Positions 1-40,408 of a DNA stretch of 40,408 nt are shown here, one piece after another. Under the pieces are notes generated by a model. The model saw nothing but the letters and a program-made list of their open reading frames with translations. It ran no database searches and was not told where the DNA came from. This stretch comes from a virus (taxonomy: Duplodnaviria > Heunggongvirae > Uroviricota > Caudoviricetes). Numbering within the stretch: position 1 is the first letter of the stretch; every line of letters starts with the position of its first letter. Where the stretch lies: IMG/VR virus record IMGVR_UViG_2529292759_000002, positions 1 to 40,408 of that record. One strand, written 5' to 3'. The position numbers were made by a program, and so were the translations under genes.

Positions 1-45
1 ATTGAGTGGGAATGATTAACAGCTAACTCATAGCAACTCATTCCT
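1..45. repeat. attL: attL: left copy of the 45-bp direct repeat bounding the prophage
   Basis: Bases 1-45 (ATTGAGTGGGAATGATTAACAGCTAACTCATAGCAACTCATTCCT) recur exactly at 40364-40408; integrase gene lies adjacent. Confidence 0.85.
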
Positions 46-63
46 ATTCAGATACTAATTTAA

Positions 64-94
64 CCCTCTGTTTTTACAGAGGGTTTTTGTTTTT
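64..94 (+). terminator. Intrinsic terminator-like hairpin just inside attL
   Basis: CCCTCTG / CAGAGGG stem with 6-nt loop followed by TTTTTGTTTTT. Confidence 0.5.
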
Positions 95-140
95 ATGTAT
101 TCATTTCTATTCACTCTACACCATATTTTTCGTCGGTACA

Positions 141-180
141 GGTGACGGTATTACCTTAAAGGTATACTCTCATACCGTCA
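141..180. promoter_or_regulatory. Integrase-proximal regulatory region: GGTGACGGTAT arm-like repeat plus a 15-bp palindrome (TTACCTTAAAGGTAT, 151-165)
   Basis: GGTGACGGTAT at 141-151 recurs at 40282-40292 near attR; TGACGGTA/TACCGTCA inverted repeat flanks the palindrome; 43 bp upstream of the int start. Confidence 0.45.
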
Positions 181-207
181 TGAAAATGGTTTCTATACGG
201 GTGAATT

Positions 208-1464
208 GTGCTTACCGATACAAAATTAAAAAACCTCAAGCCGCAGGACAAACTGTACAAGGTCTCCGATCGTGACGGGCTGTATGTAGCTGTGCTTACG
301 TCAGGCACGGTCTCGTTTCGCTATGACTACCGTATCAACGGTCGCCGCGAAACACTGGTAATCGGGCAGTATGGGCGTGACGGTATCAGCCTGGCAGAAG
401 CGCGAGAAGAACTGATTGCTGCAAAGAAGCTGCTTAAAGCAGGCCAGTCACCGGCTGCGGCTAAACGTGACGGTATCAAAAAGATTCGTGGTGCCGAGAC
501 GTTTGCGGTACATACCGACAGTTATATGAAACACGTCATCCTGGCTGACAGTACCCGCGCAATGAAGCAGGCGGTGATCGACCGTGACATACTTCCTGTT
601 CTTGGTAACAAAATGATGGCTGAAATTACCACATCGATGGTTCGTGATTTGTGTGACCGGATTGTCGAACGCGGTGGTCGGGCAACAGCAGTACAGGCCA
701 GGGAGATCATCAGCAGCGTATACCGTCACGCCAATGACCGTGGTCATGGTTTGTTTAATCCTGCGGCTGACATTAAACCTTCGTCTATCGCCATATTTAA
801 ACCACGAGAGCGAACACTGACACCAGAAGAAATTGGCCTGTTCTTCCGCACGCTGGATGCCATTGGTGCTATGGGCACTATGAAAATGGCTTTAAAACTG
901 GTGCTTATCACTATGGTTCGTAAGGGCGAATTCACCAATGCAACGTGGGATGAAATAGATTTTAAAAAATGGACATGGACAATTCCTTCAGACCGCATGA
1001 AGGGAAGCCGGGCGCATGTTATTTACCTGCCTAAACAGGCTCAGGATATATTGGTCGGGTTGCAGATGTGCGCTGGTGGAAGTGAATATCTGGTTCCTGG
1101 TCGTTACAATTTCCGGAAGCCATTATCTAATGCCGCGCTGAACTCTCTGATCGACAGAACGGTGAAAATAATAAATGAAGATGGTGAGCATATTCAGGGC
1201 TTCACCGTACACGATATGCGCCGTACAGCCAGTACGTTGTTGCATGAGGCTGGTTATCCTTCAGACTGGATTGAAAAGGCTCTGGCACATGAGCAGAAAG
1301 GTGTGCGCGCCGTATATAACAAAGCGGAATACGCCAGACAGCGCGCCTACATGTTGCAGCAGTGGGCCGATATGATTGATTCCTGGATTAACGGGGAGCA
1401 TACAGATCTGATTCCGTTCTCCCCGTCGAAGTTTGAGAGGTGGATGGAAGACAGTAATAAATAA
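208..1464 (+). CDS. int: Tyrosine recombinase / phage integrase, P4-type (GTG start)
   Basis: 418 aa; N-terminus MLTDTKLKNLKPQDKLYKVSDRDGLYV typical of P4/CP4-57-type integrases; C-terminal HDMRR and catalytic Tyr region (VRAVYNKAEY). Confidence 0.9.
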   Translation: MLTDTKLKNLKPQDKLYKVSDRDGLYVAVLTSGTVSFRYDYRINGRRETLVIGQYGRDGISLAEAREELIAAKKLLKAGQSPAAAKRDGIKKIRGAETFAVHTDSYMKHVILADSTRAMKQAVIDRDILPVLGNKMMAEITTSMVRDLCDRIVERGGRATAVQAREIISSVYRHANDRGHGLFNPAADIKPSSIAIFKPRERTLTPEEIGLFFRTLDAIGAMGTMKMALKLVLITMVRKGEFTNATWDEIDFKKWTWTIPSDRMKGSRAHVIYLPKQAQDILVGLQMCAGGSEYLVPGRYNFRKPLSNAALNSLIDRTVKIINEDGEHIQGFTVHDMRRTASTLLHEAGYPSDWIEKALAHEQKGVRAVYNKAEYARQRAYMLQQWADMIDSWINGEHTDLIPFSPSKFERWMEDSNK

Positions 1465-1466
1465 TT

Positions 1467-2126
1467 CTATCCTTCCTGGACTTTGGTAAGCGTCAGATTT
1501 CCGCAGAACACTGCGCCGGTGTCGATGTACATTTGGTTTGCATACACCAGTGGGTGATGTGCTGGCGTATGACCGAAGATGAACAAATCGGCACCGGTTA
1601 TCTCCGAGACAATACCGTCCTGCGCGTCGCTAACCCGCTCACGATTCCATATCACCATTTCTTCCGGTACTGGCTTATCGAATGCGTATTCGTTGTGCGG
1701 GTAGTCTGCGTGGCAGATGACGACCTTCTTATTGCCGGTAACCAGTTCGATAATCATCGGGAGGTTGGTAACCTTTGGCAGAAGGTATTTGAGTTGCACA
1801 TCCTGCTCAGAATCAAGTTGGTGCCACCATCCACCGCCGTTTGACATCCAATGTCCGAAACTTCCGCCGTTGACCAGTGCATCCAGCATCATCTGCTCAT
1901 GGTTGCCACGAACAGCTCGGAACCACGGCATAGTAATCAAATCCAGGCATTCGACGTTTTCAGCGCCGCGGTCAACAAGGTCACCAACGGAAATAAGCAA
2001 ATCGCGCGCCGGGTCGAATGAAACTTTGTCGAGTTCGTTCATCAGCAGTGTGTAGCACCCATGCAGATCGCCGACGACGAAGATATTGCACCAGTCAGCG
2101 CCATTGATGCGTTGATATAGGTTCAT
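1467..2126 (-). CDS. Ser/Thr protein phosphatase, lambda PPase type
   Basis: Start taken at internal Met (MNLYQ...); GDLHG, GDLVDRG and GNHE metallophosphatase motifs; long collinear similarity to lambda phosphatase as recalled. ATGA overlap with the upstream gene. Confidence 0.85.
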
Positions 2127-2785
2127 GCTGCACGCTCCCGCCCCTGGTTGTCTGTTGGTGACAGCGGAGCATTGCTGAATGCATTTGTTAATCCGCCAAT
2201 ATCCAACGCGTATCCAGGATGTAGTTGCACTGCCGGGTCTTCGCACTGATTACCCCAAACATCGAAACCATGAGACGTCTGGCGGGCGAACAGTTCAATG
2301 CGAGAAACATCGCCTAATAATTGCACAAGTTTTTCACGAACGATATCTGGCTTTCTTGAATGCTCAAGCCGCGGTGCGGTAAATGACTGAACGATCCCTG
2401 CATTAATGCGCGTAGGTAGTTTTCCCTTTACCGCAAACAGGCAATCTTCACTATTGGCGCGAGTCATGTGTCCCATACCCATAACCAGTTTATCTGGTTG
2501 TCGACTACCACATTTTATCCACGTGAAGCCCTTCATCGTCATCAGACGAAATCCCCAGGCTTCAACAACTTTTAGTGCTTCGAGTGGTTGTGTTGGCACC
2601 CACCACATGGCCAACAGACAGTTTTCAGCGGTCAAATCCCACACAGGAAGGCGGCAGATATCCAGCACACTCATAACCGGATATTTAAAACCGGCACCGC
2701 GATTACCATCTGCGGCTTTGTCCCGGTATACCCAGGGTGGATCTGCATAGATTAGTGTGTATTTCTTAGTCATAAACCACCCCAC
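2123..2785 (-). CDS. DNA N6-adenine methyltransferase, MT-A70-like (DPPW motif); orphan, no cognate nuclease seen
   Basis: IYADPPW motif near the N-terminus; 220 aa; start is GTG at 2785 or ATG at 2773. Confidence 0.7.
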
Positions 2786-3065
2786 AACATCCTATGCCGC
2801 TATAGTCGCCACGGCGAAGGCCGTTACCTTTTGTGATACATTGGTCCCTGCGAACCGCGATCCTTGCACGTTCAACATCACCAGAAGCAACATCCATACA
2901 CTGAAGCCAAAGGTGAGCGGCAATGCGGAACTGCCCTTTTTTCTCTCTTTCAATCGCGCGTTTTTCGATCTCTATCGCCGCAGGAGTAACGGCGACAATC
3001 TTTGACGGACTGCGCATTGAAACCTTATTCATGTGGTATTTTTCAAGTCGGCTTAACTTTCTCAC
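2766..3065 (-). CDS. Hypothetical protein (uncertain gene)
   Basis: 99-aa ORF in the leftward operon; no recognisable motif; overlaps the methyltransferase start. Confidence 0.3.
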   Translation of the reverse strand: MRKLSRLEKYHMNKVSMRSPSKIVAVTPAAIEIEKRAIEREKKGQFRIAAHLWLQCMDVASGDVERARIAVRRDQCITKGNGLRRGDYSGIGCCGVVYD

Positions 3066-3174
3066 TTAATCCAACCCTCTCTGAAAATTAATGCCAGCAG
3101 ATAAAGCCATGCTGAAACAGAGGCCAGGAATAAGTACCATCCTGACCATTTGCTCCAGTGCCTTAGCAGCGCAC

Positions 3175-3423
3175 TCATGCAGCGTTGCTCACGGGACGAT
3201 ATACACGTTGCTGAACAGGAGGCTTTTTACCCTGGAACTCTGCCGGGCTTGCTGCCTGACGTTCATCAAGCCAACGCTCAACTTCATCACGGTTCCATGC
3301 GCAGCGTTTATCGGTGATATACCAGCGTTTAGGAAATTCCCCTGCGCGCTCCATACGGTCGATAGTGCTCCATGACAGTGGCACCACCGCCAGGAGTTCT
3401 TTCTTACCTAATGCACCTTTCAT
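3175..3423 (-). CDS. AlpA/Xis-family small DNA-binding protein; candidate excisionase or regulator
   Basis: 82 aa; pattern LSWSTIDRMERAGEFPKRWYI...RCAWNRDEVERWLDER matches the AlpA/excisionase HTH signature. Confidence 0.65.
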   Translation of the reverse strand: MKGALGKKELLAVVPLSWSTIDRMERAGEFPKRWYITDKRCAWNRDEVERWLDERQAASPAEFQGKKPPVQQRVYRPVSNAA

Positions 3424-3472
3424 GAATACCTCTCTTGGTTGCAGTGCGGCGCACGTGGCGCCGCGGTGGTGG

Positions 3473-4495
3473 TTACTCGAATTCTGGACGCATATCGTTA
3501 AGCGTCATCATGAATTTTTGGTGATATTCATCACCGAGCTTTTCAGCCATGGTGTTAATTTCATTTTCAGCGCGCTTGAACATCGTTTTTGCATCTTCAG
3601 CAGATGGATCCAGGCTATTAAGTATCGCGATGATATATTCTCGAGCTTCTTCTCGTTCTGAATCTGAAATTGGCGACAGGTGTTGACGCTCATCGTCAAC
3701 TACGGAATATTCACCAGTGATAACAGCTGCGTTATCTTGGCTAAGTCCAGCTTCAGCGCGCTCATCCATAACAACAGCCTTCTGCATTTCAATAGAAACA
3801 GGAAGATATTTGAATAGTCGGCGAATTACTGTTTTTTTAGCCATCTCATCGAAGTGATCAACCCATGGGCCACTGCTACCGGCTTTGCTCAGTGCACGAA
3901 CTTTCTCAATGTCTGCCCGGCTCATAACTTCAAATTGGACTCCGCCATCTTTCAGTCGTGCAACGGCGTAAACGTGCGTTAATTCTCCGCGGTCACCTGT
4001 TTCGCAAGGTAAATGCTCGAGCGTTTCTTCCAGGCCGTATGAGTAGCTGAATTTGTCGTTTGTATGTACGGTACGAGCCGAGATACTCAGGATCTGCCCA
4101 GAGCGGCGGGCAAGGTCAATCATTCCGCGATAGCCGATAATCAGCTGTGCTTCTGTAGATACGGTTTCCCATCTTCCATTTACTTTCTGGCGTTTGTCGA
4201 ACGGTATCAGGTAAGCGTGTCCAAGAGTTCCGCCTGGTTCAAGACCCAATTGGGCACATTGCATAATTGCCCCCAGGAAGCTGGCTTGGTCGCATGATGC
4301 AAGTTTTGGAACCTTTCGGATCTCTGTGGTTGCTATGCGCGCCAGACGGTCTGCTGTCATGTGCTTTGGAAGTGCCAAAGCCATCTGAGCTTTAATTTTT
4401 GGGTCTGCCAGAAGTCCGGCCAGAGTTGTTGGTTTCTCATTATGATGTGCAACTTGGTTACCGGTAGCCGCTGCCTTAAGTGCATTGATAGACAT
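3473..4495 (-). CDS. recT: RecT-family single-strand annealing recombinase
   Basis: 340 aa; strong similarity to Rac RecT as recalled (IIGYRGMIDLARRSGQI, THVYAVARLKDGG.QFEVM, GPWV.H..EMAKKT.IRRLFKYLPVSIE). Confidence 0.9.
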   Translation of the reverse strand: MSINALKAAATGNQVAHHNEKPTTLAGLLADPKIKAQMALALPKHMTADRLARIATTEIRKVPKLASCDQASFLGAIMQCAQLGLEPGGTLGHAYLIPFDKRQKVNGRWETVSTEAQLIIGYRGMIDLARRSGQILSISARTVHTNDKFSYSYGLEETLEHLPCETGDRGELTHVYAVARLKDGGVQFEVMSRADIEKVRALSKAGSSGPWVDHFDEMAKKTVIRRLFKYLPVSIEMQKAVVMDERAEAGLSQDNAAVITGEYSVVDDERQHLSPISDSEREEAREYIIAILNSLDPSAEDAKTMFKRAENEINTMAEKLGDEYHQKFMMTLNDMRPEFE

Positions 4496-4504
4496 TTTTT
4501 CTCC

Positions 4505-5404
4505 TTACTTCATTCTGAAGACGCGTTGTGTCGTTGTTGTTTTGAATTTTTCGAATAACTCAGGGTGTACTGACTGGAATAGCTTCTGGTCGAATCTGTT
4601 GCTGATCTGAGATTTCCATGTGCAGAGCGGCTTTCCGTCCAGGGTCAGGACTGAGTGCTCTTGCATGTACATCTTCAGCTTCTCTTCTGATATAGCTATT
4701 TCTTCTTCCAGTGATTTTCTGCGTGACTTCATGTCTCGTAGATCGTTGAATAGTGCGAGTGCCTTTCCGTCAGCCTCGATACTTGTCCCGGCATCTTTCT
4801 CAAACATCAGCGATACATCGCTTACGCTGGTAGCTTCCGGCGGGTTAAGATTTTTCACTCGGTCCCAGAAAGCGATTTCTTTTTCTAAGATCGCCTGGAT
4901 AGTTTCTTCATCACGCTCAACCCGATAGATTCGGAAGTCGTCGCCACCGATAAGCACACCGAAAACGCATACCTGTTTGTTTGTAACCATCAACCCGTGC
5001 ATGGCCTGGGCCGTGTAATGCACAGGAATTGCATCTGTCTGGATTTCTCCCCATTCTTTGGCTTTGAACGGACTAACTGTTTTGATCTCAATGTTCTCGC
5101 CTGACGCTGCTTCTGCATCGATCTCAGCTGCAATAAAATCATAATCACGGTGGATATAGCGGTTTCCGCGATGAACGATTTCCATCCCTGTTTCCTCAGA
5201 AAGCAGGTCTATTACGTATGGCTCCATACGCTGGCCACGCGTGAAAACTTTCTGCTTGCTTGGGTCTACTGGTTTGACACGTGGCTGGACCTTATCCAGA
5301 TAAACCTCAAGCGGGGTGCGCCATGGGCTAATTCCAAGAATCCCTGCAACATCGCTTCCTCCGATGTATTTTGTTCTATCCATGATTCCAGCGTTCCGCA
5401 TCAT
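4505..5404 (-). CDS. YqaJ-type viral recombinase exonuclease (partner of RecT)
   Basis: 299 aa; YIGGSD..GILG and TRGQ..EP motifs typical of YqaJ/lambda-exo-like nucleases; immediately upstream of recT with ATGA overlap to the preceding gene. Confidence 0.8.
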   Translation of the reverse strand: MMRNAGIMDRTKYIGGSDVAGILGISPWRTPLEVYLDKVQPRVKPVDPSKQKVFTRGQRMEPYVIDLLSEETGMEIVHRGNRYIHRDYDFIAAEIDAEAASGENIEIKTVSPFKAKEWGEIQTDAIPVHYTAQAMHGLMVTNKQVCVFGVLIGGDDFRIYRVERDEETIQAILEKEIAFWDRVKNLNPPEATSVSDVSLMFEKDAGTSIEADGKALALFNDLRDMKSRRKSLEEEIAISEEKLKMYMQEHSVLTLDGKPLCTWKSQISNRFDQKLFQSVHPELFEKFKTTTTQRVFRMK

Positions 5405-5700
5405 GCCGCGTCCCTCTGCCCATCAAGCTGATCCGCCAGATCCCAGCGCGCTATAATTGCCATTGCCTCGCGCCGGTAGGCATCCATCAGTTCTTCGAAC
5501 TCAGGGCTGTCTTTAGCAGCCTCCAGCACTTCCTGACGAACGCCTTTGCCTGTTACAACGTCGAAAGTTGAGGACAGTTGATGAAGTCGGATGCTCTCAA
5601 TCAGTTCAACTTGTCGGTCATATAGCTGTTCTGACAGGCGGTAGTCCTTGTCGAATGCCAGCATGATTTTTTGAAGATTTTTCTGCTGATTAACGTTCAT
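5401..5700 (-). CDS. Hypothetical early protein (Gam/Abc-like position upstream of the recombination genes)
   Basis: About 100 aa from MNVNQQ; translationally coupled to flanking genes; function not recognisable. Confidence 0.5.
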   Translation of the reverse strand: MNVNQQKNLQKIMLAFDKDYRLSEQLYDRQVELIESIRLHQLSSTFDVVTGKGVRQEVLEAAKDSPEFEELMDAYRREAMAIIARWDLADQLDGQRDAA

Positions 5701-5702
5701 TA

Positions 5703-5855
5703 TCAGCCCTCCCATATCTCGTTATCGTTGGCTACATCGCGAGCTTCTTTGCTGACGAAAGCCCACTTAATGCCTTCCTGTAAGGTGCGGAACTTCCAGC
5801 TCATGAATCCGCATGCAGTAACGCAGTACCAACCGTTGATGATTTTCCACTGCAT
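5703..5855 (-). CDS. Small ORF, first gene of the leftward early operon (about 50 aa)
   Basis: Not in the ORF track (<60 aa); ATG at 5855 with GAGGT Shine-Dalgarno 6-10 nt upstream; stop abuts the next start. Confidence 0.4.
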   Translation of the reverse strand: MQWKIINGWYCVTACGFMSWKFRTLQEGIKWAFVSKEARDVANDNEIWEG

Positions 5856-5874
5856 AACTTGTTACCTCGGTCTG

Positions 5875-5951
5875 TTACCGTTGAGGTAATAATTATGCTT
5901 ATTTGGTTTGGTGTCAATAGATATGAGTTAAAAAAATTACCCGCAAGGTAA
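5875..5951 (-). promoter_or_regulatory. OL-like region: two 15-bp palindromes (TTACCGTTGAGGTAA 5875-5889; TTACCCGCAAGGTAA 5937-5951) flanking a candidate leftward promoter
   Basis: Palindromes 62 bp apart; minus-strand TTGACA at about 5922-5927 with a TAATTA/ATAATT -10 candidate about 16 bp downstream. Confidence 0.55.
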
Positions 5952-5960
5952 TCTATCTGG

Positions 5961-5986
5961 CAATAAAAAAGCCGCCATGAGGCGGC
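5961..5986 (-). terminator. Intrinsic terminator downstream of the repressor gene
   Basis: Minus-strand GCCGCC-TCAT-GGCGGC hairpin followed by TTTTTTATT. Confidence 0.7.
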
Positions 5987-6008
5987 TTACTTACTGAAAA
6001 CTATAGTT

Positions 6009-6593
6009 TTATTGTTTGTTTTTTTCGTTCTGGTTGATGACAAATTCAATGTAACTTTCGATCTTTGCTTTCTCGGTTTCGGGTAACAATGCGTAGCGTG
6101 AGCGGTCATAGTTGATAGTCGCAGGGTCGTGCGGGTGAATCAGTAGTTCATATCCGTGACGCCCGAATGCGGATGCAACATTCTCCAGGGTGGAAATGGA
6201 AACGCTGACCTCATTGTTTAACAGGCGGCTGATTGTCACCTGGGCGACGCCGGATGCGCGGTGAAGTTTTCCCTGTGTTGAAAGGTCGCGGCTTTCGCTC
6301 ATCCAGCGTTCCAGGTTGTGAGCCGCCAGCTGACCTATATCGCTCGGGCCGACAGGCTGAAAACCCTCCTGAGAAAGCGAACGATCAATATCAAGCCAGT
6401 TACGGGGTTTATTGGCGGCAGCTTCAATTTTTCGTGCAACCTGGTCGCCGATAACCTTCTTGCCAAGAGCCCAGCGGTTTACCAGATTTGCCTGAGTTCC
6501 AAGTTTTTCTGCCATCCGCGTCTGAACACCATTGAATTCACGGTCGATCAAGTCGTTGAGATTTTGCCTGCGGACGTCCTGGATACTTTTCAT
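6009..6593 (-). CDS. Prophage repressor candidate: tandem HTH (XRE-like) protein with no recognisable S24 autopeptidase domain
   Basis: 194 aa; two HTH-like segments (QTRMAEKLGTQANLVNRWALG and ASGVAQVTISRLLNNEV); divergent from the Cro-like gene with operator-like palindromes between; no GxSM...K signature. Confidence 0.7.
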   Translation of the reverse strand: MKSIQDVRRQNLNDLIDREFNGVQTRMAEKLGTQANLVNRWALGKKVIGDQVARKIEAAANKPRNWLDIDRSLSQEGFQPVGPSDIGQLAAHNLERWMSESRDLSTQGKLHRASGVAQVTISRLLNNEVSVSISTLENVASAFGRHGYELLIHPHDPATINYDRSRYALLPETEKAKIESYIEFVINQNEKNKQ

Positions 6594-6648
6594 TTTCTGG
6601 AAAATCGCCTCATATATGAATCAGTAGATGATTCAATTTAAAGCAATA

Positions 6649-6711
6649 TTACCCAACAGGTAAATGCACCTCATAGGTAACTATCCTTGATTTTTGTTAC
6701 CTTATGGGTGA
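6649..6711. promoter_or_regulatory. OR-like region: three 15-bp palindromic sites between the repressor and Cro-like genes
   Basis: TTACCCAACAGGTAA (6649-6663), GCACCTCATAGGTAA (6666-6680), TTACCTTATGGGTGA (6697-6711); triple arrangement resembles a lambdoid OR. Confidence 0.6.
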
Positions 6712-6747
6712 ATATTTATTATCTGAAATAAATATCAGGCAATAGCT

Positions 6748-6978
6748 ATGAGCGATAACGGACATTTCGATTTCAAAAAGCACTGGCTTGCACTTACTCC
6801 GGATGAGCGTGAAGCCTTCGCACAGGAAGCCGGAACGACGAGTCACTATATCCAGACTCACTTAACAGGTAAGCGCAAAATGCCAGGTAAAGTATTGATG
6901 AATGGGCTTTTTAAAGCCTGTAAAACAAGACAATGGTTGCGCTCAAAAGCAGAACTGGCATACTTCTTCTACTCATGA
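6748..6978 (+). CDS. Cro-like small DNA-binding protein
   Basis: 76 aa, basic; divergent from the repressor across the operator region; AGCTATG start context. Confidence 0.55.
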   Translation: MSDNGHFDFKKHWLALTPDEREAFAQEAGTTSHYIQTHLTGKRKMPGKVLMNGLFKACKTRQWLRSKAELAYFFYS

Positions 6979-7000
6979 TATCCAGCTACACCCCTCTGTA

Positions 7001-7024
7001 GACCGCCACCCGGCGGTCTTTTCA
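7001..7024 (+). terminator. Intrinsic terminator after the Cro-like gene
   Basis: GACCGCC-ACC-CGGCGGTC hairpin followed by TTTTCAT. Confidence 0.5.
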
Positions 7025-7033
7025 TATCTATTC

Positions 7034-7048
7034 GCACCTTAAAGGTAA
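7034..7048. promoter_or_regulatory. 15-bp palindromic site (GCACCTTAAAGGTAA) upstream of the replication operon
   Basis: Same left-half variant (GCACC) as the middle OR site; about 80 bp upstream of the 7129 start. Confidence 0.45.
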
Positions 7049-7128
7049 TAAAAAACCAAATATGGTTGATCTTTTTTTTGTGTCAGCACAAAATAACCGT
7101 AATCCCAATACTAATAACAGGGCTTACC

Positions 7129-7329
7129 ATGGAAATCATTACACGTATTGATGCCGCAAAGCGCGGACTTAAACGCTACTACACCGGAAAACCATGTAAG
7201 CACGGACATGACAGTGAACGCTGGGTTTACAACGGACACTGTGTTGAGTGCACCATGGAATCAAACCGTCGCATCAGGGCAGAGATTAAGCAGATCATGA
7301 TTAATTCCTCCCCACAACACTCAAGCTGA
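7129..7329 (+). CDS. Small Cys/His-rich protein in the cII-equivalent position
   Basis: 66 aa from the internal ATG at 7129; C-x-H-x-H ... C-x2-C pattern (CKHGHDSERWVYNGHCVEC); lies between the Cro-like gene and the O-like gene. Confidence 0.5.
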   Translation: MEIITRIDAAKRGLKRYYTGKPCKHGHDSERWVYNGHCVECTMESNRRIRAEIKQIMINSSPQHSS

Positions 7330-7344
7330 TAGCGGAGATTAATC

Positions 7345-8136
7345 ATGAGCAGACATGCAACAGATTGGGCCTGGGAGACAGATCCAGGTAGCTCGTCATT
7401 AAAGCTCATACTGCTCTCGATGGCTGACAGAGCCGATGAATATAACCTCTGCTACCCCAGCATAGAACGCCTCGTTAAAGACACTTGCCTGAATAAAAAA
7501 ACCGTGCAGGCCGGACTTATATCGCTCATGAAAATGGGGCTTATTTCAGATACCGGGGAGAGAAAGGGAGCGACAAAAAGAGTGCGGGTTTTCTCTCTTA
7601 ATATAACCAAAAACGGGAACATTAAAGGCAACCGAGAGGGGGGCAATGAACCCGAAAACGGTAATGTTACCGAAAACGGGAATATACCCAAAAACGGGAT
7701 GTTGAATGATCCCAAAAACGGGATCCAGAACCAGTCATATAACCAGTCATTTAACCAAGAGAGGGAGAGCAGGACAAAAAACGGGGATTCTGTGCATCAT
7801 GACCCCGGCGCAAACAACGCCGTGATGAATAACTTTGTTCCTCCTAGTGGGCCAGGGCAATTAGGCAAATTTGTCATGCATGAACAATGGCAGCCATCAG
7901 ATGACTTTCTTCGGAAAAGCTCATTGCAGGGGATCTACCTGGACAGTCTGCCAACGGCACAGGAACTTGCAGAGTTCAGAATTTACTGGATGGCTGAGGG
8001 TAAGGCATACCATCAGGCACAGTGGGAGCAGAAGCTGGCAAGGCGGCTGCAGATTAGCAGACAGAAGCAATCAACATTACCTGATAACAACGTTCCGCAC
8101 TGGAACAGCCCTGAAGCATGGGAGGATTTCTTGTGA
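7345..8136 (+). CDS. Replication initiator (O-like) with an internal iteron-encoded linker
   Basis: 263 aa; N-terminal winged-helix-like region; central repeated KNGN/ENGN peptide encoded by the DNA iterons; directly upstream of the P homologue. Confidence 0.65.
   Translation: MSRHATDWAWETDPGSSSLKLILLSMADRADEYNLCYPSIERLVKDTCLNKKTVQAGLISLMKMGLISDTGERKGATKRVRVFSLNITKNGNIKGNREGGNEPENGNVTENGNIPKNGMLNDPKNGIQNQSYNQSFNQERESRTKNGDSVHHDPGANNAVMNNFVPPSGPGQLGKFVMHEQWQPSDDFLRKSSLQGIYLDSLPTAQELAEFRIYWMAEGKAYHQAQWEQKLARRLQISRQKQSTLPDNNVPHWNSPEAWEDFL
7607..7724. repeat. Iteron array (candidate origin of replication) inside the O-like gene
   Basis: Five copies of CC(A/G)AAAACGG(G/T)A(A/T) starting near 7607, 7652, 7670, 7688 and 7712 (three at 18-bp spacing), followed by an AACCAGTCAT direct repeat. 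Confidence 0.65.
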
Positions 8137-8918
8137 ACAACGTTTTTACCGCGATACAAAACCGTGACGGAGAAGCCCTTTCTCGCATGTCAGGTTATGA
8201 GCATCAGTACACCAACAATGACAACGTGGTGAACATGTCAGCAGAGAGGCTTGTTGATGCCCTTTTCAAACAGCTGAAACAACTGTTTCCGGCGGCAGTG
8301 GTAACCAACCTGAAGACGCCAGAGCAGGAAGTTGCTGCAAAACAGCAGTGGATTGCTGCGTTTGCCGAAGGGGGGATCCGAACCCGTGAACAGGTTTCTG
8401 CTGGTATGCGCCACGCCCGCGCCAGTGAGTCTCCGTTCTGGCCGTCGCCAGGGCAATTCATCAAGTGGTGTAAAGACAGCAAGATGGTTCTTGGCGTCAC
8501 CATTGACGATGTGATGGCGGAGTTTCACCGGTACAGCAAGGAAAAAAGTTTATATCCTGGTGGTCCCGAAAGATTCCCGTGGCGACATCCGGTTATGTAC
8601 TGGGTCGTATGTGATACCCGCCGTGCAATGTATCAGCGCCAGCTTAGCGAGATTGAGGTTGAGAAACACGCGCGCAGGCTGCTCGATGATTGGGCGAAAA
8701 AGGTGGCTTCCGGACAGCAGATACCCGATCCGGTGATCAGCATACAGGCAAAGCCAGAACCCATGAGTACACCTCCGGACACAGGGAGAGACGTTTACCA
8801 TCCACCAGGGCGAAGTTTCGGGTGCATGCCTAACGCCGCCACCCTTGGGGGAATAACACCGGCGCAGTGGCTGATGGAGGAATACAGGCGGGGAAAGGCG
8901 GCAGGATTTATCAAGTAA
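8118..8918 (+). CDS. Replication protein P homologue (helicase loader)
   Basis: 266 aa; QWIAAFAEGGIRTREQVSAGMRHARASESPFWPSPGQFIKWC closely parallels recalled lambda P (QWVLAFRENGITTMEQVNAGMRVARRQNRPFLPSPGQFVAWC). Confidence 0.85.
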   Translation: MGGFLVNNVFTAIQNRDGEALSRMSGYEHQYTNNDNVVNMSAERLVDALFKQLKQLFPAAVVTNLKTPEQEVAAKQQWIAAFAEGGIRTREQVSAGMRHARASESPFWPSPGQFIKWCKDSKMVLGVTIDDVMAEFHRYSKEKSLYPGGPERFPWRHPVMYWVVCDTRRAMYQRQLSEIEVEKHARRLLDDWAKKVASGQQIPDPVISIQAKPEPMSTPPDTGRDVYHPPGRSFGCMPNAATLGGITPAQWLMEEYRRGKAAGFIK

Positions 8919-8922
8919 TACC

Positions 8923-8946
8923 AGCGCGATAGCGCATTTTTTTACG
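8923..8946 (+). terminator. Weak intrinsic terminator after the P homologue
   Basis: Short GCGC-GATA-GCGC stem followed by ATTTTTTT. Confidence 0.35.
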
Positions 8947-8955
8947 TCTCGATGA

Positions 8956-9031
8956 TTACCTACTGGGTAATAAAATATTCTAAAATCTATTGATTTAGTG
9001 TCTTATGTGGTTTTTAATTACCTCGGGGGTA
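8956..9031. promoter_or_regulatory. Pair of 15-bp palindromes (TTACCTACTGGGTAA 8956-8970; TTACCTCGGGGGTAA 9017-9031) upstream of the 9036 operon
   Basis: Two perfect sites 61 bp apart; the second overlaps the ribosome-binding region of the 9036 gene. Confidence 0.55.
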
Positions 9032-9035
9032 AATC

Positions 9036-9380
9036 ATGAGAAAACAGATACAGGCTCTTGGTCGACTCAAAACAGGCCAGATGAACAAAACAGAATCTGC
9101 GTATTGCCAGCACCTTGAGCAGCGTAAACGTGCAGGGGAAATCGCCTGGTATCGGTTCGAGGGTATCAAGCTGCGGTTAGCTGATAACACGTTTTATACG
9201 CCAGATTCCGCTGTGATGCTCGCCACCGGCGAGATGGAACTGCACGAAGTGAAAGGTTTCTGGACCGACGACGCCAGGGTGAAAACCAAAGTCGCCGCAG
9301 ATCAGTATCCGTTCCGAATCATCGGGGTAACGGTTAAGCCAAAGAAAGCAGGTGGTGGCTGGAACATCGAAGAGTTCTGA
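9036..9380 (+). CDS. Hypothetical phage protein (possibly DUF1064-like)
   Basis: 114 aa; family assignment from memory only. Confidence 0.5.
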   Translation: MRKQIQALGRLKTGQMNKTESAYCQHLEQRKRAGEIAWYRFEGIKLRLADNTFYTPDSAVMLATGEMELHEVKGFWTDDARVKTKVAADQYPFRIIGVTVKPKKAGGGWNIEEF

Positions 9381-9441
9381 ATCGACGATCTTTTTAGTTA
9401 TCAATGTAATCAATAAGTTATGTGGATAAGCGAGGGTAAAG

Positions 9442-9990
9442 ATGGAAAGTAATATCAAAGGGTTAGTTTCCGCCGGGCATGAGATGGCTTCGGAACTGAA
9501 AGCAGAATGTGGTGCCGTTGATATGCGCAGTGTGGCAAAGCTGATCAGCGATTTGGCAACGCAACTGGAAGTGCAACTGGTGCGTGCTAATGCGCTGGCG
9601 GCGGAGAATGCGGGGCTGAAACATGCAATGGCTGTAACTCTTGAGCATGTGTCGGTCACGGATGCAGGGCAGGCCGGAGTTGCTGCAATGATTATCAACG
9701 ATGCCCTGCACCACAGCGAAACTCCAGCCACCGATGCTTTTCTGGCTGAAATTCGTGCGGAGGCTCGCAACGAGGGGATTAACTATACCGCAAGCCGTCT
9801 TGCTGCTGCTTTCAACCACGGATTTATCAATAAGTCTTTACGTGAAGTTTTCGACGTTACACGCATGATTCTGTCAGCGAAAGAAGAGTTGGCTAATGAA
9901 CCGCACCCGATTGATGGCCTGTCCGGTGAATATGCGGAGAAATCCCTTGAAGAATGGGCGGAACAGCTTCGTAAAGGAGTCATCCAGTGA
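9442..9990 (+). CDS. Hypothetical early protein
   Basis: 182 aa, Ala-rich and helical; 4-bp overlap with the next gene. Confidence 0.5.
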   Translation: MESNIKGLVSAGHEMASELKAECGAVDMRSVAKLISDLATQLEVQLVRANALAAENAGLKHAMAVTLEHVSVTDAGQAGVAAMIINDALHHSETPATDAFLAEIRAEARNEGINYTASRLAAAFNHGFINKSLREVFDVTRMILSAKEELANEPHPIDGLSGEYAEKSLEEWAEQLRKGVIQ

Positions 9991-10430
9991 GCAAGATTGA
10001 CTATCAGGCACTGCGTGAGGCGGCAGAGAAAGCAACGTGTGGCGAGTGGTCGCTCGAATATGGAGATGGCCGATTTGATGGTGATGATGCACTAATTCAT
10101 CGTGAAGTTGCTGGATATATTCCCATTTGCAGAATTGAAGGAGCGCATCCAGAAAGCCGTTTCTATGAAGATTTCCAAATGGAGCAGCAGGCCAATGCTG
10201 AATTCATCGCCGCAGCCAATCCAGCTACCGTGCTGGCACTGCTGGATGAACTGGAAGCAGCAAAAAAGCGCATTGCAGAACTGGAAGCGCGGGAAATACT
10301 GCTCCCGGAACGTAGCAGCATGCTTCATCGAACAGATTTTCACGATGATTACCAAACGGTAATGGCATACAAAGTTTCTGAAGTCATCGATGCAATCCGC
10401 GCTACTGGCATTCGCATCAAAGGAGAGTGA
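9987..10430 (+). CDS. Ead/Ea22-like family protein (tentative)
   Basis: 147 aa; REAAEKATCGEW and AANPATVLALLDELEAAKKRIAELE resemble Ea22-like proteins as recalled. Confidence 0.5.
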   Translation: MSKIDYQALREAAEKATCGEWSLEYGDGRFDGDDALIHREVAGYIPICRIEGAHPESRFYEDFQMEQQANAEFIAAANPATVLALLDELEAAKKRIAELEAREILLPERSSMLHRTDFHDDYQTVMAYKVSEVIDAIRATGIRIKGE

Positions 10431-10431
10431 G

Positions 10432-11187
10432 ATGATTCACTACCACGGTGGGCCTATTACTCCTGATACGTGCGCAATGAGAGCATGGAAAGGGCGACAT
10501 GCGTTTATCAGTTTTGCGCATTCAGGCCAGATCAATCTCGCGGCTGAATACTGTCAGTCGTTCGCGCTGGACAACGGTGCATTCACCGCCTGGAAAGCAG
10601 CTGGCAAAAACAAAATCGACTGGAGCGATTACTACGAGTTTGTTGCTCGCTGGAAGAATCACCCAGGATTCGATTTTGCCATTATCCCGGATGTTATTGA
10701 TGGCGGAGAGGAGGAAAATGATGCGCTTCTGAATGAGTGGCCTCACGGAAAACTAGCTGGCGTTCCAGTGTGGCACATGAATGAAAGTGACGAGCGATTT
10801 ATTCATTTGTGCAATGAGTTTCCGCGAGTGGCTATCGGTAGTTGTGGCGACTATGACGTAAAGCGCCCAACTCTTGCGGTAGCCAGAATGAAAGACCTGA
10901 TTCGTCACATTGTTGATGGGCATGGTCAGCCGGTTACGAAACTACATGGATTGCGCATGTTAAATCCGCTGATATTCACAAAATTACCCTTAGCCAGCGC
11001 AGATAGTACGAACGTCGCTCGAAACATCGGTATTGATAAAGCCTGGTCTGGGGCTTATGCACCTGCAAGTAAAGAGACACGCGCAGCATTAATGGTAGAA
11101 CGGATTGAGGCACACAATAGCCCTGGTTCTCTTGCGTATTGTGAACAACGCGACCGCTTTGAAATGCAATTGCAACTAGCAGTTTAA
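10432..11187 (+). CDS. Hypothetical enzyme-like protein of unknown function (252 aa)
   Basis: Start at the internal ATG (MIHYHGGP...) 1 nt after the previous stop; acidic Asp/Glu-rich segments; no confident family. Confidence 0.5.
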   Translation: MIHYHGGPITPDTCAMRAWKGRHAFISFAHSGQINLAAEYCQSFALDNGAFTAWKAAGKNKIDWSDYYEFVARWKNHPGFDFAIIPDVIDGGEEENDALLNEWPHGKLAGVPVWHMNESDERFIHLCNEFPRVAIGSCGDYDVKRPTLAVARMKDLIRHIVDGHGQPVTKLHGLRMLNPLIFTKLPLASADSTNVARNIGIDKAWSGAYAPASKETRAALMVERIEAHNSPGSLAYCEQRDRFEMQLQLAV

Positions 11188-11197
11188 GGACTAACAA

Positions 11198-11566
11198 ATG
11201 ACCACTATTACCAAAGAACGTATTGAATTGTTCATTAAAAATCCGCTTGAAAACGGGCTTACTCGTGGCGAACAAATGGAACTGGCACGAATTGCACTGG
11301 CATCACTGGGAGCAGAACCTGTAAGCCAAACTTACAAGTTGAACGAGCTGTCGGGCAACTATCCGGTAACTCCGGATGGTTGGATAAGCTGTAGTGAGCG
11401 AATGCCCGCTCAAGATGATTGGATTTTAATTTATTCAAAGCACGGCGAGTATATGGCAGGACAGGTACAAGGGGAATACGTGGAGTTGAGCGACGGCACT
11501 TTATCGTGGTTAGGGAACGCCTTGTACTGGATGCCTCTACCGGAACCGCCGCAGGAGGTTAATTGA
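11198..11566 (+). CDS. DUF551-like phage protein
   Basis: 122 aa; C-terminal pattern W...ERMP...W...LYWMPLPEPP resembles DUF551 proteins. Confidence 0.5.
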   Translation: MTTITKERIELFIKNPLENGLTRGEQMELARIALASLGAEPVSQTYKLNELSGNYPVTPDGWISCSERMPAQDDWILIYSKHGEYMAGQVQGEYVELSDGTLSWLGNALYWMPLPEPPQEVN

Positions 11567-11850
11567 TGGTCTCCTTCGCGAAATATACGATTATTGACTG
11601 GATAGCATTCATTCAGGTTTTGCTCATCTGGTTTTATATGGCTTACAGGAGTGGACAGTGGATTGTCAGTGTAGCCTGTAGCAATGGATGGCGTTGGTGG
11701 AACCGAAAGAATAAAAAAGCGCTGGCCTTGGCTTCGTTTTACGAAGCATTCAATCTTAACAGTCTTCAGCCTGGTTTTGTCGTTGTAGTCACCACTCAAA
11801 GCGGCATGACGATACAAATTCACAAGCCAAAGGAGGAAGGTCGTGGCTAA
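11563..11850 (+). CDS. Hypothetical small protein with a hydrophobic N-terminus
   Basis: 95 aa; 4-bp overlap with the upstream gene. Confidence 0.4.
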   Translation: MMVSFAKYTIIDWIAFIQVLLIWFYMAYRSGQWIVSVACSNGWRWWNRKNKKALALASFYEAFNLNSLQPGFVVVVTTQSGMTIQIHKPKEEGRG

Positions 11851-12124
11851 CCTGCAACTTGCCGTTAAAGGTGAATACTTCGATGCCATGATTCGCGGAG
11901 AGAAAACGGAAGAGTATCGCCTGTGTAATGACTACTGGAATAAGCGAATTATGTTCCGGGAGTATGACCGCCTGATTATCACAAAGGGATATCCGAAGCG
12001 CGACGATTCCAGCCGTAGAATTGATGTTCCGTATGACGGATATGAAATAAAGACAATCACACATCCCCACTTCGGCGATAAACCGGTAAAGGTGTACGCG
12101 ATAAAGGTGAATATTGATGGCTAA
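11843..12124 (+). CDS. Hypothetical small protein (possibly ASCH/PUA-like fold)
   Basis: 93 aa; overlaps both neighbours, consistent with an operon. Confidence 0.45.
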   Translation: MANLQLAVKGEYFDAMIRGEKTEEYRLCNDYWNKRIMFREYDRLIITKGYPKRDDSSRRIDVPYDGYEIKTITHPHFGDKPVKVYAIKVNIDG

Positions 12125-12455
12125 ATCAGCAGCAGAGCGCAAAGCCGCTCAGAGAGCCAGACAAGCTGCATCTGGTGTGCGTAAGCTGGAAATTGTGCTT
12201 GATGCTCAGGAAATTGAAATGCTGGAGCGTAACTGTGCCACGCGTCGCCCCGGGCGTGCGCCTTACGAATTTGGTGAGTATATAGCGTTACTGATCCGCC
12301 AGGATGATGCACGCGTGCGCGGGCGTATAAAATCGATCAGCAAAAAATGTTGCGGTAAGTGCGGCGAGAGAGTTCCAGTTAATTCATGCCCGTGTAATGG
12401 TGACTCGCAATGCTGGGTGACTAAAGGCTGGCATGAAACGAAATTAATAGTGTGA
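12114..12455 (+). CDS. Cys-rich small protein immediately upstream of a terminator and the terminase genes; candidate late-gene regulator
   Basis: 113 aa; basic N-terminus; C-terminal cluster KKCCGKCGERVPVNSCPCNGDSQC; position analogous to a Q-type regulator (inference). Confidence 0.45.
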   Translation: MMAKSAAERKAAQRARQAASGVRKLEIVLDAQEIEMLERNCATRRPGRAPYEFGEYIALLIRQDDARVRGRIKSISKKCCGKCGERVPVNSCPCNGDSQCWVTKGWHETKLIV

Positions 12456-12504
12456 CATGTCACGAGTAGATTATGCATGATGAATTTGATGGGGTTTGAA
12501 TACT

Positions 12505-12530
12505 GCCGCCAACTATGGCGGCTTTATTTT
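12505..12530 (+). terminator. Strong intrinsic terminator between the early block and the terminase genes
   Basis: GCCGCC-AACTAT-GGCGGC hairpin followed by TTTATTTT. Confidence 0.7.
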
Positions 12531-12541
12531 GCATGGTACTA

Positions 12542-12574
12542 TTACCACAACGGTAACTATTACCACGGTGGTTA
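12542..12574. promoter_or_regulatory. Tandem 15-bp palindromes directly upstream of the terminase small-subunit start
   Basis: TTACCACAACGGTAA (12542-12556) and TTACCACGGTGGTTA (12560-12574), the second ending at the ATG. Confidence 0.5.
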
Positions 12575-13170
12575 TGATGCCTGCTGAACCTAAAACCTAT
12601 AAACGCAAATCAACGCAATTTAAGCCACTAACAGCAATGCAGGAGGCTTATTGCCAGTCATACATCAAAACGCCTGAAAACCAGACTCAGGCAGCGATTA
12701 ACGCAGGATTCTCCCCAAATACAGCGGCAGTTAAAGCCAGTGTCATGATGCGCGATGAACGCATTCAAAAACGGATTGCCGAGTTGATGGAGGAGCGCAA
12801 CAAACGAATGCGCGTCAGTGCTGATTACGTTCTCATGCGCCTGGTGGAGATCGACCAGATGGACGTGATCGACATCCTCAACGACGATGGGAGCCTTAAA
12901 CCAATCCGTGAGTGGCCGAAAATCTGGCGCACTACGCTTAGTGGCTTTGATCTGTCATCGACCATCATGAACATGAACGAGGATTCGATAGAGACAATCC
13001 TCAAAAAAATTAAATGGCCTGACAAGGTGAAGAACCTTGAGCTGATTGGTAAGCATGTTGATGTCAACGCGTTCAAAGAACGTCTGGATGTTAATGTGAA
13101 TGTGACAATTGCTGATCGCATAGCAGCAGCCAGGAAGCGACTCAAAGAACGTCAGGATGGTAATCAGTGA
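12574..13170 (+). CDS. Terminase small subunit
   Basis: Start at the internal ATG (MMPAEPKTYKRK...); about 198 aa; directly precedes the large subunit with 4-bp overlap. Confidence 0.7.
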   Translation: MMPAEPKTYKRKSTQFKPLTAMQEAYCQSYIKTPENQTQAAINAGFSPNTAAVKASVMMRDERIQKRIAELMEERNKRMRVSADYVLMRLVEIDQMDVIDILNDDGSLKPIREWPKIWRTTLSGFDLSSTIMNMNEDSIETILKKIKWPDKVKNLELIGKHVDVNAFKERLDVNVNVTIADRIAAARKRLKERQDGNQ

Positions 13171-14636
13171 CAGATACAGCGTTATCTCCTGAAGAGCAGT
13201 TGATCGAGGATATTGCAGGGTTCACTCACGATCCGCTTGGCTATGCCCTCTATGCGTTCCCGTGGGGGGAAGAGGGTACTGAACTGGCACATGCCACCGG
13301 TCCACGTCAGTGGCAGGCCGATGCGTTCCGAGAGATACGTGATCACCTGCAGAATCCAGAGACGCGCTATCAGCCGCTTATGCTGGCACGCGCTTCTGGT
13401 CACGGTATTGGTAAATCCGCATTCATCTCAATGCTGATCAACTGGGGCATGTCCACTTGCGAGGATTGTAAGGTCGTGGTGACCGCCAACACCGACAACC
13501 AGCTACGAACGAAGACCTGGCCGGAAATTATCAAGTGGTCGAACCTTGCTATCACGAAAGACTGGTTTACCTGTACCGCTACTGCGATGTACAGCAATGA
13601 TCCTGGGCACGACAAGCGGTGGCGAGCTGACGCAATCCCCTGGTCTGAGCACAACACTGAGGCATTCGCCGGACTACACAACGAGCGCAAACGCATCATC
13701 GTGGTATTCGATGAAGCGTCGAACATTGCGGATCTGGTGTGGGAAGTTGCTGAGGGTGCGCTTACGGACGAAGACACTGAGATTATCTGGGTGGCGTTCG
13801 GAAACCCGACGCGTAATACCGGACGTTTCCGTGAATGTTTCCGCAAGTATAAACACCGCTGGAAAACTGCGCAGATTGACAGTCGGACGGTGGAAGGTAC
13901 CAACAAACAGCAGTTGCAGAAATGGGTTGATGACTACGGGGAAGACAGCGACTTCGTTAAAATCCGTGTGCGTGGCATATTCCCTGATGCATCTGAATTG
14001 CAGTTTATCCCTACCGGTCTTACTGACGAGGCAATGAAACGGGTGGTAACCGCTGCGCAGGTTGCACATGCTCCGGTGATAATCGGCGTTGACCCGGCAT
14101 ACTCCGGCGTTGATGACGCTGTGATATACCTGCGGCAGGGGCTACACAGTAAGGTGCTGTGGACTGGCAACAAGACCACTGACGATCTGATAATGGCGAA
14201 GCGTATCGCTGACTTTGAAGACCAGTACCAGGCTGACGCAGTGTTCATCGACTTCGGTTACGGAACTGGTCTGAAGTCAATCGGTGACGGCTGGGGTCGT
14301 ACATGGCAACTTGTTCCGTTTGGTGGCGCGTCTACTGACCCGCAGATGCTCAACAAGCGTGGGGAGATGTTCAACTCATGCAAGACATGGCTGAGGCTGG
14401 GCGGCATGCTTGATGACCAGGAAACAGCGGACGACCTGTCGGCGGCAGAGTACAAAGTTCGAGTGGACGGTAAAATCGTTATCGAACCGAAGGAAGATAT
14501 CAAGGAGCGGCTTGGGCGTTCTCCTGGTAAAGGCGATGCGCTACTGCTGACGTTTGCGTTCCCGGTAGCCAAGAAAACTAATGACCCACGGCAGCAGCAG
14601 GGCAGGGCTATAACAGACTATGACCCATTTGAATGA
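13167..14636 (+). CDS. Terminase large subunit
   Basis: 489 aa; Walker-A-like RASGHGIGKS; VVFDEASNI (Walker B/DExx-like); C-terminal nuclease-like region. Confidence 0.9.
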   Translation: MTDTALSPEEQLIEDIAGFTHDPLGYALYAFPWGEEGTELAHATGPRQWQADAFREIRDHLQNPETRYQPLMLARASGHGIGKSAFISMLINWGMSTCEDCKVVVTANTDNQLRTKTWPEIIKWSNLAITKDWFTCTATAMYSNDPGHDKRWRADAIPWSEHNTEAFAGLHNERKRIIVVFDEASNIADLVWEVAEGALTDEDTEIIWVAFGNPTRNTGRFRECFRKYKHRWKTAQIDSRTVEGTNKQQLQKWVDDYGEDSDFVKIRVRGIFPDASELQFIPTGLTDEAMKRVVTAAQVAHAPVIIGVDPAYSGVDDAVIYLRQGLHSKVLWTGNKTTDDLIMAKRIADFEDQYQADAVFIDFGYGTGLKSIGDGWGRTWQLVPFGGASTDPQMLNKRGEMFNSCKTWLRLGGMLDDQETADDLSAAEYKVRVDGKIVIEPKEDIKERLGRSPGKGDALLLTFAFPVAKKTNDPRQQQGRAITDYDPFE

Positions 14637-14639
14637 TTT

Positions 14640-15488
14640 TTACTTTTGTGTTTTTGATTTTCTTTGATAGGTGGAATTTAAATCACCATTTATATTTACT
14701 AGAGGATTATTCAATAATGTACTGATTTCTGGATTGTTAATTCCAGTAACGCCAAGTTTCTTTACGGACTCATTAAAGTCTTGTAATGATTTTAGACCTA
14801 CAAGCCCATTAGCAATTGTATTATTTGTTGCCAAAGGAATGTTTTTCTTATAGGACTCATATTCGTTTTTTAAATTTTTGTGAGTTTTTTCTAGATTTTC
14901 TAGTTTAGATGTTGTTTCATCAATAACCTTAGATAATTCTAAAATACGAGCTTGTGCTGCGCGCAGTTCTGTCTCCCTCTCTTTCAATTCAGATGTGAGT
15001 TGTCCCATTCTGTCTTTTGAAAGAATTATTTCCTCTTTCATGTCTTGAATGTTTTTTTCAGCGCCTGTTTTTACTTTTTCGTAAGTAATGTCTTTTTTAG
15101 CCAGCAATCTCTGTAGCCGTGTTTCACGTTGTATTTTTCTTGCCTTCCGGTGGTTTTCGATTGAGTCATTATTATCAAGAGGTTTTGCTTGCCATACGTT
15201 AATGATATTGTTTACCCATGGTAATAGGCAGCAGATAGTAATTACAGATAAGCATGGATAAAACATAACAGTTTTCCATGTGCTGTTATCTGAGATGTAT
15301 GAAATTTTATCTATTATATTTGATTTGCTAAAAAACAGATAAAGAAGTGATTTCCAGTTGAAGGCGCACCAGGACATAACAAAAGCACCAAGCACAGGGT
15401 TTTTAGCTCGATGCACGGCAGTATTGGCAGTAGATAAAAACAGCTCTTTGAACGATTCGAACATACTAATTACCTTAAAGTTTTTCAT
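14640..15488 (-). CDS. AT-rich moron: unknown protein with two N-terminal hydrophobic segments and a long coiled-coil region
   Basis: Reverse strand between the terminase and portal genes; markedly AT-rich; start at MKNFKV (15488) or an internal Met at 15464; coiled-coil-like segment ETRLQRLLAKK...ELRAAQARILELSKVIDETTSKLENLEKTHKNLKNE. Confidence 0.6.
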   Translation of the reverse strand: MKNFKVISMFESFKELFLSTANTAVHRAKNPVLGAFVMSWCAFNWKSLLYLFFSKSNIIDKISYISDNSTWKTVMFYPCLSVITICCLLPWVNNIINVWQAKPLDNNDSIENHRKARKIQRETRLQRLLAKKDITYEKVKTGAEKNIQDMKEEIILSKDRMGQLTSELKERETELRAAQARILELSKVIDETTSKLENLEKTHKNLKNEYESYKKNIPLATNNTIANGLVGLKSLQDFNESVKKLGVTGINNPEISTLLNNPLVNINGDLNSTYQRKSKTQK

Positions 15489-15507
15489 GATTATACCTTT
15501 AAGGTAA
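15470..15507. promoter_or_regulatory. Palindromic site (ATACCTTTAAGGTAA 15493-15507) plus half-site (TTACC 15470-15474) at the moron start; a TATAAT hexamer overlaps
   Basis: Minus strand reads TTACCTTAAAGGTATAATCATG; a second ATTACCTTAAAG copy lies 25 bp downstream in the transcript. Confidence 0.5.
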
Positions 15508-15521
15508 TTTGTGGTCATCAG

Positions 15522-15548
15522 GCAAAAAAAATGCCCGGCGAACCGGGC
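15522..15548 (-). terminator. Intrinsic terminator between the tRNA and the moron (minus strand)
   Basis: Minus-strand GCCCGG-TTCG-CCGGGC hairpin followed by TTTTTTTT. Confidence 0.6.
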
Positions 15549-15711
15549 GAACTGGAAGCAATGAGTTATGCCTTCCGTGGCTGTACGGGTTTACAGCATG
15601 AAGTCATCGCAATGGCGTCCTGCTGTAAAAAGGGCGGTGATAGGCCTTCAAGGGAAACCATCACCGCCAAGCCCCTGGAACTTCTGGCATCACGGTCCTC
15701 AGGCGTGATTC

Positions 15712-15788
15712 TGGCGTGGCATGCAGGATTCGAACCTGCGACCAACCGCTTAGAAGGCGGTTGCTCTGTCCAACTGAGCTAATGCCAC
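15712..15788 (-). tRNA. tRNA-Arg (anticodon UCU), argU-like
   Basis: Hand-folded cloverleaf: acceptor GTGGCAT/ATGCCAC, D-stem GCTC/GAGC, anticodon stem ACCGC/GCGGT with loop CTTCTAA, T-arm GCAGG-TTCGAAT-CCTGC, encoded CCA; 77 nt. Confidence 0.85.
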
Positions 15789-16110
15789 AACGCTGAGAGC
15801 ACTTAGCCTGTTAAGGCGCCACACTTTGTCGCGGCTCCATAAATGCTCTCATCGTTGTACCCTCGTCTCTTCCGAGGCGTCACACCGAATCGCCGGGATG
15901 GTGAATCCCCGTGCGCGGAATAAAACCGCTCGACTTGCACATTCCGGCTACCTGGTTCGTTTGCCCGAGCAAGGGAGGGTGCCCCTTAAACGTATCCAGA
16001 CCGCTATCGGCGCATGTGCCATACGCCGTACTGCTCAAAATAAAAGCTCACTCCACCTGTTCAATTTAACGACAAGCCAGTCAGGTTAGTAACCGGAATG
16101 AACTCTTTGG

Positions 16111-16125
16111 TTACCTGAAGGGTAA
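16111..16125. promoter_or_regulatory. 15-bp palindrome (TTACCTGAAGGGTAA) upstream of the structural gene block
   Basis: Perfect site about 90 bp upstream of the 16216 ATG. Confidence 0.45.
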
Positions 16126-16215
16126 TAATTTGTGCGTTAAATGTCAACTATCTACGATAAATAAATCATATGTGGTTAAATTGGTAATAATTTAATTGCG
16201 TACGGAGTCATTGAT

Positions 16216-16422
16216 ATGTGCATGGGTAGCTCACCATCAGTGCCTGCAACACCAGAAGTTCAGGCAGCACCACAGGAGCAGGATGCCGCCGTTGTTGATG
16301 CCCGCGACGAAGAAACACGTCGCCGTCGCGCTGCTGCTGGTCGTAGTTCTACGCTGCTTACCGGTTCTCAGGGCGACACATCAACCGCTAATACCAGCGG
16401 TAAAACACTGCTTGGTCAGTAA
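16216..16422 (+). CDS. Small hypothetical protein preceding the portal gene
   Basis: 68 aa, low complexity (Ala/Gln/Thr-rich); GGAG Shine-Dalgarno about 9 nt upstream. Confidence 0.45.
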   Translation: MCMGSSPSVPATPEVQAAPQEQDAAVVDARDEETRRRRAAAGRSSTLLTGSQGDTSTANTSGKTLLGQ

Positions 16423-16436
16423 CCGGAGTCATTGAA

Positions 16437-18116
16437 ATGGCGGAAACAACTAAAGAGCGATTGAACAAACAGTTCGCACAACTTGAAAGCGAGCGTCAGT
16501 CGTTCGAGTCGCACTGGCGCGAGTTGAGTGATTACATCAACCCGCGTGGTTCCCGCTTTCTGACTTCTGAGGTTAACCGTAACGATCGACGCAATACACG
16601 CATTATTGATTCGACCGGGACTATGGCGGCGCGCACTCTTGCCAGCGGCATGATGTCAGGCATAACAAGCCCCGCCCGTCCGTGGTTTCGCCTGGCTACG
16701 CCAGATCCTGAAATGATGGACTATGGCCCTGTTAAGTTGTGGCTTGAGGCAGTTCAGAACCGCATGAACGATATGTTCAATAAGTCGAATCTCTACCAGT
16801 CCCTTCCGCAGTTATACGGAAGCCTCGGCACATACAGCACTGGTGCAATGGCGGTGCTGGAGGATGACGAGGACATCATTCGCACAATGCCATTCCCGAT
16901 AGGCAGTTACTACCTGGCTAACTCACCTCGTGGCAGTGTGGACACCTGTTTCCGCAAGTTCTCTATGACTGTTCGTCAGCTTGTTCAGGAGTTCGGGCTA
17001 AATAACGTCAGCGAATCCGTAAAAAGCATGTGGGAAAGCGGCACCTACGAGAAGTGGATTGAAGTGATGCATTCGGTTTACCCGAACATTGACCGCGATA
17101 CATCGAAGCTGGATAGCAAGAACAAGCCATTCAAATCGGTTTATTACGAGGTTGGTGGCGATAACGACAAGTTGTTGCGTGAGTCCGGATTCGATGAGTT
17201 TCCAATTATGGCTCCGCGCTGGGAAGTTAACGGCGAAGATGTTTATGGATCATCATGCCCGGGTATGCTGGCGCTTGGATCTGTTAAGGCATTGCAGCTT
17301 CTTCAGAAGCGCAAGTCGCAGTTGATTGATAAAGCCACCAATCCGCCGATGGTTGCTCCGACTTCCCTCAAGAATCAGCGCGCCTCCCTTCTTCCTGGCG
17401 ACATCACGTATATCGATCAGATTACTGGTCAGGATGGCTTCAGGCCTGCTTATCTGGTTAACCCCAGTACAGCAGATTTGGTGGCAGACATTCAGGACAC
17501 TCGTCAAATCATTAACAGCGCCTACTTTGTCGATCTGTTCATGATGTTGCAGAACATCAATACCCGCTCGATGCCTGTTGAAGCGGTGATCGAAATGAAA
17601 GAAGAAAAACTTCTGATGTTGGGGCCGGTTCTGGAGCGTCTGAACGACGAATGTCTTAATCCTCTCATTGACCGCGCTTTCTCGATGATGGTGCGTAAAA
17701 ACATGCTGCCGCCACCGCCTGACGCGATGGAAGGCATGCCCCTGAAGGTCGAATACATTTCCGTCATGGCTCAGGCGCAGAAGTCTATCGGCCTGTCCAG
17801 TCTGGCGTCCACGGTTAACTTCATTGGTCAACTTGCGCAAGCGAAACCAGAAGCTCTCGACAAACTCAACGTTGATCAGGCGATCGATGCATTCGCTGAT
17901 ATGTCCGGAGTGTCTCCAACCGTCATTGTTCCGCAGGAACAGGTTGAGCAGGCTCGCCAGCAACGGGCACAGCAACAACAGCAGCAACAAATGATGGCGA
18001 TGGGGATGGCGGCGGCACAGGGTGCCAAGACGCTAAGCGAAGCTAAAACTTCGGATCCGAGTGTTTTGTCAGCTATGGCGAATGCAGTTAGTGGTCAGGG
18101 TGGGCAATCACAATGA
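16437..18116 (+). CDS. Portal protein
   Basis: 559 aa; follows the terminase block and precedes scaffold and capsid; size and order typical of podovirus portals. Confidence 0.8.
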   Translation: MAETTKERLNKQFAQLESERQSFESHWRELSDYINPRGSRFLTSEVNRNDRRNTRIIDSTGTMAARTLASGMMSGITSPARPWFRLATPDPEMMDYGPVKLWLEAVQNRMNDMFNKSNLYQSLPQLYGSLGTYSTGAMAVLEDDEDIIRTMPFPIGSYYLANSPRGSVDTCFRKFSMTVRQLVQEFGLNNVSESVKSMWESGTYEKWIEVMHSVYPNIDRDTSKLDSKNKPFKSVYYEVGGDNDKLLRESGFDEFPIMAPRWEVNGEDVYGSSCPGMLALGSVKALQLLQKRKSQLIDKATNPPMVAPTSLKNQRASLLPGDITYIDQITGQDGFRPAYLVNPSTADLVADIQDTRQIINSAYFVDLFMMLQNINTRSMPVEAVIEMKEEKLLMLGPVLERLNDECLNPLIDRAFSMMVRKNMLPPPPDAMEGMPLKVEYISVMAQAQKSIGLSSLASTVNFIGQLAQAKPEALDKLNVDQAIDAFADMSGVSPTVIVPQEQVEQARQQRAQQQQQQQMMAMGMAAAQGAKTLSEAKTSDPSVLSAMANAVSGQGGQSQ

Positions 18117-18409
18117 CAGATTACGAAGACGATCAACTGAAAGAAGAAAACGCCCGTAAGCAACGTGACATGGCACAGCGTGAAATTGATGACATTCGCT
18201 TTGTCATGAGCAGTGAACAGGGGCGTCGCGTTGTCTGGTCGGTGCTGGAGAAAGGCCGTGTGTTTTCCGCTATCTCACCGATGGACGCTATGGCAATGGC
18301 ATTTAATGAGGGGCAACGCAATCTGGCGCTGGAACTGTTTCAGCGCGTTATGGCGCATTGCCCTGAACAGTATTTGAAGATGGCCAAAGAGGCCAGTGAA
18401 CAGGAGTGA
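18113..18409 (+). CDS. Hypothetical head-module protein
   Basis: 98 aa; overlaps both neighbours. Confidence 0.45.
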   Translation: MTDYEDDQLKEENARKQRDMAQREIDDIRFVMSSEQGRRVVWSVLEKGRVFSAISPMDAMAMAFNEGQRNLALELFQRVMAHCPEQYLKMAKEASEQE

Positions 18410-19107
18410 TCATGAATTTATTTGAGCGTTTGCTGTATCGCCGTCTTTGCAATGAGCAACCAGTCGATGGTGGAGCAGCTCCTGCTGCGTCAGAACCGTC
18501 AGCGCCTGCAGGTGATAACCCTGCTCCAGTTGGTGATCCATCACAACAGGAAGGTGATAAGCCACAACCTGTTGCTGATGGCGATAAACCTGCTGATGAC
18601 AAAAAGCCTGAAAACGATAAGCAGGATGAAAAAAAGGGCGGCGATAAACCAGAGGGTGCGCCTGAGAAGTACGAGTTTCAGGCTGCCGAAGGCGTAGAGC
18701 TGGATACAGAAGCGTTGAAGGAATTCGAGCCGGTGGCGCGAGAACTAAACCTGACCAACGAGCAAGCGCAAAAGCTGGTTGATGCTTATCCGAAGATTCT
18801 GGCAGGTGTGCAGCAGCGCCAGGCAGAAGCCTGGCAGAAAACAACCGAGCAGTGGGCTGCTGATGTAAAAGCTGACAAAGAAATCGGTGGCGACAAGTTG
18901 ATTTCTAACCTTAGCGCCGCACAGCGTGCGCTTGACCAGTTCGGGACACCTGAACTCAAAGAATATCTGAACACCACCGGGCTGGGTAATCACCCTGATC
19001 TGGTCAAAACGTTCGTGAAAATCGGAAAGGCGATGTCTGAAGATGGCATGGTCACCGGTGGTAATGAAGGCCAGCGTAGTGCGGCCGAAGTGCTCTATGG
19101 CAAATAA
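18406..19107 (+). CDS. Scaffolding protein candidate
   Basis: 233 aa; Pro/Ala/Asp/Lys-rich low-complexity N-terminal half and helical C-terminus; between portal and major capsid. Confidence 0.5.
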   Translation: MIMNLFERLLYRRLCNEQPVDGGAAPAASEPSAPAGDNPAPVGDPSQQEGDKPQPVADGDKPADDKKPENDKQDEKKGGDKPEGAPEKYEFQAAEGVELDTEALKEFEPVARELNLTNEQAQKLVDAYPKILAGVQQRQAEAWQKTTEQWAADVKADKEIGGDKLISNLSAAQRALDQFGTPELKEYLNTTGLGNHPDLVKTFVKIGKAMSEDGMVTGGNEGQRSAAEVLYGK

Positions 19108-19115
19108 GAGAGGAA

Positions 19116-20108
19116 ATGACAATGGCTGTTAAAGGCTTAACTGCGCTGACGCTGGCTGACTGGGGTAAGCGCGTCGATCCAAACGGGAAAGTCGATAAGA
19201 TTATCGAGCTTCTCGGTCAAACTAACCCGATCCTTCAGGATATGCCTTTTGTCGAAGGGAACCTTCCTACCGGACACCGAACCACCATTCGTTCTGGTTT
19301 ACCTTCAGCTACCTGGCGTTTGCTGAACTATGGCGTACAGCCAAGCAAATCAACCACAGTACAGGTAACCGATTCCGTTGGCATGCTGGAAACCTATGCG
19401 GAAGTCGATAAGTCACTGGCTGATCTGAACGGCAATACCGCCGAATTCCGCCTGTCTGAAGACCGCGCATTTATTGAAGCGATGAATCAGCAGATGGCGC
19501 AGACGCTGTTTTATGGTGATTCCAGCGTTAACCCTCAGCAGTTTATGGGACTGTCCTCCCGCTATTCCAGCCTGTCTGCGGGTAATGCTCAGAACATCAT
19601 TGATGCTGGTGGCACGGGTACAGATAACACCTCAATCTGGTTAGTGGTGTGGGGCGAAAACACCGTGCATGGCATCTTCCCGAAAGGGCAGAAGGCTGGC
19701 ATCCAGATGGAAGATAAAGGCCAGGTGACACTGGAAGATGCTAATGGCGGCAAGTACGAAGGCTATCGCACCCATTACAAATGGGATAACGGACTTGCTC
19801 TGCGTGACTGGCGTTATGTTGTTCGCATTGCAAACATCGATGTCAGCAATCTTTCAGAACCATCCTCTGCCGCAAATATTGCGAAGTTGATGGTTAAAGC
19901 ACTGCATCGCATTCCAAACCGTGGCATGGGCCGCCCGGTGTTCTACATGAACCGCACTGTAGGCCAGGCTCTTGATCTGCAGTCTCTGGAGAAAACATCT
20001 CTGGCTATCAGCGTAAAAGAGACAGAAGGCGAGTGGTGGACTTCATTCCGTGGTGTACCAATCCGTGAAACTGATGCGCTTCTGGAAACAGAAGCCCGCG
20101 TGGTGTAA
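19116..20108 (+). CDS. Major capsid protein
   Basis: 330 aa; position after the scaffold; followed by a stem-loop (20125-20144). Confidence 0.75.
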   Translation: MTMAVKGLTALTLADWGKRVDPNGKVDKIIELLGQTNPILQDMPFVEGNLPTGHRTTIRSGLPSATWRLLNYGVQPSKSTTVQVTDSVGMLETYAEVDKSLADLNGNTAEFRLSEDRAFIEAMNQQMAQTLFYGDSSVNPQQFMGLSSRYSSLSAGNAQNIIDAGGTGTDNTSIWLVVWGENTVHGIFPKGQKAGIQMEDKGQVTLEDANGGKYEGYRTHYKWDNGLALRDWRYVVRIANIDVSNLSEPSSAANIAKLMVKALHRIPNRGMGRPVFYMNRTVGQALDLQSLEKTSLAISVKETEGEWWTSFRGVPIRETDALLETEARVV

Positions 20109-20159
20109 CGCCTGTTATTAACCTGTGGGTCGTAACAGACCCACTAATGGAGAAAGAAG

Positions 20160-20597
20160 ATGATCACCGACAAACTGTTGATGTTCTCCGAAGCACAGGC
20201 GGTAACTGATACCGCGGCTTCTACTGACGTAATCGATCTCGGTCCAATTGATGGAAACCATCGCGATATCGGCGTGGGTTACCCGCTTGAGTTTTGGGTG
20301 CTGGTTAACGCAGCCGCCGCAGCAAGCGGTGATGCAACTGTAAACATCCAGTTGCAGACGAGTGAGAATAACAGCTCATGGACCACTATTTATGATAGTG
20401 GCGCACTGGCAAAGACCGCCCTGACAGCAGGTAAACGAGTTGTTTCTGCAAAGGTGCCTGCCGGTGTTCAGCGATATCTGCGTGTTAACTACTCCGTCGC
20501 AACTGGCCCACTTACGGCTGGCGAATTCACTGCTGGTATCAGTCTTGATGTTGATGCCAATACGCCGTATCCGATCCGCTCAAAAGTAACTGGTTAA
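20160..20597 (+). CDS. Hypothetical virion protein (possible decoration or head-completion protein)
   Basis: 145 aa; directly downstream of the capsid gene. Confidence 0.45.
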   Translation: MITDKLLMFSEAQAVTDTAASTDVIDLGPIDGNHRDIGVGYPLEFWVLVNAAAAASGDATVNIQLQTSENNSSWTTIYDSGALAKTALTAGKRVVSAKVPAGVQRYLRVNYSVATGPLTAGEFTAGISLDVDANTPYPIRSKVTG

Positions 20598-20598
20598 G

Positions 20599-20943
20599 GT
20601 GATATCGATGTCAGGTGAGAAACCAAGATACCGCGTTCTGCTCCTCTCTCATATCCATAACACTCTGTGGCCGGAGGGGGCAGAAATCGAATACGAAGGT
20701 GAGCCTGGTAGCGCACTGGAACCTGTTAACGATGCAGCCAGACAGGCAAAAGCAAAAGTTGCAGGAAAGGTGTCAATGGCAGCAATCAGCACCAAAATCA
20801 TCAACGATGTGTCAGATGATGGTGAACTGGATAAGCTCCGTGAAGAGTACGAATTGCTCTTTAACGAGAAGCCACACCATAACGCTAAAGCCGAAACGCT
20901 CCGCGAGAAGATCGCAGATAAGCGTAAAGAACTAGGCGTGTAA
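20599..20943 (+). CDS. Hypothetical virion-module protein
   Basis: 114 aa; coupled to the upstream gene; followed by a terminator. Confidence 0.45.
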   Translation: MISMSGEKPRYRVLLLSHIHNTLWPEGAEIEYEGEPGSALEPVNDAARQAKAKVAGKVSMAAISTKIINDVSDDGELDKLREEYELLFNEKPHHNAKAETLREKIADKRKELGV

Positions 20944-20959
20944 GCCTCGCGAATCCGAC

Positions 20960-20982
20960 AAGGGGCTTCGGCCCCTTTATTG
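20960..20982 (+). terminator. Intrinsic terminator between the head and tail gene blocks
   Basis: GGGGC-TTCG-GCCCC hairpin followed by TTTATT. Confidence 0.6.
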
Positions 20983-20987
20983 CAGGA

Positions 20988-21317
20988 GTGTATATGGAAC
21001 TCGTAAACCTCAAAACCGGCACTGACAGCTACCAGGATGAGAGCGGAGAAACCAGAACTCGCGATGAATACCCGTGGGGGCTGTGCATCACTCTTAATAA
21101 CGACACATTGAATAAGCTGAAGGCGCAACCTCAGGGCGTCGGAACAGAAGTGATGATAACTGCAAAAGCTGTTATTCGAGGCCTGTCTGCCAGAGAAACT
21201 GACGATGGTGTTAATCGCAGCGCCGATCTGCAGATCACTGATATGGCGATCGCTCCTGTTTCCGGGGATGTAGAAAAATCAGCGGCTGAAACCCTGTACG
21301 GCAATGGGGGTGAGTAA
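20988..21317 (+). CDS. Hypothetical structural protein (probable true start at ATG 20994)
   Basis: About 107 aa; GGAG Shine-Dalgarno 7 nt upstream of ATG 20994. Confidence 0.5.
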   Translation: MYMELVNLKTGTDSYQDESGETRTRDEYPWGLCITLNNDTLNKLKAQPQGVGTEVMITAKAVIRGLSARETDDGVNRSADLQITDMAIAPVSGDVEKSAAETLYGNGGE

Positions 21318-21922
21318 TGGCCTCTGTAGTAGAGATCTGCAATCGTGCGCTGTCCAATATTGGCAATAGCCGCAGCATTAACAGCCTGACGGAAGCCAGC
21401 AAGGAAGCGGGGGAATGTTCGCTGCACTTTGAGGCCTGCCGTGATGCTGTGCTTTCTGATTTTGACTGGAACTTTGCTACCAAACGCGTGGCGCTTGCAG
21501 ATACGAGCAATCCACCGCCTGACTGGGAATATGCGTACCAGTACCCGTCAGATTGTCTGCGCATTACTGAAATTATGCTTCCTGGTGTACGCAATCCAAC
21601 AGCAGCAATGCGCGTTCAGTACGAAGTTGGTGCAGACACCAACGGAACAGGAAAGTTGATCTACACAGACCAGCCTCAGGCATGGCTCAAGTATGTCTCT
21701 CGCGTTACAGATGTGAACATGTTTGATGCCATTTTTATGGAGGCGTTGGCCTGGCGTCTTGCGGCAGCTATTAACATGGCGCTGACTGGGAATGCAGACC
21801 TCGGTACGTTTGCCCTCAATATGTACAATCGCGTGATTCTTAGTGCTGGCTCGCATAGCCAGAATGAATCACAGGAACCACAGCCACCGGTTGACGAGTT
21901 TACCATTGCGAGGTTGTCCTGA
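21317..21922 (+). CDS. Tail adaptor / tubular protein A-like (gp11-like) candidate
   Basis: 201 aa; immediately precedes an 823-aa protein, matching the size and order of the T7-type gp11/gp12 pair (inference by synteny). Confidence 0.45.
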   Translation: MASVVEICNRALSNIGNSRSINSLTEASKEAGECSLHFEACRDAVLSDFDWNFATKRVALADTSNPPPDWEYAYQYPSDCLRITEIMLPGVRNPTAAMRVQYEVGADTNGTGKLIYTDQPQAWLKYVSRVTDVNMFDAIFMEALAWRLAAAINMALTGNADLGTFALNMYNRVILSAGSHSQNESQEPQPPVDEFTIARLS

Positions 21923-24393
21923 TGGCTATCAGTTGGATCCAGCCCAGCTTTGCTGGTGGTGAGATTGGACCGTCGTTGTACGGACGTATCGACATGGCGA
22001 AGTACCAGGTGGCATTGCGCAAGTGCGATAACTTTATCGTGCGGCAGTATGGCGGCGTTGAGAATCGACCTGGTACGCGTTTTGTCGGTGCCGCCAAATA
22101 TCCAAATCGGAAATGCCGCCTGATCCCGTTCCAGTTCTCGACGGTTCAGACTTATGCTCTGGAGTTCGGACACCAGTACATGCGCGTTATCAAAGATGGT
22201 GCGTTGGTGCTGAACAGCAGCAATGTTATTTATGAAATTTCCACGCCATATACTGAAGCCGATCTGTTCCGAATTAAATTCACGCAAAGCGCAGACGTGC
22301 TTACGCTGGTTCATCCGGCATACCCGCCGAAAGAGTTGCGCCGCTATGCGCATGACAACTGGCAACTGGTTGATGTGGTAACGAAGAACGGGCCATTTGA
22401 AGATATCAATATTGACGAGTCAGTGACGGTTTATGCCAGCGCCAGCACCGGGACAATTACGCTAACGGCAAGCGCCTCTATTTTTGGCGCGGAGCAGGTA
22501 GGCAAATTGTTCTATCTGGAACAGCCTGCAGTGGATTCTGTGCCGGTATGGGAAACCAGTAAGAGTACGTCGATTGGCGATATTCGCCGAGCAGACAGTA
22601 ACTACTATCGCGCCGTTAAAGCAGGCAAAACAGGTACTTTGCGCCCTTCGCATACAGAAGGCACATCATGGGATGGCTGGGGCGGATCCGGTGATGATGA
22701 TACTGGCATTGAGTGGGAATATCTGCACAGTGGTTTTGGCATTGCCCGTATCACTGCTGCAAATGGAACTACTGCAACTGCCGAGGTGATTTCCTATATC
22801 CCTTCGCAGGTAGTTGGCGAGGATAATGCCAGCTATAAATGGGCTAAATATGCCTGGAACAGTGTTAATGGTTATCCTGGCACTGTTGTTTATTATCAAC
22901 AACGTCTTTACTTCGCCGCATCGACTGCGTTTCCTCAGACTATCTGGGCCAGCCGTACCGGGGATTATAAGGATTTTGGCAAAAGCAATCCTACGCAGGA
23001 TGACGACAGAATTATCTACACCTATGCCGGGCGTCAGGTTAATGAGATCCGTCACCTGATTGATGTTGGTTCGCTGGTGGCGCTGACTTCCGGAGGTGAG
23101 TACGTCATCACTGGCGACCAGAACAAAGTGCTTACCCCATCATCATTTGCATTCAGCTCTCAGGGATCAAATGGCTCGAGCAATGTCCCACCAATTGCCG
23201 TGGCGAATATTGCTCTGTTCGTCCAGGAGAAAGGCAGTGTTGTCCGTGATCTGGCCTACTCATTCGATGTTGACGGCTATCAGGGGAACGACCTGACCAT
23301 CCTTGCCAATCATCTTTTTCAGAAGCACAGTATTGTTGACTGGTGCTTCTCTATTGTCCCTTACTCCAGCGCCTTCTGCATTCGTGATGACGGTAAATTA
23401 CTGGTGATGACCTATTTGCGTGATCAACAGGTTTTTGCATGGGCACCACAATCCAGTACCGGAAAATATGAAAGCACATGCAGTATCAGCGAAGGCAATG
23501 AAGATGCGGTGTATTTCGTCGTTAACCGAACCGTTAACGGGCAAACAGTGAGATACATCGAGCGACTGTCCAGCCGTTTATTTACCAGCGATGAAGATGC
23601 TTTCTTTGTTGATTCTGGCCTTAGCTATGATGGAAGAAATACGTCTGACAGAACGATGATCATCACTGGTGGTTCTGGCGAATGGGATTACCGCGAGGAA
23701 TATACAATCAGTGTTTCTGGTGGTGCGTACTTCACCAGTAGTGATGTCGGTGCGCAACTACAGTTCCCTTATACCGGAACTGATCCTGATACTGGCGATG
23801 AAGTGTCAAAAGAATTACGTTGCGACATTATTTCTGTAACCAGCAATACCGCAGTAGTGGTTCGTGCTAACAGGAACGTCCCGCCATCCCTCAGGAATGT
23901 GGCCACCACGAACTGGCAGATGGCGCGCCGGACATTTGGAGGCCTGTCTCATCTTGAAGGCCAGACCGTAAACATTCTCTCTGATGCGAACGTGGAACCA
24001 CAGAAAGTGGTTTCCGGAGGTGCCGTCACGCTGGAATCACCGGGGGCTGTAGTGCACATCGGCCTGCCAATAACTGCTGAATTCGAAACACTGGATATCA
24101 ACATTAACGGACAGGAAACGCTGCTGGACAAAAAACAGGTGATCCCGTCCGTTACTCTGGTTGTGAATGCCAGTCGCGGCATCTGGGCGACTACGCCCGG
24201 CGGTAAATGGTACGAATATCCACAGCGTGAATTCGAGTTCTACGATGATCCTGTTGATGATGCTACCGGAAAAGTAGAAGTGAAACTGGACAGTAACTGG
24301 GGCAAAAACGGACGTGTAAAAATCCGTCAGCTTGATCCGTTGCCGCTGTCTGTTCTTGCCGTTATTCCTCGCCTTACTGTTGGGGGATTCTGA
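21922..24393 (+). CDS. Tail tube / nozzle protein B-like (gp12-like) candidate
   Basis: 823 aa; synteny with the T7-type tail module. Confidence 0.5.
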   Translation: MAISWIQPSFAGGEIGPSLYGRIDMAKYQVALRKCDNFIVRQYGGVENRPGTRFVGAAKYPNRKCRLIPFQFSTVQTYALEFGHQYMRVIKDGALVLNSSNVIYEISTPYTEADLFRIKFTQSADVLTLVHPAYPPKELRRYAHDNWQLVDVVTKNGPFEDINIDESVTVYASASTGTITLTASASIFGAEQVGKLFYLEQPAVDSVPVWETSKSTSIGDIRRADSNYYRAVKAGKTGTLRPSHTEGTSWDGWGGSGDDDTGIEWEYLHSGFGIARITAANGTTATAEVISYIPSQVVGEDNASYKWAKYAWNSVNGYPGTVVYYQQRLYFAASTAFPQTIWASRTGDYKDFGKSNPTQDDDRIIYTYAGRQVNEIRHLIDVGSLVALTSGGEYVITGDQNKVLTPSSFAFSSQGSNGSSNVPPIAVANIALFVQEKGSVVRDLAYSFDVDGYQGNDLTILANHLFQKHSIVDWCFSIVPYSSAFCIRDDGKLLVMTYLRDQQVFAWAPQSSTGKYESTCSISEGNEDAVYFVVNRTVNGQTVRYIERLSSRLFTSDEDAFFVDSGLSYDGRNTSDRTMIITGGSGEWDYREEYTISVSGGAYFTSSDVGAQLQFPYTGTDPDTGDEVSKELRCDIISVTSNTAVVVRANRNVPPSLRNVATTNWQMARRTFGGLSHLEGQTVNILSDANVEPQKVVSGGAVTLESPGAVVHIGLPITAEFETLDININGQETLLDKKQVIPSVTLVVNASRGIWATTPGGKWYEYPQREFEFYDDPVDDATGKVEVKLDSNWGKNGRVKIRQLDPLPLSVLAVIPRLTVGGF

Positions 24394-24857
24394 TGATCGA
24401 TGTTCAAGTTATTCCCGCTACCGAAGAGCATCTTCAGATGATTTTGCCGGATGTTCGTCAGGCTGATATTGACGAATTGTATGCGGTATCACTGATGACT
24501 ACCGAAGATGCACTGCGTGTTGGTCTGCGCACTGCGACTATGGCCTGGTCAGGATTTGCGAACGGAGAACTGGTAACCATGTTTGGCGTATCTCCGGCGT
24601 CAATGATCGGTGGCAATGGTACGCCCTGGCTGGTCGGAACCAGCCGTATTGAAAAATATCAGAAGACATTTCTGCGCCACTGCCGCCCTGTATTGCAGCA
24701 GATGCTGGCAGTTTATCCGCGCCTGGAAAACTATGTCGACGAGCGAAACCATGTTGCCAAAGCATGGCTGCACTGGCTTGGATTCAGGCTTGAAGAGGCC
24801 GCGCCTTATGGTGCTCTTGGTCTTAATTTCCACAGATTTCACATGGAGAGAAAATAA
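24393..24857 (+). CDS. Internal virion protein candidate (gp13-position)
   Basis: 154 aa; 1-nt overlap coupling; position between tail tube and ejection proteins. Confidence 0.4.
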   Translation: MIDVQVIPATEEHLQMILPDVRQADIDELYAVSLMTTEDALRVGLRTATMAWSGFANGELVTMFGVSPASMIGGNGTPWLVGTSRIEKYQKTFLRHCRPVLQQMLAVYPRLENYVDERNHVAKAWLHWLGFRLEEAAPYGALGLNFHRFHMERK

Positions 24858-25402
24858 TGTGCGATCCGGTTATTGCTGGTGGCGCAATGCTCGCCATGAG
24901 TGGCATTCAGGCATACACCCAGTACCAACAGGGAAAGTATGTCTCGAAGGTTGCAGAAGCGAACGCAGATATAGCCACAGCTCAGGCAAATGATGCAATA
25001 AACAGAGGTAACGCTGAAGCTGAGCAACGGCGCAGAGAGACCCGACAGCGGCTTGGTACACAGGCGGCGACAATGGGGGCGACCGGCGCCGATTTATCTA
25101 CCGGTAACGCGCTGGATATATTTGGCGACACTGCCCAGTTTGGCGCTCTTGATTCGCTGACGACGGTGAATAACGCGCAACGCGAGGCTTACGGTTATCA
25201 GGTTCAGGCTGCCAACTATAAAGCAGAAGCCAGTTCAGCCCGTAAACAGGGGAATGTGGGAGCAGCAACAACATTGCTCACTGCGCCTCTGAAGGCATAC
25301 GGTGCGTACCAGATGTTTGGTGGGACGTGGAGTCCGTTTACTCAAAGCACCCCTGCGCCAATCGGGGCAGCAGCAGGAACCAGATTACCCGGAGGATTAT
25401 AA
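24857..25402 (+). CDS. Internal virion / ejection protein candidate (gp14-position)
   Basis: 181 aa; Ala/Gln-rich helical. Confidence 0.4.
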   Translation: MCDPVIAGGAMLAMSGIQAYTQYQQGKYVSKVAEANADIATAQANDAINRGNAEAEQRRRETRQRLGTQAATMGATGADLSTGNALDIFGDTAQFGALDSLTTVNNAQREAYGYQVQAANYKAEASSARKQGNVGAATTLLTAPLKAYGAYQMFGGTWSPFTQSTPAPIGAAAGTRLPGGL

Positions 25403-27915
25403 TGCCAGTCGTACCAACAGTATCCGGCCGTCAGGTTCAGAGCCGTGGAGTTCAGTCAGCAGGCTTGCAGACGTTTTCTCAGCCAGGTATTGGTGATGCT
25501 TTTGTTCGGGCAGGGACAGAGGCAATTGATGTTTTTGGTCAGGCAAAACAGCGTGCCAATATCGCTCTGGCTCAGGAGGCATCTCTTAACCTCAGTCAGA
25601 TAAGCAGTGATCTGCTGAATAATCCTGAAACAGGATTGCTTAACCTGAAAGGGAAAAATGCTATTGGAAAAGGTCAGGAGTATACGCAGCAGTTTGATGC
25701 TCAGGTCGAACAACTGGCTGTGTCGCTGCCGGATGAACAGGCTCGTAATGCTTTCATGCAGCAGGCGCAGCAGCAGCGCATTCAGTTCACTACGCAGGCA
25801 GGGCGGCACGAGATAGGGCAAATAAATGCCTACGAAGAAGGCCAGTTTCAGGCTACGCTGCTGAACAATGGTAAAAATGCCGCAGCATTGTATGGCGACA
25901 ACGCCGCATACGTATTGGCTAATAAGCAAACTTTCCAGCAAATTGAGGATTACGGCATTGCACATGGCTGGAGTGACGAGCAAATCCAGGCCAAGAAAAT
26001 CGAGTTTAAAGAAGCAACAGCAAAAGCAACTGCTCAAAATGCTATTGGAGCAAACTATCTTCAGGTAAGACAGCAAAATGGCGAGTTAAGCGATACTGCT
26101 GCTGGATCTCGCCGTGCTGTAGCAGATAGTGGCTCTTCCGATCGTACCCGCGGTATACGCAACAATAACCCCGGCAATCTTGAATACAGCAAAACTAATC
26201 CGTGGGTTGGGCAGACTGGTGATGATGGTCGCTTTGCCAAATTCGAAACCCCTGAACACGGTATTCGTGCATTAGGGCGGAACCTGATGTCGTATCAGCG
26301 GCAGGGTATTGATACCGTCAGCGAGATAATTAATCGCTGGGCACCGCCTACTGATAAAAATGACACTATGTCGTATATCAAAGCAGTGTGCGAACAACTT
26401 GGCGTTTCTGCTGATGAGCCTCTCGATGCATCAAATCCTGATACCCTGAAGGCGCTTTGTGCAGCCATTATCCATCATGAAAACGGTAGCCAGCCATACA
26501 GTGATCAGCAGTTAACTGCAGGTATTAGTGCTGCGCTGGGGCTTTCTCAGCTACCGACAAAAAATAAACGTTATACCGGTGTAGCTTGGTTCGATGCTTT
26601 AAGTGAATCAGATCAGGCCAGCGTGTTGCGACAGACTGATGCACTAGCCAGACAACAGCAGGCTGAATATAAAACGATGCTCGACAGCCGGGTTCGCGAT
26701 GCGACGGCTGCGTATATGCGTGGCATTGAATTTCCTAACCCACCTGGTGAGGATGATTTTATTGCAGCTTATGGAGTCAGAGAAGGAAACCTGCGATATA
26801 CCGAGTTTAAGAATACGCAGATCGCTGGACAGTATATAGGCTCTTTCCGCAACATGCCGACAAGCAGCATTACAGCATATGTTGAGCAATTACGCCCGGA
26901 TACTGGTGATACAGGGGAGGGGTATGCGGCACGCGCAGCTCTTTATGACAACGTTGTTTCGGCTGCAAATCAGGTGATAAAGCAGCGGCAGTCGGATCCT
27001 GTGCAGTTCTCTCTTTCCTCCGGACAGGCAAAGCCTATCGACATGAGCAATAAGGATAACTTTGGACAGAGCGTTGCCTTGCGTGCTGCTCAGGTCAGTG
27101 ACCTTGCTAAGTCATATGGCACTCCGCTGACGTTCTTTTCCAAAGACGAGGCCAATCAGATCGGTGTTTTCTTTCGTGATGCGCCCGTTTCCCAACAGGC
27201 AGCATATCTCGATACCATCAGGCAGAGCACTGGTGGTGGGCAGGTGTATATGTCAGCACTACAGCAGATCAGTGCCAACGCTCCATCTGCTGCCGTTGCC
27301 GGGATACTGATGGATAAGCCAGGTGGTATTTTGGCAGAAAAAAACTGGTTTAATCCGGATGTTTCCGTGTCTCCTGAAACCGCTGCGCAGACAATTCTTG
27401 CTGGCGCGGCGGCTCGTAAAGGTACTGATGATGCGAAAGGTATTCCGATGCCTAAAGATGCTGATCTTCGCCTTGAGTTTTCTGACATGGTGAAGGATGC
27501 ATTTGCTGGTGACGCTCAGGGGGCATCAATGGCATACGAGATCGCAAAGGATTATTACGCTGGTGTGATGGCGAAAAAAGGCGTGGTATCAGGCGAAATT
27601 GACAATGATGTCTGGAAACAGGCTGTTAACGTAGCTACAGGTGGCGTGCATGACTATAACGGAATGGGGAATGTCCTTTTGCCGTGGGGAATGTCTGCAG
27701 AGCAATTCGATAAGCAGGTTAATCAGGCTTGGAATGAACAAGTTGTCGGCTCCGGGATAAAAACACCGCCTGGTCAGTATGGTTTGCAAAGTTACGGCGA
27801 TAGTCAGTACCTGGTGAAACTTGGTACTGGTTATCTGCTGAAAGATGATGGTTCTCCCGTTGTTCTTAATCTGACACAGAAACGTCAGAGATTCTCCGGA
27901 GATATTCCGCAATGA
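25402..27915 (+). CDS. Large internal virion / ejection protein with a possible cell-wall-targeting domain
   Basis: About 837 aa from the ATG at 25402; contains GIRNNNPGNLEYSKTNPWVGQ, a motif I associate with virion-borne peptidoglycan-acting domains (unverified). Confidence 0.5.
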   Translation: MPVVPTVSGRQVQSRGVQSAGLQTFSQPGIGDAFVRAGTEAIDVFGQAKQRANIALAQEASLNLSQISSDLLNNPETGLLNLKGKNAIGKGQEYTQQFDAQVEQLAVSLPDEQARNAFMQQAQQQRIQFTTQAGRHEIGQINAYEEGQFQATLLNNGKNAAALYGDNAAYVLANKQTFQQIEDYGIAHGWSDEQIQAKKIEFKEATAKATAQNAIGANYLQVRQQNGELSDTAAGSRRAVADSGSSDRTRGIRNNNPGNLEYSKTNPWVGQTGDDGRFAKFETPEHGIRALGRNLMSYQRQGIDTVSEIINRWAPPTDKNDTMSYIKAVCEQLGVSADEPLDASNPDTLKALCAAIIHHENGSQPYSDQQLTAGISAALGLSQLPTKNKRYTGVAWFDALSESDQASVLRQTDALARQQQAEYKTMLDSRVRDATAAYMRGIEFPNPPGEDDFIAAYGVREGNLRYTEFKNTQIAGQYIGSFRNMPTSSITAYVEQLRPDTGDTGEGYAARAALYDNVVSAANQVIKQRQSDPVQFSLSSGQAKPIDMSNKDNFGQSVALRAAQVSDLAKSYGTPLTFFSKDEANQIGVFFRDAPVSQQAAYLDTIRQSTGGGQVYMSALQQISANAPSAAVAGILMDKPGGILAEKNWFNPDVSVSPETAAQTILAGAAARKGTDDAKGIPMPKDADLRLEFSDMVKDAFAGDAQGASMAYEIAKDYYAGVMAKKGVVSGEIDNDVWKQAVNVATGGVHDYNGMGNVLLPWGMSAEQFDKQVNQAWNEQVVGSGIKTPPGQYGLQSYGDSQYLVKLGTGYLLKDDGSPVVLNLTQKRQRFSGDIPQ

Positions 27916-29714
27916 GTTACTTTGGCCTTAATCCAGTAAACCAGAATCAGCAGCTTGACGAAGCAGCATCAAATCCAGCTGGCTTTAACAGCGATGTTGG
28001 TTTTTTCGACAATGCTGTAGGAGCGGCATTGTCTGGTTTGTACTCCGGGCTGGTGGCAAAGCCAGATCAGTTGCTATGGGCAGGGATGGATAAAATCGTA
28101 TCCCCGATTGCTCAGTTTGTTAACGAAAACACCTCGCTCAATGACACTTCAGTTTCATACATTGCTGAGCAGAGAAAACTAGCAGAGCAGCAGGTTAAGC
28201 GGCTGACGCCTGATGCCGCGACAACCGGAACCGCCGGGCAGGTTCTTTATGGGTTGTTCGATATGGGCGGGCAGGCTGTTGTCGGTACAACGCTCGGTGG
28301 TCCTGTCGGAGGTGCAGCGGCGGTAACTTCGCTACAGGGTTTTTCTGAGTTTGAACGGCTGATAGCACAGGGTGTTGATTTCAGGACGGCGCAGGAAGCG
28401 GGATTAGTGCAGGGCATTACTGCTGGTGCCGGAACACTGATCCCTATGAGCCTCGGGTTACGTGCTGGTGGTGCGCTGGCGGAAGGTGTGGCGGCTCAGC
28501 TTGCGCGGACGGGTGAGAGTTCAGTGCGACGCGCCGCAGCAACAGCAGTACGTGCAACGCCAGATATTGCCTATGCCGCAGGTACAAATATTGCGTTCGG
28601 TATGGCACAGCGTGGGCTTACTGCAAAAACGCTTCGTGATGGTGGCTATAGCGAAATGGCTAACCAGTATGATGTGTTGGATCGACAGGCAATTGCTATT
28701 GATGCTGTTCTTGGGGTGGCGTTTGGTGGTGTCGGCAGATTTATTAACTCTCGCGGCGAGTCTACAAGCGCACCAAATTTTTCACCAGTTGATATCGATG
28801 CTGCACTGGCGGCGAATGCCGCTCATCATGCTGAAATTGATATTGCTCCTGGCGTGCCGATCAACGTGCTTTCGCGTAATTCTCACATTCAGGCTCTGCG
28901 AAAAGCCATGTCTGATGTTAGCCAGGGGAGACCTGTAGACGTTGCCAGCATTGTTGAGTCTGCATCTTTCAGTGAAATCCCTGGGCACAAGAGTCTGCTT
29001 TCTCAGGCAGTTAATGAGGCTCTGTCATCTGTAGATGATGGAAAAACGGCGCGCGCTATAGAAAATCGGTTGCTTGAAGAACAGGCCGCGCAGCTTTTGT
29101 CGCGTGGCGATAGACAGGTTTACCAGTCTGAAATCGCTAATAGCCAACGAATTATCGACAATCTCACTGAACAGCGCGCACAAATTCTTGCAGAAGATCC
29201 AACTGGTAGCGGTAAAGCTTTGTCTCGTGCTCGATCAGATAAACAGGCCAGAATTCGCGATATTGACCAACGAATCCGGCAGGCACAAGAACGCCTGGAA
29301 TTTTCCCGTAACGCGTTGGCGCCGCACGAGCCTGGAGGTCAGTTTTTTGAAGCTCGAGCAGAACTGGCACGACGACAGCAGGCAGAAAGTGAACTTAATG
29401 CTCAGGCTGTTTCATTCTATAAAACAGCAGAGGTCAGGACGCCAGACGAAGTAGCTCCTTTTGAGCCCGGTAAGATATTGCAACAGACAGAACAAAAAAT
29501 GATGGCAGATCCGGCAGGAGATATTGATCTGCGTATAGCTGAAGACTCGCTGCTTGAATCTCCGGACATGATAATCACCGTGCTGGATGATGATGGTAAT
29601 CCACAATCGCGCAGTGCGCGTGAAGTACTGGATGAAGCGAACAGGGAAAGTGAGCAGGCAATACAGGATTCCAGCCTGTTTGATGTTGCTGTGGCGTGTT
29701 TCTTGAGAGGTTAA
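27912..29714 (+). CDS. Internal virion / ejection protein
   Basis: 600 aa; Gly/Ala-rich N-terminal half and coiled-coil C-terminal half; 4-bp overlap with the upstream gene. Confidence 0.5.
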   Translation: MSYFGLNPVNQNQQLDEAASNPAGFNSDVGFFDNAVGAALSGLYSGLVAKPDQLLWAGMDKIVSPIAQFVNENTSLNDTSVSYIAEQRKLAEQQVKRLTPDAATTGTAGQVLYGLFDMGGQAVVGTTLGGPVGGAAAVTSLQGFSEFERLIAQGVDFRTAQEAGLVQGITAGAGTLIPMSLGLRAGGALAEGVAAQLARTGESSVRRAAATAVRATPDIAYAAGTNIAFGMAQRGLTAKTLRDGGYSEMANQYDVLDRQAIAIDAVLGVAFGGVGRFINSRGESTSAPNFSPVDIDAALAANAAHHAEIDIAPGVPINVLSRNSHIQALRKAMSDVSQGRPVDVASIVESASFSEIPGHKSLLSQAVNEALSSVDDGKTARAIENRLLEEQAAQLLSRGDRQVYQSEIANSQRIIDNLTEQRAQILAEDPTGSGKALSRARSDKQARIRDIDQRIRQAQERLEFSRNALAPHEPGGQFFEARAELARRQQAESELNAQAVSFYKTAEVRTPDEVAPFEPGKILQQTEQKMMADPAGDIDLRIAEDSLLESPDMIITVLDDDGNPQSRSAREVLDEANRESEQAIQDSSLFDVAVACFLRG

Positions 29715-29719
29715 ATTAA

Positions 29720-32194
29720 ATGAGACAGGAATGTATACAAGCGGTCCAGCAGGCGGCGCAGCGCACGTTAACGGCGCGAGAAATACAGAACATTGAAGAC
29801 CGCATTTATCGAAATATGCGCTCCATTGCTCGTGATGACCCGATGTCGTGGCGACAACTTTCCGAATCAGAACGGTTGTATCGTGCAGCACAATTGGCAT
29901 CTGAAGAATTACAGCGAGAAGCGACATTAAAGAAACGTCGTGTGGCTCTCACTATAGCCGCACGTCAGAGATTGGATAAATTTATCAATAGCTATCAAGG
30001 GGCTGATGGGAAACTTGGCGCTCTTAACCGTACTATTGCTTTTAATGCAGACGGTAAATCGAATTTCCTCTCTGTTGAATCCAGAACAAAAGCCACTCGT
30101 GATTATGCATTGAGTCAATTGCAGGAGGCATTTGAAGCAGTTGATCCTCGCTTTTTTGGCCTGTTTGAAGATGAAGCGGGCGTGCGTGATCTGGTATATG
30201 AAATGCGAGGGCAAAATACTGGCAATGCTAAAGCAAGAAAAGGTGCTAAGGCGTGGAGAGAAGTGACAGAGCTACTGCGCCGCCGGTTTAATGATGCTGG
30301 TGGTGACATTGGCTATCTCGAAAACTGGGGGATCCCTCAACATCATTCTATGGAAAAGGTTGGGGCGGTATCAAAAGATAAATGGGTTAGCGATGTTATA
30401 GGTAAGCTGGATCGCAAATATTATACCCGAGCCGATGGACAACTGATGAACGATGCCGAGTTGTCTGCATTTCTTGGAGAGGCTTATAACACGATCGCTA
30501 CTGGTGGGCTGAATAAGCTTACTGATACCGGAATGCGAATTTCCGGCGCACGTGCTAACCGTGGTAATGCATCACGACAGATACATTTCAAAGATGCAGA
30601 TTCCTATCTGCAATATCAGCAACTTTATGGCGATCGCTCTCTATGGGAAATCATGGTCGGTCACCTGGAAGGTATCAGTAAAGATATTGCACTGGTGGAA
30701 ACATATGGCCCAAACCCCGATCATGTTTTCCGCTCCCTTCTTGATCAGGTTAAGGCAGAAACGGCAACAGCTAACCCGAGTAAAACCGGTAAAGTCGAGC
30801 GGCTGGCGAACAACACAGAGAATCTGTACAACTTTATTTCTGGAAAGACACAGCCTGTAGCGAATCCGCACATCGCGCGATGGTCTGACAATATCCGCAA
30901 CTGGCTGGTTGCCAGCAGACTCGGATCCGCGTTGCTGTCATCGTTCTCTGATCTTGGAACCATGTATCTGTCTGCGAAGGTTACCAACCTTCCAATGAAC
31001 CAGTTATTCCGCAACCAGCTTGAAGCTATGGACCCAACGAACCGTACAGAACTTGCGCGGGCGCGCCGCGCTGGTCTGGCGATGGAATCTCTACTTGGCA
31101 GCGTTAACCGCTGGGCGATGGATAATATGGGGCCGTCAGTGTCTCGTTGGGCGGCAACGGCCGTAATGCGTGCCAGTGGGCTTACAGCATGGTCAGATGC
31201 GCACAAGCGCGCCTATGGCGTAACCATGATGGGAAGCCTGGGAGAAGTAGTGTCACGGACACCAGACCTTCGTAGCCTCGATGACTCTGATTTTCGTATC
31301 CTGAAAAGCAAAGGGATTACTGACACAGACTGGAGCGTATGGAAGCTGGCGCAACAGGAGGACTGGGGGAACGGTAATAATACGATGCTGACACCGGAAA
31401 GCATTATGCGTATCCCTGATTCAGCAGTTAAACATCTTGGTGAGCCTGAACGAGTGAAATTTGAGGCAATGCGTAAACTGCTCGGTGCCGTAACTGAAGA
31501 AGTTGATATGGCTGTTATTACACCGGGAGCACGTGAGCAACTGATAACCGGTTCTGGTATTCAGCGTGGAACATGGAAAGGTGAATTAACGAGAAGTGTT
31601 TTCCTGTTTAAATCGTTCCCTATCTCGGTTGTTATGCGTCACTGGTCACGCGCTATGGGTATGCCGTCTGCTGGTGGGCGTGCGGCATATATTGCGACGT
31701 TTATTGCCAGTACGACCATTCTTGGCGCTTTGTCGCAGCAACTTAACGACCTTGCGTCTGGTCGTAATCCTCGAGAGATGACAGGAGAAGGTGCCGCAAA
31801 ATTCTGGCTTGGTGCTCTACTGAAAGGTGGTGGCCTTGGCCTTTACGGTGACTTTTTATTGTCAGATCACACTAGGTACGGAAGCGGCGCGCTGGCGTCG
31901 ATGCTTGGCCCGGTAGCTGGTCTGGTTGATGACGTAGTGAAGATTGCTCAGGGCATACCGTTAAATGCTGTGGAAGGGAAGAGTGAGCAGACTGGTGGTG
32001 ATCTGGTGAAGCTGGGGAAAGGTTTGATGCCAGGTGCGAATCTCTGGTACTTAAAGGCGGCTCTCGATCATATGATCTTTAACCAGATGCAGGAGTATTT
32101 TTCACCAGGCTATTTGCGTAAAATGGAGCAACGTTCGAAGAAAGAGTTTAATCAGACATACTGGTGGCGACCTCAGGATGTCACTCCGCAATAA
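29720..32194 (+). CDS. Large internal virion / ejection protein
   Basis: 824 aa; last large gene of the ejection-protein block. Confidence 0.5.
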   Translation: MRQECIQAVQQAAQRTLTAREIQNIEDRIYRNMRSIARDDPMSWRQLSESERLYRAAQLASEELQREATLKKRRVALTIAARQRLDKFINSYQGADGKLGALNRTIAFNADGKSNFLSVESRTKATRDYALSQLQEAFEAVDPRFFGLFEDEAGVRDLVYEMRGQNTGNAKARKGAKAWREVTELLRRRFNDAGGDIGYLENWGIPQHHSMEKVGAVSKDKWVSDVIGKLDRKYYTRADGQLMNDAELSAFLGEAYNTIATGGLNKLTDTGMRISGARANRGNASRQIHFKDADSYLQYQQLYGDRSLWEIMVGHLEGISKDIALVETYGPNPDHVFRSLLDQVKAETATANPSKTGKVERLANNTENLYNFISGKTQPVANPHIARWSDNIRNWLVASRLGSALLSSFSDLGTMYLSAKVTNLPMNQLFRNQLEAMDPTNRTELARARRAGLAMESLLGSVNRWAMDNMGPSVSRWAATAVMRASGLTAWSDAHKRAYGVTMMGSLGEVVSRTPDLRSLDDSDFRILKSKGITDTDWSVWKLAQQEDWGNGNNTMLTPESIMRIPDSAVKHLGEPERVKFEAMRKLLGAVTEEVDMAVITPGAREQLITGSGIQRGTWKGELTRSVFLFKSFPISVVMRHWSRAMGMPSAGGRAAYIATFIASTTILGALSQQLNDLASGRNPREMTGEGAAKFWLGALLKGGGLGLYGDFLLSDHTRYGSGALASMLGPVAGLVDDVVKIAQGIPLNAVEGKSEQTGGDLVKLGKGLMPGANLWYLKAALDHMIFNQMQEYFSPGYLRKMEQRSKKEFNQTYWWRPQDVTPQ

Positions 32195-32389
32195 GGATGT
32201 GTTGTGTTTTTAATTATTTTGAGTGTGATAATTTCTGGTGGGTTGTTATTTATTGACCGCTACAAATATTTTCTTAACCCTCAGACTCAAGCTATTTGCT
32301 GGTTCATCTTTGTTGTGCAGGGAATAGTTCTTGTTGCAAGCCTTATTGAGGGGAGGCCTCTGATTTTTACTGGGTAAATAGGTGACTAC

Positions 32390-32686
32390 ATGCAAGCGAT
32401 AGGATTCATTGTTTATATCGTCGTTGGCCTTTTTCAGTTGGCAGCAATTATGGCTGGGCTTGAATCATGGTGGGGATTGCACTGGATAATTGCAGCCCCC
32501 ATTGCTTTCATCGTGAGCTATATTCCATTTGTTGGAGCGATTGTTGGTATGGTTGGCGCTGTGGATGTATGGCGGTGGGAGTGGTGGCAGGCTGGCCTTC
32601 TCTTCTTTGGTGGGATCATCTTTGCTATTGTCTGCGGTGGAATGTCATCATTTTTCGAATGGCTATCATTCAGAAAAGGGACGTGA
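32390..32686 (+). CDS. Small Trp-rich integral membrane protein (candidate superinfection-exclusion or lysogenic-conversion factor)
   Basis: 98 aa with 2-3 hydrophobic helices; located after the ejection proteins; followed by a bidirectional terminator. Confidence 0.45.
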   Translation: MQAIGFIVYIVVGLFQLAAIMAGLESWWGLHWIIAAPIAFIVSYIPFVGAIVGMVGAVDVWRWEWWQAGLLFFGGIIFAIVCGGMSSFFEWLSFRKGT

Positions 32687-32756
32687 CATGTCACAGGCCG
32701 CTTTCGCGGCCTTGTTTTTAACGAATGCCACCGCCGCCCGGGCGGGAATCCGCAGA

Positions 32757-32783
32757 CACAAAAAAGCCCGCGCTGCGGGCTTC
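32757..32783. terminator. Bidirectional intrinsic terminator
   Basis: GCCCGC-GCT-GCGGGC hairpin flanked by AAAAAA upstream and TTCTATT downstream; T-tract strongest for the minus strand. Confidence 0.7.
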
Positions 32784-32785
32784 TA

Positions 32786-33418
32786 TTAATGCAGTTTATC
32801 TTTGCTTATAACCAGTAGTCTGTGGGTATGCACATCTTTATCACTGCCCCAACAGAAATCAGCCCACTGGCTATAGAAATCATCCCATGATGTCATGAAG
32901 CTAAGAGGTCTATCTTCTTCAGAGCCATCTGAAACGTATACATTATATCCTGGGGTGTTTATAGCCCAAGAAATCATTCTTTCCCAGAATCTTCTCCCAT
33001 CGATTGTTTGTTGCTCATCAGATACAACGATCGCATATTGCTCTAGGAAGAACTGAAAAAAAATCTGAGGCAAACCATGAACAGCACGGTCATGAATAAC
33101 ATTAGGCGTACGCCATACCATGATCTGCGTACATGTTCTTTTGGCTTCGACGATATCTTCCCGAAAGATTAACTTAACCGCATACACCGTTTCTGGAGTA
33201 TCGCTGGTAGTAATCATTCTGTAATGATCGCCATTACAAGATTTTACAAGGCGATAACCATAAGGTGTTGTGAATCCCGGAAGAACGAAATCAACCACAC
33301 CTTTCGCTAAGTAGCTTTCGGTGTGACTAGTGTTCTTCTCAGACATGTTCAGTTTTCTATCGAAATCTGCTTCTGGGATAATGTATGGCATCGCTTTTCT
33401 TGTTGTATTTGTTCTCAT
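32786..33418 (-). CDS. Accessory protein of unknown function (210 aa), AT-rich
   Basis: Reverse strand within the late region; GGAGG 3 nt before the ATG; own upstream palindromic site and strong terminator. Confidence 0.55.
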   Translation of the reverse strand: MRTNTTRKAMPYIIPEADFDRKLNMSEKNTSHTESYLAKGVVDFVLPGFTTPYGYRLVKSCNGDHYRMITTSDTPETVYAVKLIFREDIVEAKRTCTQIMVWRTPNVIHDRAVHGLPQIFFQFFLEQYAIVVSDEQQTIDGRRFWERMISWAINTPGYNVYVSDGSEEDRPLSFMTSWDDFYSQWADFCWGSDKDVHTHRLLVISKDKLH

Positions 33419-33477
33419 TTCGTCCTCCCATGTTTGGCTACAGGACGCGTTTTGAAGGGAAGATTAAAAATGCTTTC

Positions 33478-33492
33478 TTACCCTTGAGGTAA
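33478..33492. promoter_or_regulatory. 15-bp palindrome (TTACCCTTGAGGTAA) upstream of the 210-aa accessory gene
   Basis: Perfect site 60 bp upstream of the ATG at 33418. Confidence 0.5.
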
Positions 33493-33565
33493 TAGTACGC
33501 TATTCACCCCCAGTCTGCAATCTGTACAGAATTATTTAAAGGCACATCCCTGTGCCGCCGTTCTG

Positions 33566-34261
33566 TCAGAAGAACCCTGCCTTGTCGTTGATGTACTCCG
33601 CGTGGGTCTGGATATCACGCAGGCATTTGCTCACACCGACGATGTAGCAGAACATGGTGGTCAGTTCCGCCGCCGCGCCCGATACGTCGTGCCCGTCTTC
33701 CTGTAACTGGTTCAGCAGATTCATCAGCAGTGAGTTCTCCGTCAGGCCGAGAACACCAGACGGCGAATGAATCAGGCTACGGTAGCCGGGCTTCAGTGGG
33801 GCACTGTAGGTTTTGTTCTCTATCTTCATCGCCTGCATTACTGCTGACGCCGTGGCGTTGGCTACCTGGTCGGCAACCATCTTTATGCGTTCTTCCTGCG
33901 GGAGCGAGTTTTTAATGTAACTTCCGGTGCGGCGGATCTGAGGAAGAACCTCACCTGTAACCCATTTACGAAAGCGGTAGGGGATAGTGCCTGGTGTCAC
34001 TGCGTCGCGGCAGCGGAGGATCAGTGTGTAGAGGCCTGACTCGGAGATGATGATCGATTCTTGCTCACCGCCAGGGGTGTCGGTTGAAGCGACGCCCTTC
34101 TCATCATCATCAAGTTTTCGAACAGCATCTCGATGGTTTGCTATGCCTATAGCCCGACAAACATCTGAAGCGATAAACCATGGCTCACCATTAATGACGA
34201 TTACCCGTATATCGGCTTGGGATTCGAAAGAAAAAATGGACGTGCTTTTTGTAGCTGTCAT
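33566..34261 (-). CDS. Bro-N / KilA-N domain antirepressor (Ant-like)
   Basis: 231 aa; N-terminal pattern IRVIVINGEPWFIASDVCRAIGIANHRDAVRKL...ESGLYTLILR typical of Bro-N antirepressors; C-terminal domain paralogous to the small upstream gene. Confidence 0.75.
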   Translation of the reverse strand: MTATKSTSIFSFESQADIRVIVINGEPWFIASDVCRAIGIANHRDAVRKLDDDEKGVASTDTPGGEQESIIISESGLYTLILRCRDAVTPGTIPYRFRKWVTGEVLPQIRRTGSYIKNSLPQEERIKMVADQVANATASAVMQAMKIENKTYSAPLKPGYRSLIHSPSGVLGLTENSLLMNLLNQLQEDGHDVSGAAAELTTMFCYIVGVSKCLRDIQTHAEYINDKAGFF

Positions 34262-34418
34262 AGTGGTTACCTTTTAGTCTGGTTAATCACCACTACCGAC
34301 GCCAATCGGTTGGTGGTGAACTGTGCAGGGTTGGCGTAACCGGCTAAAAGGACCCGGCGCACCTTTCGGTGCCCCCACACAGCCCACCATAATACGAATG
34401 TGGCCGTGCTATACGCAT

Positions 34419-34438
34419 AAAAAAACCGCTTGCGCGGT
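34419..34438 (-). terminator. Intrinsic terminator between the small SOS-box gene and the antirepressor gene
   Basis: Minus-strand ACCGCGCAAGCGGT hairpin followed by TTTTTTT. Confidence 0.55.
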
Positions 34439-34530
34439 GAATGCGCCTTTTAGTAATCCGGGACGCCAATCCCGGCACTGGATTTTGCCAGTGCTCGATT
34501 ACTATGGCACAAGAGGAGTGCGTTGTAAAT

Positions 34531-34545
34531 TTACCGCAAAGGTAA
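34531..34545. promoter_or_regulatory. 15-bp palindrome (TTACCGCAAAGGTAA) in the antirepressor upstream region
   Basis: Perfect site between the stop of the small gene and the terminator/leader of the antirepressor gene. Confidence 0.45.
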
Positions 34546-34576
34546 ATATAAGCACTCCATTTGGTGATTGCAAACC

Positions 34577-34834
34577 TTATCTGGTTTGTTTTCGTAATTG
34601 TTCGGCACAATAGTCGAGATGTGTTTGCAGATCCTGCATAGACATCTGTGAGCTGGTGACGTAGTTAATCAGTGCAGTCAGTTCGGCAAGTGGGCCATCG
34701 ACATTAAATCCATCCTTATCGAGATCCCGGAGTAATTTCATCAAGTGCGATCCCTCCACCAGTGACCTGACGCCTCCCGGCGTGTGAATCCTTTCGGTAA
34801 ATCCGTCTTCCAGTGGATAGTGATACTGCTGCAT
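34577..34834 (-). CDS. Small protein (85 aa) homologous to the C-terminal domain of the downstream antirepressor; SOS-box-preceded
   Basis: Start taken at the internal ATG (MQQYHYPLEDG...) because a LexA-type box and a palindromic site lie inside the longer ORF; GGAG Shine-Dalgarno 8 nt upstream; shared pattern IH.P.GV..L.E.S.LM.LL..L..DG..V.G...ELT...Y...L.D.QTH..Y with Ant residues about 155-225. Confidence 0.6.
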   Translation of the reverse strand: MQQYHYPLEDGFTERIHTPGGVRSLVEGSHLMKLLRDLDKDGFNVDGPLAELTALINYVTSSQMSMQDLQTHLDYCAEQLRKQTR

Positions 34835-34853
34835 CTTATCTTCTCCATGCAAT

Positions 34854-34873
34854 AACTGTATATTTATACAGTA
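34854..34873. promoter_or_regulatory. LexA (SOS) box
   Basis: AACTGTATATTTATACAGTA: CTGT-N8-ACAG with AT-rich spacer, 18/20 to the E. coli consensus; about 22 bp upstream of the small gene start. Confidence 0.75.
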
Positions 34874-34910
34874 GCAAATAATTTGTTTGCTATCCAGCAC
34901 GTTTTGCAAA

Positions 34911-34925
34911 TTACCTGAAAGGTAA
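34911..34925. promoter_or_regulatory. 15-bp palindrome (TTACCTGAAAGGTAA) upstream of the SOS box
   Basis: Perfect site about 40 bp upstream of the LexA box on the transcribed strand. Confidence 0.5.
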
Positions 34926-35029
34926 TATCTATTCGTATTTACAGCCTTTCTATCCATATGTGGTTTTCCAGGTAATAGAATAACCAGATATGCGGCGCAA
35001 CGGGTGCTGCGACTATCTGGAGATTTAAC

Positions 35030-38000
35030 ATGACGGTCTCAACCGAAGTTGACCACAACGAATACACCGGTAACGGCGTTACGACATCGTTTCCGTATAC
35101 TTTTCGAATTTTCAGAAAATCAGACCTGGTTGTTCAGGTGTCTGACCTGAACGGAAACGTAACAGAATTGGTTCTGGATACCGGTTATACGGTAACTGGG
35201 GCGGGCACTTATAGTGGCGGTTCTGTGGTTCTTCCGTCTCCGCTTGCTACTGGATGGCGAATTACGATAGATCGTGTGCTTGATGTAGTGCAGGAGACAG
35301 ACCTTCGCAATCAGGGAAAATTTTTCCCCGAAGTGCATGAAGATGCCTTTGACTACCTGACGATGCTGATCCAGCAATGTTTTGGGTGGTTCAGACGTGC
35401 ATTGATGAAACCATCTTTGCTTGCAAAATATTACGATGCAAAGCAAAACAAAATTTCTAACCTTGCAGATCCATCATTTGAGCAGGACGCTGTAAATAAT
35501 CGCTCAATGCGTAATTATGTCGATGCTGCAATCGCCGGGGTTGTTGGTGGTTTTGGTTGGTTTATTCAGTATGGTTCTGGGGCTGTGTACCGAACGTTCC
35601 AGGATAAAATGCGTGATGCTATTAGCCCCAAAGATTTTGGAGCTGTTGGTGATGGTATAAATGACGATTCCACTGCAATAAGCGCGTGCCTTGAAGCCTC
35701 ATCTCCAGGTTATAAAATTGACGGATTAGGGCTTACTCTTAAAGTATCAACTCTTCCGGATGTCAGTCGATTTAAAAATGCTCGTTTTTTATTTGAGAGA
35801 ATACCGGGCCAGCCTCTTTTTTATGCTTCTGAAGATTTTATCCAGGGAGAGTTATTTAAAATTACAGATACACCGTGGTACAACGCCTGGACGCAGGATA
35901 AAACGTTTGTATATGACAATGTCATCTATGCGCCTTTTATGGCTGGAGACCGCCATGGTGTAAATAACCTCCATGTTGCATGGGTTCGCTCAGGAGATGA
36001 CGGGAAGACCTGGACAACGCCGGAATGGCTTACAGATTTACATGAAAACTATCCCACAGTTAACTATCACTGCATGAGTATGGGGGTTGTCAGAAATCGC
36101 CTTTTTGCTGTAATTGAGACGCGGACCGTGAGCGGAAATAAACTGCAGGTTGCAGAGTTGTGGGATCGCCCAATGAGTCGCAGCCTTCGCGTTTATGGTG
36201 GTATAACGAAAGCAGCAAATCAGCAAGTCGCTTATATTCGCATTACTGATCACGGATTATTTGCTGGTGATTTTGTCAACTTCTCAAACTCTGGTGTTAC
36301 AGGTGTTACCGGGAATATGACGGTGACTACTGTTATTGATAAAAATACTTTTACAGTTACGACGCAAAATACCCAGGATGTGGATCAGAATAACGAGGGT
36401 AGATACTGGAGTTTTGGTACATCATTTCACTCGTCACCATGGAGAAAAACCAGTCTTGGAACTATTCCTTCTTTTGTTGACGGAAGCACTCCTGTTACTG
36501 AGATTCACAGTTTTGCGACGATTAGCGATAACAGTTTTGCTGTTGGCTACCATAATGGTGATATTGGTCCACGCGAGCTTGGGATACTCTATTTCTCTGA
36601 TGCTTTCGGTTCTCCTGGTAGCTTTGTTCGCAGACGCATACCTGCAGAATATGAGGCGAATGCATCTGAGCCATGTGTAAAATATTATGATGGCATTCTG
36701 TATCTGACGACCAGGGGGACATTAAGTACTCAACCCGGTAGTTCATTGCACAGAAGCTCTGATTTAGGTACATCATGGAATTCTCTTCGCTTCCCAAATA
36801 ATGTTCATCACTCAAACCTTCCTTTTGCCAAAGTTGGCGATGAGCTGATTATTTTTGGCAGTGAGCGCGCATTTGGTGAGTGGGAAGGAGGAGAACCTGA
36901 TAACCGTTATGCAGGAAACTATCCAAGAACATTTATGACCAGAGTTAACGTCAATGAGTGGAGTCTGGATAATGTAGAGTGGGTTAATGTTACTGATCAG
37001 ATTTATCAGGGCGGAATAGTTAACTCTGCGGTTGGTGTTGGTTCAGTTTGTATCAAAGACAACTGGCTGTACTACATTTTCGGTGGGGAAGACTTTCTAA
37101 ACCCATGGAGCATAGGGGATAACAACAGAAAATATCCTTATGTTCACGATGGTCACCCGGCTGATTTGTATTGTTTCAGGGTGAAAATTAAACAGGAAGA
37201 ATTTGTTTCAAGGGATTTTGTCTACGGAGCCACTCCTAACAGAACGCTTCCTACTTTTATGTCGACGTCAGGCGTGAGGACGGTTCCTGTACCCGTTGAT
37301 TTCACAGATGATGTTGCCGTCCAGTCACTGACTGTCCATGCAGGTACATCAGGACAAGTTCGCGCGGAAGTCAAACTTGAGGGTAATTACGCCATTATTG
37401 CGAAGAAAGTACCGTCTGATGATGTTACCGCTCAGAGATTAATCGTTAGCGGCGGTGAAACAACGTCTTCAGCAGATGGTGCAATGATAACGTTGCATGG
37501 TTCCGGAAGCAGTACTCCACGTCGCGCGGTATATAACGCACTCGAACATCTTTTTGAGAACGGAGATGTTAAACCTTATCTTGATAATGTAAATGCTCTT
37601 GGTGGTCCGGGAAACAGGTTCTCGACAGTTTATCTTGGCTCCAATCCTGTGGTTACCAGTGACGGAACATTAAAGACAGAGCCGGTCTCTCCTGACGAAG
37701 CATTGCTGGATGCCTGGGGTGACGTCAGGTATATCGCTTATAAATGGCTGAACGCTGTCGCTATAAAGGGGGAAGAAGGGGCGAGGATACATCATGGTGT
37801 AATCGCGCAGCAACTTCGTGATGTTCTTATTTCTCACGGACTCATGGAAGAAGAAAGCACAACATGCCGCTATGCCTTTCTTTGCTATGACGATTATCCC
37901 GCAGTATATGATGACGTCATTACTGGCCAAAGGGAAATGCCGCTGACTGATAATGACGGGAGCATCATTGTTGATGAGGATGATAATCCAGTGATGGTAA

Positions 38001-38149
38001 TAGAAGACATCATTGAGCGCGTTGAAATAACGCCAGCAGGATCTAGATGGGGGGTCAGACCTGATCTCTTATTCTATATCGAGGCAGCATGGCAGCGCAG
38101 AGAAATGGATAAGATAAAAGAGCGGGTTCAGTCTCTGGAAGAACGTTAA
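35030..38149 (+). CDS. Tailspike / tail fibre depolymerase with T7 gp17-like N-terminal anchor and C-terminal intramolecular chaperone domain
   Basis: 1039 aa; N-terminus YTGNGVTTSFPYTFRIFRKSDLVV resembles the T7 tail-fibre N-terminal domain; DFGAVGDGINDDSTAI motif typical of beta-helix (pectate-lyase-like) enzymes; Asp-box-like SGDDGKTW and SDLGTSW; C-terminal region (YLDNVNALGG...RIHHGVIAQQLRDVL...) resembles peptidase-S74 chaperone domains. Confidence 0.8.
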   Translation: MTVSTEVDHNEYTGNGVTTSFPYTFRIFRKSDLVVQVSDLNGNVTELVLDTGYTVTGAGTYSGGSVVLPSPLATGWRITIDRVLDVVQETDLRNQGKFFPEVHEDAFDYLTMLIQQCFGWFRRALMKPSLLAKYYDAKQNKISNLADPSFEQDAVNNRSMRNYVDAAIAGVVGGFGWFIQYGSGAVYRTFQDKMRDAISPKDFGAVGDGINDDSTAISACLEASSPGYKIDGLGLTLKVSTLPDVSRFKNARFLFERIPGQPLFYASEDFIQGELFKITDTPWYNAWTQDKTFVYDNVIYAPFMAGDRHGVNNLHVAWVRSGDDGKTWTTPEWLTDLHENYPTVNYHCMSMGVVRNRLFAVIETRTVSGNKLQVAELWDRPMSRSLRVYGGITKAANQQVAYIRITDHGLFAGDFVNFSNSGVTGVTGNMTVTTVIDKNTFTVTTQNTQDVDQNNEGRYWSFGTSFHSSPWRKTSLGTIPSFVDGSTPVTEIHSFATISDNSFAVGYHNGDIGPRELGILYFSDAFGSPGSFVRRRIPAEYEANASEPCVKYYDGILYLTTRGTLSTQPGSSLHRSSDLGTSWNSLRFPNNVHHSNLPFAKVGDELIIFGSERAFGEWEGGEPDNRYAGNYPRTFMTRVNVNEWSLDNVEWVNVTDQIYQGGIVNSAVGVGSVCIKDNWLYYIFGGEDFLNPWSIGDNNRKYPYVHDGHPADLYCFRVKIKQEEFVSRDFVYGATPNRTLPTFMSTSGVRTVPVPVDFTDDVAVQSLTVHAGTSGQVRAEVKLEGNYAIIAKKVPSDDVTAQRLIVSGGETTSSADGAMITLHGSGSSTPRRAVYNALEHLFENGDVKPYLDNVNALGGPGNRFSTVYLGSNPVVTSDGTLKTEPVSPDEALLDAWGDVRYIAYKWLNAVAIKGEEGARIHHGVIAQQLRDVLISHGLMEEESTTCRYAFLCYDDYPAVYDDVITGQREMPLTDNDGSIIVDEDDNPVMVIEDIIERVEITPAGSRWGVRPDLLFYIEAAWQRREMDKIKERVQSLEER

Positions 38150-38152
38150 AAA

Positions 38153-38180
38153 AAAGCCCGCAAAATATTGCGGGTATCAA
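38153..38180 (-). terminator. Hairpin terminator after the tailspike gene, best formed on the minus strand
   Basis: GCCCGCAA-AATA-TTGCGGGT preceded by A8 on the plus strand (U8 after the hairpin on the minus strand); only ATCAAAAAC follows on the plus strand. Confidence 0.5.
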
Positions 38181-38455
38181 AAACGGAGTTGGTGAAAAGT
38201 TATCTTTGAATTCTATCATGAATCAGTACGTATTTTAAATACATGTTCAGGTTTATTACACCATAGCATTATTAAATACAAAATTAAGTCTATGGTTCCT
38301 GTACAACTGCCCCCACTCTGCTGGCTCGTTCTGTAAAATCATTAGTACTTTTATTGAGATATATGATATGGAACAATAATGATTCATATATGGTTTACTA
38401 TGCGGGTTTAGTCATCAATAATTGACTGGCTTATAGATAGTAAACAGGAGAAAGT

Positions 38456-38860
38456 ATGTCTGCTCAAGTAACAAGTGAGCAATTAAATCAGTTGCTTAGT
38501 TTTGGTTCTCTTGCTGCAGTTATTGCAGGTGTCCCTCCGGAGGTTGCTTTAGGGGCTTTGGCTGGGGCGGTAATTTTTGTTACCTCTGCAGTAGAGTACC
38601 CCATCCGTCGCCGGGTGCTCCTGTCGATGCTCAGCTTTCTTTGCGGCCTTCTCTTTTACAAACCAGCAGCATCAATTCTTATCGGCATAGCCAGCCTGAT
38701 CCCTACCATCACGCAGGACTCTTTTGAAAAAGGGATTGTTTTCTCTGCAGGCGCATTCGTGTCAGCAATTGTCGCTGTGCGTATTGGTATATGGCTCTAT
38801 CACCGTTCCGATAATCCACGCGAGTTAATTCCGGGGAGAAAAGACGATGGTAACGCATGA
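38456..38860 (+). CDS. Holin-like membrane protein (lysis cassette, first gene)
   Basis: 134 aa with 3-4 hydrophobic helices and a charged C-terminus; immediately upstream of a second membrane protein and the endolysin. Confidence 0.55.
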   Translation: MSAQVTSEQLNQLLSFGSLAAVIAGVPPEVALGALAGAVIFVTSAVEYPIRRRVLLSMLSFLCGLLFYKPAASILIGIASLIPTITQDSFEKGIVFSAGAFVSAIVAVRIGIWLYHRSDNPRELIPGRKDDGNA

Positions 38861-39155
38861 GTTTTTTTTGCTTATCACTAATGCAGTTATTTGCACTGGC
38901 ATAGCAATTCGCGTTGTCACATTCCGGCGTAACGGCTCTCAACATCGAAGGTGGGGAGGATGGCTTGCTTATTTCCTGATTGTTGCTGCGGCCAGTATTC
39001 CTGTTCGAGTCGCCTATGCAATCTGGTTACGTACGCCAATGGCTGTGGATTTATCTGAGGTCATTATCAACGCTGTCATGCTGGCTGCGGTTATTAAAAC
39101 GCGCGGTAACGTCGTTCAAATTTTTAAAGTATCGAGGTCTAAACATGGAGATTAA
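38847..39155 (+). CDS. Second small membrane protein of the lysis cassette (holin or antiholin candidate)
   Basis: 102 aa, 2-3 hydrophobic helices; GGGGAG Shine-Dalgarno; overlaps both neighbours. Confidence 0.5.
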
Positions 39156-39774
39156 ACAATTCCAGCGAGCTGCTGGTATCAGCGAGGCACTGGCCGCACG
39201 CTGGTTCTCGCATATAACTTCTGCGATGAAAGAGTTTGGTATCAGCAAAGCAGAAGATCAGGCAATGTTTATTGCTCAAGTCGGGCATGAGTCTGGGGGC
39301 TTCACCAGGTTGCAGGAGAATTTCAACTACAGTGTCAGCGGACTGGCTAACTTCGTTCGGGCTGGGCGTCTCACTCAGGGGCAGGCTAATGCACTGGGGC
39401 GCCGTGCTGGTGAACCACCATTGCCACTTGAGCGCCAGCGCGCGATCGCAAATATGGTATACAGCAAACGCATGGGGAACAATGCCCCTGGTGATGGCTG
39501 GAATTACCGAGGGCGCGGACTTATCCAGATTACCGGTTTGAATAACTATCGTGATTGCGGAAACGGTCTGAAGGTTGACCTGCTGGAGAGCCCTGAACTG
39601 CTGGCGCAGGACGGATATGCGGCTCGTAGCGCGGCGTGGTTCTTCGCCAGCAAAGGATGCATGAAGTATACCGGCGATATTGCACGTGTAACTCTGATTA
39701 TCAATGGTGGCCGGAACGGCATCGACGACCGGCGAGCGCGGTACATCACTGCCAGTAAGGTGCTGGCGGTATGA
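39145..39774 (+). CDS. Endolysin, glycoside hydrolase family 19 (chitinase-like) type
   Basis: Start at the internal ATG (MEIKQF...) with GAGGT Shine-Dalgarno; motifs [27 protein letters not shown] and [10 protein letters not shown] resemble GH19 lysozymes. Confidence 0.75.
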
Positions 39775-40253
39775 TCTGGGCATTCGTAAAAGCATACTGG
39801 AAACAGTTTCTTATCGTGGCAGTGCTTGCTGTTCTGGTCATATCAGGAGTGGTTGCCTGGAATATACACGGCAGTCGCCAGTACGATGCCGGGTATGCTC
39901 AGGCGGAAGAAGACCGCAAAGCCGAAGAAGACAAAGTTCGTCAGTACTACGAACAGGAGAAAGTGACCAATGAACGTGAAGCTCAGCAGAGGATCGACCA
40001 GGCGCGCAATGATGCTCTTGATGCTGCCGCTAGCGCTGGCCGGTTGCAGCAACAACTCTTTGCCATCCGTGAGCAGCTCAGGCAGTATAACGCCATTGTC
40101 GGCGCTGGGTCGTCAGCCGCAGACACCGGAGTTTTGCTTGCCGACGTGCTCAGCAAATCTCTCGAGAGAAACAGACAACTGGCAGAGTATGCTGACCGGG
40201 CAGCCGAAGCCGGAAGAGTCTGCGAAAAACAGTACGACACTTTGACCAGATAG
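39771..40253 (+). CDS. Rz-like inner-membrane spanin
   Basis: 160 aa; N-terminal transmembrane helix ([17 protein letters not shown]) then coiled-coil; overlaps the endolysin stop; embedded lipoprotein ORF in another frame. Confidence 0.7.
40009..40245 (+). CDS. Rz1-like outer-membrane lipoprotein spanin, embedded in the Rz gene
   Basis: ORF in a different frame inside Rz; lipobox-like signal [13 protein letters not shown]; Pro/Ser-rich mature part; exact start (39970, 40009 or 40012) uncertain. Confidence 0.55.
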   Translation: MMLLMLPLALAGCSNNSLPSVSSSGSITPLSALGRQPQTPEFCLPTCSANLSRETDNWQSMLTGQPKPEESAKNSTTL

Positions 40254-40281
40254 CATGGCATTTTTCATGGTACTGATTTCC

Positions 40282-40303
40282 GGTGACGGTATATAAAACG
40301 GTA
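40282..40303. promoter_or_regulatory. attR-proximal arm-type repeats (GGTGACGGTAT and a second ACGGTA)
   Basis: GGTGACGGTAT at 40282-40292 is identical to 141-151 near attL; ACGGTA repeats again at 40298-40303. Confidence 0.4.
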
Positions 40304-40363
40304 CGGGAAAAATTGAGATTTGGAAAAATGTTATCACTCAATTGGTTATGGTTATCGTAAATA

Positions 40364-40408
40364 ATTGAGTGGGAATGATTAACAGCTAACTCATAGCAAC
40401 TCATTCCT
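40364..40408. repeat. attR: attR: right copy of the 45-bp direct repeat
   Basis: Identical to bases 1-45. Confidence 0.85.

Follow-up and report, generated by a model that had tools for sequence, protein, structure and literature searches.

A prophage gene labelled hypothetical almost certainly encodes a stand-alone DpdA-family transglycosylase homologue in Escherichia coli

In the rightward early operon of an Escherichia coli prophage, the replication genes are followed by a gene for a 251-aa protein; what is this protein? The window analysed here (40,408 nt) is a complete ~40 kb prophage inserted between guaA and yfgI. It is a K1-specific podovirus of the BPP-1/Bbp16 type, and its products include a Bbp16-family cement protein, a T7-gp14-like core protein and an endosialidase tailspike; it also carries a tRNA gene, Arg(UCU). 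The evidence set out below makes the product almost certainly a homologue of the DpdA-family transglycosylases, which replace guanine in DNA by 7-deazaguanine bases. The gene and its immediate surroundings are as follows.

10432..11187, + strand: dpdA-like coding sequence, stand-alone phage DNA-guanine transglycosylase homologue (251 aa plus TAA)
10421..10425, + strand: Shine-Dalgarno sequence AGGAG, 6 nt 5′ of the ATG, read from the sequence
9987..10430, + strand: Ead/Ea22-like gene (Pfam PF13935, E = 1.6e-25), its stop 1 nt before the dpdA start
11198..11566, + strand: DUF551 gene (Pfam PF04448, E = 2.9e-11), starting 10 nt after the dpdA stop
6694..6722, + strand: promoter-like site from a consensus scan, following the repressor gene and heading the rightward early operon

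The open reading frame runs on the + strand from an ATG at 10432 to a TAA at 11185–11187, that is, 252 codons including the stop. The original prediction had placed it exactly at 10432–11187 but gave the protein as 252 aa; the 252nd codon is the stop. That prediction also described a start coupled to the Ea22-like gene, and the TGA of that gene (10428–10430) does end 1 nt before the ATG. An alternative in-frame ATG at 10390 would give a 265-aa product; we favour 10432 because homologues begin MIHYHGGP, with M1 at least 90% conserved and I2, H3, H5, G6 and P8 invariant across 71 sequences. The Asp/Glu cluster that had caught the eye at the outset, IIPDVIDGGEEEND, lies at residues 84–97, and among the proteins scanned the product is, as had been supposed, the largest of the rightward early operon that Pfam leaves unassigned. 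Its predicted pI is 6.3 (5.6 and 6.3 for the DpdAs of phages 9g and CAjan). No Rfam family and no tRNA overlaps 10432–11187, and we found no support for the short antisense ORFs across the gene. The consensus scan returned no promoter-like or terminator-like site on the + strand from 7019 to 12452, weak evidence that would fit a single rightward early operon.

To place the protein in a family, we searched sequence collections with the single sequence and with profiles. Searched alone against Pfam, NCBIfam and PDB sequences, the protein had no match, and a Pfam search with the protein and 51 family members gave no family at E ≤ 1, only noise. However, PHROG 887 ('queuine tRNA-ribosyltransferase') matched residues 1–248 at E = 2e-103. 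The same PHROG is matched by the DpdAs of Escherichia phages 9g and CAjan, which are validated preQ0-DNA transglycosylases, and by the DpdAs of Salmonella phage 7-11 and Pantoea phage MED16. As none of these four has a Pfam match, absence from Pfam is normal for a phage DpdA, and so the lack of one here for our protein is unremarkable. In tblastn searches its identity is 99% to the protein of an Stx1a phage, 93% to those of Salmonella BTP1 (SIU02687/gp23) and SPN3UB (YP_007011024), 68% to those of Shigella SfI (YP_009147480) and Vibrio Athena1, 38% to that of MED16 and 36% to that of 7-11; the BTP1, SPN3UB and SfI proteins align over their full length and are equally long. Hutinet et al. 2019 (PMC6884629, Supplementary Data 1) catalogue BTP1, SPN3UB, SfI and Athena1, together with HK106 and SEN1, as DpdA-only phages; in their account DpdA-only phages are a third group, 76 in number, and 'singleton' DpdAs form a gamma-proteobacterial cluster. 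An assignment of the coliphage matches at ~42% identity to Seuratvirus or Nonagvirus proved wrong, the 9g and CAjan DpdAs sharing only 17–22% identity with the protein.

Profile comparison extended the relationship to the validated enzymes. Aligned by hhalign, a family profile of 51 diverse members (35–55% identical to the query) matched a DpdA1 profile of 24 sequences, 9g and CAjan included, with a Prob of 99.0% and E = 8.8e-18 over 173 columns; pairwise BLASTP to the 9g DpdA gave E = 3e-8. Against PDB sequences, the family profile found only spurious GCN4 coiled-coil matches and the DpdA1 profile found nothing. That profile-to-sequence searches reach no solved TGT or DpdA counts against the DpdA reading, although phage DpdAs are simply too diverged for such methods.

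Modelled with AlphaFold2 from 71 homologues (pLDDT 90, pTM 0.87), the protein has eight beta strands alternating with helices, a TIM barrel, and so displays the (beta/alpha)8 barrel, with the active site at its C-terminal face, that characterizes the TGT superfamily. The best fold matches in the PDB were Cap10, bacterial DpdA and TGTs. Cap10 ranked first, 0.7 Z units ahead of DpdA, which counts against the DpdA reading, and Foldseek against the PDB was non-discriminating. Foldseek against viral models (BFVD) gave 27 matches at E ≤ 1e-3, the named ones all phage TGT-like; proteins of Vibrio phage nt-1 and Cellulophaga phage phiST, which carry DpdA2 and DpdA3, respectively (PMC10516641), had weaker scores.

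Structure prediction followed by a fold search had been proposed as a check on the original prediction, and its tentative DpdA-type TIM barrel is supported by this model as well as by PHROG 887, the 93%-identical catalogued DpdAs, the hhalign match and the catalytic residues described next. Its view that the protein has no recognisable family stands for Pfam, NCBIfam and PDB sequences, and falls for PHROG 887 and the 2019 catalogue.

To locate the putative active site, we derived residue equivalences from a six-way alignment and the hhalign alignment and counted conservation in two sets, the 51 diverse homologues and the 71 sequences (given below as fractions of 51 and 71). Residue roles in CAjan follow Kot et al. 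2020, with roles taken from PMC7544227 and PMC10164549.

D47: invariant; CAjan D63 (general base), 9g D72; predicted general acid/base
N48: 44/51, 71/71; CAjan S64
F51: 37/51 (Y in 12), 70/71; CAjan F67; predicted base-stacking residue
D87: 50/51, 71/71; CAjan S102; Ser in DpdA1
D90: 28/51, 55/71, otherwise G or E; CAjan D105 (base recognition), 9g D114
H115: 50/51; CAjan H132
G136: 49/51; CAjan G153
H172: invariant; CAjan H187, 9g H196; predicted partner of the nucleophile
L174: 47/51, 71/71; CAjan F189
D191: invariant; CAjan D206 (nucleophile, PMC7544227), 9g D215; predicted catalytic nucleophile
S192: invariant; CAjan S207

The corresponding codons are these.

10570..10584, + strand: D47-N48-G49-A50-F51 (DNGAF), aligning with CAjan D63/S64/F67
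10687..10704, + strand: P86-D87-V88-I89-D90-G91, within the acidic cluster
10945..10947, + strand: H172, the invariant His
10996..11007, + strand: S189-A190-D191-S192, with D191 and S192 invariant

The Asp of the D-x-G-x-F/Y motif and the Asp nucleophile of the C-terminal part of the barrel are both present, D47 and D191 standing in register with CAjan D63 and D206; guanine exchange by bacterial DpdA requires the equivalents, Asp95 and Asp256 (PMC10164549). F51, H115, G136 and L174 have pocket residues of CAjan as their counterparts. In all, the positions of D47, F51, H115, G136, H172 and D191 are common to this protein and to DpdA1, despite an identity of 17–22%. The 9g and CAjan enzymes differ in being 55–66 aa longer and encoded beside folE/queD/queE/queC, and they modify 25–32% of G. 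The DpdAs of 7-11 and MED16 are closer in kind, with the same PHROG, the same invariant D, P-D, H and D-S positions and no pathway genes; these are virulent or distinct phage types, unlike the prophage of the window. One position departs from the DpdA1 pattern. The base-edge Asp of DpdA1 is variable in the dpdA-like clade, with Gly at the D90-equivalent position in the 7-11 DpdA, and D87, three residues earlier, is conserved instead. Because D90 varies while D87 is conserved, the pocket, and hence the substrate, may differ from that of DpdA1.

The zinc motif CXCX2CX22H is absent, as it is from the 9g and CAjan DpdA sequences. There is no CXC, and the cysteines at 14, 41, 127, 138 and 237 are all unconserved; with no conserved Cys and no CXCX2C, the protein therefore lacks the zinc subdomain of TGT and bacterial DpdA. 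The bacterial enzyme of the Dpd restriction-modification system of S. Montevideo (PDB 7UI4; 14% identity, 413 aa versus 251 aa here) has Ins1-3 and Ins8 in addition to the CXCX2CX22H zinc site, and needs DpdB and ATP (PMC10164549). Unlike it, the protein studied here has no PADLOC DpdA match and no dpd cluster, and no dpd genes appear in the PGAP annotation of near-identical prophages. We also looked for a conserved small upstream partner, a DpdB analogue, and the ORFs upstream of the Pseudomonas, Shewanella, MED16 and 7-11 copies proved unrelated.

To ask where a modified base could come from, we used FolE, QueD, QueE, QueC, Gat-QueC and YhhQ queries from 9g and CAjan in tblastn searches. None was found in the window (best E = 0.3). 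A set of 80 related IMG/VR loci, taken with flanks of up to 10 kb and totalling 1.08 Mb, likewise gave no match at E ≤ 1e-3. Judged by this gene content, the protein falls in the DpdA-only group, since no preQ0/G+ synthesis genes are co-encoded, and it adds an E. coli prophage member to that already published group; the BTP1, SPN3UB and SfI phages likewise have no preQ0 genes. As the phage has no preQ0 pathway, the 7-deazaguanine must come from the queuosine pathway of the host. Bacteria that DpdA-only phages infect generally possess the whole pathway (PMC6884629), and of 5,426 complete E. coli genomes all but one (5,425) have queC.

Published measurements bear on what such an enzyme can do. 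Given only its E. coli host's preQ0, 9g DpdA alone modified 0.03–0.3% of G in plasmid DNA (PMC6884629). Among DpdA-only phages, dADG was found in the DNA of 7-11 at 50 per 10^6 nt (0.02% of G; PMC6884629) and of MED16 at 354 per 10^6 nt (0.13% of G). MED16 DNA was not protected from the restriction enzymes tried, which counts against the DpdA reading. So does the DpdA-only phage Orion, which had no modification at all (PMC6884629), although its host lacks the pathway. These closest tested relatives share only 36–38% identity with the protein, and their modification levels are very low; the literature we searched held no test of any BTP1-type DpdA-only enzyme.

The family is large. A search of 5.8 billion proteins found 7,855 or more homologues (E ≤ 0.001), a lower bound because the best 8,000 candidates were scored, and clustering at 50% identity left 813 representatives; the ORF is a real gene, far beyond chance. 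A copy at least 80% identical is carried by 204 of the 5,426 complete E. coli genomes (~4%), 192 of the copies being at least 99% identical, and the PGAP label for the E. coli copies is 'hypothetical protein'. The closest whole-prophage relative, in E. coli A0 34/86, has no dpdA-like gene, so that the gene is best described as a mobile accessory cassette. A nearby ASCH-domain gene was considered as a functional partner and dropped, being present in that same relative.

The cassette occupies different places in different phages. Here it sits in the rightward early operon, whereas BTP1, which shares the Ea22-like upstream neighbour, and a lambdoid E. coli prophage carry the Ea22-like/dpdA/DUF55x cassette in the leftward 'ea' region, adjoining xis and int. 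The Ea22-like protein shares its C-terminal half, the part that travels with the dpdA cassette, with the lambdoid copy (FORC64 prophage) but not its N-terminus, a pattern that suggests recombination with a junction in the Ea22-like gene. Of the 80 related loci, 23 have an Ea22-like gene upstream and 22 a DUF551-like gene downstream, and in 14 the immediate same-strand neighbour is a DNA adenine methyltransferase (seven Dam, PF05869; seven MT-A70, PF05063). Other surroundings occur further afield: a C5 DNA methylase lies two genes upstream of the dpdA homologue in a Shewanella P2-like prophage, and in P. aeruginosa prophages the homologue is flanked by genes for a PAPS-reductase-family and an SRA/ScoMcrA-like protein. 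The methyltransferase neighbours speak in favour of the DpdA reading.

Starting from the observed homology, fold, conserved catalytic residues, missing pathway genes and host queC, we infer the mechanism, DNA substrate, inserted base and biological benefit from TGT/DpdA enzymology. We consider it likely that the enzyme inserts a host-derived 7-deazaguanine into phage DNA, by analogy with its relatives, and most likely at low frequency, as in 7-11 and MED16. Following this logic, a minimal, zinc-less phage DpdA would be produced early from the rightward operon once the phage infects or the prophage is induced. It would flip a target deoxyguanosine of double-stranded DNA into the pocket at the C-terminal face of the (beta/alpha)8 barrel, where Asp191, positioned by His172, would attack C1′, releasing guanine and leaving a covalent enzyme–DNA intermediate. 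A free 7-deazaguanine base from the host pool would then bind, Asp47 would deprotonate its N9, and the intermediate would be resolved to leave a 7-deazaguanine nucleotide in the DNA. The base would be drawn from the host FolE/QueD/QueE/QueC pathway as preQ0 or a neighbouring intermediate (ADG, preQ1). The expected outcome is a low-frequency and probably motif-specific mark, on ~0.02–0.3% of G as in the relatives, and not bulk replacement; its most plausible use would be evasion of some host nucleases.

A variant of this scheme, which we regard as unlikely though worth stating, is that the BTP1-type clade is a functionally shifted enzyme, one that uses another host intermediate (ADG or preQ1) at few sites and for a purpose beyond bulk anti-restriction. 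This reading might rest on the moved conserved Asp (D87) and on full dependence on host pools. In it, ADG is the QueC-bound intermediate, and its insertion might match the dADG of 7-11 and MED16. The purpose might be a self-mark, evasion of one nuclease, or draining of the precursors shared with Dpd, type IV CBASS and QatABCD. The shifted Asp is a small lead, read from an alignment, towards the chemistry and purpose of the subgroup.

It is quite improbable that the protein is mainly a guanine-excising DNA glycosylase, or a decayed, near-inactive remnant, with the trace 7-deazaguanines of its relatives arising as side products. The modification of 7-11 is near the detection limit, and the closest whole-prophage relative does without the gene, as this account would have it. 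However, the catalytic positions and ~35 other columns are strictly conserved in homologues of 45–94% identity, and the family spans many genera and thousands of sequences; together these argue for a selected, intact enzyme. Excision by a glycosylase would in any case share the chemistry of the first base-exchange step and differ only in outcome.

The probability is small that the protein is instead a tRNA-guanine transglycosylase altering the queuosine-type modification of host or phage tRNA and so tuning translation. The TGT-superfamily fold and catalytic residues are compatible with such a role, GenBank and PHROG use the label 'queuine tRNA-ribosyltransferase', and the prophage has its tRNA gene. 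That gene, however, is for Arg(UCU), which is not a GUN-anticodon substrate for Q, and the host already has tgt. At the level of sequence, the protein has no match to the Pfam TGT domain of Tgt (PF01702), hhalign of the family profile against the single E. coli Tgt sequence did not detect it (Prob 0.5%), and the Zn-binding subdomain is absent, with no conserved Cys. All characterized phage homologues act on DNA.

We give equally little credence to a Cap10-like role, in which the protein would bind or transfer a protein-attached 7-deazaguanine, or drain host intermediates, and so disarm type IV CBASS, QatABCD or Dpd. Cap10 of type IV CBASS (PDB 9NTN) is the top fold match, but its margin over DpdA is just 0.7 Z units, its identity to the protein is 10%, and fold similarity is the only likeness we found. 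Cap10 shares its operon with Cap9 (QueC-like) and with a CD-NTase bearing NDG at its N-terminus, and it binds the protein-linked base; here there is no Cap9/QueC-like gene in the window or in the 80 related loci, and PGAP names no CD-NTase in near-identical prophages. Cap10 uses an H226/D248 pair where this protein has H172/D191, and the same His/Asp pair is also found in the DNA-modifying 9g and CAjan DpdAs. PADLOC matched the protein to no defence component, and homology at the sequence level points to DpdA1.

An unrelated TIM-barrel enzyme, for example an aldolase-like one resembling DpdA by fold convergence, is effectively refuted by the hhalign match to validated DpdA1 (E = 8.8e-18), with catalytic residues in register, the PHROG shared with validated DpdAs and the uniformly phage TGT-like named matches in BFVD, and we give it almost no weight.

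The identification as DpdA corrects the 'hypothetical protein' label of the NCBI pipeline for a gene that ~4% of complete E. coli genomes carry, as does the BTP1 prophage of invasive Salmonella ST313. These temperate phages become candidate carriers of 7-deazaguanine marks. Such marks can influence restriction, susceptibility to modification-dependent defence and nanopore base-calling. They also offer a tractable E. coli system for a question left by the studies of 2019–2023: which base DpdA-only phages insert, where it comes from and how modification at a very low level could benefit them.

The dpdA gene, which encodes a predicted stand-alone DNA-guanine transglycosylase, is an accessory cassette of this prophage. 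The nearest whole-prophage relative, a prophage of E. coli A0 34/86, is about 97.7% identical over 87% of window 5000-20000, and there an Ea22-like pseudogene is followed by a DUF551 gene without dpdA between them (17276-18588 of that locus, L002). The Ea22/dpdA/DUF55x cassette lies in the rightward early operon of the window, and in the leftward early region of BTP1 and of a lambdoid E. coli prophage. The Ea22-like gene upstream of dpdA was compared across three loci:

Window 9987-10430, Ea22-like gene
Comparison locus L001, 14592-14999, Ea22-like gene
Comparison locus L005, 5357-6001, Ea22-like gene

The C-terminal half of the Ea22-like protein is common to the window and lambdoid prophage copies, while their N-termini are unlike. 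This arrangement points to mosaic exchange with a junction within Ea22.

The prophage, which sits between guaA and yfgI, carries several further features:

Window 1467-2246 (-), calcineurin-like metallophosphoesterase gene (PF00149, E=2e-15), adjoining the integrase gene
Window 15712-15788 (-), tRNA-Arg, anticodon UCU, between the terminase and portal genes
Window 33566-34261 (-), BRO-N domain gene
Window 34309-34494 (-), C4 antisense RNA (Rfam, 77.7 bits) and isrK (77.9 bits)
Window 35030-38149 (+), tailspike of 1,039 aa, annotated in near-identical prophages with an endosialidase catalytic beta-propeller domain

The tRNA is not of the queuosine type, which has a GUN anticodon. With the C4 antisense RNA and isrK matches directly upstream of it, the BRO-N domain gene is part of a P1/P7-style antisense-controlled antirepressor module, here carried by a podoviral prophage. 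The prophage is probably specific for the K1 (polysialic acid) capsule.

Besides dpdA, the prophage has a second DNA-modification gene, located in the leftward early operon:

Window 2123-2785 (-), gene for an adenine methyltransferase of the MT-A70 family (match to PF05063 at E=4e-22)

A Dam or MT-A70 methyltransferase directly adjoins dpdA in 14 of the 80 related viral loci from IMG/VR. P. aeruginosa prophages (L009-L012, 4523-7899) encode a relative of the dpdA product at 46% identity, with a 406-aa PAPS-reductase-family protein (PP-loop ATPase) two genes upstream and an SRA/ScoMcrA-like protein downstream. The PP-loop ATPase superfamily includes QueC. These genes could form a different modification or restriction module around the same transglycosylase.

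Residues P86-G91 of the dpdA product contain two aspartates of differing conservation:

Window 10687-10704, codons for P86-G91

D87 is the conserved aspartate of the DpdA-only clade, the BTP1-type proteins without co-encoded preQ0 genes (50/51 and 71/71 sequences in two homologue sets). D90, which aligns with the base-recognition aspartate of the validated DpdA1 proteins (D105 in CAjan), is D, G or E across the clade, with glycine at the equivalent position in phage 7-11. With D87 conserved and D90 variable, the base pocket or the substrate may be altered in the DpdA-only clade.

What the first reader, a model, noticed from the sequence alone, without database searches (positions are those of the whole stretch)
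12114..12574. Candidate late-control region: Cys-rich small protein, strong terminator, and tandem palindromes abutting the terminase start
The order Cys-rich gene (12114-12455), short promoter-sized gap, intrinsic terminator (12505-12530), then the first late gene resembles the lambda Q - pR' - tR' arrangement, although the 113-aa protein is unlike lambda Q. Two palindromic sites then sit directly on the terminase ribosome-binding region, so late-gene entry may be controlled both by antitermination or activation and by the palindrome-binding factor.
Basis: inference. Interest (0 to 1): 0.55.

Follow-up and report, generated by a model that had tools for sequence, protein, structure and literature searches.

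The report
Early–late operon junction, epsilon15-like phage
This stretch is the ordinary boundary between the early genes and the DNA-packaging genes of an epsilon15-like temperate phage: the "tandem palindromes" are most likely prophage-repressor operators, not a lambda-Q-type switch. The small Cys-rich protein belongs to an unstudied family of probable DNA-binding proteins that always travels with its own 12-bp palindrome.

Summary
All the described features are real, but the lambda Q–pR'–tR' reading does not hold.

**Context.** The window is an epsilon15-like (Uetakevirus) phage, 99% identical to PAS61 over this stretch.

**Palindromes.** The two palindromes before terS are copies of a 17-bp family, ATTACC-N5-GGTAAT. 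There are 15 matches in the window against 1.25 expected. The same family flanks the repressor gene, and the epsilon15 GenBank record annotates it as repressor-binding sites. The repressor is a homolog of SPC32H Rep.

**Terminator and gap.** The terminator is genuine and travels with terS. The "promoter-sized gap" is not conserved: it is 30 nt in epsilon15, and in the window it is the remnant of an ORF present in relatives. Other relatives have a LexA-controlled gene there and no terminator.

**Cys-rich protein.** Homologs sit in N15, ZF40 and AH07, which each have their own annotated Q-like or antitermination gene, and they are not next to a terminase gene there. A confident AlphaFold model shows a ribbon-helix-helix fold plus a Cys4 knuckle.

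**New lead.** A perfect palindrome, GTGAC-N2-GTCAC, overlaps the gene's stop codon in nearly every homolog examined. It occurs 2–3 times in each of six phage genomes carrying the gene (16 in total, about 0.25 expected) and not at all in lambda or P22. Its arms equal those of the host matS site, with a spacer one base shorter. The function of this protein–site pair is unknown.

The parts
12117..12455 (+). Gene for a 112-aa ribbon-helix-helix + Cys4 zinc-knuckle protein (epsilon15 gp49 / phiV10 p55 / N15 gp46 family, phrog_536). It is the last gene of the early-right (nin-like) operon and is translationally coupled to the ASCH gene upstream.
12452..12463 (.). Perfect 12-bp palindrome GTGACATGTCAC overlapping the stop codon (TGA 12453-12455). 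It is the probable cognate site of the RHH-Cys4 protein.
   Evidence: Present at or next to the stop codon in 96 of 106 homolog loci, whatever lies downstream. Also present in distant family members.
12464..12504 (+). Non-conserved spacer. It is the remnant of the 3' end of an ORF that is intact in relatives, and there is no conserved promoter.
12505..12530 (+). Intrinsic terminator (GCCGCC-AACT-ATGGCGGC... followed by a T run) that ends the early-right operon.
   Evidence: conserved with terS in epsilon15, PAT1, L010, L012 and L013
12541..12557 (.). Operator O1, ATTACCACAACGGTAAC, of the ATTACC-N5-GGTAAT family.
   Evidence: equivalent to epsilon15 'protein_bind: repressor' 12..27
12559..12575 (.). 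Operator O2, ATTACCACGGTGGTTAT. It is the weaker copy; it covers the Shine-Dalgarno GGTGG (12567-12571) and ends 1 nt before the terS start codon.
12577..13170 (+). Small terminase subunit gene (Terminase_2), the first gene of the packaging unit, with the corrected start.
6009..6593 (-). Prophage repressor gene, a homolog of SPC32H Rep (PDB 5D50). It is flanked by operators of the same family at 5874-5890, 5936-5952 and 6648-6664.
16110..16126 (.). Operator of the same family before the next late unit (gp3-like gene at 16196). Further copies lie at 8955-8971, 9017-9033, 33477-33493 and 34910-34926 (the last before the tailspike gene).
32683..32694 (.). Second copy of GTGACATGTCAC. It overlaps the stop codon of ORF 32390-32686 and is followed directly by a terminator (GGCCGCtttcGCGGCC plus a T run).

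Best explanation
The region is the junction between the early-right (nin-like) operon and the packaging operon of an epsilon15-like temperate phage. It is built from three separable modules, not from a Q-type switch.

(a) The last early gene encodes a dimeric ribbon-helix-helix protein with a C-terminal Cys4 zinc knuckle. Its probable DNA site is the 12-bp palindrome GTGACATGTCAC lying on its own stop codon. That it binds this site is inferred.

(b) An intrinsic terminator stops early transcripts. This follows from the sequence and its conservation; its efficiency is unknown.

(c) Two adjacent 17-bp operators, ATTACC-N5-GGTAAT, lie between the terminator and the terS start. They are bound by the prophage repressor (Rep, SPC32H type), which keeps terS-terL silent in the lysogen. 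It would do so by occluding a weak promoter or by blocking read-through. Equivalent operators do the same before the head, tailspike and nin-like units. Binding is inferred from the site distribution and from the epsilon15 annotation.

Entry into the late genes is therefore governed mainly by loss of Rep at operators placed before each unit. Some read-through of the terminator may add to this. The Cys-rich protein is not a Q-like factor acting on a promoter next to its gene.
For: - **Identity of the phage.** The window is 99% identical to PAS61 and related to phiV10 and epsilon15.
- **Operator family.** There are 15 matches against 1.25 expected. They lie at OL and OR around the repressor gene, before the nin-like unit, terS, the gp3-like gene and the tailspike gene. 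The same layout is found in PAS61 and epsilon15. The epsilon15 record annotates these sites as repressor-binding, including the one before terS. The arms are conserved and the spacer is free across about 130 loci. Lambda has none.
- **Repressor.** It is a homolog of SPC32H Rep (E 4e-42, full length), and Rep is reported to bind palindromic DNA as a tetramer (PMC9638917).
- **The modules separate in relatives.** The operators stay with terS when a umuD-like gene is inserted. The terminator stays with terS in L010. The GTGAC palindrome stays with the Cys-rich gene.
- **The gap is not conserved**.
- **Homologs coexist with separate Q-like or antitermination genes**.
- **Fold.** The model is a ribbon-helix-helix fold.
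- **Palindrome counts.** The spacer-2 palindrome occurs 16 times in six genomes carrying the gene, other spacers occur 0 times, and lambda and P22 have 0 spacer-2 copies.
Against: - No binding experiment exists for this phage, and the primary SPC32H and epsilon15 papers could not be read.
- No convincing sigma-70 promoter is found between the terminator and terS. The best reading scores about 6-7 of 12 (own inspection; nothing). What Rep represses at this site is therefore unclear.
- All relatives share the same operator arms, so covariation of operator and repressor could not be tested.
- No N- or Q-like antiterminator was found among the early ORFs, so how the terminators are passed and how late timing is set remain open.
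- In the epsilon15 group the GTGAC palindromes lie within 41 nt or less of terminators at three unit ends. A role of the RHH-Cys4 protein in termination is therefore not excluded.
Confidence: 0.6

Rival explanations
1. First reader's model. The Cys-rich protein is the late regulator: it acts at a promoter or terminator directly downstream of its gene, by Q-like antitermination or by activation, to open the terminase operon.
For: - It is the last early gene before terS in epsilon15-like phages.
- No recognisable N- or Q-like gene is found among the early ORFs.
- A palindrome linked to the gene lies 41 nt before the terminator. Other copies lie next to terminators at the ends of the terL and gp18-like units.
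- There is a weak promoter-like match, GTGACA-18-CATGAT.
Against: - The gap is not conserved: it is 30 nt in epsilon15, an ORF remnant in the window, and holds whole genes in relatives.
- The distance from the palindrome to terS varies from about 90 to about 500 nt.
- Some relatives have no terminator before terS.
- Homologs in N15, ZF40 and AH07 coexist with Q-like or antitermination genes and are not near late genes.
- In N15, ZF40 and AH07 the extra palindromes lie in early genes.
- There is no Q, Ogr or Delta homology.
Confidence: 0.1
2. The RHH-Cys4 protein and its GTGAC-N2-GTCAC sites form a portable protein-site system with no direct role in late transcription. It could bridge or organise DNA as MatP/matS or a centromere-binding protein does, insulate morons, or mark and promote exchange at mosaic junctions.
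For: - Gene and site travel together across unrelated phages and down to about 35% protein identity.
- Each genome has 2-3 sites and only spacer 2 occurs.
- The arms are identical to those of matS, GTGAC[AG]N[TC]GTCAC (PMC3603311).
- In epsilon15-like phages the sites lie exactly where conserved DNA meets variable moron DNA. At least six different morons abut the terL-end site.
Against: - hhalign against MatP is not significant (probability 0.3).
- The protein lacks MatP's four-helix bundle and coiled coil.
- No partner ATPase or recombinase gene is seen next to it.
- Site positions relative to genes differ between phage groups.
Confidence: 0.2
3. The tandem repeats before terS are recognition sites for the small terminase (cosB- or pac-like), not transcription operators.
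For: They lie directly upstream of terS and always travel with it. The layout recalls the lambda R sites between cosN and Nu1 (own knowledge).
Against: The same 17-bp palindrome occurs at OL and OR around the repressor gene and before four or more other units across the genome. That distribution fits a repressor regulon, not a unique packaging site. The epsilon15 authors annotated these sites as repressor sites.
Confidence: 0.03
4. Control of terS is mainly at the RNA level. The inverted repeats fold in the mRNA leader and hide the Shine-Dalgarno sequence and the start codon.
For: The stretch 12531-12590 folds at -20.7 kcal/mol (z -4.1), with GGUGG and AUG paired.
Against: The hairpin is weak or different in epsilon15-type relatives (z -0.6 to -1.5), although their DNA arms are conserved.
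Confidence: 0.07

Closest known systems
Lambda Q - pR' - tR' late switch
   Same: A small regulator-like gene is the last one before the late genes, and a terminator lies between it and the first late gene.
   Different: There is no sequence or fold similarity to Q. There is no conserved promoter or Q-binding element, and the gap is variable and partly an ORF remnant. Relatives carry inserted genes or lack the terminator. Homologs coexist with real Q-like genes in N15 and ZF40.
Rep repressor and operators of epsilon15 / SPC32H (PDB 5D50); predicted repressor sites in the epsilon15 GenBank record
   Same: The repressor is a homolog (E 4e-42). The same ATTACC-N5-GGTAAT palindrome occurs at OL, OR and before terS, the gp3-like gene and the tailspike gene. 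The site before terS is already annotated in epsilon15.
   Different: Nothing has been tested in this phage. Here the terS site is a tandem pair, and the second copy covers the Shine-Dalgarno sequence. What is repressed at this spot (a promoter or read-through) is unknown.
Mycobacteriophage L5 gp71 'stoperators' (own knowledge: Brown et al. 1997)
   Same: Repressor sites are scattered through the genome outside the immunity region, including the late genes, and silence the prophage.
   Different: L5 has about 30 asymmetric 13-bp sites, oriented and lying within transcribed regions. Here there are about 10-13 palindromic sites in intergenic regions at the heads of units.
MatP / matS of E. coli
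   Same: MatP contains a ribbon-helix-helix domain. The palindrome arms GTGAC/GTCAC are identical. Both have a few dispersed sites.
   Different: The spacer is 2 bp, not 3. The phage protein has no four-helix bundle or coiled coil and has a Cys4 knuckle instead. Sequence similarity is not significant. Some family members come from contigs of 54-63% G+C, whose hosts could not be identified.
P2 Ogr / P4 Delta / Mu C zinc-finger late activators (own knowledge)
   Same: They are small phage proteins with a Cys4 metal site.
   Different: No Pfam Ogr_Delta match was found. The phage protein has a ribbon-helix-helix N-terminal domain. Its palindrome lies at gene 3' ends, not at about -55 of late promoters.
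ParB-parS and RHH centromere-binding proteins (omega, ParG)
   Same: The gene is followed directly by its own palindromic binding site, and the binder is a ribbon-helix-helix protein.
   Different: No partner ATPase is present, and the system occurs in integrating phages.

Membership tests
Lambda Q-type antiterminator module | Protein homologous to a Q family | tested here: not met
   There is no Pfam, NCBIfam or PDB match to Q. The model is a ribbon-helix-helix fold.
Lambda Q-type antiterminator module | Binding element inside a sigma-70 late promoter directly downstream of the gene | tested here: not met
   Only a 9-of-12 promoter-like match is found. The segment is not conserved, is 30 nt in epsilon15, and is an ORF remnant in the window.
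Lambda Q-type antiterminator module | Terminator downstream that is read through only with the protein | not testable with these tools
   The terminator is present but is absent in the umuD-type relatives. Dependence on the protein needs an experiment.
Ribbon-helix-helix DNA-binding proteins | Strand-helix-helix core that pairs into a dimer | tested here: met
Ribbon-helix-helix DNA-binding proteins | Binds a short palindromic or repeated site | not testable with these tools
   The inference rests on the gene-linked palindrome GTGAC-N2-GTCAC.
Cys4 zinc knuckle / ribbon | Four conserved Cys in a CxxC...C...C pattern | tested here: met
   C79 and C82 are invariant and C99 is nearly so. C91 is invariant in A1, with a Cys kept nearby in most of the wider family A2. 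Metal binding was not tested.
MatP / matS | Four-helix bundle + RHH + coiled coil; 13-bp site GTGACRNYGTCAC | tested here: not met
   hhalign probability is 0.3. The model has no bundle or coiled coil. The site spacer is 2, and no 13-bp matS occurs in any of the six phage genomes.
Rep (SPC32H / epsilon15 type) operator regulon | Homologous repressor encoded in the phage | tested here: met
   PDB 5D50 matches at E 4e-42 over the full length. Identity to epsilon15 gp38 is 42%.
Rep (SPC32H / epsilon15 type) operator regulon | The same palindrome flanks the repressor gene and recurs at other units; arms conserved, spacer free | tested here: met
   annotated as repressor sites in epsilon15
Rep (SPC32H / epsilon15 type) operator regulon | Physical binding of Rep to the sites before terS | not testable with these tools
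   The primary papers are not held in the library.
Intrinsic terminator | G+C-rich hairpin followed by a U tract, at the end of an operon | tested here: met
   position conserved
Ogr / Delta zinc-finger late activators | Ogr_Delta domain; site at about -55 of late promoters | tested here: not met
   No Pfam hit was found. The palindromes lie at gene 3' ends.
Small-terminase recognition site (cosB / pac) | Repeats confined to the packaging start | tested here: not met
   The same motif is dispersed through the genome, including at OL and OR.

The most novel reading that the evidence does not exclude
In epsilon15-like phages, where no Q- or N-like gene was found, the RHH-Cys4 protein bound at GTGAC-N2-GTCAC sites next to the terminators would be the missing late timer. 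The sites lie at the ends of the early, packaging and head units. The protein would be a DNA-bound factor that changes termination or read-through at these three junctions. More broadly, the family would be a portable phage protein-site system whose site mimics the host matS with one base less in the spacer.
Probability: 0.12. Interest if true: 0.75.

Novelty: new variant of a known kind. Interest (0 to 1): 0.42.

Why it matters
The region as first described is ordinary. It is another copy of the epsilon15-type layout, in which repressor operators stand before each lytic unit, and those sites are already predicted in the epsilon15 record. It also corrects the terS start annotated in phiV10 and PAS61.

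What is worth following is the side result. A widespread, uncharacterised phage protein family (phrog_536, named 'transcriptional regulator' with no experimental evidence found in the searches made here) now has three things:

- a confident fold: ribbon-helix-helix plus a Cys4 knuckle;
- a precise candidate DNA site: GTGAC-N2-GTCAC;
- a clear, cheap test: EMSA with spacer variants.

The site shares its arms with matS, which prophages are reported to avoid (PMC3603311). In epsilon15-like phages it lies exactly at the junctions where morons are swapped. If the protein acts on termination or on DNA organisation there, it would bear on two open questions: how phages without a Q protein time their late genes, and how mosaic junctions are maintained.

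Tried and rejected
- **Promoter inside the terminator stem.** I considered a promoter in the gap (-10 AATACT at 12499-12504) that starts inside the stem so that late transcripts skip the terminator. Rejected: the gap is not conserved and is an ORF remnant.
- **Repeats as terS (cosB/pac) sites.** Rejected because the motif is dispersed through the genome.
- **phiV10 record start as a physical genome end.** The phiV10 record starts inside the palindrome, at window 12456. This is just numbering after the last gene; other records start elsewhere.
- **First AlphaFold run.** The shallow alignment gave pLDDT 64.5 and Foldseek hits without meaning. It was replaced by the deep-alignment model.
- **Sequence search of PDB with the family profile.** Nothing significant.
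- **Pfam scan of 69 family members.** Only weak RHH and zinc-ribbon hints.
- **hhalign against MatP.** Not significant.
- **AFDB fold search.** Library not available.
- **Primary papers.** The epsilon15 and SPC32H papers are not held in the library, and a search on the packaging mode gave nothing useful. Literature searches for the palindrome and for N15 gp46 gave nothing.
- **Covariation of operator with immunity type.** Not possible, because all relatives share the same arms.
- **Locus search with the distant-subfamily alignment.** P0184 gave no viral loci.
- **Motif CATATGTGGTT as a shared late-promoter element.** Only 4 good copies and no enrichment at 2 mismatches. Left as an aside.

Full report
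**What the window is.** The 1.4 kb around the finding is 99% identical to Escherichia phage PAS61. It also matches phiV10, TL-2011b and, more distantly, epsilon15. The gene order is that of an epsilon15-like (Uetakevirus) temperate podophage: integrase, early-left genes, repressor, cro-like gene, replication genes, a nin-like accessory region, terS-terL, structural genes, tailspike, lysis genes. The finding therefore sits at the boundary between the early-right genes and the packaging genes.

**Check of the observation.**

- The ORF is a real gene. It scores E 6e-55 against phrog_536 and has 726 database homologs. Its start is ATG 12117, which overlaps the stop of the ASCH gene upstream.
- The terminator at 12505-12530 is the best hit of the scan. 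It folds as predicted and is conserved in place in relatives, and the epsilon15 record annotates it.
- The palindromes before terS are real. The conserved unit is ATTACC-N5-GGTAAT: O1 at 12541-12557 and O2 at 12559-12575.
- In about 130 related loci the arms hardly change while the 5-bp spacer changes freely. This is the signature of a protein-binding site in the ATTACC phase.
- terS starts at ATG 12577.

**Who binds the palindromes.** The 17-bp motif has 15 matches with up to 2 mismatches in the window, against 1.25 expected.

- The good copies lie on both sides of the repressor gene: 5874 and 5936 on one side, 6648 on the other.
- Further good copies lie before the nin-like unit (8955, 9017), before terS, before the gp3-like gene (16110) and before the tailspike gene (34910).
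- PAS61 and epsilon15 have the same layout, and lambda has none.
- The epsilon15 GenBank record marks these sites 'protein_bind: repressor, lysogeny', including 12..27 just before terS.
- The window's repressor (6009-6593, minus strand) is a full-length homolog of SPC32H Rep, PDB 5D50 (E 4e-42). Rep is reported to bind palindromic sites as a tetramer (PMC9638917).

The 'palindrome-binding factor' is thus most likely the prophage repressor. This part of the finding was already predicted for a relative. It works like the dispersed repressor sites of mycobacteriophage L5 (own knowledge), though the sites here are palindromic and lie at the heads of units.

**Why the Q-like reading fails.**

1. 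The 'promoter-sized gap' is not a conserved element.
   - In epsilon15 only 30 nt of different sequence separate the stop codon from the terminator.
   - In relatives such as L039 a 70-codon ORF fills the space. Its last codons (..FYDEFDGL*) are the sequence that remains in the window's gap.
   - In Klebsiella, Enterobacter and Pseudocitrobacter relatives a LexA-box promoter and a umuD-like gene lie there. No terminator precedes terS in those relatives, yet the operators remain next to terS.
2. The protein family is not tied to late genes.
   - N15 gp46 lies in mid-operon, and N15 has its own Q-like gene and a late promoter-terminator pair.
   - ZF40 gp22 precedes NinB, and ZF40 has a Q-like gp25.
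   - In AH07 the gene is in the early-left operon next to xis, and the phage has its own annotated antitermination protein.
3. The protein has no similarity to Q, Ogr or Delta.

**What the Cys-rich protein is.** With a deep alignment (69 sequences down to about 25% identity), AlphaFold gives a confident model: pLDDT 93.4, pTM 0.70.

- The model has a basic N-terminal helix (5-19), an extended segment (20-29), two helices (30-42 and 52-74), a Cys-rich knuckle, and a last helix (100-108).
- The conserved Cys residues form a CxxC...C...C set.
- It is therefore a probable dimeric DNA-binding protein with a zinc-binding tail. The name 'transcriptional regulator' in databases is supported by no experimental evidence found in the searches made here.

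**The new observation.** A perfect palindrome, GTGACATGTCAC (12452-12463), overlaps the stop codon.

- The pattern GTGAC-N2-GTCAC lies on or within a few bases of the stop codon in 96 of 106 homolog loci. This holds whatever follows: a terminator and terS, another ORF, a LexA-box gene, xis, NinB or N15 gene 47. Four close relatives carry one mismatch.
- It is also present in distant family members. In the P0208 group, at about 36% protein identity, it lies on the stop codon.
- In the P0202 group, from contigs of 54-63% G+C, 3 of 28 loci have an exact copy by the stop codon, and about a dozen more have one-mismatch, paired or split copies within about 60 nt.
- Each complete genome that has the gene has 2-3 exact copies: the window 2, PAS61 3, epsilon15 3, N15 3, ZF40 3, AH07 2. 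About 0.04 is expected per genome.
- The same arms with spacers of 0, 1, 3, 4, 5 or 6 never occur in these genomes. Lambda and P22, which lack the gene, have no spacer-2 copy.
- The central two bases vary and the arms do not.
- The simplest reading is that this is the protein's own binding site. That is an inference; no binding was shown.

**Where the other copies lie.**

- In the window the second copy (32683-32694) again overlaps a stop codon and is followed at once by a terminator.
- In epsilon15, phiV10, PAS61 and many prophages a third copy lies between the bidirectional terminator after terL and the stop codon of a leftward moron. At least six different morons abut this same palindrome.
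- The window lacks this third copy because a different moron replaces the whole segment.
- In this phage group the sites therefore mark the ends of units and the exact points where conserved DNA meets variable DNA.
- In N15, ZF40 and AH07 the extra copies are in or near early genes. No single positional rule holds across groups.

**How the junction most likely works.**

- Shown by sequence and comparison: the early-right operon ends with the RHH-Cys4 gene and a terminator, and two operators of the repressor family stand between the terminator and the terS start.
- Inferred: in the lysogen Rep sits on O1 and O2 and keeps terS-terL off, as it does at the other units. After Rep is removed, terS is transcribed from a weak promoter overlapping the operators, by read-through of the terminator, or both.
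- No strong sigma-70 promoter is seen here (own inspection), and no N- or Q-like gene was found among the early ORFs. The source of late transcripts therefore remains the main open point.
- In this lineage the two operators also make an mRNA hairpin that hides the Shine-Dalgarno sequence and the start codon (-20.7 kcal/mol, z -4.1). That hairpin is not conserved in epsilon15-type relatives.

**Verdict.** The Q-like interpretation is not supported, while the idea of a palindrome-binding controller at terS is supported, and the controller is most likely the prophage repressor. The region itself is ordinary for this phage group. The moderately novel and directly testable result is the RHH-Cys4 family with its gene-linked, matS-like 12-bp palindrome.

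Noticed in passing
window 12452-12463 and 32683-32694; PAS61 (L004) 14608-14619; epsilon15 (L107) 2142, 19517, 39612: The palindrome GTGACATGTCAC lies exactly at junctions between conserved DNA and variable moron DNA, always next to an intrinsic terminator. At least six different leftward morons end 4-7 nt from the copy after terL.
   Followed up: yes
window 34309-34494 (-) and 33566-34261 (-): Rfam finds isrK and C4 antisense RNA genes (77.9 and 77.7 bits) just upstream of a Bro-N protein gene. This looks like a P1-type c4/ant antirepressor module, with operator-like sites nearby at 34530 and 34910.
   Followed up: partly
window 15712-15788 (-): A tRNA-Arg (anticodon TCT) gene lies in the moron region between terL and the head genes. 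Next to it is a 292-aa leftward ORF (14640-15518) with no family match. This segment replaces the terminator, palindrome and moron found at this place in PAS61 and phiV10.
   Followed up: partly
window 9002, 16167, 34955, 38385 (+): The motif C(A/T)TAT(G/A)TGGTT lies upstream of four rightward units (nin-like, head, tailspike, lysis), about 30-45 nt after an operator in three of them. It also occurs in epsilon15 at the same places. It may be a shared promoter element or activator site, and it is absent before terS. It is not enriched at 2 mismatches.
   Followed up: partly
window 2766-3065 (-): A PerC-family 'transcriptional activator' (Pfam E 6e-7, phrog_868) is encoded in the early-left operon. 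It is an untested candidate regulator, and no N- or Q-like protein was found among the early ORFs.
   Followed up: partly
window 10390-11187 (+): A DpdA-like / queuine tRNA-ribosyltransferase-like protein (phrog_887, E 5e-104) is encoded in the nin-like region. This hints at 7-deazaguanine DNA modification. No Pfam hit was found.
   Followed up: no
window 12496-12576; phiV10 CDS 41..715; PAS61 CDS 12387..13061: The terS start is annotated in phiV10 and PAS61 at a TTG that would put the terminator and both operators inside the coding region. Comparison with epsilon15, and with relatives in which the first ATG is ATT, puts the start at ATG 12577.
   Followed up: yes
window 12531-12590: The mRNA leader folds into a strong hairpin (-20.7 kcal/mol, z -4.1) that pairs the Shine-Dalgarno sequence and the start codon of terS. 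This is specific to the E. coli lineage and is not seen in epsilon15-type relatives.
   Followed up: yes
L009, L103, L105, L106 (loci of relatives), just after the Cys-rich gene: In several Klebsiella, Enterobacter and Pseudocitrobacter relatives a LexA box (TACTGTTTAAATGTACAGTA) with a promoter-like site drives a umuD-like gene that runs straight into terS with no terminator. SOS-controlled transcription could therefore enter the packaging genes directly.
   Followed up: partly
window 5874/5936 and 8955/9017; epsilon15 32554/32616 and 35906/35968: Pairs of operators recur at a fixed 62-bp centre-to-centre spacing. This would suit a tetrameric repressor that binds two sites.
   Followed up: no

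Follow-up and report, generated by a model that had tools for sequence, protein, structure and literature searches.

The window, by which we mean the whole stretch of 40,408 nucleotides that was analysed, carries 53 annotated proteins; its features are listed in Table 1.

Table 1. Features of the window and the matches that assign them
Feature	Position	Strand	Evidence
att core ATTGAGTGGGAATGATT + phage P' arm	1-45 (core 1-17)	.	First copy of 45-bp terminal overlap
P4-type tyrosine integrase	208-1464	+	PF13356, PF22022, PF00589
Ser/Thr metallophosphatase ('PPase')	1467-2246	-	PF00149
MT-A70 methyltransferase, PerC-family activator, AlpA-family regulator	2123-3423	-	PF05063, PF06069, PF05930
Recombination module: RecT annealing protein, YqaJ-type exonuclease	3473-5404	-	PF03837, PF09588
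Divergent immunity switch: HTH repressor 6009-6593 (-), cro-like 76-aa gene 6748-6978 (+)	6009-6978	.	PF01381
Replication: HTH_36/DnaT-domain initiator, lambda-P-family helicase loader	7345-8918	+	PF13730 + PF17948; PF06992
Accessory 'ea' block: EaE-like, Ead/Ea22, 265-aa protein, DUF551, DUF4752-like, ASCH-like	9442-12124	+	PF13935, PF04448
Small regulator, epsilon15 gp49 homologue	12114-12455	+	phrog_536 'transcriptional regulator'
Terminase: TerS 12496-13170, TerL 13167-14636	12496-14636	+	TerS PF03592; phrog_2
Moron slot: 292-aa coiled-coil protein 14640-15518, tRNA-Arg(TCT) 15712-15788	14640-15788	-	phrog_4780; ARAGORN, Rfam tRNA
T7-type portal	16437-18116	+	PF12236 Head-tail_con, E 1.4e-188
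Head genes: Bbp19-like, 233-aa 'protease', HK97-fold MCP (gp7 type), Bbp16-like cement, 114-aa protein, gp10 staple	18113-21317	+	PF25181, PF20911, PF21190, PF21628
Major capsid protein (MCP)	19116-20108	+	PF20911 GP7
Tail adaptor, 201 aa (21317-21922); tail nozzle, 823 aa (21922-24393); T7 gp11/gp12 slots	21317-24393	+	PDB 8ck1 chains, PHROG
gp13-like (154 aa) and gp14-like (181 aa) internal virion proteins	24393-25402	+	HHalign; PF24072
837-aa internal protein with embedded lytic transglycosylase; 600-aa protein	25402-29714	+	PDB, PHROG
824-aa virion protein, gp16-like	29720-32194	+	HHalign
Variable slot closing structural operon: 57- and 98-aa ORFs (+), 210-aa gene (-)	32204-33418	.	phrog_3075, phrog_1349, both labelled unknown function
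Convergent terminator-like hairpins in variable slot	32695-32712 (+), 32762-32784 (-)		Scan
Antirepressor module: Bro-N antirepressor 33566-34261, C4 antisense RNA 34309-34394, IsrK sRNA 34419-34494, small ORF within 34577-34957	33566-34957	-	PF02498
Chimeric tailspike: Uetakevirus particle-binding N-terminus (aa 1-165), K1 endosialidase with C-terminal S74 chaperone (aa 193-1039)	35030-38149	+	PF12218, PF12217, PF12195, PF12219, PF13884
Lysis cassette: holin-like membrane protein, holin, GH19 endolysin (39145-39774), Rz i-spanin, embedded Rz1 (39970-40245)	38456-40253	+	PF16931, PF05449, PF00182, PF10721
Second att core + P' arm copy	40364-40408	.	With P arm on left, intact attP

The integrase at the left end is 99% identical to those of phages phiV10 and vB_EcoP_ZX5 (ZX5). 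The true coding sequence of the adjacent metallophosphatase is probably 1467-2126 (219 aa), and PGAP annotates the corresponding locus of the L008 lysogen as a 219-aa protein; genome comparison did not find it in phiV10, ZX5 or epsilon15. The methyltransferase, PerC and AlpA proteins, the last a probable excisionase, are 96-100% identical to those of phiV10/ZX5. RecT and the exonuclease are 91-92% identical to epsilon15 proteins and have no BLAST match in phiV10, ZX5 or lambda, which encodes Bet. The HTH repressor, identical (100%) to those of phiV10 and ZX5, and the cro-like gene would by their families constitute the primary immunity switch, which has terminator-like hairpins on both flanks, and replication would proceed through the DnaT-domain initiator and the P-family loader.

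A preliminary description of this DNA had called the early genes lambdoid and P, PPase and RecT close relatives of lambda genes. All three are present, but only PPase is close (66% identity with NinI over 85% of its length); the P-family loader has 31% identity with lambda P and 100% with a phiV10 protein. No match to lambda N, Q, cII, cIII or O was found among the 53 proteins, and the window aligns to lambda over only 1.2% of its length; the resemblance is one of layout and a few families, not of sequence. A 2.4-kb stretch of the ea block (~9700-12120) is 90-98% identical in DNA to sequences of Stx, P22-like and HK-type lambdoid phages, the only such early-region stretch among the matches listed, which were sampled from 489 hits. 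Three ea-block proteins match CUS-3, two of them (95 and 93 aa) with 97-98% identity and the third, a DUF551 protein, with 77%. The gp49-type regulator, 96% identical to phiV10p55, is likely the late-gene activator because it lies directly upstream of TerS, a position from which it would precede a single long rightward late operon.

Within that operon the terminase subunits are 97-100% identical to those of phiV10, and the families present suggest that terminase packs DNA via the T7-type portal into a gp7 capsid of HK97 fold, which gp10 staples and Bbp16-type cement would reinforce. The MCP matches PDB entries 3j4u (BPP-1) and 3j40 (epsilon15 gp7), and structures of such gp7-type capsids are known for both phages. 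The cement and staple genes had been overlooked previously. The supposed scaffold keeps only its slot: the 233-aa protein there is assigned to phrog_458 ('protease') and matched nothing in Pfam or the PDB. Also overlooked were the minus-strand moron and tRNA-Arg between TerL and the portal; the 292-aa moron protein has no BLAST match in phiV10, ZX5 or epsilon15, its PHROG carries the label function unknown, and its PADLOC matches are weak and to the coiled coil only.

The short tail would consist of the adaptor and nozzle, which match PDB chains named by their depositors 'Connector Protein' (8ck1_E, E 4e-26) and 'Tail Nozzle' (8ck1_A, E 8e-218) and carry the PHROG labels 'tail protein' and 'tail tubular protein'. 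In the epsilon15 record, gp11 is annotated with an HHpred match to T7 tail tubular protein A. HHalign probabilities against T7 are only 0.2% (adaptor and gp11) and 0.9% (nozzle and gp12), but this test is underpowered, because portal and gp8, members of one Pfam family, scored only 8.4%. Five consecutive proteins of internal-virion type follow (154, 181, 837, 600 and 824 aa, spanning 24393-32194), whose sizes had been likened to those of T7 gp13-gp16. The parallel holds for the 181-aa protein by Pfam (PF24072 T7_gp14, 31.2 bits, cutoff 27), as homology to T7 does for the portal, and by HHalign for the 154-aa protein (92% probability and E 6.7e-7 against the gp13 family, with PF11090 sub-threshold) and for the gp16 body, but not for gp15, for which neither the 837-aa nor the 600-aa protein gave an HHalign signal. 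Residues 249-403 of the 837-aa protein match PDB 9vvp_L 'Gp29' (E 1e-38) and 7q47 'Endolysin', and PHROG labels in this region are 'head protein', 'endolysin' and 'tail injection transglycosylase'; for the 600-aa protein, neither Pfam nor the PDB gave a match.

We regard the 824-aa protein as a probable remote homologue of the gp16 body. The alignment of its 120-sequence profile with that of the gp16 family covers 515 collinear columns, pairing query positions 104-662 with gp16 534-1145, and has an HHalign probability of 81.5% (E 1.1e-5), while reversed and shuffled controls give at most 0.3%. It matches no Pfam family, profile searches give no relative in the PDB, and its AF2 model is all-alpha (pLDDT 75) with no convincing fold match. 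In the 10x9 HHalign matrix against T7 the highest cells fall on the positional diagonal, with an off-diagonal maximum of 8%. Work on epsilon15 genetics by Guichard in 2013 is said to have assigned gp15 and gp17 to the tail tube and not to the internal core. The gp13-like, gp14-like, transglycosylase-bearing, 600-aa and gp16-like proteins may enter the particle as an internal core and, on ejection, form a channel across the envelope, as has been described in epsilon15 and T7.

The genes of the variable slot have no match in phiV10 or epsilon15, and the sole ZX5 match, to the 57-aa ORF, is weak and partial (42% identity over 67%). Likewise overlooked was the minus-strand antirepressor module that lies after the internal proteins and before the tailspike and includes the C4 and IsrK RNAs, which score 77.7 bits (RF01695, gathering 45) and 77.9 bits (RF01394, gathering 50). 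Judging from these families, a second immunity region would comprise an antirepressor under C4/IsrK-type small RNAs. Lysis would be carried out by the holins, GH19 endolysin and Rz/Rz1 spanins encoded by the final genes before attP, all 99-100% identical to ZX5 proteins.

The tailspike N-terminus is 68-72% identical to those of phiV10 and epsilon15, and beyond it the protein is 95% identical to the CUS-3 endosialidase, with 99.5% DNA identity over 35728-38120; as a whole it is 99.6% identical to the spike of ZX5, a phage with a K1 host and an endosialidase tail protein (PMC9782041). Its domain families suggest that such spikes bind and degrade the K1 polysialic acid capsule. The resemblance to CUS-3, including the three shared ea-block proteins, might indicate a P22-like (Lederbergvirus) K1 prophage of CUS-3 type, a reading to which we give practically no credence: the window aligns to CUS-3 over only 8% of its length and to P22 over 0.6%, its portal, MCP, tail and ejection genes are of other families, and the head-binding domain of the spike is of Uetakevirus type. 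The structural module refutes it.

The att core occurs exactly at 1-17 and again at 40364-40380 (0 expected in shuffles), and includes the final guaA codons (IEWE*) with the guaA stop codon among them. ZX5 integrates at the 3' end of guaA and has the same 17-bp attP (PMC9782041); with the core identical, the P4-type integrase would recombine attP with this site, as found experimentally for ZX5. The preliminary description placed an attR beside the lysis cassette, and an integrated prophage bounded by attL and attR, with bacterial DNA just past the right core, would fit a window that begins exactly at the core, as a prophage-boundary caller would cut it, and relatives that are common as guaA prophages. 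The 28 nucleotides past the right-hand core (40381-40408) exactly repeat, however, the phage P' arm at 18-45, and the junction is that of the ZX5 and phiV10 attP, whereas in lysogen NZ_CP195498 the attR core is followed by host DNA that differs from them. Homology ends at 40380 in 11 of the 12 lysogen matches listed, and not one base of host-only DNA was found in the window. Bases 1-45 being identical to 40364-40408, the window reads as a circle of 40,363 unique bp linearised at the att core with its ends overlapping by 45 bp, and the right end of the window, on this sequence, as attP, not attR. A P-O-P' junction would also arise between two tandem prophage copies, and we consider the prophage reading, this variant included, unlikely.

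We conclude that the window is almost certainly the full genome, closed into a circle, of a single temperate podophage belonging to the genus Uetakevirus (the epsilon15/phiV10 group). Intergenomic nucleotide similarity is 0.785 to ZX5, the nearest described relative, and 0.735 to phiV10, compared with 0.012 for lambda, 0.006 for P22 and 0 for T7; it is only 0.386 for the type species epsilon15, and genus membership therefore rests on phiV10 and ZX5. Megablast identity is 97-98% for phiV10, phiv142-3, ZX5 and PAS61 and 75-81% for epsilon15. By BLAST, 45 of the 53 proteins match phiV10, 45 ZX5 and 39 epsilon15, in the same order throughout and collinear over the whole window, compared with four for lambda, two for P22 and none for T7, and diagnostic families are present (PF20911 epsilon15 GP7, PF21628 Gp10-like, PF21190 Bbp16, PF12236 portal, PF24072 T7_gp14). 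The structural module clusters with podoviruses and not with siphoviral lambdoid phages, and the annotated genes include none identified as belonging to a long tail (tape measure, tube, sheath). ZX5, imaged by electron microscopy, has a 60 nm head and a short 15 nm tail (PMC9782041), and having about 80% of its genome in common, the window phage would be short-tailed as well. At least 80% of positions 1-25000 is present in 162 of 5,426 complete E. coli genomes, and the same tailspike junction in 72, at up to 99.9% identity among the matches listed. This is an ordinary, already described kind of phage: a temperate, short-tailed E. coli phage with a K1-capsule spike.

The late order given in the preliminary description (terminase, portal, capsid, tail, internal proteins, tailspike, then lysis) is correct, as is its comparison with epsilon15-like temperate podoviruses. 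It does differ from lambda and P22, in which the lysis genes lie between Q/gene 23 and terminase, and Bordetella phage BPP-1 has the same order (head, tail, ejection, fibre, lysis, att). The mosaic read into it is real as an order but is not new, being the standard Uetakevirus layout. A recent hybrid, with a lambdoid siphovirus early region newly joined to a podovirus structural module at a fresh boundary near 12.5 kb, might be suggested by the lambda-like early layout with its P-family, NinI-like and Ea22-like genes and by the ea stretch related to Stx and P22-like phages. It is most improbable given the paucity of lambda sequence described above, and because phiV10, ZX5 and PAS61 have the same early order and late junction at 97-100% protein identity, epsilon15, Tyrion and SPN1S have the arrangement at lower identity, and DNA identity with phiV10 and ZX5 is unbroken across the 12.1-12.6 kb junction. 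A fresh main junction specific to this genome is ruled out, the phiV10 and ZX5 records containing it.

Relative to its sister phages, the Uetakevirus genome described here is truly mosaic only on a small scale, in the tailspike body, the RecT/exonuclease module, PPase, the ea genes and the two moron slots; of these the CUS-3-type endosialidase, the RecT/exonuclease module, the ea genes and the moron slots are genuine recent swaps. The junction between a lambda-like layout and a podovirus virion module is a fixed, described architecture of the whole genus and not particular to this genome.

Early and late regions of the genome match one small common set of phages. Megablast searches of 50,697 phage records, with the late region (12574-37000) and the early region (1-12600) as queries, recover phiV10, phiv142-3, vB_EcoP_ZX5 (ZX5), PAS61, HEMP4 and TL-2011b at 97-98% identity and Enterobacter phage Tyrion and the Salmonella phages SPN1S and epsilon15 at 75-81%, and all of the phages matched are classified in the genus Uetakevirus. 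When 53 window genes were compared protein by protein with seven reference genomes (tblastn), matches in the same order were found for 45 of the 53 in phiV10, 45 in ZX5 and 39 in epsilon15; CUS-3 matches seven, lambda four, P22 two and T7 none. Blastn-based intergenomic similarity, taken as aligned fraction multiplied by identity (a VIRIDIC-like measure, not VIRIDIC itself), is 0.785 with ZX5, 0.735 with phiV10 and 0.386 with epsilon15, and 0.082, 0.012, 0.006 and 0 with CUS-3, lambda, P22 and T7 respectively. The genus-level similarity of ~70% is reached through phiV10, an ICTV species, and ZX5, with epsilon15 standing well below it. The synteny from TerS through Rz, attP and int and the core proteins are conserved as in Uetakevirus, with an epsilon15-type capsid. 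The preliminary description had likened the genome to epsilon15-like temperate podoviruses, and this is borne out by the blastn similarity and the tblastn table, which put the whole genome inside Uetakevirus; in this miniature version of whole-genome clustering, early and late regions fall together inside one known genus. The layout is the textbook architecture of a named genus and has already been described. Similarity of ~0.79 to ZX5 would make the phage a separate species by the usual 95% rule. The genome is at most a new species-level variant, and we are confident in annotating it as a complete Uetakevirus genome specific for the K1 capsule. It carries little weight as a discovery, since the nearest relative has been obtained as an isolate, seen by electron microscopy and found to integrate at guaA.

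That relative, ZX5 (MW722083), has the same gene order throughout, and 80% of the window aligns with it at 97.9%. The two phages have identical repressors and antirepressors; of the five lysis proteins three are identical and the other two, Rz and Rz1, match at 99%, as does the integrase, and the attP core is the same. The window departs from ZX5 in its RecT/exonuclease, which is of epsilon15 type, in having a NinI-like phosphatase beside int and a replication initiator like that of phiV10, and in its ea genes, the moron that follows TerL and the small genes beyond the gene for an 824-aa protein. PhiV10 (NC_007804) is also collinear, with most structural proteins 97-100% identical and the same attP and integrase, but its recombination module is unlike that of the window, and it has an O157-specific tail fibre with an O-antigen acetylase (O-acetyltransferase, oac) downstream, where the window encodes an endosialidase that is followed by neither an O-antigen nor a capsule acetylase (oac/neuO). 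Epsilon15 (NC_004775), the genus type and a model system of cryo-EM, shares the TerS-Rz, attP and int architecture, the gp7 capsid, the gp10 staple, the adaptor (85%) and the nozzle (88%), but identity falls to 43% for the major capsid protein (MCP), 32% for gp16, 28% for gp17 and 42% for the repressor; epsilon15 has its own endorhamnosidase tailspike, carries genes for O-antigen conversion and lacks a loader of lambda-P type. The host of ZX5 is a K1 strain (O87:H52:K1), and the phage integrates at guaA and has a short tail, of 15 nm by TEM (PMC9782041). By extension from these micrographs the window phage would have a short non-contractile tail, which agrees with its adaptor and nozzle genes, and no tape-measure, tube or sheath genes are found among the annotated window genes.

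The late gene order claimed in the preliminary description, from terminase to a lysis cassette that follows the tailspike, is found with Pfam, PHROG and PDB matches. The 233-aa protein in the scaffold position has no Pfam match, and a PDB sequence search with it gave no real match; NCBIfam gave no usable match for ten structural and regulatory proteins. The adaptor and the nozzle match the same PDB entry, which may derive from Cobetia phage carin-1. Not mentioned in the preliminary description were a minus-strand gene for a 292-aa protein with a tRNA-Arg(TCT) between TerL and portal, the capsid accessory genes, and an antirepressor module on the minus strand that separates the internal proteins from the tailspike.

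Features of the window, with positions, strand where recorded, and supporting matches
Feature	Positions (strand)	Match or remark
att core, two copies	1-17; 40364-40380	Exact
45-bp repeat	1-45; 40364-40408	Exact; 40408 is the last window base
NinI-like phosphatase	1467-2246 (-)	Adjoins int
RecT/YqaJ exonuclease module	3473-5404 (-)	91-92% identical to epsilon15's
ea gene block	~9700-12120	Occupies lambda's nin position
265-aa protein of ea block	10390-11187 (+)	First half of phrog_887 'queuine tRNA-ribosyltransferase', E 5e-104
TerS	12496-13170	PF03592
TerL	13167-14636	
292-aa coiled-coil protein and tRNA-Arg(TCT)	14640-15788 (-)	phrog_4780 (292-aa protein)
ORF overlapping the tRNA	15531-15782 (+)	phiV10 p04 in annotation; probably not a gene
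Portal	16437-18116	PF12236 Head-tail_con, E 1.4e-188
233-aa protein, scaffold position		PHROG label 'protease'
MCP	19116-20108	PF20911 epsilon15 GP7, E 2e-149; PDB 3j40 gp7, E 2e-85
Bbp16-type cement protein and gp10-type staple		After MCP; staple PF21628, E 1e-51
Adaptor, 201 aa	21317-21922	PDB 8ck1 chain named 'Connector Protein', E 4e-26
Nozzle, 823 aa	21922-24393	PDB 8ck1 chain named 'Tail Nozzle', E 8e-218
Proteins of 154, 181, 837, 600 and 824 aa	24393-32194 (+)	After nozzle; 824-aa gene at 29720-32194
Block swapped in a lysogen	25402-32194	Corresponds to NZ_CP195498.1 28426-35415
Bro-N antirepressor gene	33566-34261	
C4 antisense RNA and IsrK sRNA	34309-34494 (-)	RF01695, 77.7 bits; RF01394, 77.9 bits
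ORFs overlapping the two RNAs	34323-34613 (+); 34344-34610 (-)	Probably spurious
Tailspike, 1,039 aa		After internal-type proteins
DNA shared with CUS-3 endosialidase	35728-38120	99.5% identity
Terminator-like hairpin	38157-38174 (-)	In 306-bp gap after tailspike
Lysis cassette	38456-40253	Two holin-type proteins, GH19 endolysin, Rz/Rz1

This order resembles the T7 block from gp8 to gp17 and the following 17.5/18.5/18.7 in its succession of portal, scaffold slot, MCP, adaptor, nozzle, gp13 and gp14, and in running from large internal proteins to fibre or spike and then to lysis genes. T7 differs in several ways. Its terminase genes come after the fibre, whereas those of the window precede the portal; in the window the transglycosylase lies in a protein apart, of 837 aa, and a 600-aa protein is additional; the capsid, with staple and cement, is of gp7/BPP-1 type; and the window phage, which is temperate, lacks an RNA polymerase. 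The temperate Bordetella podophage BPP-1 (Rauchvirus) shares the order TerS-TerL-portal-Bbp19-'protease'-MCP-Bbp16-tail-tail as well as the distal succession of internal protein, transglycosylase protein, giant protein, fibre, lysis and att/int, and its MCP is the best PDB match of the window MCP (3j4u, E 1e-128); on the other side, its replication module is T7-like (DNA polymerase, primase, helicase), it carries a diversity-generating retroelement, and its host belongs to another clade. As the preliminary description noted, the order is unlike that of lambda and P22, in which the lysis genes sit between Q (gene 23) and terminase.

How lambdoid the early region is can be stated more closely. 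Like lambda and P22, the window has int, a leftward recombination operon, divergent repressor and cro genes, rightward replication genes, accessory genes and a late regulator, and it shares with them the P family, a NinI-like phosphatase and ea genes. The nin genes are absent save for the phosphatase, which adjoins int on the other strand rather than occupying a nin-like position; the lysis cassette comes after the tailspike and not before the terminase; and no structural proteins are shared. The lambda-P-family protein, the calcineurin-type phosphatase and RecT are present by Pfam, but the phosphatase, 66% identical to NinI, is the only one of the three that deserves the earlier name of close lambda relative: the P protein is 31% identical to lambda P, and RecT has no lambda match, because lambda encodes Bet, and is 92% identical to an epsilon15 protein (tblastn). 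A tblastn comparison with lambda found no homologues of N, Q, cII, cIII or O, of which N, Q, cII and O also lack a Pfam match, its hits being limited to PPase, P and Ea22 with a marginal int match. Domains of the HTH_36 and DnaT types are found in the replication initiator, and TerS is preceded by a regulator of epsilon15 gp49 type. The window thus departs from a lambdoid genome in lacking N/Q, cII/cIII and O and in the place of its lysis genes. In a spread of 60 of the 489 early-region DNA matches, 90-98% identity to Stx, ST104 and HK140-type phages occurs, among the matches listed, only in the ea block. High-identity DNA shared with lambdoid phages, a sign of continuing exchange, is thus seen in the ea genes within this sample and in the tailspike body (CUS-3), and 'lambdoid' describes a functional layout and a few exchangeable accessory genes rather than the core early genes. 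One protein of the ea block, of 265 aa, matches part of a PHROG labelled as a queuine tRNA-ribosyltransferase; it has no Pfam match and no match in phiV10, ZX5, epsilon15 or lambda.

Other readings of the genome were weighed against that of a Uetakevirus. The preliminary description presented the union of lambdoid early genes with a podovirus virion module as a mosaic, and a fresh hybrid of lambda and a podovirus was considered; the join between early and late regions is unchanged in phiV10 and ZX5 and diverged in epsilon15, so that it is old and genus-wide, and the fresh hybrid was dropped. A P22-like identity was likewise considered and dropped; the genome resembles P22 in an antirepressor region between the ejection genes and the tailspike and in att-int downstream of the tailspike, and the tblastn and similarity values with P22 are those already given.

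The nature of the window ends bears on whether this is a prophage with host flanks. The attP core ATTGAGTGGGAATGATT, published for phiV10, epsilon15 and ZX5 (PMC9782041), occurs exactly at both ends, where none would be expected by chance, as part of an exact repeat that reaches the last base. The 60 nt to the left and 28 nt to the right of the right-hand core are identical to ZX5 attP and nearly identical to phiV10 attP, and the adjoining P4-type integrase is 99% identical to those of ZX5 and phiV10. In a lysogen with a guaA prophage (NZ_CP195498), unrelated host sequence follows the attR core, and in 11 of the 12 lysogen matches listed homology ends at 40380. From these attP-like flanks and the point at which lysogen homology ends it follows that the window contains no host DNA, and the reading as a prophage with host flanks was dropped. 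The right-hand junction, called attR in the preliminary description, has phage arms on both sides and is attP, and it is this site that the lysis cassette adjoins. The window is best read as a closed 40,363-bp circle opened at the att core with a 45-bp overlap; two prophage copies in tandem would produce an identical junction and are the less likely alternative. The name attP should accordingly replace attR, and the window should be handled as circular, with integration predicted at the 3' end of guaA from the core and the P4-type integrase.

Between the internal proteins and the tailspike, a C4 antisense RNA and an IsrK sRNA adjoin each other immediately upstream of the gene for the Bro-N antirepressor; together they constitute a P1/P7-style c4-ant control module in the P22 immI slot. 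Two ORFs that overlap these RNAs are probably spurious. Between TerL and portal, where phiV10 carries an Sf6 gp66-like gene, the window has the 292-aa coiled-coil protein and the tRNA-Arg(TCT), and an annotated ORF overlapping the tRNA is probably not a gene. A PADLOC run on ten accessory proteins gave nothing beyond weak coiled-coil matches of the 292-aa protein to LmuB/JetC (E 1e-4 or weaker), which we treat as compositional.

The gp11/gp12-like and gp13-gp16-like calls of the preliminary description had been made from sizes alone. BLASTP and tblastn of the window proteins against T7 find nothing. The portal belongs to the Pfam family of T7 gp8 (PF12236), and the 181-aa protein matches PF24072 (T7_gp14) over residues 1-163 with 31.2 bits against a curated cutoff of 27. 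At relaxed thresholds the sole Pfam match of the 154-aa protein is T7 Gp13 (PF11090, sub-threshold, E 0.088) and the tailspike N-terminus likewise matches a single family, the N-terminal domain of the T7 tail fibre (E 0.009). Family alignments were built for T7 from viral contigs and for the window from genomes of Uetakevirus and BPP-1, with 120 diverse representatives used for the 824-aa protein, and all were compared with HHalign in a 10x9 matrix. The two top cells lie on the positional diagonal: the 154-aa family with gp13 (92.0%, E 6.7e-7, 113 columns) and the 824-aa family with gp16 (81.5%, E 1.1e-5, 515 collinear columns, query 104-662 with gp16 534-1145), for which a reversed template and ten column-shuffled templates gave at most 0.3%. 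Spike and gp17 N-termini score 16.9%, portal and gp8 8.4%, and off-diagonal cells at most 8%.

Portal and gp8 are certainly homologous and yet score 8.4%, so the HHalign test is underpowered, and its negatives for adaptor with gp11 (0.2%), nozzle with gp12 (0.9%) and the 181-aa protein with gp14 mean little. The adaptor, nozzle, 181-, 837-, 600- and 233-aa families were all negative with their positional T7 counterparts, in profiles of only 5-8 sequences. Adaptor and nozzle also match PHROG 'tail tubular protein', and the epsilon15 record cites an HHpred match to T7 gp11 (3j4b). None of the 837-, 600- and 824-aa proteins provides a gp15 counterpart by Pfam, BLAST or HHalign (0.1% each). The lytic transglycosylase occupies residues 249-403 of the 837-aa protein, whereas it is N-terminal in T7 gp16. 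A fold search with an AF2 model of the 824-aa protein gave no gp16 match, PDB sequence searches with the 600- and 824-aa proteins gave no real match, and neither did a profile search of the PDB. The comparisons support homology to T7 for the portal and gp14 (by Pfam) and for gp13 and the gp16 body (by HHalign), and weakly support it for the fibre N-terminus (by both methods). Of the T7-like sizes noted earlier, those of gp13, gp14 and, probably, the gp16 body find a counterpart in profiles and that of gp15 does not, and there is a firmer basis for gp13-, gp14- and gp16-like labels on the 154-, 181- and 824-aa proteins.

The tailspike (35030-38455 with the gap behind it) is a chimera. Its N-terminal part, residues 1-165, is the particle-binding domain of Uetakevirus, with 68-72% identity to phiV10 and epsilon15; after a junction that falls between 165 and 193 comes, over residues 193-1039, an endosialidase with S74 chaperone, which shares 95% identity with its counterpart in CUS-3, a P22-like K1 prophage. 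The endosialidase domain set (PF12218, PF12217 at E 1e-233, PF12195, PF12219 and PF13884) gives the plan of N-terminal extension, beta-propeller with beta-barrel insert, stalk and C-terminal S74 intramolecular chaperone, and the protein is predicted to be active as a K1-specific endosialidase. The ZX5 tailspike is 99.6% identical. Complete E. coli genomes with this junction number 72 of 5,426, APEC O1 among them, and such K1-spike phages occur in K1 ExPEC/APEC strains. GC content falls to 0.43-0.46 over 35-39 kb. The gap after the tailspike contains a strong minus-strand terminator-like hairpin with no gene to terminate, which may be a relic of a lost minus-strand conversion gene.

Other segments also differ from the sister phages. 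The RecT/YqaJ module is of epsilon15 type and unrelated to the phiV10 RecE-RecT fusion and to the ZX5 genes, the ea genes are unlike those of the sisters, the NinI-like phosphatase beside int is a further difference, and two moron slots, one behind TerL and one behind the 824-aa gene, are filled differently. As judged from such sequence comparisons, the real mosaicism consists of several short modules relative to sister phages.

Going by family assignments and by experiments on close relatives, the phage would integrate at guaA through its P4-type integrase and 17-bp core, build a gp7/gp10 capsid on a T7-type portal with an adaptor-nozzle tail, recognize the K1 capsule with its endosialidase spike, and lyse the host with holin, GH19 endolysin and spanins. 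Repressor and cro would form the primary switch, and C4 and IsrK-type RNAs (Rfam, 78 bits each) may add a second immunity layer by controlling the Bro-N antirepressor; replication may use the DnaT-domain initiator and the P-type loader, and the gp49-type regulator may activate the late genes. The gp13-, gp14- and gp16-like proteins and the transglycosylase protein would be packaged as an internal core and ejected as a trans-envelope conduit, as internal core proteins are in epsilon15 and T7 (PMC8954989, PMC12391199). Table 1 of PMC8954989 lists 'Epsilon 15' ejection proteins gp11, gp12 and gp13 of 229, 499 and 708 aa; in the epsilon15 RefSeq record gp11, gp12 and gp13 have 201, 825 and 154 aa, and the row in that table probably describes another, P22-like phage.

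The 824-aa protein belongs to a family of 5,129 clusters at 50% identity (E <=1e-3), whose members lie on contigs of ~38-40 kb from many Proteobacteria; the family is covered by no Pfam model, and no relative has a solved structure. The guaA prophage in NZ_CP195498 is 98-99% identical to the window up to the gp14-like gene; beyond it, the transglycosylase protein is only 42% identical, and a 1,129-aa DUF919 protein and a 283-aa protein stand in place of the 600- and 824-aa proteins. These replacements indicate that the distal internal-protein block behaves as an exchangeable cassette, and the 837/600/824 block is flagged as the variable part of the delivery machinery. We tentatively propose, as a possibility that falls somewhat short of probable, that Uetakevirus has split the gp16 functions between the 837-aa transglycosylase protein and the 824-aa gp16 body, with a swap hot spot after the conserved gp13/gp14 pair. 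If this is true, the family would offer a tractable view of how podophages rebuild the ejectosome by cassette exchange.

What the first reader, a model, noticed from the sequence alone, without database searches (positions are those of the whole stretch)
32195..33492. Accessory island after the ejection-protein genes: small Trp-rich membrane protein and a reverse-strand 210-aa unknown protein
The 98-aa Trp-rich membrane protein (32390-32686, plus strand) and the AT-rich 210-aa protein (32786-33418, minus strand) converge on a strong bidirectional terminator (32757-32783). The 210-aa gene has its own palindromic site (33478-33492) and a strong ribosome-binding site. Neither matches a family I recognise. 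Their position mirrors where P22-like phages carry sieA and immI, so exclusion or host-modifying functions are plausible.
Basis: inference. Interest (0 to 1): 0.6.

Follow-up and report, generated by a model that had tools for sequence, protein, structure and literature searches.

The report
Phage cargo gene wired to repressor
Two unrelated things sit side by side in an epsilon15-like E. coli prophage: a small membrane protein that closes the virion gene operon, and a swappable cargo gene for an uncharacterised protein with an acetyltransferase-like fold, whose promoter carries the phage's own operator, so it is probably switched on at infection or induction and not in the resting lysogen.

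Summary
The described features are mostly present, but the interpretation needs revision.

- **Phage type.** The window is a Uetakevirus (epsilon15/phiV10-like), not P22-like.
- **98-aa protein.** The Trp-rich membrane protein is not island cargo. It is the conserved last gene of the late virion operon in epsilon15-like prophages of four genera.
- **Terminators.** There are two, one per strand, not one bidirectional site. Between them lies the remnant of a deleted 53-aa gene.
- **Palindrome.** Copies flank the repressor gene and abut -10 elements of most transcription units.
- **Neighbouring module.** A P1-type immI module (c4 antisense RNA plus a Bro-N antirepressor) lies next door.

Best reading: a repressor-gated accessory GNAT-fold protein expressed on infection or induction. 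Its target is unknown, and counter-defence or host modification is the most plausible role. Lysogen exclusion is disfavoured but not excluded.

The parts
29720..32194 (+). 824-aa gp17-like virion-internal (ejection-type) structural protein; the last large gene of the late operon (context)
   Evidence: phrog_684 'virion structural protein', E=0. Same position as PhiV10p20.
32204..32377 (+). 57-aa ORF (GTG start, AAGGA Shine-Dalgarno) with two hydrophobic helices; positional counterpart of PhiV10p21
   Evidence: No sequence similarity to PhiV10p21. Positional analogy only.
32390..32686 (+). 98-aa Trp-rich small membrane protein (PHROG 3075); conserved last gene of the late virion operon
   Evidence: Synteny in four genera. 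Conserved Trp and Gly residues. Helical model at pLDDT 91 with no structural neighbour.
32695..32722 (+). Intrinsic terminator of the late operon (GGCCGC-TTTC-GCGGCC followed by TGTTTTT)
   Evidence: Fold energy -14.3 kcal/mol, z = -2.6. Annotated as a terminator in phiV10.
32718..32756 (-). 3' remnant (12 codons plus stop) of a 53-aa signal-peptide gene (WP_000708858.1) lost through a 192-bp deletion at 32756/32757
   Evidence: Alignment with CE10 and 2020S05-235. Translations.
32752..32784 (-). Intrinsic terminator of the 210-aa gene (GCCCGC-AGC-GCGGGC followed by UUUUUUGUG on the minus strand)
   Evidence: Fold energy -20.4 kcal/mol, z = -2.9 on the minus strand.
32786..33418 (-). 210-aa cytoplasmic protein (PHROG 1349) with a GNAT-like fold; exchangeable cargo gene
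33424..33429 (-). Shine-Dalgarno sequence GGGAGG, five nt before the ATG; predicted to pair with upstream CUUCCC/CGUCCU
   Evidence: The pairing is not significant against shuffles.
33478..33492 (.). Operator-type palindrome TTACC-N5-GGTAA, one of 14 in the window, spanning about -7 to +8 of the putative promoter
33492..33520 (-). Putative sigma-70 promoter of the 210-aa gene: -35 TTGCAG (33520-33515), 17-nt spacer, -10 TACTAT (33497-33492)
   Evidence: It scores 7 of 12 consensus positions, below the threshold of the general scan. The same GTACTAT-TACC design occurs at the terS promoter (12542) and upstream of the LLS homologue.
33541..33556 (-). Hairpin GGCACA-GGGA-TGTGCC just after the antirepressor stop codon; a weak terminator or insulator upstream of the cargo promoter
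   Evidence: -17.2 kcal/mol for the surrounding 51 nt, z = -4.1.
33566..34261 (-). 231-aa Bro-N antirepressor-type gene (context: immI-like module)
   Evidence: Pfam Bro-N, E = 2e-21. PHROG anti-repressor Ant.
34309..34507 (-). C4 antisense RNA (34309-34394), isrK-like RNA (34419-34494) and a1/b1 targets (34455-34507): a P1/P7-type immI control region (context)
   Evidence: Rfam: 77.7, 77.9 and 43.1 bits.
34531..34574 (-). Promoter TTTGCA-N18-TATATT with an operator copy (34531-34545) abutting the -10 element; drives the c4-ant operon (context)

Best explanation
The interval holds two unrelated units.

**Unit 1: the end of the late virion operon (32204-32722).** Two small inner-membrane proteins, 57 aa and 98 aa, are read through from the 824-aa ejection-type protein gene. 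Transcription stops at the plus-strand terminator. The 98-aa protein is a backbone gene of epsilon15-like phages. I infer, at low confidence, that it is a late-expressed membrane partner of the internal (ejection) proteins, or a protector of the producing cell. I do not think it is a lysogen exclusion factor.

**Unit 2: a self-contained cargo cassette on the other strand (32752-33520).** Its parts, in order, are a promoter (TTGCAG-17-TACTAT), an operator (TTACC-N5-GGTAA) across the transcription start, a strong ribosome-binding site, a 210-aa cytoplasmic protein and a terminator. It sits in an exchangeable slot just downstream of the phage's P1-type immI module (c4 RNA plus Bro-N antirepressor).
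- The operator is the same element that flanks the two-HTH repressor gene and abuts the -10 elements of the early-left, terS and c4-ant promoters. The cassette is therefore wired into the phage's lysis-lysogeny switch.
- The inference is that the gene is off while the repressor is present and on at infection or induction.
- The protein has a GNAT-type acyltransferase fold with a degenerate CoA pyrophosphate loop. Its conserved polar and aromatic residues are N29, Y79, W102-R103, D134 and W145.
- The most likely mode of action is binding, and probably acylation, of a host or competitor macromolecule during the lytic or establishment phase, that is, counter-defence or host modification.

**Shown versus inferred.** Shown: the anatomy, the family distribution, the fold, the motif statistics and the promoter design. 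Inferred: who binds the operator, when the gene is expressed, whether the protein is an enzyme, and what it targets.
For: **Phage identity and slot variability**
- Identity. Variable slot content.

**98-aa protein**
- Conserved position directly after the gp17-like gene in four genera. No promoter of its own predicted.

**210-aa gene as a moron**
- GC 40.8% against 48.7% for the window.
- Present in 93 of 5426 E. coli genomes at 99% identity or more.
- Found in an epsilon15-like podovirus, Serratia and Leclercia siphoviruses between the chaperone and tape-measure genes, P1-like elements, lambdoid phage LLS after the spanins, ParA plasmid-like elements, and as a chromosomal orphan between ppc and metF in Xenorhabdus.

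**Fold**
- AlphaFold model: pLDDT 80, pTM 0.77.
- BFVD Foldseek finds uncharacterised phage proteins first (E = 3e-10, including the lytic jumbo phage Atu_ph07), then 'NAT_SF' and 'Acyl-CoA N-acyltransferase' proteins.
- Two distant family members carry a canonical RxxGxG immediately after the conserved W-R, at the predicted beta4-alpha3 junction.
- The family comprises 920 clusters (at 50% identity) at E <= 1e-3.

**Operator**
- 14 copies in the window against 0.79 expected.
- 14 copies at equivalent places in phiV10, which lacks the 210-aa gene.
- Paired copies lie on both sides of the two-HTH repressor gene 6009-6593.
- A -10 hexamer ends on the first T of the site at the early-left (TTGACA-17-AATTAT), terS, c4-ant and 210-aa promoters.
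- Every alternative cargo in the same slot carries the site just upstream.
- In the Uetakevirus ZX5, overexpressing a repressor reported to have the same sequence as phiV10 ORF40 cut lysis-gene transcripts by more than 99.9% (PMC9782041).

**immI module**
- Rfam C4 and isrK hits above the gathering score; a1/b1 just below it.
Against: - No experiment shows which protein binds TTACC-N5-GGTAA.
- The promoter matches only 7 of 12 consensus positions and fell below the scan threshold.
- hicBA cargo in Cronobacter sits behind the same site. A toxin-antitoxin pair would be expected to act in lysogens, so the site may not give full silencing.
- The same palindrome is conserved upstream of homologues in phages with an unrelated repressor: LLS, where it is the only perfect copy in that genome, and L049. 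The repressor model alone does not explain this.
- The canonical Q/RxxGxG/A motif is absent at the homologous place in this protein (R103-T-P-N-V-I) and in most of the family. CoA binding and catalysis are therefore uncertain.
- No target is known. PADLOC gives nothing either way.
Confidence: 0.4

Rival explanations
1. The 210-aa gene is a lysogenic-conversion or defence moron expressed from the prophage. It protects the lysogen against other phages, by exclusion or abortive infection, or it modifies the host.
For: - Classic moron anatomy: own promoter and terminator, low GC, and opposite strand to the late genes.
- The slot carries hicBA in Cronobacter.
- In L049 the gene lies directly downstream of, and co-directional with, an Arc/Mnt-like gene.
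- Chromosomal orphan copies are retained in Xenorhabdus.
Against: - An operator copy lies across the promoter's -10/+1 region, in the same design as the lytic promoters.
- There is no PADLOC match.
- Relatives occur in lytic jumbo phages.
Confidence: 0.2
2. The protein is a non-catalytic GNAT-fold protein that acts by binding. One possibility is that it modulates the neighbouring antirepressor/repressor switch; another is that it sequesters a host factor.
For: - The CoA P-loop is degenerate in most of the family.
- The gene recurs next to antirepressor-type genes (Bro-N, P22_AR_N, pRha, KilA-N) and Arc/Mnt-like genes in many unrelated phage backbones.
- One distant member is fused to the MqsA N-terminal (toxin-binding) domain.
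Against: - Several polar residues are nearly invariant across 25%-identity relatives (N29, Y79, D134). This fits an active or ligand-binding site.
- Antirepressor regions are general accessory hotspots, so adjacency may carry no functional meaning.
- Orientation relative to the antirepressor gene is not conserved.
Confidence: 0.15
3. The protein is a GNAT-type toxin of the TacT/AtaT kind, kept silent by the repressor and an SD-occluding leader. It kills or arrests the cell once it is expressed.
For: - GNAT fold.
- The leader is predicted to pair with the Shine-Dalgarno sequence in most homologues.
- The same slot holds a toxin-antitoxin pair in Cronobacter.
Against: - There is no adjacent RHH or DUF1778 antitoxin.
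- The only frequent neighbour, the 53-aa signal-peptide gene, is deleted in the window and absent from the Klebsiella-type loci while the 210-aa gene stays intact.
- There is no Pfam acetyltransferase match.
- The SD pairing is not better than in shuffled leaders.
Confidence: 0.08
4. The 98-aa membrane protein is a SieA-like superinfection-exclusion protein.
For: - It lies directly after the ejection-type protein genes and before the immI-like module, as sieA does in P22 (established P22 gene order, from my own knowledge).
- It is a small inner-membrane protein.
Against: - No similarity to any named exclusion family in PHROGs or Pfam.
- No promoter or operator of its own; it is tightly packed behind late genes.
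- It is conserved as a backbone gene and is not variable.
Confidence: 0.15

Closest known systems
GNAT (GCN5-related N-acetyltransferase) superfamily, e.g. NatD/Naa40 (4ua3) and the acetyl-CoA-binding C-terminal domain of M. tuberculosis ICL2/Rv1916 (6edw, 8g8k)
   Different: No sequence or profile similarity was found. The glycines of motif A are missing in this protein. It has an extra N-terminal helical segment of about 50 residues and an extra helix before the last strand. Cofactor binding is untested.
Phage GNAT-fold effectors: Mu Mom (DNA methylcarbamoylation; PMC7261163) and AcrVA5 (acetylates Cas12a; my own knowledge)
   Same: These are small phage-encoded proteins with a GNAT fold that are used in conflicts with host defences, and they are encoded at the periphery of structural gene blocks.
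   Different: hhalign probability against Mom is 0.1%. There is no com-like translational activator. AcrVA5 is much smaller. No target is known here.
Morons in the sense of Hendrix: autonomous promoter-gene-terminator units in late operons of temperate phages (e.g. lambda bor and lom, P22 sieA)
   Same: The cassette has its own promoter and terminator, a deviating GC content, and presence/absence among close relatives. It is inserted between late genes in several phage types.
   Different: Its promoter carries the phage's operator, so it looks tied to the lytic switch and not constitutively expressed in the lysogen.
P1/P7 immI (c4 antisense RNA, icd, ant) together with dispersed C1 operators
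   Same: A C4-type RNA with a1/b1 targets lies upstream of an antirepressor gene. One operator type is scattered over about 14 promoters around the genome. This resembles the many C1 operators of P1 (my own knowledge).
   Different: The antirepressor is of the Bro-N type. The operator is a symmetric TTACC-N5-GGTAA, unlike the asymmetric 17-mer of P1. The host phage is an epsilon15-like podovirus.
P22 sieA / immI region
   Same: The gene order is the same: ejection-type proteins, then a small membrane protein, then the antirepressor module, then the tailspike.
   Different: The phage lineage differs and there is no sequence similarity. No Arc or Mnt is present here. The 98-aa gene lacks a promoter of its own.

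Membership tests
GNAT superfamily | Mixed alpha/beta GNAT core fold with parallel beta4/beta5 | tested here: met
GNAT superfamily | Motif A Q/R-x-x-G-x-G/A (pyrophosphate loop) at the beta4-alpha3 junction | tested here: not met
   This protein reads W102-R103-T-P-N-V-I. Only 13 of 213 family members have the pattern anywhere. Two of them (P0164, P0228) have it at the homologous position.
GNAT superfamily | Match to a Pfam acetyltransferase profile, or sequence similarity to solved GNATs | tested here: not met
   None of 74 diverse members matches any Pfam acetyltransferase family. The PDB profile search found nothing. hhalign against RimI, whose sequence I recalled from memory, gave probability 0.3%.
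GNAT superfamily | Binds acyl-CoA and transfers the acyl group | not testable with these tools
   Needs DSF or ITC with acetyl-CoA and an activity assay.
Moron (autonomous accessory unit in a prophage) | Own promoter and terminator, deviating composition, and presence/absence among close relatives | tested here: met
   Terminator. Promoter-like element with operator. GC 40.8% against 48.7%. Variable slot content. Present in 93 of 5426 genomes.
P22 SieA-type exclusion protein (for the 98-aa protein) | Similarity to a known exclusion family, and expression in the lysogen from its own promoter | tested here: not met
   Only PHROG 3075 (unknown function), with a sub-threshold holin hit at E = 0.027. 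No promoter predicted upstream. No structural neighbour. Expression itself was not measured.
immI-type immunity module (neighbourhood claim) | Antirepressor gene under antisense-RNA or Arc/Mnt control | tested here: met
   Bro-N antirepressor. Rfam C4 at 77.7 bits (gathering score 45), isrK at 77.9 bits (gathering score 50), a1b1 at 43.1 bits (gathering score 46.7). The module is P1-type, not P22-type.
GNAT toxin-antitoxin (TacT/AtaT/KacT type) | Adjacent RHH or DUF1778 antitoxin gene in one operon | tested here: not met
   No such neighbour was seen in the contexts examined. The 53-aa neighbour has a signal peptide and is dispensable.
Mom-like DNA modification enzymes | Sequence or profile similarity to Mu Mom | tested here: not met
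   hhalign probability 0.1%.
Known anti-phage defence systems | Match to a PADLOC model | tested here: not met
   No hit at E <= 1 for any of five proteins in the region.

The most novel reading that the evidence does not exclude
The 210-aa protein founds an unrecognised, widespread family of GNAT-derived effectors: 920 clusters at 50% identity, spanning temperate phages, phage-plasmids, lytic jumbo phages and chromosomal orphans. Phages would deploy them at infection or induction to covalently disarm a host defence or other host factor. The cassette would also carry a portable operator (TTACC-N5-GGTAA) that stays under selection in phages whose own repressor is unrelated. That would imply a shared trans-acting regulator, from the host or a co-resident prophage, that gates exchangeable cargo across unrelated phages.
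Probability: 0.2. Interest if true: 0.7.

Novelty: new variant of a known kind. Interest (0 to 1): 0.45.

Why it matters
- If the 210-aa family is an enzyme aimed at host or competitor molecules, it would add a large family, currently annotated only as 'hypothetical', to the short list of enzymatic phage effectors such as Mom and AcrVA5.
- The operator finding gives a direct and inexpensive handle on when cargo in this slot is expressed.
- It also suggests that epsilon15-like phages control nearly all their transcription units with one dispersed operator, as P1 does.
- For annotation, the work shows that the 98-aa protein is a backbone gene. The variable, repressor-gated slot lies between the late-operon terminator and the antirepressor gene. 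This is useful when mining K1 and ExPEC prophages for cargo.

Tried and rejected
**Searches that found nothing**
- Pfam, NCBIfam, PADLOC and PDB sequence searches of both proteins.
- A Pfam scan of 74 diverse family members gave only scattered single chance hits.
- A PDB profile search with alignment A3 gave one chance hit, CSE4, at E = 0.62.
- Foldseek of the 98-aa model against the PDB found nothing below E = 5.
- A text search for WP_001260052 found no paper. The DefensePredictor paper and the accessory-gene screen do not mention this protein or a GNAT.

**Relationships tested and rejected**
- Mu Mom, followed up from a literature lead: hhalign probability 0.1%.
- E. coli RimI as a canonical GNAT: hhalign probability 0.3%.
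- The idea that QTIDGRR (137-143) is motif A. Alignment with distant members places the RxxGxG of P0164 and P0228 after W102-R103. The regex hits near position 140-150 lie inside the following helix.
- The LLS repressor as binder of the palindrome: it is unrelated to the window's repressor, and LLS has only one perfect copy of the site.
- The 57-aa ORF against PhiV10p21 and against the Klebsiella 102-aa ORF: no similarity.

**Analyses that were inconclusive**
- A conserved SD-occluding leader hairpin. Each homologue folds that way. RNAalifold found no common structure on the alignment, and the pairing probability is not clearly above shuffled leaders. I treat it as unproven.

**Resources that were unavailable**
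- The AFDB50 fold library was not installed.
- The search for related loci with the broad alignment failed for lack of a conserved stretch.
- The Brenes and Laub 2025 paper is not held.
Full report
**What the window is.** Megablast of the interval and annotation of the best hits place the window in the genus Uetakevirus (epsilon15/phiV10-like temperate podoviruses of E. coli). It is not among the P22-like phages. The 824-aa gene ending at 32194 corresponds to PhiV10p20, the gp17-like virion structural protein (phrog_684). Downstream, on the minus strand, come a Bro-N antirepressor-type gene (33566-34261; Pfam E = 2e-21) and an epsilon15p19-like gene. The 1039-aa tailspike follows on the plus strand; RefSeq annotates the equivalent tailspike gene of E. 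coli O7:K1 CE10 as an endosialidase.

**Check of the observation.**
- Both ORFs exist as described.
- The 98-aa protein has 8 Trp, is strongly hydrophobic and is modelled as four helices at pLDDT 91.
- The 210-aa gene has 40.8% GC against 48.7% for the window. It has no hydrophobic segment and a GGGAGG Shine-Dalgarno sequence five nt before the ATG.
- The terminator description is only partly right. The late operon ends at its own terminator (32695-32722). The hairpin at 32762-32784 carries its U-run on the minus strand and terminates the 210-aa gene.
- Between the two terminators lies the 3' remnant of a 53-aa gene with a signal peptide (MKKAFAALFVLLSLVASTQAFA...). This gene is intact in CE10, 2020S05-235, phiv142-3 and most IMG/VR relatives. 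The window lacks 192 bp at 32756/32757. Two IMG/VR prophages share the window's arrangement, and the 83%-identity Klebsiella-type loci also lack the small gene, so the arrangement is natural.

**The 98-aa protein is backbone, not cargo.**
- Its family (PHROG 3075, 52 clusters) is found in E. coli, Klebsiella, Cronobacter, Dickeya, Yersinia, Kosakonia and Salmonella.
- In the three other genera examined it sits 1-36 nt after the last large virion-internal protein gene, on the same strand, and is followed by the antirepressor region.
- No promoter is predicted ahead of it or of the preceding 57-aa two-helix ORF.
- The tryptophans (W27, W61, W63, W65) and several glycines are conserved.
- The basic C-terminus suggests an N-out, C-in topology, with the WxWxWW belt at the periplasmic interface. 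This is an inference.
- Nothing similar is found in Pfam (one sub-threshold holin hit, E = 0.027) or among solved structures.
- Among complete E. coli genomes, 205 of 5426 carry this segment. Only 93 carry the 210-aa gene, so the two genes are independent.

**The 210-aa gene is exchangeable cargo.**
- In the same slot, between the late terminator and the antirepressor gene, relatives carry other genes. Cronobacter has hicA-hicB. Klebsiella and ExPEC XM have ORFs of about 62 and about 110 aa. phiv142-3 has three small ORFs. phiV10 has only a 29-aa ORF.
- Conversely, the 210-aa family (PHROG 1349) occupies accessory positions in other phage types:
  - between the tail chaperone-like gene and the tape-measure gene of Serratia and Leclercia siphoviruses, next to P22-type antirepressor and Arc genes;
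  - between baseplate genes and the SLT gene of P1-like elements;
  - after the spanins of lambdoid phage LLS;
  - in ParA-bearing plasmid-like elements, together with a paralogue;
  - as a lone chromosomal gene between ppc and metF in Xenorhabdus bovienii.
- The close family spans 63 clusters in about 18 genera of Enterobacterales, almost all 199-237 aa long. A profile search finds 920 clusters (50% identity) at E <= 1e-3.
- Structural relatives occur in the lytic jumbo phage Atu_ph07, and a weak sequence match occurs in Burkholderia phage BCSR5, whose record is 227 kb long.

**What the 210-aa protein looks like.**
- No Pfam, NCBIfam, PADLOC or PDB sequence match exists for it or for 74 diverse relatives.
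- An AlphaFold model from 35 homologues has pLDDT 80 and pTM 0.77.
- Foldseek against viral models finds uncharacterised phage proteins first, then 'NAT_SF' and 'Acyl-CoA N-acyltransferase' proteins.
- From the secondary-structure order I map beta4 to TQIMVWR(97-103), alpha3 to 116-127, beta5 to AIVVSD(129-134) and alpha4 to 139-154.
- Two distant members (P0164 RFDGVG, P0228 RQAGRG) have the canonical motif A directly after the conserved W-R. This supports the mapping and descent from true GNATs. In this protein and most relatives the glycines are gone.
- Residues kept in at least 90% of sequences at 25% mean identity are N29, Y79, W102, D134 and W145.
- The fold-level assignment is therefore reasonably secure. 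Membership by the sequence criteria fails, and catalysis is open.
- Mom of phage Mu, a GNAT-fold DNA modifier (PMC7261163), is not detectably related.
- One distant member is fused to the N-terminal zinc-ribbon domain of MqsA. Another has a sub-threshold SAD/SRA match.

**The palindrome is the key regulatory clue.**
- Pairs of sites lie on both sides of the 194-aa gene at 6009-6593. That gene has two HTH domains and corresponds to the phiV10/ZX5 repressor.
- Other copies precede int, a DUF1064 gene, terS, the portal region, the c4-ant operon, the epsilon15p19-like/tailspike divergent region and the 210-aa gene.
- phiV10, which lacks the 210-aa gene, also has 14 copies at the equivalent places. 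The element therefore belongs to the phage's own circuit.
- At the early-left promoter (TTGACA-17-AATTAT), the terS promoter (TACTAT), the c4-ant promoter (TTTGCA-18-TATATT) and the 210-aa promoter (TTGCAG-17-TACTAT), the -10 hexamer ends on the first T of the site. A bound dimer would then cover about -7 to +8.
- In epsilon15-like prophages, every alternative cargo in this slot has a copy just upstream.
- Rfam adds a C4 antisense RNA, its a1/b1 targets and an isrK-like RNA upstream of the Bro-N gene. This is a P1/P7-type immI module.
- The simplest reading is that one repressor silences dispersed promoters, as C1 does in P1 (my own knowledge), and that the cargo slot is one of them.
- Under that reading the 210-aa gene would be off in a stable lysogen and on at infection or after induction or antirepression.
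- This is inference: no binding or expression data exist here. The ZX5 study shows only that repressor overexpression abolishes lysis-gene transcription (PMC9782041).

**An unexplained point.**
- The same palindrome, with conserved half-sites and a variable spacer, precedes homologues in other backgrounds. In lambdoid phage LLS (84% protein identity) it is the only perfect copy in that genome, and the LLS repressor is unrelated. In L049 (70% identity) it is perfect. It occurs with one mismatch in the Klebsiella-type and Serratia loci.
- With gene-level DNA identity of 68-76%, ten specified bases would rarely stay intact by chance. The site therefore seems selected, yet its binder in those phages is unknown.
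- The core resembles the E. coli MqsA operator ACCT-N3-AGGT (my own knowledge). I could not test this.

**Mechanism and rivals.**
- Best-supported account (confidence about 0.4 for the whole chain): a repressor-gated accessory cassette makes a cytoplasmic GNAT-fold protein during infection or induction. The protein binds and probably acylates a host or competitor molecule, most plausibly for counter-defence or host modification.
- Rivals:
  - a lysogen-expressed defence or exclusion moron (0.2);
  - a non-catalytic binder linked to the antirepressor switch (0.15);
  - a solitary GNAT toxin (0.08).
- For the 98-aa protein, I favour a late-expressed membrane partner of the ejection-protein module. 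A SieA-like role is a weaker alternative (0.15).

**Verdict.** The phage is epsilon15-like. The membrane protein is a backbone gene. There are two terminators with a deleted gene between them. The 'own palindromic site' is a copy of the phage-wide operator. The 210-aa protein is an uncharacterised GNAT-fold family member of unknown target. The finding is of moderate interest (0.45). It is a new variant of known kinds, namely a moron and a GNAT-fold phage effector, and its regulation is directly testable.

Noticed in passing
window 151, 5875, 5937, 6649, 6697, 8956, 9018, 12542, 12560, 15493, 16111, 33478, 34531, 34911: Fourteen copies of TTACC-N5-GGTAA (0.79 expected) lie ahead of most transcription units and on both sides of the two-HTH repressor gene 6009-6593. 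phiV10 has the same number at equivalent places. This looks like a dispersed operator system of the kind P1 uses with C1.
   Followed up: partly
window 34309-34507 (minus): Rfam finds a C4 antisense RNA (77.7 bits), an isrK-like RNA (77.9 bits) and the c4 a1/b1 targets (43.1 bits, just under the gathering score) upstream of the Bro-N antirepressor gene. This is a P1/P7-type immI module in an epsilon15-like podovirus.
   Followed up: partly
window 32718-32756; L004:4019-4180: A 192-bp deletion removes most of a 53-aa gene with a signal peptide (WP_000708858.1). The gene is intact in most relatives and accompanies several different cargos in this slot.
   Followed up: yes
L077 (phage LLS) 42053-42067; L049:3935; L005:5889: The same palindrome is conserved upstream of 210-aa homologues in phages with an unrelated repressor, or with no other copy of the site. 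Its binder in those phages is unknown.
   Followed up: partly
window 33421-33470 and the homologous leaders in L005, L015, L049, L063 and others: The leaders of most homologues are predicted to pair an upstream CUCC/GUCC stretch with the Shine-Dalgarno sequence. The Serratia-type leaders also contain a terminator-like hairpin (GCCGAAGC...GCTTCGGC followed by a U-run) about 50 nt before the start codon. The pairing is not statistically distinguishable from shuffled leaders.
   Followed up: partly
window 34577-34957 (minus) and 33566-34261: The 126-aa ORF, annotated as 85 aa in relatives (epsilon15p19-like), shares its C-terminal domain (phrog_450, phrog_15539) with the C-terminus of the Bro-N antirepressor. 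This suggests a duplicated or stand-alone antirepressor C-domain.
   Followed up: no
window 35030-38149: RefSeq annotates the equivalent tailspike gene in CE10 and ExPEC XM as containing an endosialidase catalytic beta-propeller domain. That points to a K1-capsule-specific tailspike on a Uetakevirus backbone. The N-terminus is the conserved epsilon15-type adaptor.
   Followed up: no
L067:2540-3169 (IMG/VR ParA plasmid-like element): A 209-aa paralogue of the family lies two genes from the main copy. At the beta4-alpha3 position it reads VGRDYRGVKLAP, which is closer to GNAT motif A than the window's protein.
   Followed up: no
L012, L013 (Xenorhabdus bovienii), 5001-5639: A family member sits alone between the housekeeping genes ppc and metF, with no phage genes within 5 kb. 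It looks like a domesticated or stranded copy.
   Followed up: no
L017-L019 (Cronobacter sakazakii) 5362-5847: The slot that holds the 210-aa gene in the window carries a hicA-hicB toxin-antitoxin pair here, with a perfect TTACCTTAAAGGTAA 13 nt upstream of hicB.
   Followed up: partly

What the first reader, a model, noticed from the sequence alone, without database searches (positions are those of the whole stretch)
33566..34925. SOS-box-controlled antirepressor module located in the late region, paired with a repressor lacking an autocleavage domain
A near-consensus LexA box (AACTGTATATTTATACAGTA, 34854-34873) sits about 22 bp upstream of an 85-aa gene (34577-34834, minus strand) whose product is homologous to the C-terminal domain of the Bro-N antirepressor encoded just downstream (33566-34261). 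The candidate repressor (6009-6593) shows two HTH units and no recognisable S24 Ser-Lys autopeptidase signature. This points to induction by a LexA-derepressed antirepressor rather than RecA-stimulated repressor cleavage. The unusual points are the paralogous two-gene arrangement (small SOS-gated protein plus full Bro-N protein separated by a terminator and a structured leader) and its location between ejection-protein and tailspike genes, reminiscent of the P22 immI position.
Basis: partly seen in the sequence, partly recalled or inferred. Interest (0 to 1): 0.8.

Follow-up and report, generated by a model that had tools for sequence, protein, structure and literature searches.

The report
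Known SOS antirepressor plus RNA-gated paralog
This prophage carries the already characterised epsilon15/SPC32H-type induction switch (a small LexA-repressed antirepressor that disables a non-cleavable repressor). Next to it sits a second antirepressor gene whose "structured leader" is the well-known isrK/C4 antisense-RNA control cassette, so the finding is real but largely ordinary.

Summary
A near-consensus LexA box (34854-34873) lies 19 nt upstream of an 85-aa gene (34577-34834, minus strand). Its product is about 88% identical to the crystallised SPC32H antirepressor Ant (PDB 5D50_E). The 194-aa repressor (6009-6593, minus strand) is a homolog of SPC32H Rep (5D50_A) and has no S24 peptidase domain. 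The window is a Uetakevirus (epsilon15/phiV10-like) prophage. The orthologous LexA box is conserved in 8 relatives, and it is the site of the single base change that separates SPC32N from SPC32H.

The "terminator plus structured leader" is two Rfam RNAs: isrK (34419-34494) and C4 antisense RNA (34309-34394). The C4 a'/b' sites pair with a1/b1 in isrK and with a2/b2 in the leader, and a2 covers the Shine-Dalgarno sequence of the Bro-N gene. Three-way compensatory changes in Tyrion, a Klebsiella prophage and N15 support this pairing. It is the P1 immI / N15 immA / Gifsy-1 isrK-anrP mechanism.

The C-terminal 80 aa of the Bro-N protein are a true paralog of Ant. Repressor operators (TTACC-N5-GGTAA, 14 in the window) abut both promoters. 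The module occurs in 236 of 5426 complete E. coli genomes. Only the tandem coupling of the two modules is undescribed.

The parts
34854..34873 (.). LexA (SOS) box, core CTGT-N8-ACAG at 34856-34871
   Evidence: 18/20 to consensus. Unique in the window against 0.09 expected. Conserved in 8 Uetakeviruses. The orthologous box carries the SPC32H/SPC32N C-to-A difference.
34577..34834 (-). ant: 85-aa small antirepressor (SPC32H Ant / epsilon15 gp19 ortholog); SD GGAG at 34843-34846
   Evidence: PDB 5D50_E 'Anti-repressor protein' E 4e-47, about 88% identity. phrog_450 E 9e-48. phiV10p24 is annotated as similar to epsilon15p19.
34911..34925 (.). Repressor operator (TTACC-N5-GGTAA) abutting the TTGCAA hexamer (34904-34909) upstream of the LexA box
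   Evidence: 14 such sites in the window against 0.79 expected. The orthologous site is annotated protein_bind 'repressor' in epsilon15 NC_004775. The arms are invariant in 8 phages.
34531..34545 (.). Repressor operator abutting the -35 of the isrK promoter
   Evidence: Exact TTACC-N5-GGTAA. The arms are invariant and the spacer varies in phiV10, Tyrion and the Klebsiella prophage. It is retained in TL-2011b.
34501..34529 (-). P_isrK: TTTACA-17-CATAGT with TG upstream of the -10; predicted start near 34494
   Evidence: Promoter scan. The -10 and its TG are invariant in 4 phages. In Gifsy-1 the isrK promoter drives the downstream antirepressor gene (PMC4825925).
34419..34494 (-). isrK sRNA with intrinsic terminator (stem 34425-34438); carries b1 UUGGCGU (34463-34469) and a1 CUAAAAGG (34446-34453)
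   Evidence: Rfam RF01394 77.9 bits against gathering score 50. Fold and terminator. Site positions.
34309..34394 (-). C4 antisense RNA; a' CCUUUUAG (34344-34351, hairpin loop) and b' ACGCCAA (34331-34337, unpaired junction)
   Evidence: Rfam RF01695 77.7 bits against gathering score 45. MFE -45.6 kcal/mol, z -4.7. Cognate and non-cognate pairing matrix.
34270..34305 (-). Leader targets of C4: b2 UUGGCGU (34299-34305) and a2 CUAAAAGG (34270-34277), which contains the SD of the Bro-N gene 7 nt before its AUG
   Evidence: Exact complements, and the only b+a site pairs in the window besides isrK. They covary with C4 in Tyrion, the Klebsiella prophage and N15.
34283..34390 (-). 35-aa orf45/icd-like upstream ORF starting at the AUGGUGG of C4 (doubtful as a gene)
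   Evidence: Same start context as Gifsy-1 orf45. The stop lies 21 nt before the Bro-N AUG. The ORF is truncated in Tyrion and absent in the Klebsiella relative. No family hit.
33566..34261 (-). Second antirepressor gene: Bro-N domain (33941-34213) fused to an Ant-like C-terminal domain (33569-33814)
   Evidence: Pfam Bro-N E 2e-21. The CTD matches the small Ant at E 8e-16, 5D50_E at E 1e-13 and phrog_450 at E 4e-36, and phrog_130 'anti-repressor Ant' covers the full length. N15 gp30 is 44% identical over the N-terminal part.
33541..33556 (-). Possible terminator hairpin after the Bro-N gene (GGCACA-GGGA-UGUGCC plus a U/A-rich tail)
   Evidence: Read directly from the sequence. Not called by the terminator scan.
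6009..6593 (-). rep: 194-aa two-HTH repressor without an autopeptidase domain
   Evidence: 5D50_A 'Repressor' E 4e-42. 42% identity to epsilon15 gp38. Pfam gives HTH_3 only and no S24.
6649..6711 (.). Two operators (6649-6663 and 6697-6711) between rep and the cro-like gene (6748-6978)
   Evidence: phrog_35 hit on the 76-aa product.

Best explanation
The region is the anti-immunity locus of a Uetakevirus (epsilon15/phiV10/SPC32H-like) prophage. It contains two antirepressor modules in tandem on the minus strand.

Module 1 is known and strongly supported. In the lysogen, host LexA sits on the box at 34854-34873 and blocks the ant promoter. DNA damage removes LexA, the 85-aa Ant is made, and Ant binds the non-cleavable two-HTH repressor Rep (6009-6593) and takes it off its dispersed TTACC-N5-GGTAA operators. 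The prophage is thereby induced without RecA-stimulated repressor cleavage.

Module 2 has its RNA layer well supported and its biological role inferred. A promoter abutted by a Rep operator (34501-34545) transcribes isrK. Read-through of the isrK terminator yields C4 RNA and the mRNA of a Bro-N protein whose C-terminal domain is a paralog of Ant. C4 pairs through its a' and b' sites with a2 and b2 in the leader. This covers the Shine-Dalgarno sequence and keeps the second antirepressor untranslated. isrK carries the decoy a1/b1 sites and relieves the block when abundant.

The second antirepressor is therefore gated by Rep at transcription and by C4/isrK at translation. It probably acts on the same Rep, either as a reinforcing or SOS-independent induction input or as an anti-immunity function on infection.
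For: Module 1:
- Ant matches 5D50_E and Rep matches 5D50_A. Rep has no S24 domain.
- The LexA box is significant and conserved across E. coli, Salmonella, Enterobacter and Klebsiella phages while the flanks diverge.
- SPC32H and SPC32N differ within this box (ACAG to AAAG). From my recollection of Kim & Ryu 2013, that mutation gives constitutive Ant.
- Secondary literature states that Ant is a tetramer that breaks up the Rep tetramer (PMC9638917).

Operators:
- 14 sites in the window against 0.79 expected and 15 in epsilon15. They are annotated as repressor sites in NC_004775.

Module 2:
- isrK and C4 both score above the Rfam gathering thresholds. The same pair is found in phiV10, Tyrion, the Klebsiella prophage, TL-2011b, MS10711, N15 and Gifsy-1.
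- The a/b complementarities are exact and unique in the window.
- Cognate C4-target pairs are fully complementary in five phages and non-cognate pairs are not. Tyrion has AGACCAA paired with UUGGUCU in both targets.
- The mechanism is established for Gifsy-1 (PMC4825925) and was recognised next to Bro-N genes in APSE phages (PMC7313666).
- The CTD paralogy is supported. The same CTD is fused to an AntA domain in MS10711, and the paralog pair is conserved in Klebsiella.
Against: - No experiment on this phage exists. LexA binding, Ant-Rep binding and C4 action are all inferred by homology.
- Rep is only 42-47% identical to the crystallised Rep, although Ant is about 88% identical.
- The sigma-70 scan found no canonical ant promoter.
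- Module 2 is dispensable in some relatives. It is absent from SPC32H, epsilon15 and PAS61. In phiV10 it is inactivated by a 16-bp frameshifting deletion in the CTD.
- Whether the Bro-N protein binds Rep at all is untested.
- The Rep operator next to the -35 could in principle activate rather than repress.
Confidence: 0.8

Rival explanations
1. The isrK-C4-Bro-N cassette is an independent mobile anti-immunity cassette (in the P1/P22 Ant sense) that landed in a cargo hot spot. It acts mainly during superinfection or against repressors of other prophages, and it has no functional link to the SOS-controlled ant next to it.
For: - The RNA cassette occurs in 279 phage records of unrelated types, including Stx phages, APSE and N15.
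- It precedes non-homologous antirepressors: ORF6N AnrP in Gifsy-1, and Bro-N or AntA elsewhere.
- It is present in some Uetakeviruses and absent from others.
- It has its own promoter.
- TL-2011b has a gene inserted between ant and the cassette.
- The neighbouring cargo varies.
Against: - The effector CTD is a paralog of the Ant domain. In the phage collection this domain is found only in 34 records, all from Escherichia, Salmonella, Klebsiella or Enterobacter, among them every Uetakevirus examined here, which suggests the same Rep family as target.
- The cassette carries a Rep operator that is conserved in four relatives.
- The ant-then-cassette order and orientation are conserved down to 65-77% DNA identity.
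Confidence: 0.35
2. The Bro-N protein is the principal inducer and the small protein is an accessory or modulator. For example, it could be a dominant-negative or titrating fragment of the same domain.
For: - The two proteins share the domain.
- Large Bro-N/Ant proteins are the classical antirepressors (PHROG annotations).
Against: - SPC32H and epsilon15 have only the small gene. SPC32H is SOS-inducible through it, from my recollection of Kim & Ryu 2013.
- The small protein itself is the chain crystallised with Rep.
- The phiV10 Bro-N gene is frameshifted.
Confidence: 0.05
3. Induction is classical: Rep is cleaved after RecA activation, and the LexA box is incidental or serves another gene.
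For: None found beyond the general prevalence of cleavable repressors.
Against: - Rep has no S24 domain. It is a homolog of a repressor that is reported to be inactivated by an antirepressor rather than by cleavage.
- The box is conserved and sits directly upstream of ant in all relatives.
Confidence: 0.03

Closest known systems
Salmonella phage SPC32H Ant/Rep antirepression switch (Kim & Ryu 2013 J Virol 87:11775; Kim et al. 2016 PNAS 113:E2480; PDB 5D50, 5D4Z)
   Same: Orthologous Ant (about 88% identity), homologous two-domain Rep, the same LexA box position, the same Rep operator upstream, and the same genome position between the internal virion protein genes and the tailspike.
   Different: SPC32H has only ant followed by a terminator, with no isrK, C4 or Bro-N gene. 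Rep here is only about 45% identical.
P1/P7 immI operon (c4-icd-ant; Citron & Schuster 1990)
   Same: A processed C4 antisense RNA whose a'/b' sites pair with a1/b1 upstream and a2/b2 downstream to block antirepressor synthesis (Rfam RF01695 hit; complementarities). The operon is also under phage repressor control, with many dispersed operators; the P1 side of that comparison is from my own knowledge.
   Different: Here a2 covers the SD of the antirepressor gene itself rather than that of an icd gene. The antirepressor is a Bro-N/Ant-domain fusion. The a1/b1 element is a separately terminated sRNA (isrK).
N15 immA (CA RNA-icd-antA/antB) plus LexA-controlled AntC (Ravin 1999; Mardanov & Ravin 2007)
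   Same: isrK-like and C4 RNAs followed by a Bro-N protein (gp30, 44% identical in the N-terminal part), in a phage that also uses a LexA-controlled antirepressor and a non-cleavable repressor.
   Different: In N15 there is no CTGT-N8-ACAG box within about 2 kb of the RNA cassette, so the two inputs are unlinked. The C4 target is the RBS of gp32, not that of the Bro-N gene. No paralogy between AntC and the Bro-N protein is known to me.
Gifsy-1 isrK-orf45(STnc1160)-anrP-isrJ locus (Hershko-Shalev et al. 2016, PMC4825925)
   Same: Homologous isrK and C4-like RNAs. The promoter-isrK-leaky terminator-antirepressor layout is the same. An upstream ORF starts at the same AUGGUGG. IsrK activates antirepressor translation and promotes induction.
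   Different: AnrP is an ORF6N protein unrelated to the Bro-N protein. The Gifsy-1 LexA-controlled antirepressor GfoA is elsewhere in that genome (PMC3121763). orf45 overlaps the anrP start, whereas here the upstream ORF stops 21 nt before the gene and is not conserved.
P22 immI (ant, arc, mnt, sar RNA)
   Same: An antirepressor locus located in the late region just upstream of the tailspike gene, with an antisense RNA layer. The P22 details are from my own knowledge.
   Different: The proteins and RNA are unrelated. P22 Ant is controlled by Mnt/Arc, not LexA, and the P22 c2 repressor is RecA-cleavable.

Membership tests
SPC32H-type LexA-controlled Ant/Rep switch | Small (about 86 aa) Ant homologous to SPC32H Ant | tested here: met
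   5D50_E E 4e-47, residues 2-84 aligned.
SPC32H-type LexA-controlled Ant/Rep switch | Two-domain HTH repressor homologous to SPC32H Rep and lacking an S24 autopeptidase domain | tested here: met
   5D50_A E 4e-42 over the full length. Pfam gives HTH only.
SPC32H-type LexA-controlled Ant/Rep switch | LexA box directly upstream of ant, orthologous to the SPC32H box | tested here: met
   Column-aligned box in 8 phages. SPC32N differs from SPC32H in this box.
SPC32H-type LexA-controlled Ant/Rep switch | LexA binding, Ant-Rep complex formation and absence of Rep cleavage | not testable with these tools
   Needs EMSA, pull-down or cleavage assays.
P1/N15-type C4 antisense control of an antirepressor | C4 RNA with the family's fold | tested here: met
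   RF01695 77.7 bits against gathering score 45. The MFE fold agrees, z -4.7.
P1/N15-type C4 antisense control of an antirepressor | a'/b' complementary to a2/b2 at the RBS of the downstream gene and to a1/b1 upstream | tested here: met
   Exact 8-nt and 7-nt complements at both places and nowhere else in the window. Three-way covariation in 5 phages.
P1/N15-type C4 antisense control of an antirepressor | icd-like upstream ORF translationally coupled to ant | tested here: inconclusive
   A 35-aa ORF is present in the window and phiV10, with its stop 21 nt before the AUG. It is truncated or absent in Tyrion and the Klebsiella relative. a2 covers the SD of the Bro-N gene directly.
P1/N15-type C4 antisense control of an antirepressor | Processing of C4 from the precursor by RNase P | not testable with these tools
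   A 3' ACCACCA end is present, but processing needs an experiment.
Gifsy-1 isrK-orf45-anrP locus | isrK sRNA with its own promoter and a leaky intrinsic terminator upstream of the antirepressor gene | tested here: met
   RF01394 77.9 bits. Promoter and terminator predicted. Read-through itself was not tested.
Gifsy-1 isrK-orf45-anrP locus | Downstream protein homologous to AnrP | tested here: not met
   No similarity (E 22). AnrP is ORF6N and the window protein is Bro-N.
Bro-N antirepressors | Bro-N N-terminal domain | tested here: met
   PF02498 76.7 bits against cut-off 25.6.

The most novel reading that the evidence does not exclude
The two modules form a wired feed-forward cascade.

- No terminator lies between the ant stop codon (34577) and the isrK terminator. 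The SOS-induced ant mRNA would therefore end in isrK and carry the a1/b1 decoy for C4.
- Ant would at the same time lift Rep from the operator on the isrK promoter.
- Both effects would unlock translation of a second antirepressor that bears a paralogous, portable Ant domain fused to Bro-N (or to AntA in MS10711).
- The result would be an induction switch that commits, or that has a second, SOS-independent entry point.
Probability: 0.25. Interest if true: 0.55.

Novelty: new member of a known kind. Interest (0 to 1): 0.3.

Why it matters
The finding shows that a sequence-only reading can recover a real induction mechanism, but it adds little new biology. The LexA-Ant-Rep switch is solved structurally, and the isrK/C4 control of antirepressors is established in P1, N15 and Gifsy-1.

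The modest point of interest is that about 4% of complete E. coli genomes carry the two systems fused into one locus, with a shared effector domain and repressor operators on both promoters. This would be a tractable model for how a prophage integrates SOS, repressor occupancy and an sRNA sponge into one decision.

It also flags recurrent annotation errors: RNA genes called as 'Ash family' or hypothetical proteins, and a 126-aa mis-started Ant.

Tried and rejected
- **Primary papers not held.** The SPC32H papers and the N15 AntC paper are not in the library. I relied on PDB molecule names, GenBank annotations, secondary citations and my own recollection, and I have marked which is which.
- **No ant promoter called.** The sigma-70 scan found none. 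Manual placements (TTGCAA at 34904-34909, or TATAAA inside the box) stayed ambiguous, so I do not assign a promoter.
- **RNAduplex uninformative.** Run on the full-length RNAs it unfolds everything, and 8 of 500 shuffles did as well. I replaced it with exact-site and cross-phage matrices.
- **Alignment misregister.** MAFFT misaligned the a-sites around indels.
- **Homolog search limited.** The large search with the small Ant returned only close stand-alone homologs and no fusion architectures. PHROGs and tblastn supplied those instead.
- **No family hits.** NCBIfam and PADLOC gave nothing for Ant, the Bro-N protein or the 210-aa neighbour.
- **AnrP homology rejected**.
- **The 126-aa extended Ant ORF (34577-34957) rejected.** It would span the LexA box and the operator, the crystallised protein is 86 aa, and GGAG precedes the internal ATG.
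- **The 37-aa 'ash family' ORF rejected as a gene.** It lies over the C4 RNA and has no family support.
- **Structure prediction not run.** The sequence-level match of the CTD to the solved Ant chain (E 1e-13) already settles the homology.
Full report
**What the window is.** The window is a complete or nearly complete prophage of the genus Uetakevirus (epsilon15/phiV10/SPC32H-like).
- The finding region is 96-100% identical to Escherichia phages vB_EcoP_ZX5, TL-2011b and phiV10, and about 75% identical to Salmonella phages epsilon15 and SPC32H.
- An integrase lies at 208-1464. The tailspike (35030-38149) is an endosialidase with an S74 chaperone domain.

**Check of the observation.**
- The 20-mer AACTGTATATTTATACAGTA (34854-34873) matches the E. 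coli LexA consensus at 18 of 20 positions.
- The stricter pattern ACTGTAT-N4-ATACAGT occurs once in the window against 0.09 expected. Of three CTGT-N8-ACAG matches it is the only AT-spaced one.
- The box ends 19 nt upstream of the ATG of an 85-aa minus-strand gene preceded by GGAG.
- The downstream 231-aa gene has a Bro-N domain. Its residues 150-223 are 42% identical to the small protein (E 8e-16).
- The 194-aa repressor candidate is on the minus strand of 6009-6593. It has one clear and one weak HTH and no S24 domain.

**Module 1 is a known system.**
- The small protein matches the 'Anti-repressor protein' chain of PDB 5D50 (E 4e-47, about 88% identity). The repressor matches the 'Repressor' chain of the same complex over its full length (E 4e-42).
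- That complex is the Ant-Rep pair of Salmonella phage SPC32H. The GenBank record of SPC32H annotates ant in the same position, between the internal virion protein genes and the tailspike.
- In an alignment of eight phages from E. coli, Salmonella, Enterobacter and Klebsiella, the LexA box is conserved while the flanks diverge.
- SPC32H and its derivative SPC32N differ in this stretch by a single C-to-A change in the ACAG arm of the box. From my recollection of Kim & Ryu 2013, that mutation gives constitutive Ant and lytic growth; the paper is not held in the library.
- Secondary sources describe Ant as a tetramer that breaks the DNA-binding Rep tetramer (PMC9638917). They place it among the LexA-controlled antirepressors of 186, N15 and the Gifsy phages (PMC3121763).

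**Repressor operators.**
- The palindrome TTACC-N5-GGTAA occurs 14 times in the window against 0.79 expected and 15 times in epsilon15.
- The epsilon15 GenBank record annotates these sites as repressor binding sites, including the one upstream of gp19, which is ant.
- In the window they sit at the rep/cro interval, at the leftward early promoter region, and ahead of the replication, terminase and structural genes.
- Three lie in the region of the finding: 34911-34925 (next to a TTGCAA hexamer upstream of the LexA box), 34531-34545 and 33478-33492.

**Module 2: the 'terminator and structured leader' are two known RNAs.**
- Rfam finds isrK (34419-34494, 77.9 bits) and C4 antisense RNA (34309-34394, 77.7 bits), both well above their gathering scores.
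- A promoter-like site lies at 34501-34529 (TTTACA-17-CATAGT with an upstream TG) and would start transcription at the first base of isrK. The operator at 34531-34545 abuts its -35. The -10 and the operator arms are invariant in phiV10, Tyrion and a Klebsiella prophage.
- C4 folds as the family does (z -4.7). CCUUUUAG sits in a hairpin loop (a') and ACGCCAA in an unpaired junction (b').
- Exact complements of both occur together at only two places in the window. One is in isrK: UUGGCGU in the second hairpin loop and CUAAAAGG in the single-stranded stretch. The other is in the leader of the Bro-N gene, where CUAAAAGG contains the Shine-Dalgarno sequence 7 nt before the AUG.
- The sites covary three ways:
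  - Tyrion has AGACCAA in C4 and UUGGUCU in both targets, and CCUUUGUAG against CUACAAAGG and CUACAGAGG.
  - The Klebsiella prophage has CCGUUUAG against CUAAACGG and CUAAGCGG.
  - N15 uses entirely different sequences with the same logic.
- In a five-phage matrix all cognate pairs are complete and non-cognate pairs are not.
- This is the a'b'/a1b1/a2b2 mechanism of P1/P7 c4. The isrK-read-through-antirepressor arrangement was worked out experimentally in Gifsy-1, where IsrK activates antirepressor translation and contributes to induction (PMC4825925). Gifsy-1 itself scores for isrK, C4 and the Rfam family 'a1, b1 targets of C4' at its locus.
- The same RNA pair next to a Bro-N gene has been noted in APSE phages (PMC7313666). 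It occurs in 279 phage records.

**The second antirepressor.**
- Its N-terminal half is a Bro-N domain related to N15 gp30.
- Its C-terminal 80 residues match the small Ant, the solved Ant chain (E 1e-13) and phrog_450.
- In the phage collection this domain occurs in only 34 records, all from Escherichia, Salmonella, Klebsiella or Enterobacter, and every phage compared in detail here is among them. Genomes with the fused copy also have the small copy.
- The paralog pair is equally divergent in the Klebsiella relative (42%), so the duplication is old.
- In E. coli MS10711 the identical CTD is fused to an AntA domain downstream of ant-isrK-C4. The Ant domain is therefore a portable effector.
- The Gifsy-1 AnrP is unrelated (ORF6N). 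The RNA cassette is therefore shared while the protein it controls is exchangeable.

**How the locus most likely works.**
- Shown by homology to experiments: LexA represses ant; SOS releases Ant; Ant inactivates Rep.
- Supported by sequence and covariation: C4 masks the SD of the Bro-N gene, and isrK carries the decoy sites.
- Inferred:
  - Rep represses the isrK promoter.
  - The Bro-N/Ant-CTD protein targets the same Rep.
  - The second module reinforces induction, provides an SOS-independent route as in Gifsy-1, or acts as anti-immunity on infection.
- An attractive but untested extension rests on the layout. No terminator is predicted between the ant stop codon and the isrK terminator. The SOS-induced ant mRNA should therefore end in isrK and could titrate C4.

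**Limits and counter-evidence.**
- Module 2 is absent from SPC32H, epsilon15 and PAS61.
- In phiV10 it is inactivated by a 16-bp frameshifting deletion in the CTD.
- In TL-2011b it is separated from ant by an inserted gene.
- It is therefore accessory.
- The orf45/icd-like upstream ORF is not conserved in the closest relatives.
- No canonical ant promoter was called.

**Prevalence and novelty.**
- At least 80% of the 33566-34925 module is present in 236 of 5426 complete E. coli genomes. It is also in published phage genomes, where it is annotated as antirepressor or anti-immunity genes.
- Both modules belong to known kinds. Only their tandem wiring and the shared effector domain appear undescribed in the literature I could search.
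- I rate the finding as real, correctly interpreted, and of low to moderate interest.

Noticed in passing
window 151, 5875, 5937, 6649, 6697, 8956, 9018, 12542, 12560, 15493, 16111, 33478, 34531, 34911 (15-bp sites): The repressor operator palindrome TTACC-N5-GGTAA is dispersed over the whole genome in front of early, replication, packaging, structural and accessory genes: 14 sites against 0.8 expected. This is a P1-like 'many operators' design. The same motif gives 15 sites in epsilon15 even though Rep is only 42% identical.
   Followed up: partly
L001 (phiV10) 3002-3681; corresponds to window 33705-33720: phiV10 has a 16-bp deletion inside the Ant-like C-terminal domain of the Bro-N gene. 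It splits the gene into p23 and p22, so the second antirepressor is probably inactive in this laboratory phage. O157 typing phages 9 and 10 show the same two-piece match to the domain.
   Followed up: yes
L012 (E. coli MS10711 chromosome) 1159-4429: This prophage has ant-isrK-C4 followed by an AntA-domain protein whose last 82 residues are identical to the window's Bro-N C-terminal domain. It also has a second, inverted isrK-C4-Bro-N cassette and a truncated third antirepressor gene. This is evidence of domain shuffling and rearrangement between cassettes.
   Followed up: partly
L008 (TL-2011b) 2251-2979: A 242-aa gene on the opposite strand is inserted between ant and the isrK operator/promoter. 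It has a transmembrane-like N-terminus and a Cys-rich C-terminus. The cargo downstream of the Bro-N gene also differs (YafO-family toxin).
   Followed up: no
window 34267-34380 (-) and L006 (N15) 1490-1780: The ORF annotated 'ash family protein' in phage ZX5, and the Pfam Phage_ASH match on the N-terminus of N15 gp32, both lie over the C4 RNA gene. The 'Ash' protein family may partly reflect conservation of the RNA rather than of a protein.
   Followed up: partly
window 34577-34957 (-): A 126-aa extended version of Ant is annotated in phage PAS61 and in a large database cluster (833 members). It starts upstream of the operator and the LexA box. It is very probably a wrong start call, because the solved protein is 86 aa.
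   Followed up: partly
window 32786-33418 (-) with operator 33478-33492: A 210-aa gene of unknown function (phrog_1349, no Pfam, NCBIfam or PADLOC hit) has its own repressor operator. It travels next to the Bro-N gene in MS10711 but is replaced by other cargo in ZX5 and TL-2011b.
   Followed up: partly
window 34960-34985: An invariant ATTCTATTACC (minus-strand reading) lies about 55 nt upstream of the tailspike ATG in all eight phages aligned. It contains one operator half-site. It may be part of the tailspike promoter or a half-operator.
   Followed up: no
window 15712-15788 (-): A phage-borne tRNA-Arg (anticodon UCU) lies close to an operator site at 15493.
   Followed up: no
window 35030-38149 (+): The tailspike is a full endosialidase (polysialic acid depolymerase domains plus the S74 intramolecular chaperone) grafted on an epsilon15-type N-terminal anchor. 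This implies a K1-capsulated E. coli host.
   Followed up: partly

What the first reader, a model, noticed from the sequence alone, without database searches (positions are those of the whole stretch)
34262..34576. Structured 315-bp non-coding stretch between the small SOS-box gene and the antirepressor gene
On the minus strand the region contains, in order, a palindromic site, two hairpins (CACTGG...CCAGTG and CCGGG...CCCGG), an intrinsic terminator, and then about 130 nt of leader with further inverted repeats (for example CACCAC...GTGGTG and GGCACC...GGTGCGCC) before the antirepressor Shine-Dalgarno. This looks like a 3'UTR-derived small RNA and/or a regulated leader controlling antirepressor translation, by analogy with the antisense RNA that controls ant in P22.
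Basis: seen in the sequence. Interest (0 to 1): 0.5.

Follow-up and report, generated by a model that had tools for sequence, protein, structure and literature searches.

The report
IsrK and C4 antirepressor-control RNAs
The structured non-coding stretch is a textbook phage "immunity" module, a small decoy RNA (IsrK) followed by the C4 antisense RNA of the phage P1/P7 type, which blocks the ribosome-binding site of the antirepressor gene just downstream; it is real but already known.

Summary
The region is not new. On the minus strand it matches two curated Rfam families far above threshold: isrK (34494-34419, 77.9 bits) and C4 antisense RNA (34394-34309, 77.7 bits).

The order of parts copies the annotated P1 immI region: repressor-operator-like palindrome, promoter, a1/b1 sites, terminator, C4, a2/b2 sites, antirepressor gene. 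The C4 loop CCUUUUAG is complementary to CUAAAAGG at the ant Shine-Dalgarno sequence and to a second copy in IsrK. The C4 bulge ACGCCAA is complementary to UUGGCGU in the leader and in an IsrK hairpin loop. Across 60 distinct homologous modules these elements vary, and both target sets follow them.

The right analogue is therefore P1/P7 c4 and Gifsy-1 IsrK, not the P22 sar RNA. The "small SOS-box gene" is itself an antirepressor, a homologue of SPC32H Ant (PDB 5D50).

Side findings:
- The palindrome is one of 14 TTACC-N5-GGTAA sites, probably Rep operators.

The parts
34529..34547 (-). Palindrome ATTTACC-N5-GGTAAAT. Predicted operator of the phage repressor Rep, overlapping by one base the -35 hexamer of the isrK promoter.
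   Evidence: TTACC-N5-GGTAA occurs 14 times in the window against 0.79 expected. Sites flank the rep gene on both sides. The arms are conserved while the 5-bp spacer differs in window, phiV10 and Tyrion. Rep is a homologue of SPC32H Rep. Binding itself is inferred.
34501..34529 (-). Promoter-like site for isrK/C4: -35 TTTACA, 17-nt spacer, extended -10 TGcCATAGT. Predicted start near 34494.
   Evidence: Promoter scan. The -10 is invariant in phiV10 and Tyrion. The equivalent hexamer in P1 is the annotated P51b -10.
34419..34494 (-). IsrK sRNA, equivalent to the a1/b1 leader of the C4 operon. It has two 5' hairpins and a Rho-independent terminator. a1 (UUGGCGU, 34469-34463) sits in the loop of hairpin 2. 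b1 (CUAAAAGG, 34453-34446) is single-stranded.
   Evidence: Rfam RF01394, 77.9 bits against a gathering score of 50. Terminator scan. Fold. 7 of 15 pairs show compensatory changes in 13 homologues.
34309..34394 (-). C4 antisense RNA. By homology with the P1 annotation the mature form is about 34388-34312 (77 nt). The b' loop CCUUUUAG is at 34351-34344 and the a' bulge ACGCCAA at 34337-34331.
   Evidence: Rfam RF01695, 77.7 bits against a gathering score of 45. z = -4.70. 11 of 27 pairs are compensatory. The P1 c4 feature lies 6 nt inside the 5' end and 3 nt inside the 3' end of the Rfam hit.
34299..34305 (-). a2 target site UUGGCGU in the ant leader, complementary to C4 a'.
   Evidence: It covaries with a' across homologues.
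34287..34293 (-). Conserved element GUGGUGA between a2 and b2. It can pair with the 3' strand of the C4 closing stem (UCACCACC, 34319-34312), forming an alternative helix.
   Evidence: In 51 distinct sequences, 96.1% of cells are paired. 4 of 8 pairs changed on both sides (24 cells against 6.4 in shuffles, 0 of 500 shuffles as high). Slid controls gave 29-68%.
34270..34277 (-). b2 target site CUAAAAGG, which overlaps the Shine-Dalgarno sequence of the Bro-N antirepressor gene (ATG at 34261). It is complementary to the C4 b' loop.
   Evidence: In 55 of 60 modules the loop has an exact complement of at least 6 nt here, mostly ending 7-12 nt before the ATG.
33566..34261 (-). Regulated gene: a 231-aa antirepressor with an N-terminal Bro-N domain and a C-terminal domain homologous to SPC32H Ant.
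   Evidence: Pfam Bro-N, 2.3e-21. PHROG anti-repressor families. 5D50_E, E = 1e-13 over residues 150-226.
34577..34834 (-). Upstream neighbour: 85-aa Ant, an SPC32H-type antirepressor. A LexA box lies at 34873-34855 and another Rep-type palindrome at 34926-34910. No terminator lies between this gene and isrK.
   Evidence: 5D50_E, E = 4e-47. CTGT-N8-ACAG site. Coordinates. Terminator scan.

Best explanation
The stretch is a P1/P7 immI-type antisense-RNA control module for the downstream Bro-N antirepressor gene. It consists of an IsrK (a1/b1) leader RNA and a C4 antisense RNA.

Shown here:
- the two RNA genes and their folds;
- two C4 elements, the b' loop and the a' bulge, each exactly complementary to a pair of sites;
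- one pair (a2, b2) lies in the ant leader, with b2 on the Shine-Dalgarno sequence;
- the other pair (a1, b1) lies in IsrK;
- all of these covary across homologues.

Inferred from P1/P7 and Gifsy-1 work:
- Transcription starts near 34494 from a promoter abutted by a Rep-operator-like palindrome.
- Most transcripts stop at the IsrK terminator and yield the ~76-nt IsrK.
- Read-through transcripts carry C4, which is cut out (RNase P at the GGU, 34388) as a ~77-nt RNA.
- C4 pairs with a2 and b2 and blocks ribosome binding to ant, so antirepressor synthesis stays off.
- IsrK carries the same a and b sequences, so it competes for C4 and relieves the block. In Gifsy-1, IsrK supplied in trans activates translation of the homologous antirepressor.
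For: - Rfam gathering-level hits to isrK and C4 lie in tandem, about 24 nt apart. All 16 comparison loci show the same tandem, with c4-a1b1 in place of isrK in P1.
- The exact complementarities and their order a then b occur on both sides of C4. They are positionally identical to the a1, b1, a2 and b2 features annotated in the P1 record.
- Covariation: cognate C4/target sets beat permuted assignments in 0 of 100000 permutations for each of the four element/site combinations.
- In 60 distinct modules there are 37 loop and 19 bulge variants. Exact complements of at least 6 nt are found in 45-58 of 60, and the order is kept in 57-58 of 60.
- Structural covariation supports both RNAs.
- The literature states that b' occludes the RBS, that a' gives specificity, and that RNase P cleaves at a GGW motif (PMC5320573).
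- In Gifsy-1, IsrK in trans raises anrP translation about 140-fold, and an ~80-nt RNA (STnc1160) is processed from the read-through transcript (PMC4825925).
- The minimum-energy fold of the full read-through RNA pairs a1 with a' and b1 with b' in cis.
Against: - There are no expression data for this phage. The promoter, processing and repression are all inferred.
- P1 represses ant indirectly, through the translation of icd and Rho-dependent termination. Here there is no icd, and b2 sits directly on the ant SD.
- The c4-a1b1 model scores 43.1, just below its gathering score of 46.7.
- The Gifsy-1 authors explain IsrK action through translation of an ORF across the C4 region, not through titration of a C4 RNA. 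In their hands, co-expressing STnc1160 did not oppose IsrK.
- If Rep shuts off the promoter in lysogens, C4 could not act as a standing immunity factor as it does in P1.
Confidence: 0.85

Rival explanations
1. The Gifsy-1 model applies as published. The region acts mainly as an activating switch. The long isrK-uORF-ant mRNA folds into a translationally inactive form. Short IsrK pairs in trans with the C4-region sequence and opens it. A small ORF starting at the conserved AUG (34390) is then translated, and ant is turned on by translational coupling. No free C4 repressor is needed.
For: The experiments were done on a homologous module. The window has the conserved AUG and a 35-codon ORF (34390-34283) that ends inside the alternative-helix element, 22 nt before the ant ATG. 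The cis pairing of IsrK with the C4 region appears in the predicted fold.
Against: The ORF from that AUG runs from 8 to 260 codons across homologues. It stops inside C4 in Tyrion (the closest diverged relative), APSE-7, YpM_41, R12_5 and P1. It has no Pfam or NCBIfam match. The tight tracking of b2 at the SD by the C4 loop is what a trans-acting repressor predicts, and this model does not explain it.
Confidence: 0.3
2. A P22 sar-like system: a small RNA is transcribed from the plus strand across the ant ribosome-binding site and pairs with it by full complementarity.
For: The gene under control is an antirepressor, and hairpins are symmetric on both strands. The plus strand of the IsrK segment has z = -2.56.
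Against: No Rfam sar match appeared even at E<=10. The plus strand of the C4 segment does not fold significantly (z = -1.21 against -4.70). No promoter-like site was found on the plus strand in 33500-35200. G-U-containing covariation fits the minus strand.
Confidence: 0.02
3. The region encodes small proteins. ZX5 annotates the 37-aa ORF 34380-34267 as 'ash family protein', and there is also a 35-aa ORF at 34390-34283. The structures would be incidental.
For: The CDS is annotated in vB_EcoP_ZX5. PHROG 20442 gives a weak hit for the 35-aa ORF.
Against: There are no Pfam or NCBIfam matches. The reading frame is not conserved. The substitutions follow an RNA-pairing pattern. The Gifsy-1 authors also report that the nucleotide sequence is conserved but the amino-acid sequence is not.
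Confidence: 0.05
4. The region is only an insulator: a terminator and a structured leader that separate the LexA-controlled ant gene from the next gene, with no trans-acting RNA.
For: A strong intrinsic terminator is present.
Against: This does not explain the duplicated a and b sites, their complementarity to C4, or their three-way covariation.
Confidence: 0.05

Closest known systems
P1/P7 immI operon (c4 antisense RNA - icd - ant; Citron & Schuster 1990; annotated in NC_005856)
   Same: The order of parts is the same: repressor operator at the promoter, a1, b1, terminator-like hairpin, C4, a2, b2 at the RBS, antirepressor gene. The C4 fold is the same. The specificity-determining a' and b' elements are the same kind.
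   Different: There is no icd gene, and b2 covers the ant SD directly. The regulated protein is unrelated to P1 Ant1 (E = 0.11). The host phage is an epsilon15/phiV10-like podovirus (Uetakevirus), not a P1-like plasmid prophage. The operator matches this phage's own Rep-type palindrome, not a C1 site.
Gifsy-1 isrK-orf45-anrP locus of Salmonella (Hershko-Shalev et al. 2016, PMC4825925)
   Same: It has an IsrK sRNA with a leaky terminator, a read-through mRNA and an ~80-nt processed RNA downstream (STnc1160, at the C4 position), followed by an antirepressor gene. IsrK is complementary to the downstream RNA. The Rfam isrK model, named after the Salmonella sRNA, hits the window at 77.9 bits.
   Different: In Gifsy-1 the orf45 stop overlaps the anrP start (AUGA). 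Here the equivalent ORF ends 22 nt upstream and is not conserved. That paper does not cite the P1 c4 work (0 hits for 'Citron', 'immI' and 'phage P1').
P22 sar RNA / ant (immI of P22)
   Same: A small RNA limits translation of an antirepressor by pairing at its ribosome-binding site.
   Different: sar is a true cis-antisense transcript from the opposite strand. Here the regulator is on the same strand, pairs through two short loop elements, and comes with a decoy RNA.
SPC32H Rep-Ant-LexA antirepression system (PDB 5D50/5D4Z; Kim & Ryu 2013 and Kim et al. 2016, cited from memory because the papers are not held)
   Same: The window encodes close homologues of SPC32H Ant (E = 4e-47) and Rep (E = 4e-42), with a LexA box in front of ant.
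   Different: This concerns the neighbouring gene, not the RNA module. A Salmonella epsilon15-like relative (65FD) has ant but lacks the isrK-C4-Bro-N insertion.

Membership tests
C4 antisense RNA (Rfam RF01695) | Covariance-model score at or above the gathering threshold (45 bits) | tested here: met
   77.7 bits, E = 1.1e-13, full-length match 1-87.
C4 antisense RNA (Rfam RF01695) | Long closing stem enclosing two hairpins, supported by compensatory substitutions | tested here: met
   The minimum-energy fold equals the consensus fold, z = -4.70. 11 of 27 pairs are compensatory in 15 homologues.
C4 antisense RNA (Rfam RF01695) | Unpaired a' and b' elements complementary to a2 and b2 in the mRNA of the gene downstream, with b2 at the ribosome-binding site | tested here: met
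   ACGCCAA pairs with UUGGCGU (34305-34299). CCUUUUAG pairs with CUAAAAGG (34277-34270), 8 nt before the ATG. Covariation.
C4 antisense RNA (Rfam RF01695) | Excised from a longer transcript by RNase P at a GGW motif, giving an RNA of about 77 nt | not testable with these tools
   GGU is present at 34388, and the homology-mapped mature length is 77 nt. No RNA data.
C4 antisense RNA (Rfam RF01695) | Represses antirepressor synthesis in vivo | not testable with these tools
   Needs reporter fusions or northern blots.
P1/P7 immI operon | icd ORF between b2 and ant, whose translation is needed for ant transcription | tested here: not met
   b2 lies directly on the ant SD and no ORF intervenes.
P1/P7 immI operon | a1/b1 copies of the target sites upstream of c4 | tested here: met
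   UUGGCGU at 34469-34463 and CUAAAAGG at 34453-34446, in the same order as P1 a1/b1.
P1/P7 immI operon | Operator of the primary phage repressor at the c4 promoter | tested here: inconclusive
   A palindrome of the type that flanks rep abuts the -35 hexamer. Binding was not tested.
isrK (Rfam RF01394) | Covariance-model score at or above the gathering threshold (50 bits) | tested here: met
   77.9 bits, E = 3.5e-15, full length.
isrK (Rfam RF01394) | Two 5' hairpins plus a Rho-independent terminator | tested here: met
   7 of 15 pairs are compensatory.
isrK (Gifsy-1 locus as described) | Downstream ORF (orf45) with its stop overlapping the antirepressor start, for translational coupling | tested here: not met
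   The ORF ends 22 nt upstream of the ATG and is truncated in relatives.
c4-a1b1 (Rfam RF03163) | Score at or above the gathering threshold (46.7 bits) | tested here: not met
   43.1 bits (E = 2.8e-9), overlapping the stronger isrK hit.
P22 sar antisense RNA | Transcript from the opposite strand overlapping the ant RBS | tested here: not met
   No Rfam hit at E<=10, no plus-strand promoter-like site, and no plus-strand fold signal over C4.

The most novel reading that the evidence does not exclude
The module may be more than a copy of P1 immI. It may be a three-part RNA switch wired in series behind the SOS response.

1. IsrK, and possibly the 3'UTR of the LexA-controlled ant mRNA that runs into it, acts as a target-mimic decoy for C4.
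2. A conserved, covarying alternative helix joins the 3' strand of C4 to an element between a2 and b2. This makes C4 maturation and ant-leader folding mutually exclusive.
3. The Rep-type operator at the isrK promoter means the second antirepressor, a Bro-N protein fused to an Ant-like domain, is released only after the first, LexA-controlled Ant has inactivated Rep. That would give a feed-forward lock on induction.

It would also unify the Gifsy-1 IsrK model and the P1 c4 model, which the literature I could read treats separately.
Probability: 0.25. Interest if true: 0.5.

Novelty: already known. Interest (0 to 1): 0.25.

Why it matters
As found, it matters little. It is a standard instance of two curated RNA families that control an antirepressor.

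It is useful for annotation. The RNAs are not annotated in phiV10 or ZX5, where a spurious 'ash family protein' CDS sits on C4. They are also missing from the listed RefSeq E. coli records, although 281 of 5426 complete genomes carry this arrangement.

The side observations could be worth a small follow-up by people who study prophage induction:
- the decoy sites covary with C4 as tightly as the real targets;
- there is a covarying alternative helix;
- two antirepressors with a shared domain sit under different controls.

Tried and rejected
- A gapped-pattern scan of viral contigs (GCCGG N{6,14} CCGGT N{5,8} AACCC) returned no answer twice. I replaced it with a fixed pattern on the conserved 5' strand. 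This biases the sample towards modules with that strand.
- RNAduplex energies between C4 cores and non-cognate targets did not discriminate well, because the conserved stems dominate. I used the longest exact complement of the variable elements instead.
- The first attempt at the alternative helix used a mis-indexed slice. It was redone and then tested on a MAFFT alignment made without reference to pairing.
- Pfam and NCBIfam gave nothing for the two small ORFs. I could not reproduce the 'ash family' label.
- The SPC32H papers (PMC4983836) and Hartmann 1995 (PMC41593) are not held. Statements about them rest on memory or on secondary citations.
- The promoter of the LexA-controlled ant gene was not resolved by the consensus scan.
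- I rejected the sar analogy, the protein-coding reading and chance inverted repeats. The reasons are given under the rival explanations.

Full report
**What is there**

Read on the minus strand, the window runs through the following features.
- An 85-codon gene at 34834-34577, preceded by a LexA box (TACTGTATAAATATACAGT, 34873-34855).
- A 315-nt gap.
- A 231-codon gene at 34261-33566.

- Palindrome ATTTACC-TTTGC-GGTAAAT, 34547-34529.
- Two hairpins, 34494-34475 and 34474-34459.
- An intrinsic terminator, 34438-34419.
- A GCACC/GGUGC hairpin, 34372-34359.
- The pair UCACCACC (34319-34312) and GUGGUGA (34293-34287).

**Identity**

An Rfam scan of the whole window gives three hits at gathering level. 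One is a tRNA elsewhere. The other two lie in this gap, on the minus strand.
- isrK (RF01394): 34494-34419, 77.9 bits against a threshold of 50, E = 3.5e-15.
- C4 antisense RNA (RF01695): 34394-34309, 77.7 bits against 45, E = 1.1e-13.

A permissive scan adds c4-a1b1 (RF03163) at 34507-34455. It scores 43.1 bits, just under its threshold of 46.7.

The C4 segment folds exactly as the family consensus does. Its z-score is -4.70 on the minus strand and -1.21 on the plus strand. The real ant leader is about 47 nt.

**Anatomy and pairing**

C4 exposes two unpaired elements. One is the hairpin-2 loop CCUUUUAG (34351-34344). The other is the bulge ACGCCAA (34337-34331).
- Their exact complements occur downstream in the order UUGGCGU (34305-34299) then CUAAAAGG (34277-34270). 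The second ends 8 nt before the ATG and covers the Shine-Dalgarno sequence.
- The same two complements occur upstream inside IsrK. UUGGCGU (34469-34463) lies in the loop of hairpin 2. CUAAAAGG (34453-34446) lies in the single-stranded stretch before the terminator.

The fully annotated P1 record shows the same plan:
- C1 operator Op51 at the promoter;
- promoter P51b;
- a1 (TTGACAG) and b1 (GTTAGTGC);
- a terminator-like hairpin;
- the c4 RNA;
- a2 (TTGACAG) and b2 (GTTAGTGA);
- icd and ant.

The sites I found are positionally the P1 a1, b1, a2 and b2. Mapping the P1 c4 feature onto the Rfam hits places the mature window RNA at about 34388-34312. That is 77 nt, beginning with GGU, which is the reported RNase P motif.

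**Is the pairing functional?**

I collected 16 loci from phage records: phiV10, Tyrion, APSE-7, a Yersinia phage, several Stx phages, SfV, P1 and others. All carry the isrK/C4 tandem at gathering level, except that isrK is replaced by c4-a1b1 in P1 and missing in SW-37.

The C4 loop and bulge differ between phages, and both target sets change with them. For each of the four element/site combinations, none of 100000 random re-assignments of C4s to targets reaches the observed complementarity.

I then added C4 copies from IMG/VR contigs, found with my own covariance model. This gave 60 distinct modules with 37 loop variants and 19 bulge variants. Exact complements of at least 6 nt are present as follows.

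| C4 element and site | Modules with a complement |
|---|---|
| Loop, downstream (b2) | 55 of 60 |
| Loop, upstream (b1) | 45 of 60 |
| Bulge, downstream (a2) | 58 of 60 |
| Bulge, upstream (a1) | 57 of 60 |

The order a then b is kept in 57-58 of 60. The b2 site mostly ends 7-12 nt before the start codon. RNAalifold finds compensatory changes at 11 of 27 C4 pairs and at 7 of 15 IsrK pairs.

**Promoter and palindrome**

A promoter-like site with -35 TTTACA and extended -10 TGcCATAGT (34529-34501) ends 7 nt before the IsrK 5' end. The -10 is invariant in phiV10 and Tyrion. In the loci I read by eye, a -10-like hexamer lies 6 nt before hairpin 1. In P1 that hexamer is the annotated P51b -10.

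Its core, TTACC-N5-GGTAA, occurs 14 times in the window against 0.79 expected. Pairs of sites lie on both sides of the repressor gene at 6593-6009, which encodes a homologue of SPC32H Rep (E = 4e-42). In three phages the arms are conserved while the 5-bp spacer differs. I therefore infer that it is a Rep operator. Binding was not tested.

**Neighbours**

The 'small SOS-box gene' encodes a close homologue of the SPC32H antirepressor Ant (PDB 5D50_E, E = 4e-47).

The downstream protein has a Bro-N domain. It also has a C-terminal domain homologous to that same Ant: 42% identity to the small protein and E = 1e-13 against 5D50_E. It is unrelated to P1 Ant1.

A Salmonella epsilon15-like relative, 65FD, has ant followed directly by the convergent membrane-protein gene. 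The isrK-C4-Bro-N unit is therefore an inserted module in the phiV10, ZX5, TL-2011b and Tyrion branch.

**Mechanism**

The shown parts are the RNAs, their folds, the complementarities and the covariation.

The following steps are inferred from P1/P7 and from Gifsy-1.
- Most transcripts end as IsrK.
- Read-through yields C4.
- C4 blocks the ant ribosome-binding site through b'/b2, with a'/a2 adding specificity.
- IsrK carries mimic sites and counteracts C4.

The predicted fold of the full read-through RNA pairs a1 with a' and b1 with b' in cis. This corresponds to the 'structure A' described for Gifsy-1.

The Gifsy-1 paper explains activation through translation of an ORF across the C4 region. 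Here that ORF (34390-34283) is not conserved. It ranges from 8 to 260 codons and stops inside C4 in Tyrion, APSE-7, P1 and others. I therefore rank that model second for this locus.

**The CACCAC...GTGGTG repeat**

The 3' strand of the C4 closing stem plus two tail bases (UCACCACC) can pair with a conserved element between a2 and b2 (GUGGUGA). I tested this on a MAFFT alignment of 51 distinct sequences made without reference to pairing.
- 96.1% of cells pair.
- 4 of the 8 pairs show changes on both sides, in 24 cells. Shuffles gave 6.4 +/- 1.9, and 0 of 500 reached the observed value.
- Slid controls pair at only 29-68%.

This helix and the C4 closing stem exclude each other. I did not find it described, but I could not read the primary P1 papers. 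Its function is open. It may be a switch between precursor folding and processing.

**Comparison and verdict**

The region is a regular member of the C4 and isrK families, and it works like P1/P7 immI without icd. It is not sar-like: there is no sar hit, no plus-strand promoter-like site, and no plus-strand fold over C4.

The records I inspected do not annotate the RNAs.
- phiV10 notes a terminator and a 'similar to SF0880' feature.
- ZX5 places an 'ash family protein' CDS on C4.
- The RefSeq E. coli genomes listed show only the two flanking proteins. 281 of 5426 genomes carry the arrangement over at least 80% of the query.

The finding is real, well explained and already known in kind. Its interest is low, with modest added value from the side observations.

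Noticed in passing
window 151, 5875, 5937, 6649, 6697, 8956, 9018, 12542, 12560, 15493, 16111, 33478, 34531, 34911: The palindrome TTACC-N5-GGTAA occurs 14 times (10 perfect) against 0.79 expected. Pairs flank the rep gene (6593-6009), and single sites lie at the isrK promoter, upstream of the LexA-controlled ant gene, downstream of the Bro-N gene and before the integrase gene. It looks like a widely scattered operator set for the SPC32H-type Rep, reminiscent of the many C1 operators of P1.
   Followed up: partly
window 34834-34577 and 34261-33566 (minus strand): There are two antirepressor genes in tandem. The first is an 85-aa SPC32H-type Ant behind a LexA box. The second is a Bro-N protein whose C-terminal 80 residues are 42% identical to that Ant and which lies behind the C4 module. 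One Rep-binding domain may therefore be under two different controls.
   Followed up: partly
window 34319-34312 with 34293-34287; alignment A4: A covarying alternative helix links the 3' strand of C4 to a conserved element between a2 and b2. It excludes the C4 closing stem. 96.1% of cells pair in 51 distinct sequences, and 4 of 8 pairs have changes on both sides. Its function is unknown.
   Followed up: yes
L018 (Salmonella phage 65FD) compared with window 34576-33566: Salmonella epsilon15-like phages have the small ant gene but lack the isrK-C4-Bro-N unit. It is an inserted module in the E. coli and Enterobacter branch.
   Followed up: partly
L003/L019 (vB_EcoP_ZX5) 1779-1892; window 34380-34267: A CDS called 'ash family protein' is annotated directly on the C4 RNA. 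Pfam and NCBIfam do not support it, and the frame is not conserved. The RefSeq E. coli genomes listed show no ncRNA feature here, although 281 of 5426 carry the arrangement.
   Followed up: yes
L050 9709-11108; also L040, L041, L089, L026, L087, L072: Some IMG/VR viral contigs carry two or three C4 copies about 656 nt apart, with different a' and b' elements. These are tandem arrays of C4-controlled cassettes.
   Followed up: no
literature: PMC4825925 compared with the P1 record NC_005856: The Gifsy-1 IsrK paper has no mention of 'Citron', 'immI' or 'phage P1'. Yet IsrK corresponds to the a1/b1 leader, and the ~80-nt STnc1160 lies at the C4 position. A 2025 review also lists IsrK and c4 as separate systems.
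   Followed up: partly
window 34558-34552 and 34521-34515 (minus strand): An outer inverted repeat, GGAGTGC...GCACTCC, brackets the operator palindrome and the -35 hexamer. It is conserved in phiV10 but not in Tyrion.
   Followed up: no
window 15712-15788 (minus strand): A tRNA-Arg(TCT) gene lies inside the phage genome.
   Followed up: no
L007 (Salmonella phage SW-37) 1717-1791: An isrJ sRNA (RF01393, 101.7 bits) lies about 650 nt downstream of the C4 copy. The isrK hit is missing at gathering level in this phage.
   Followed up: no
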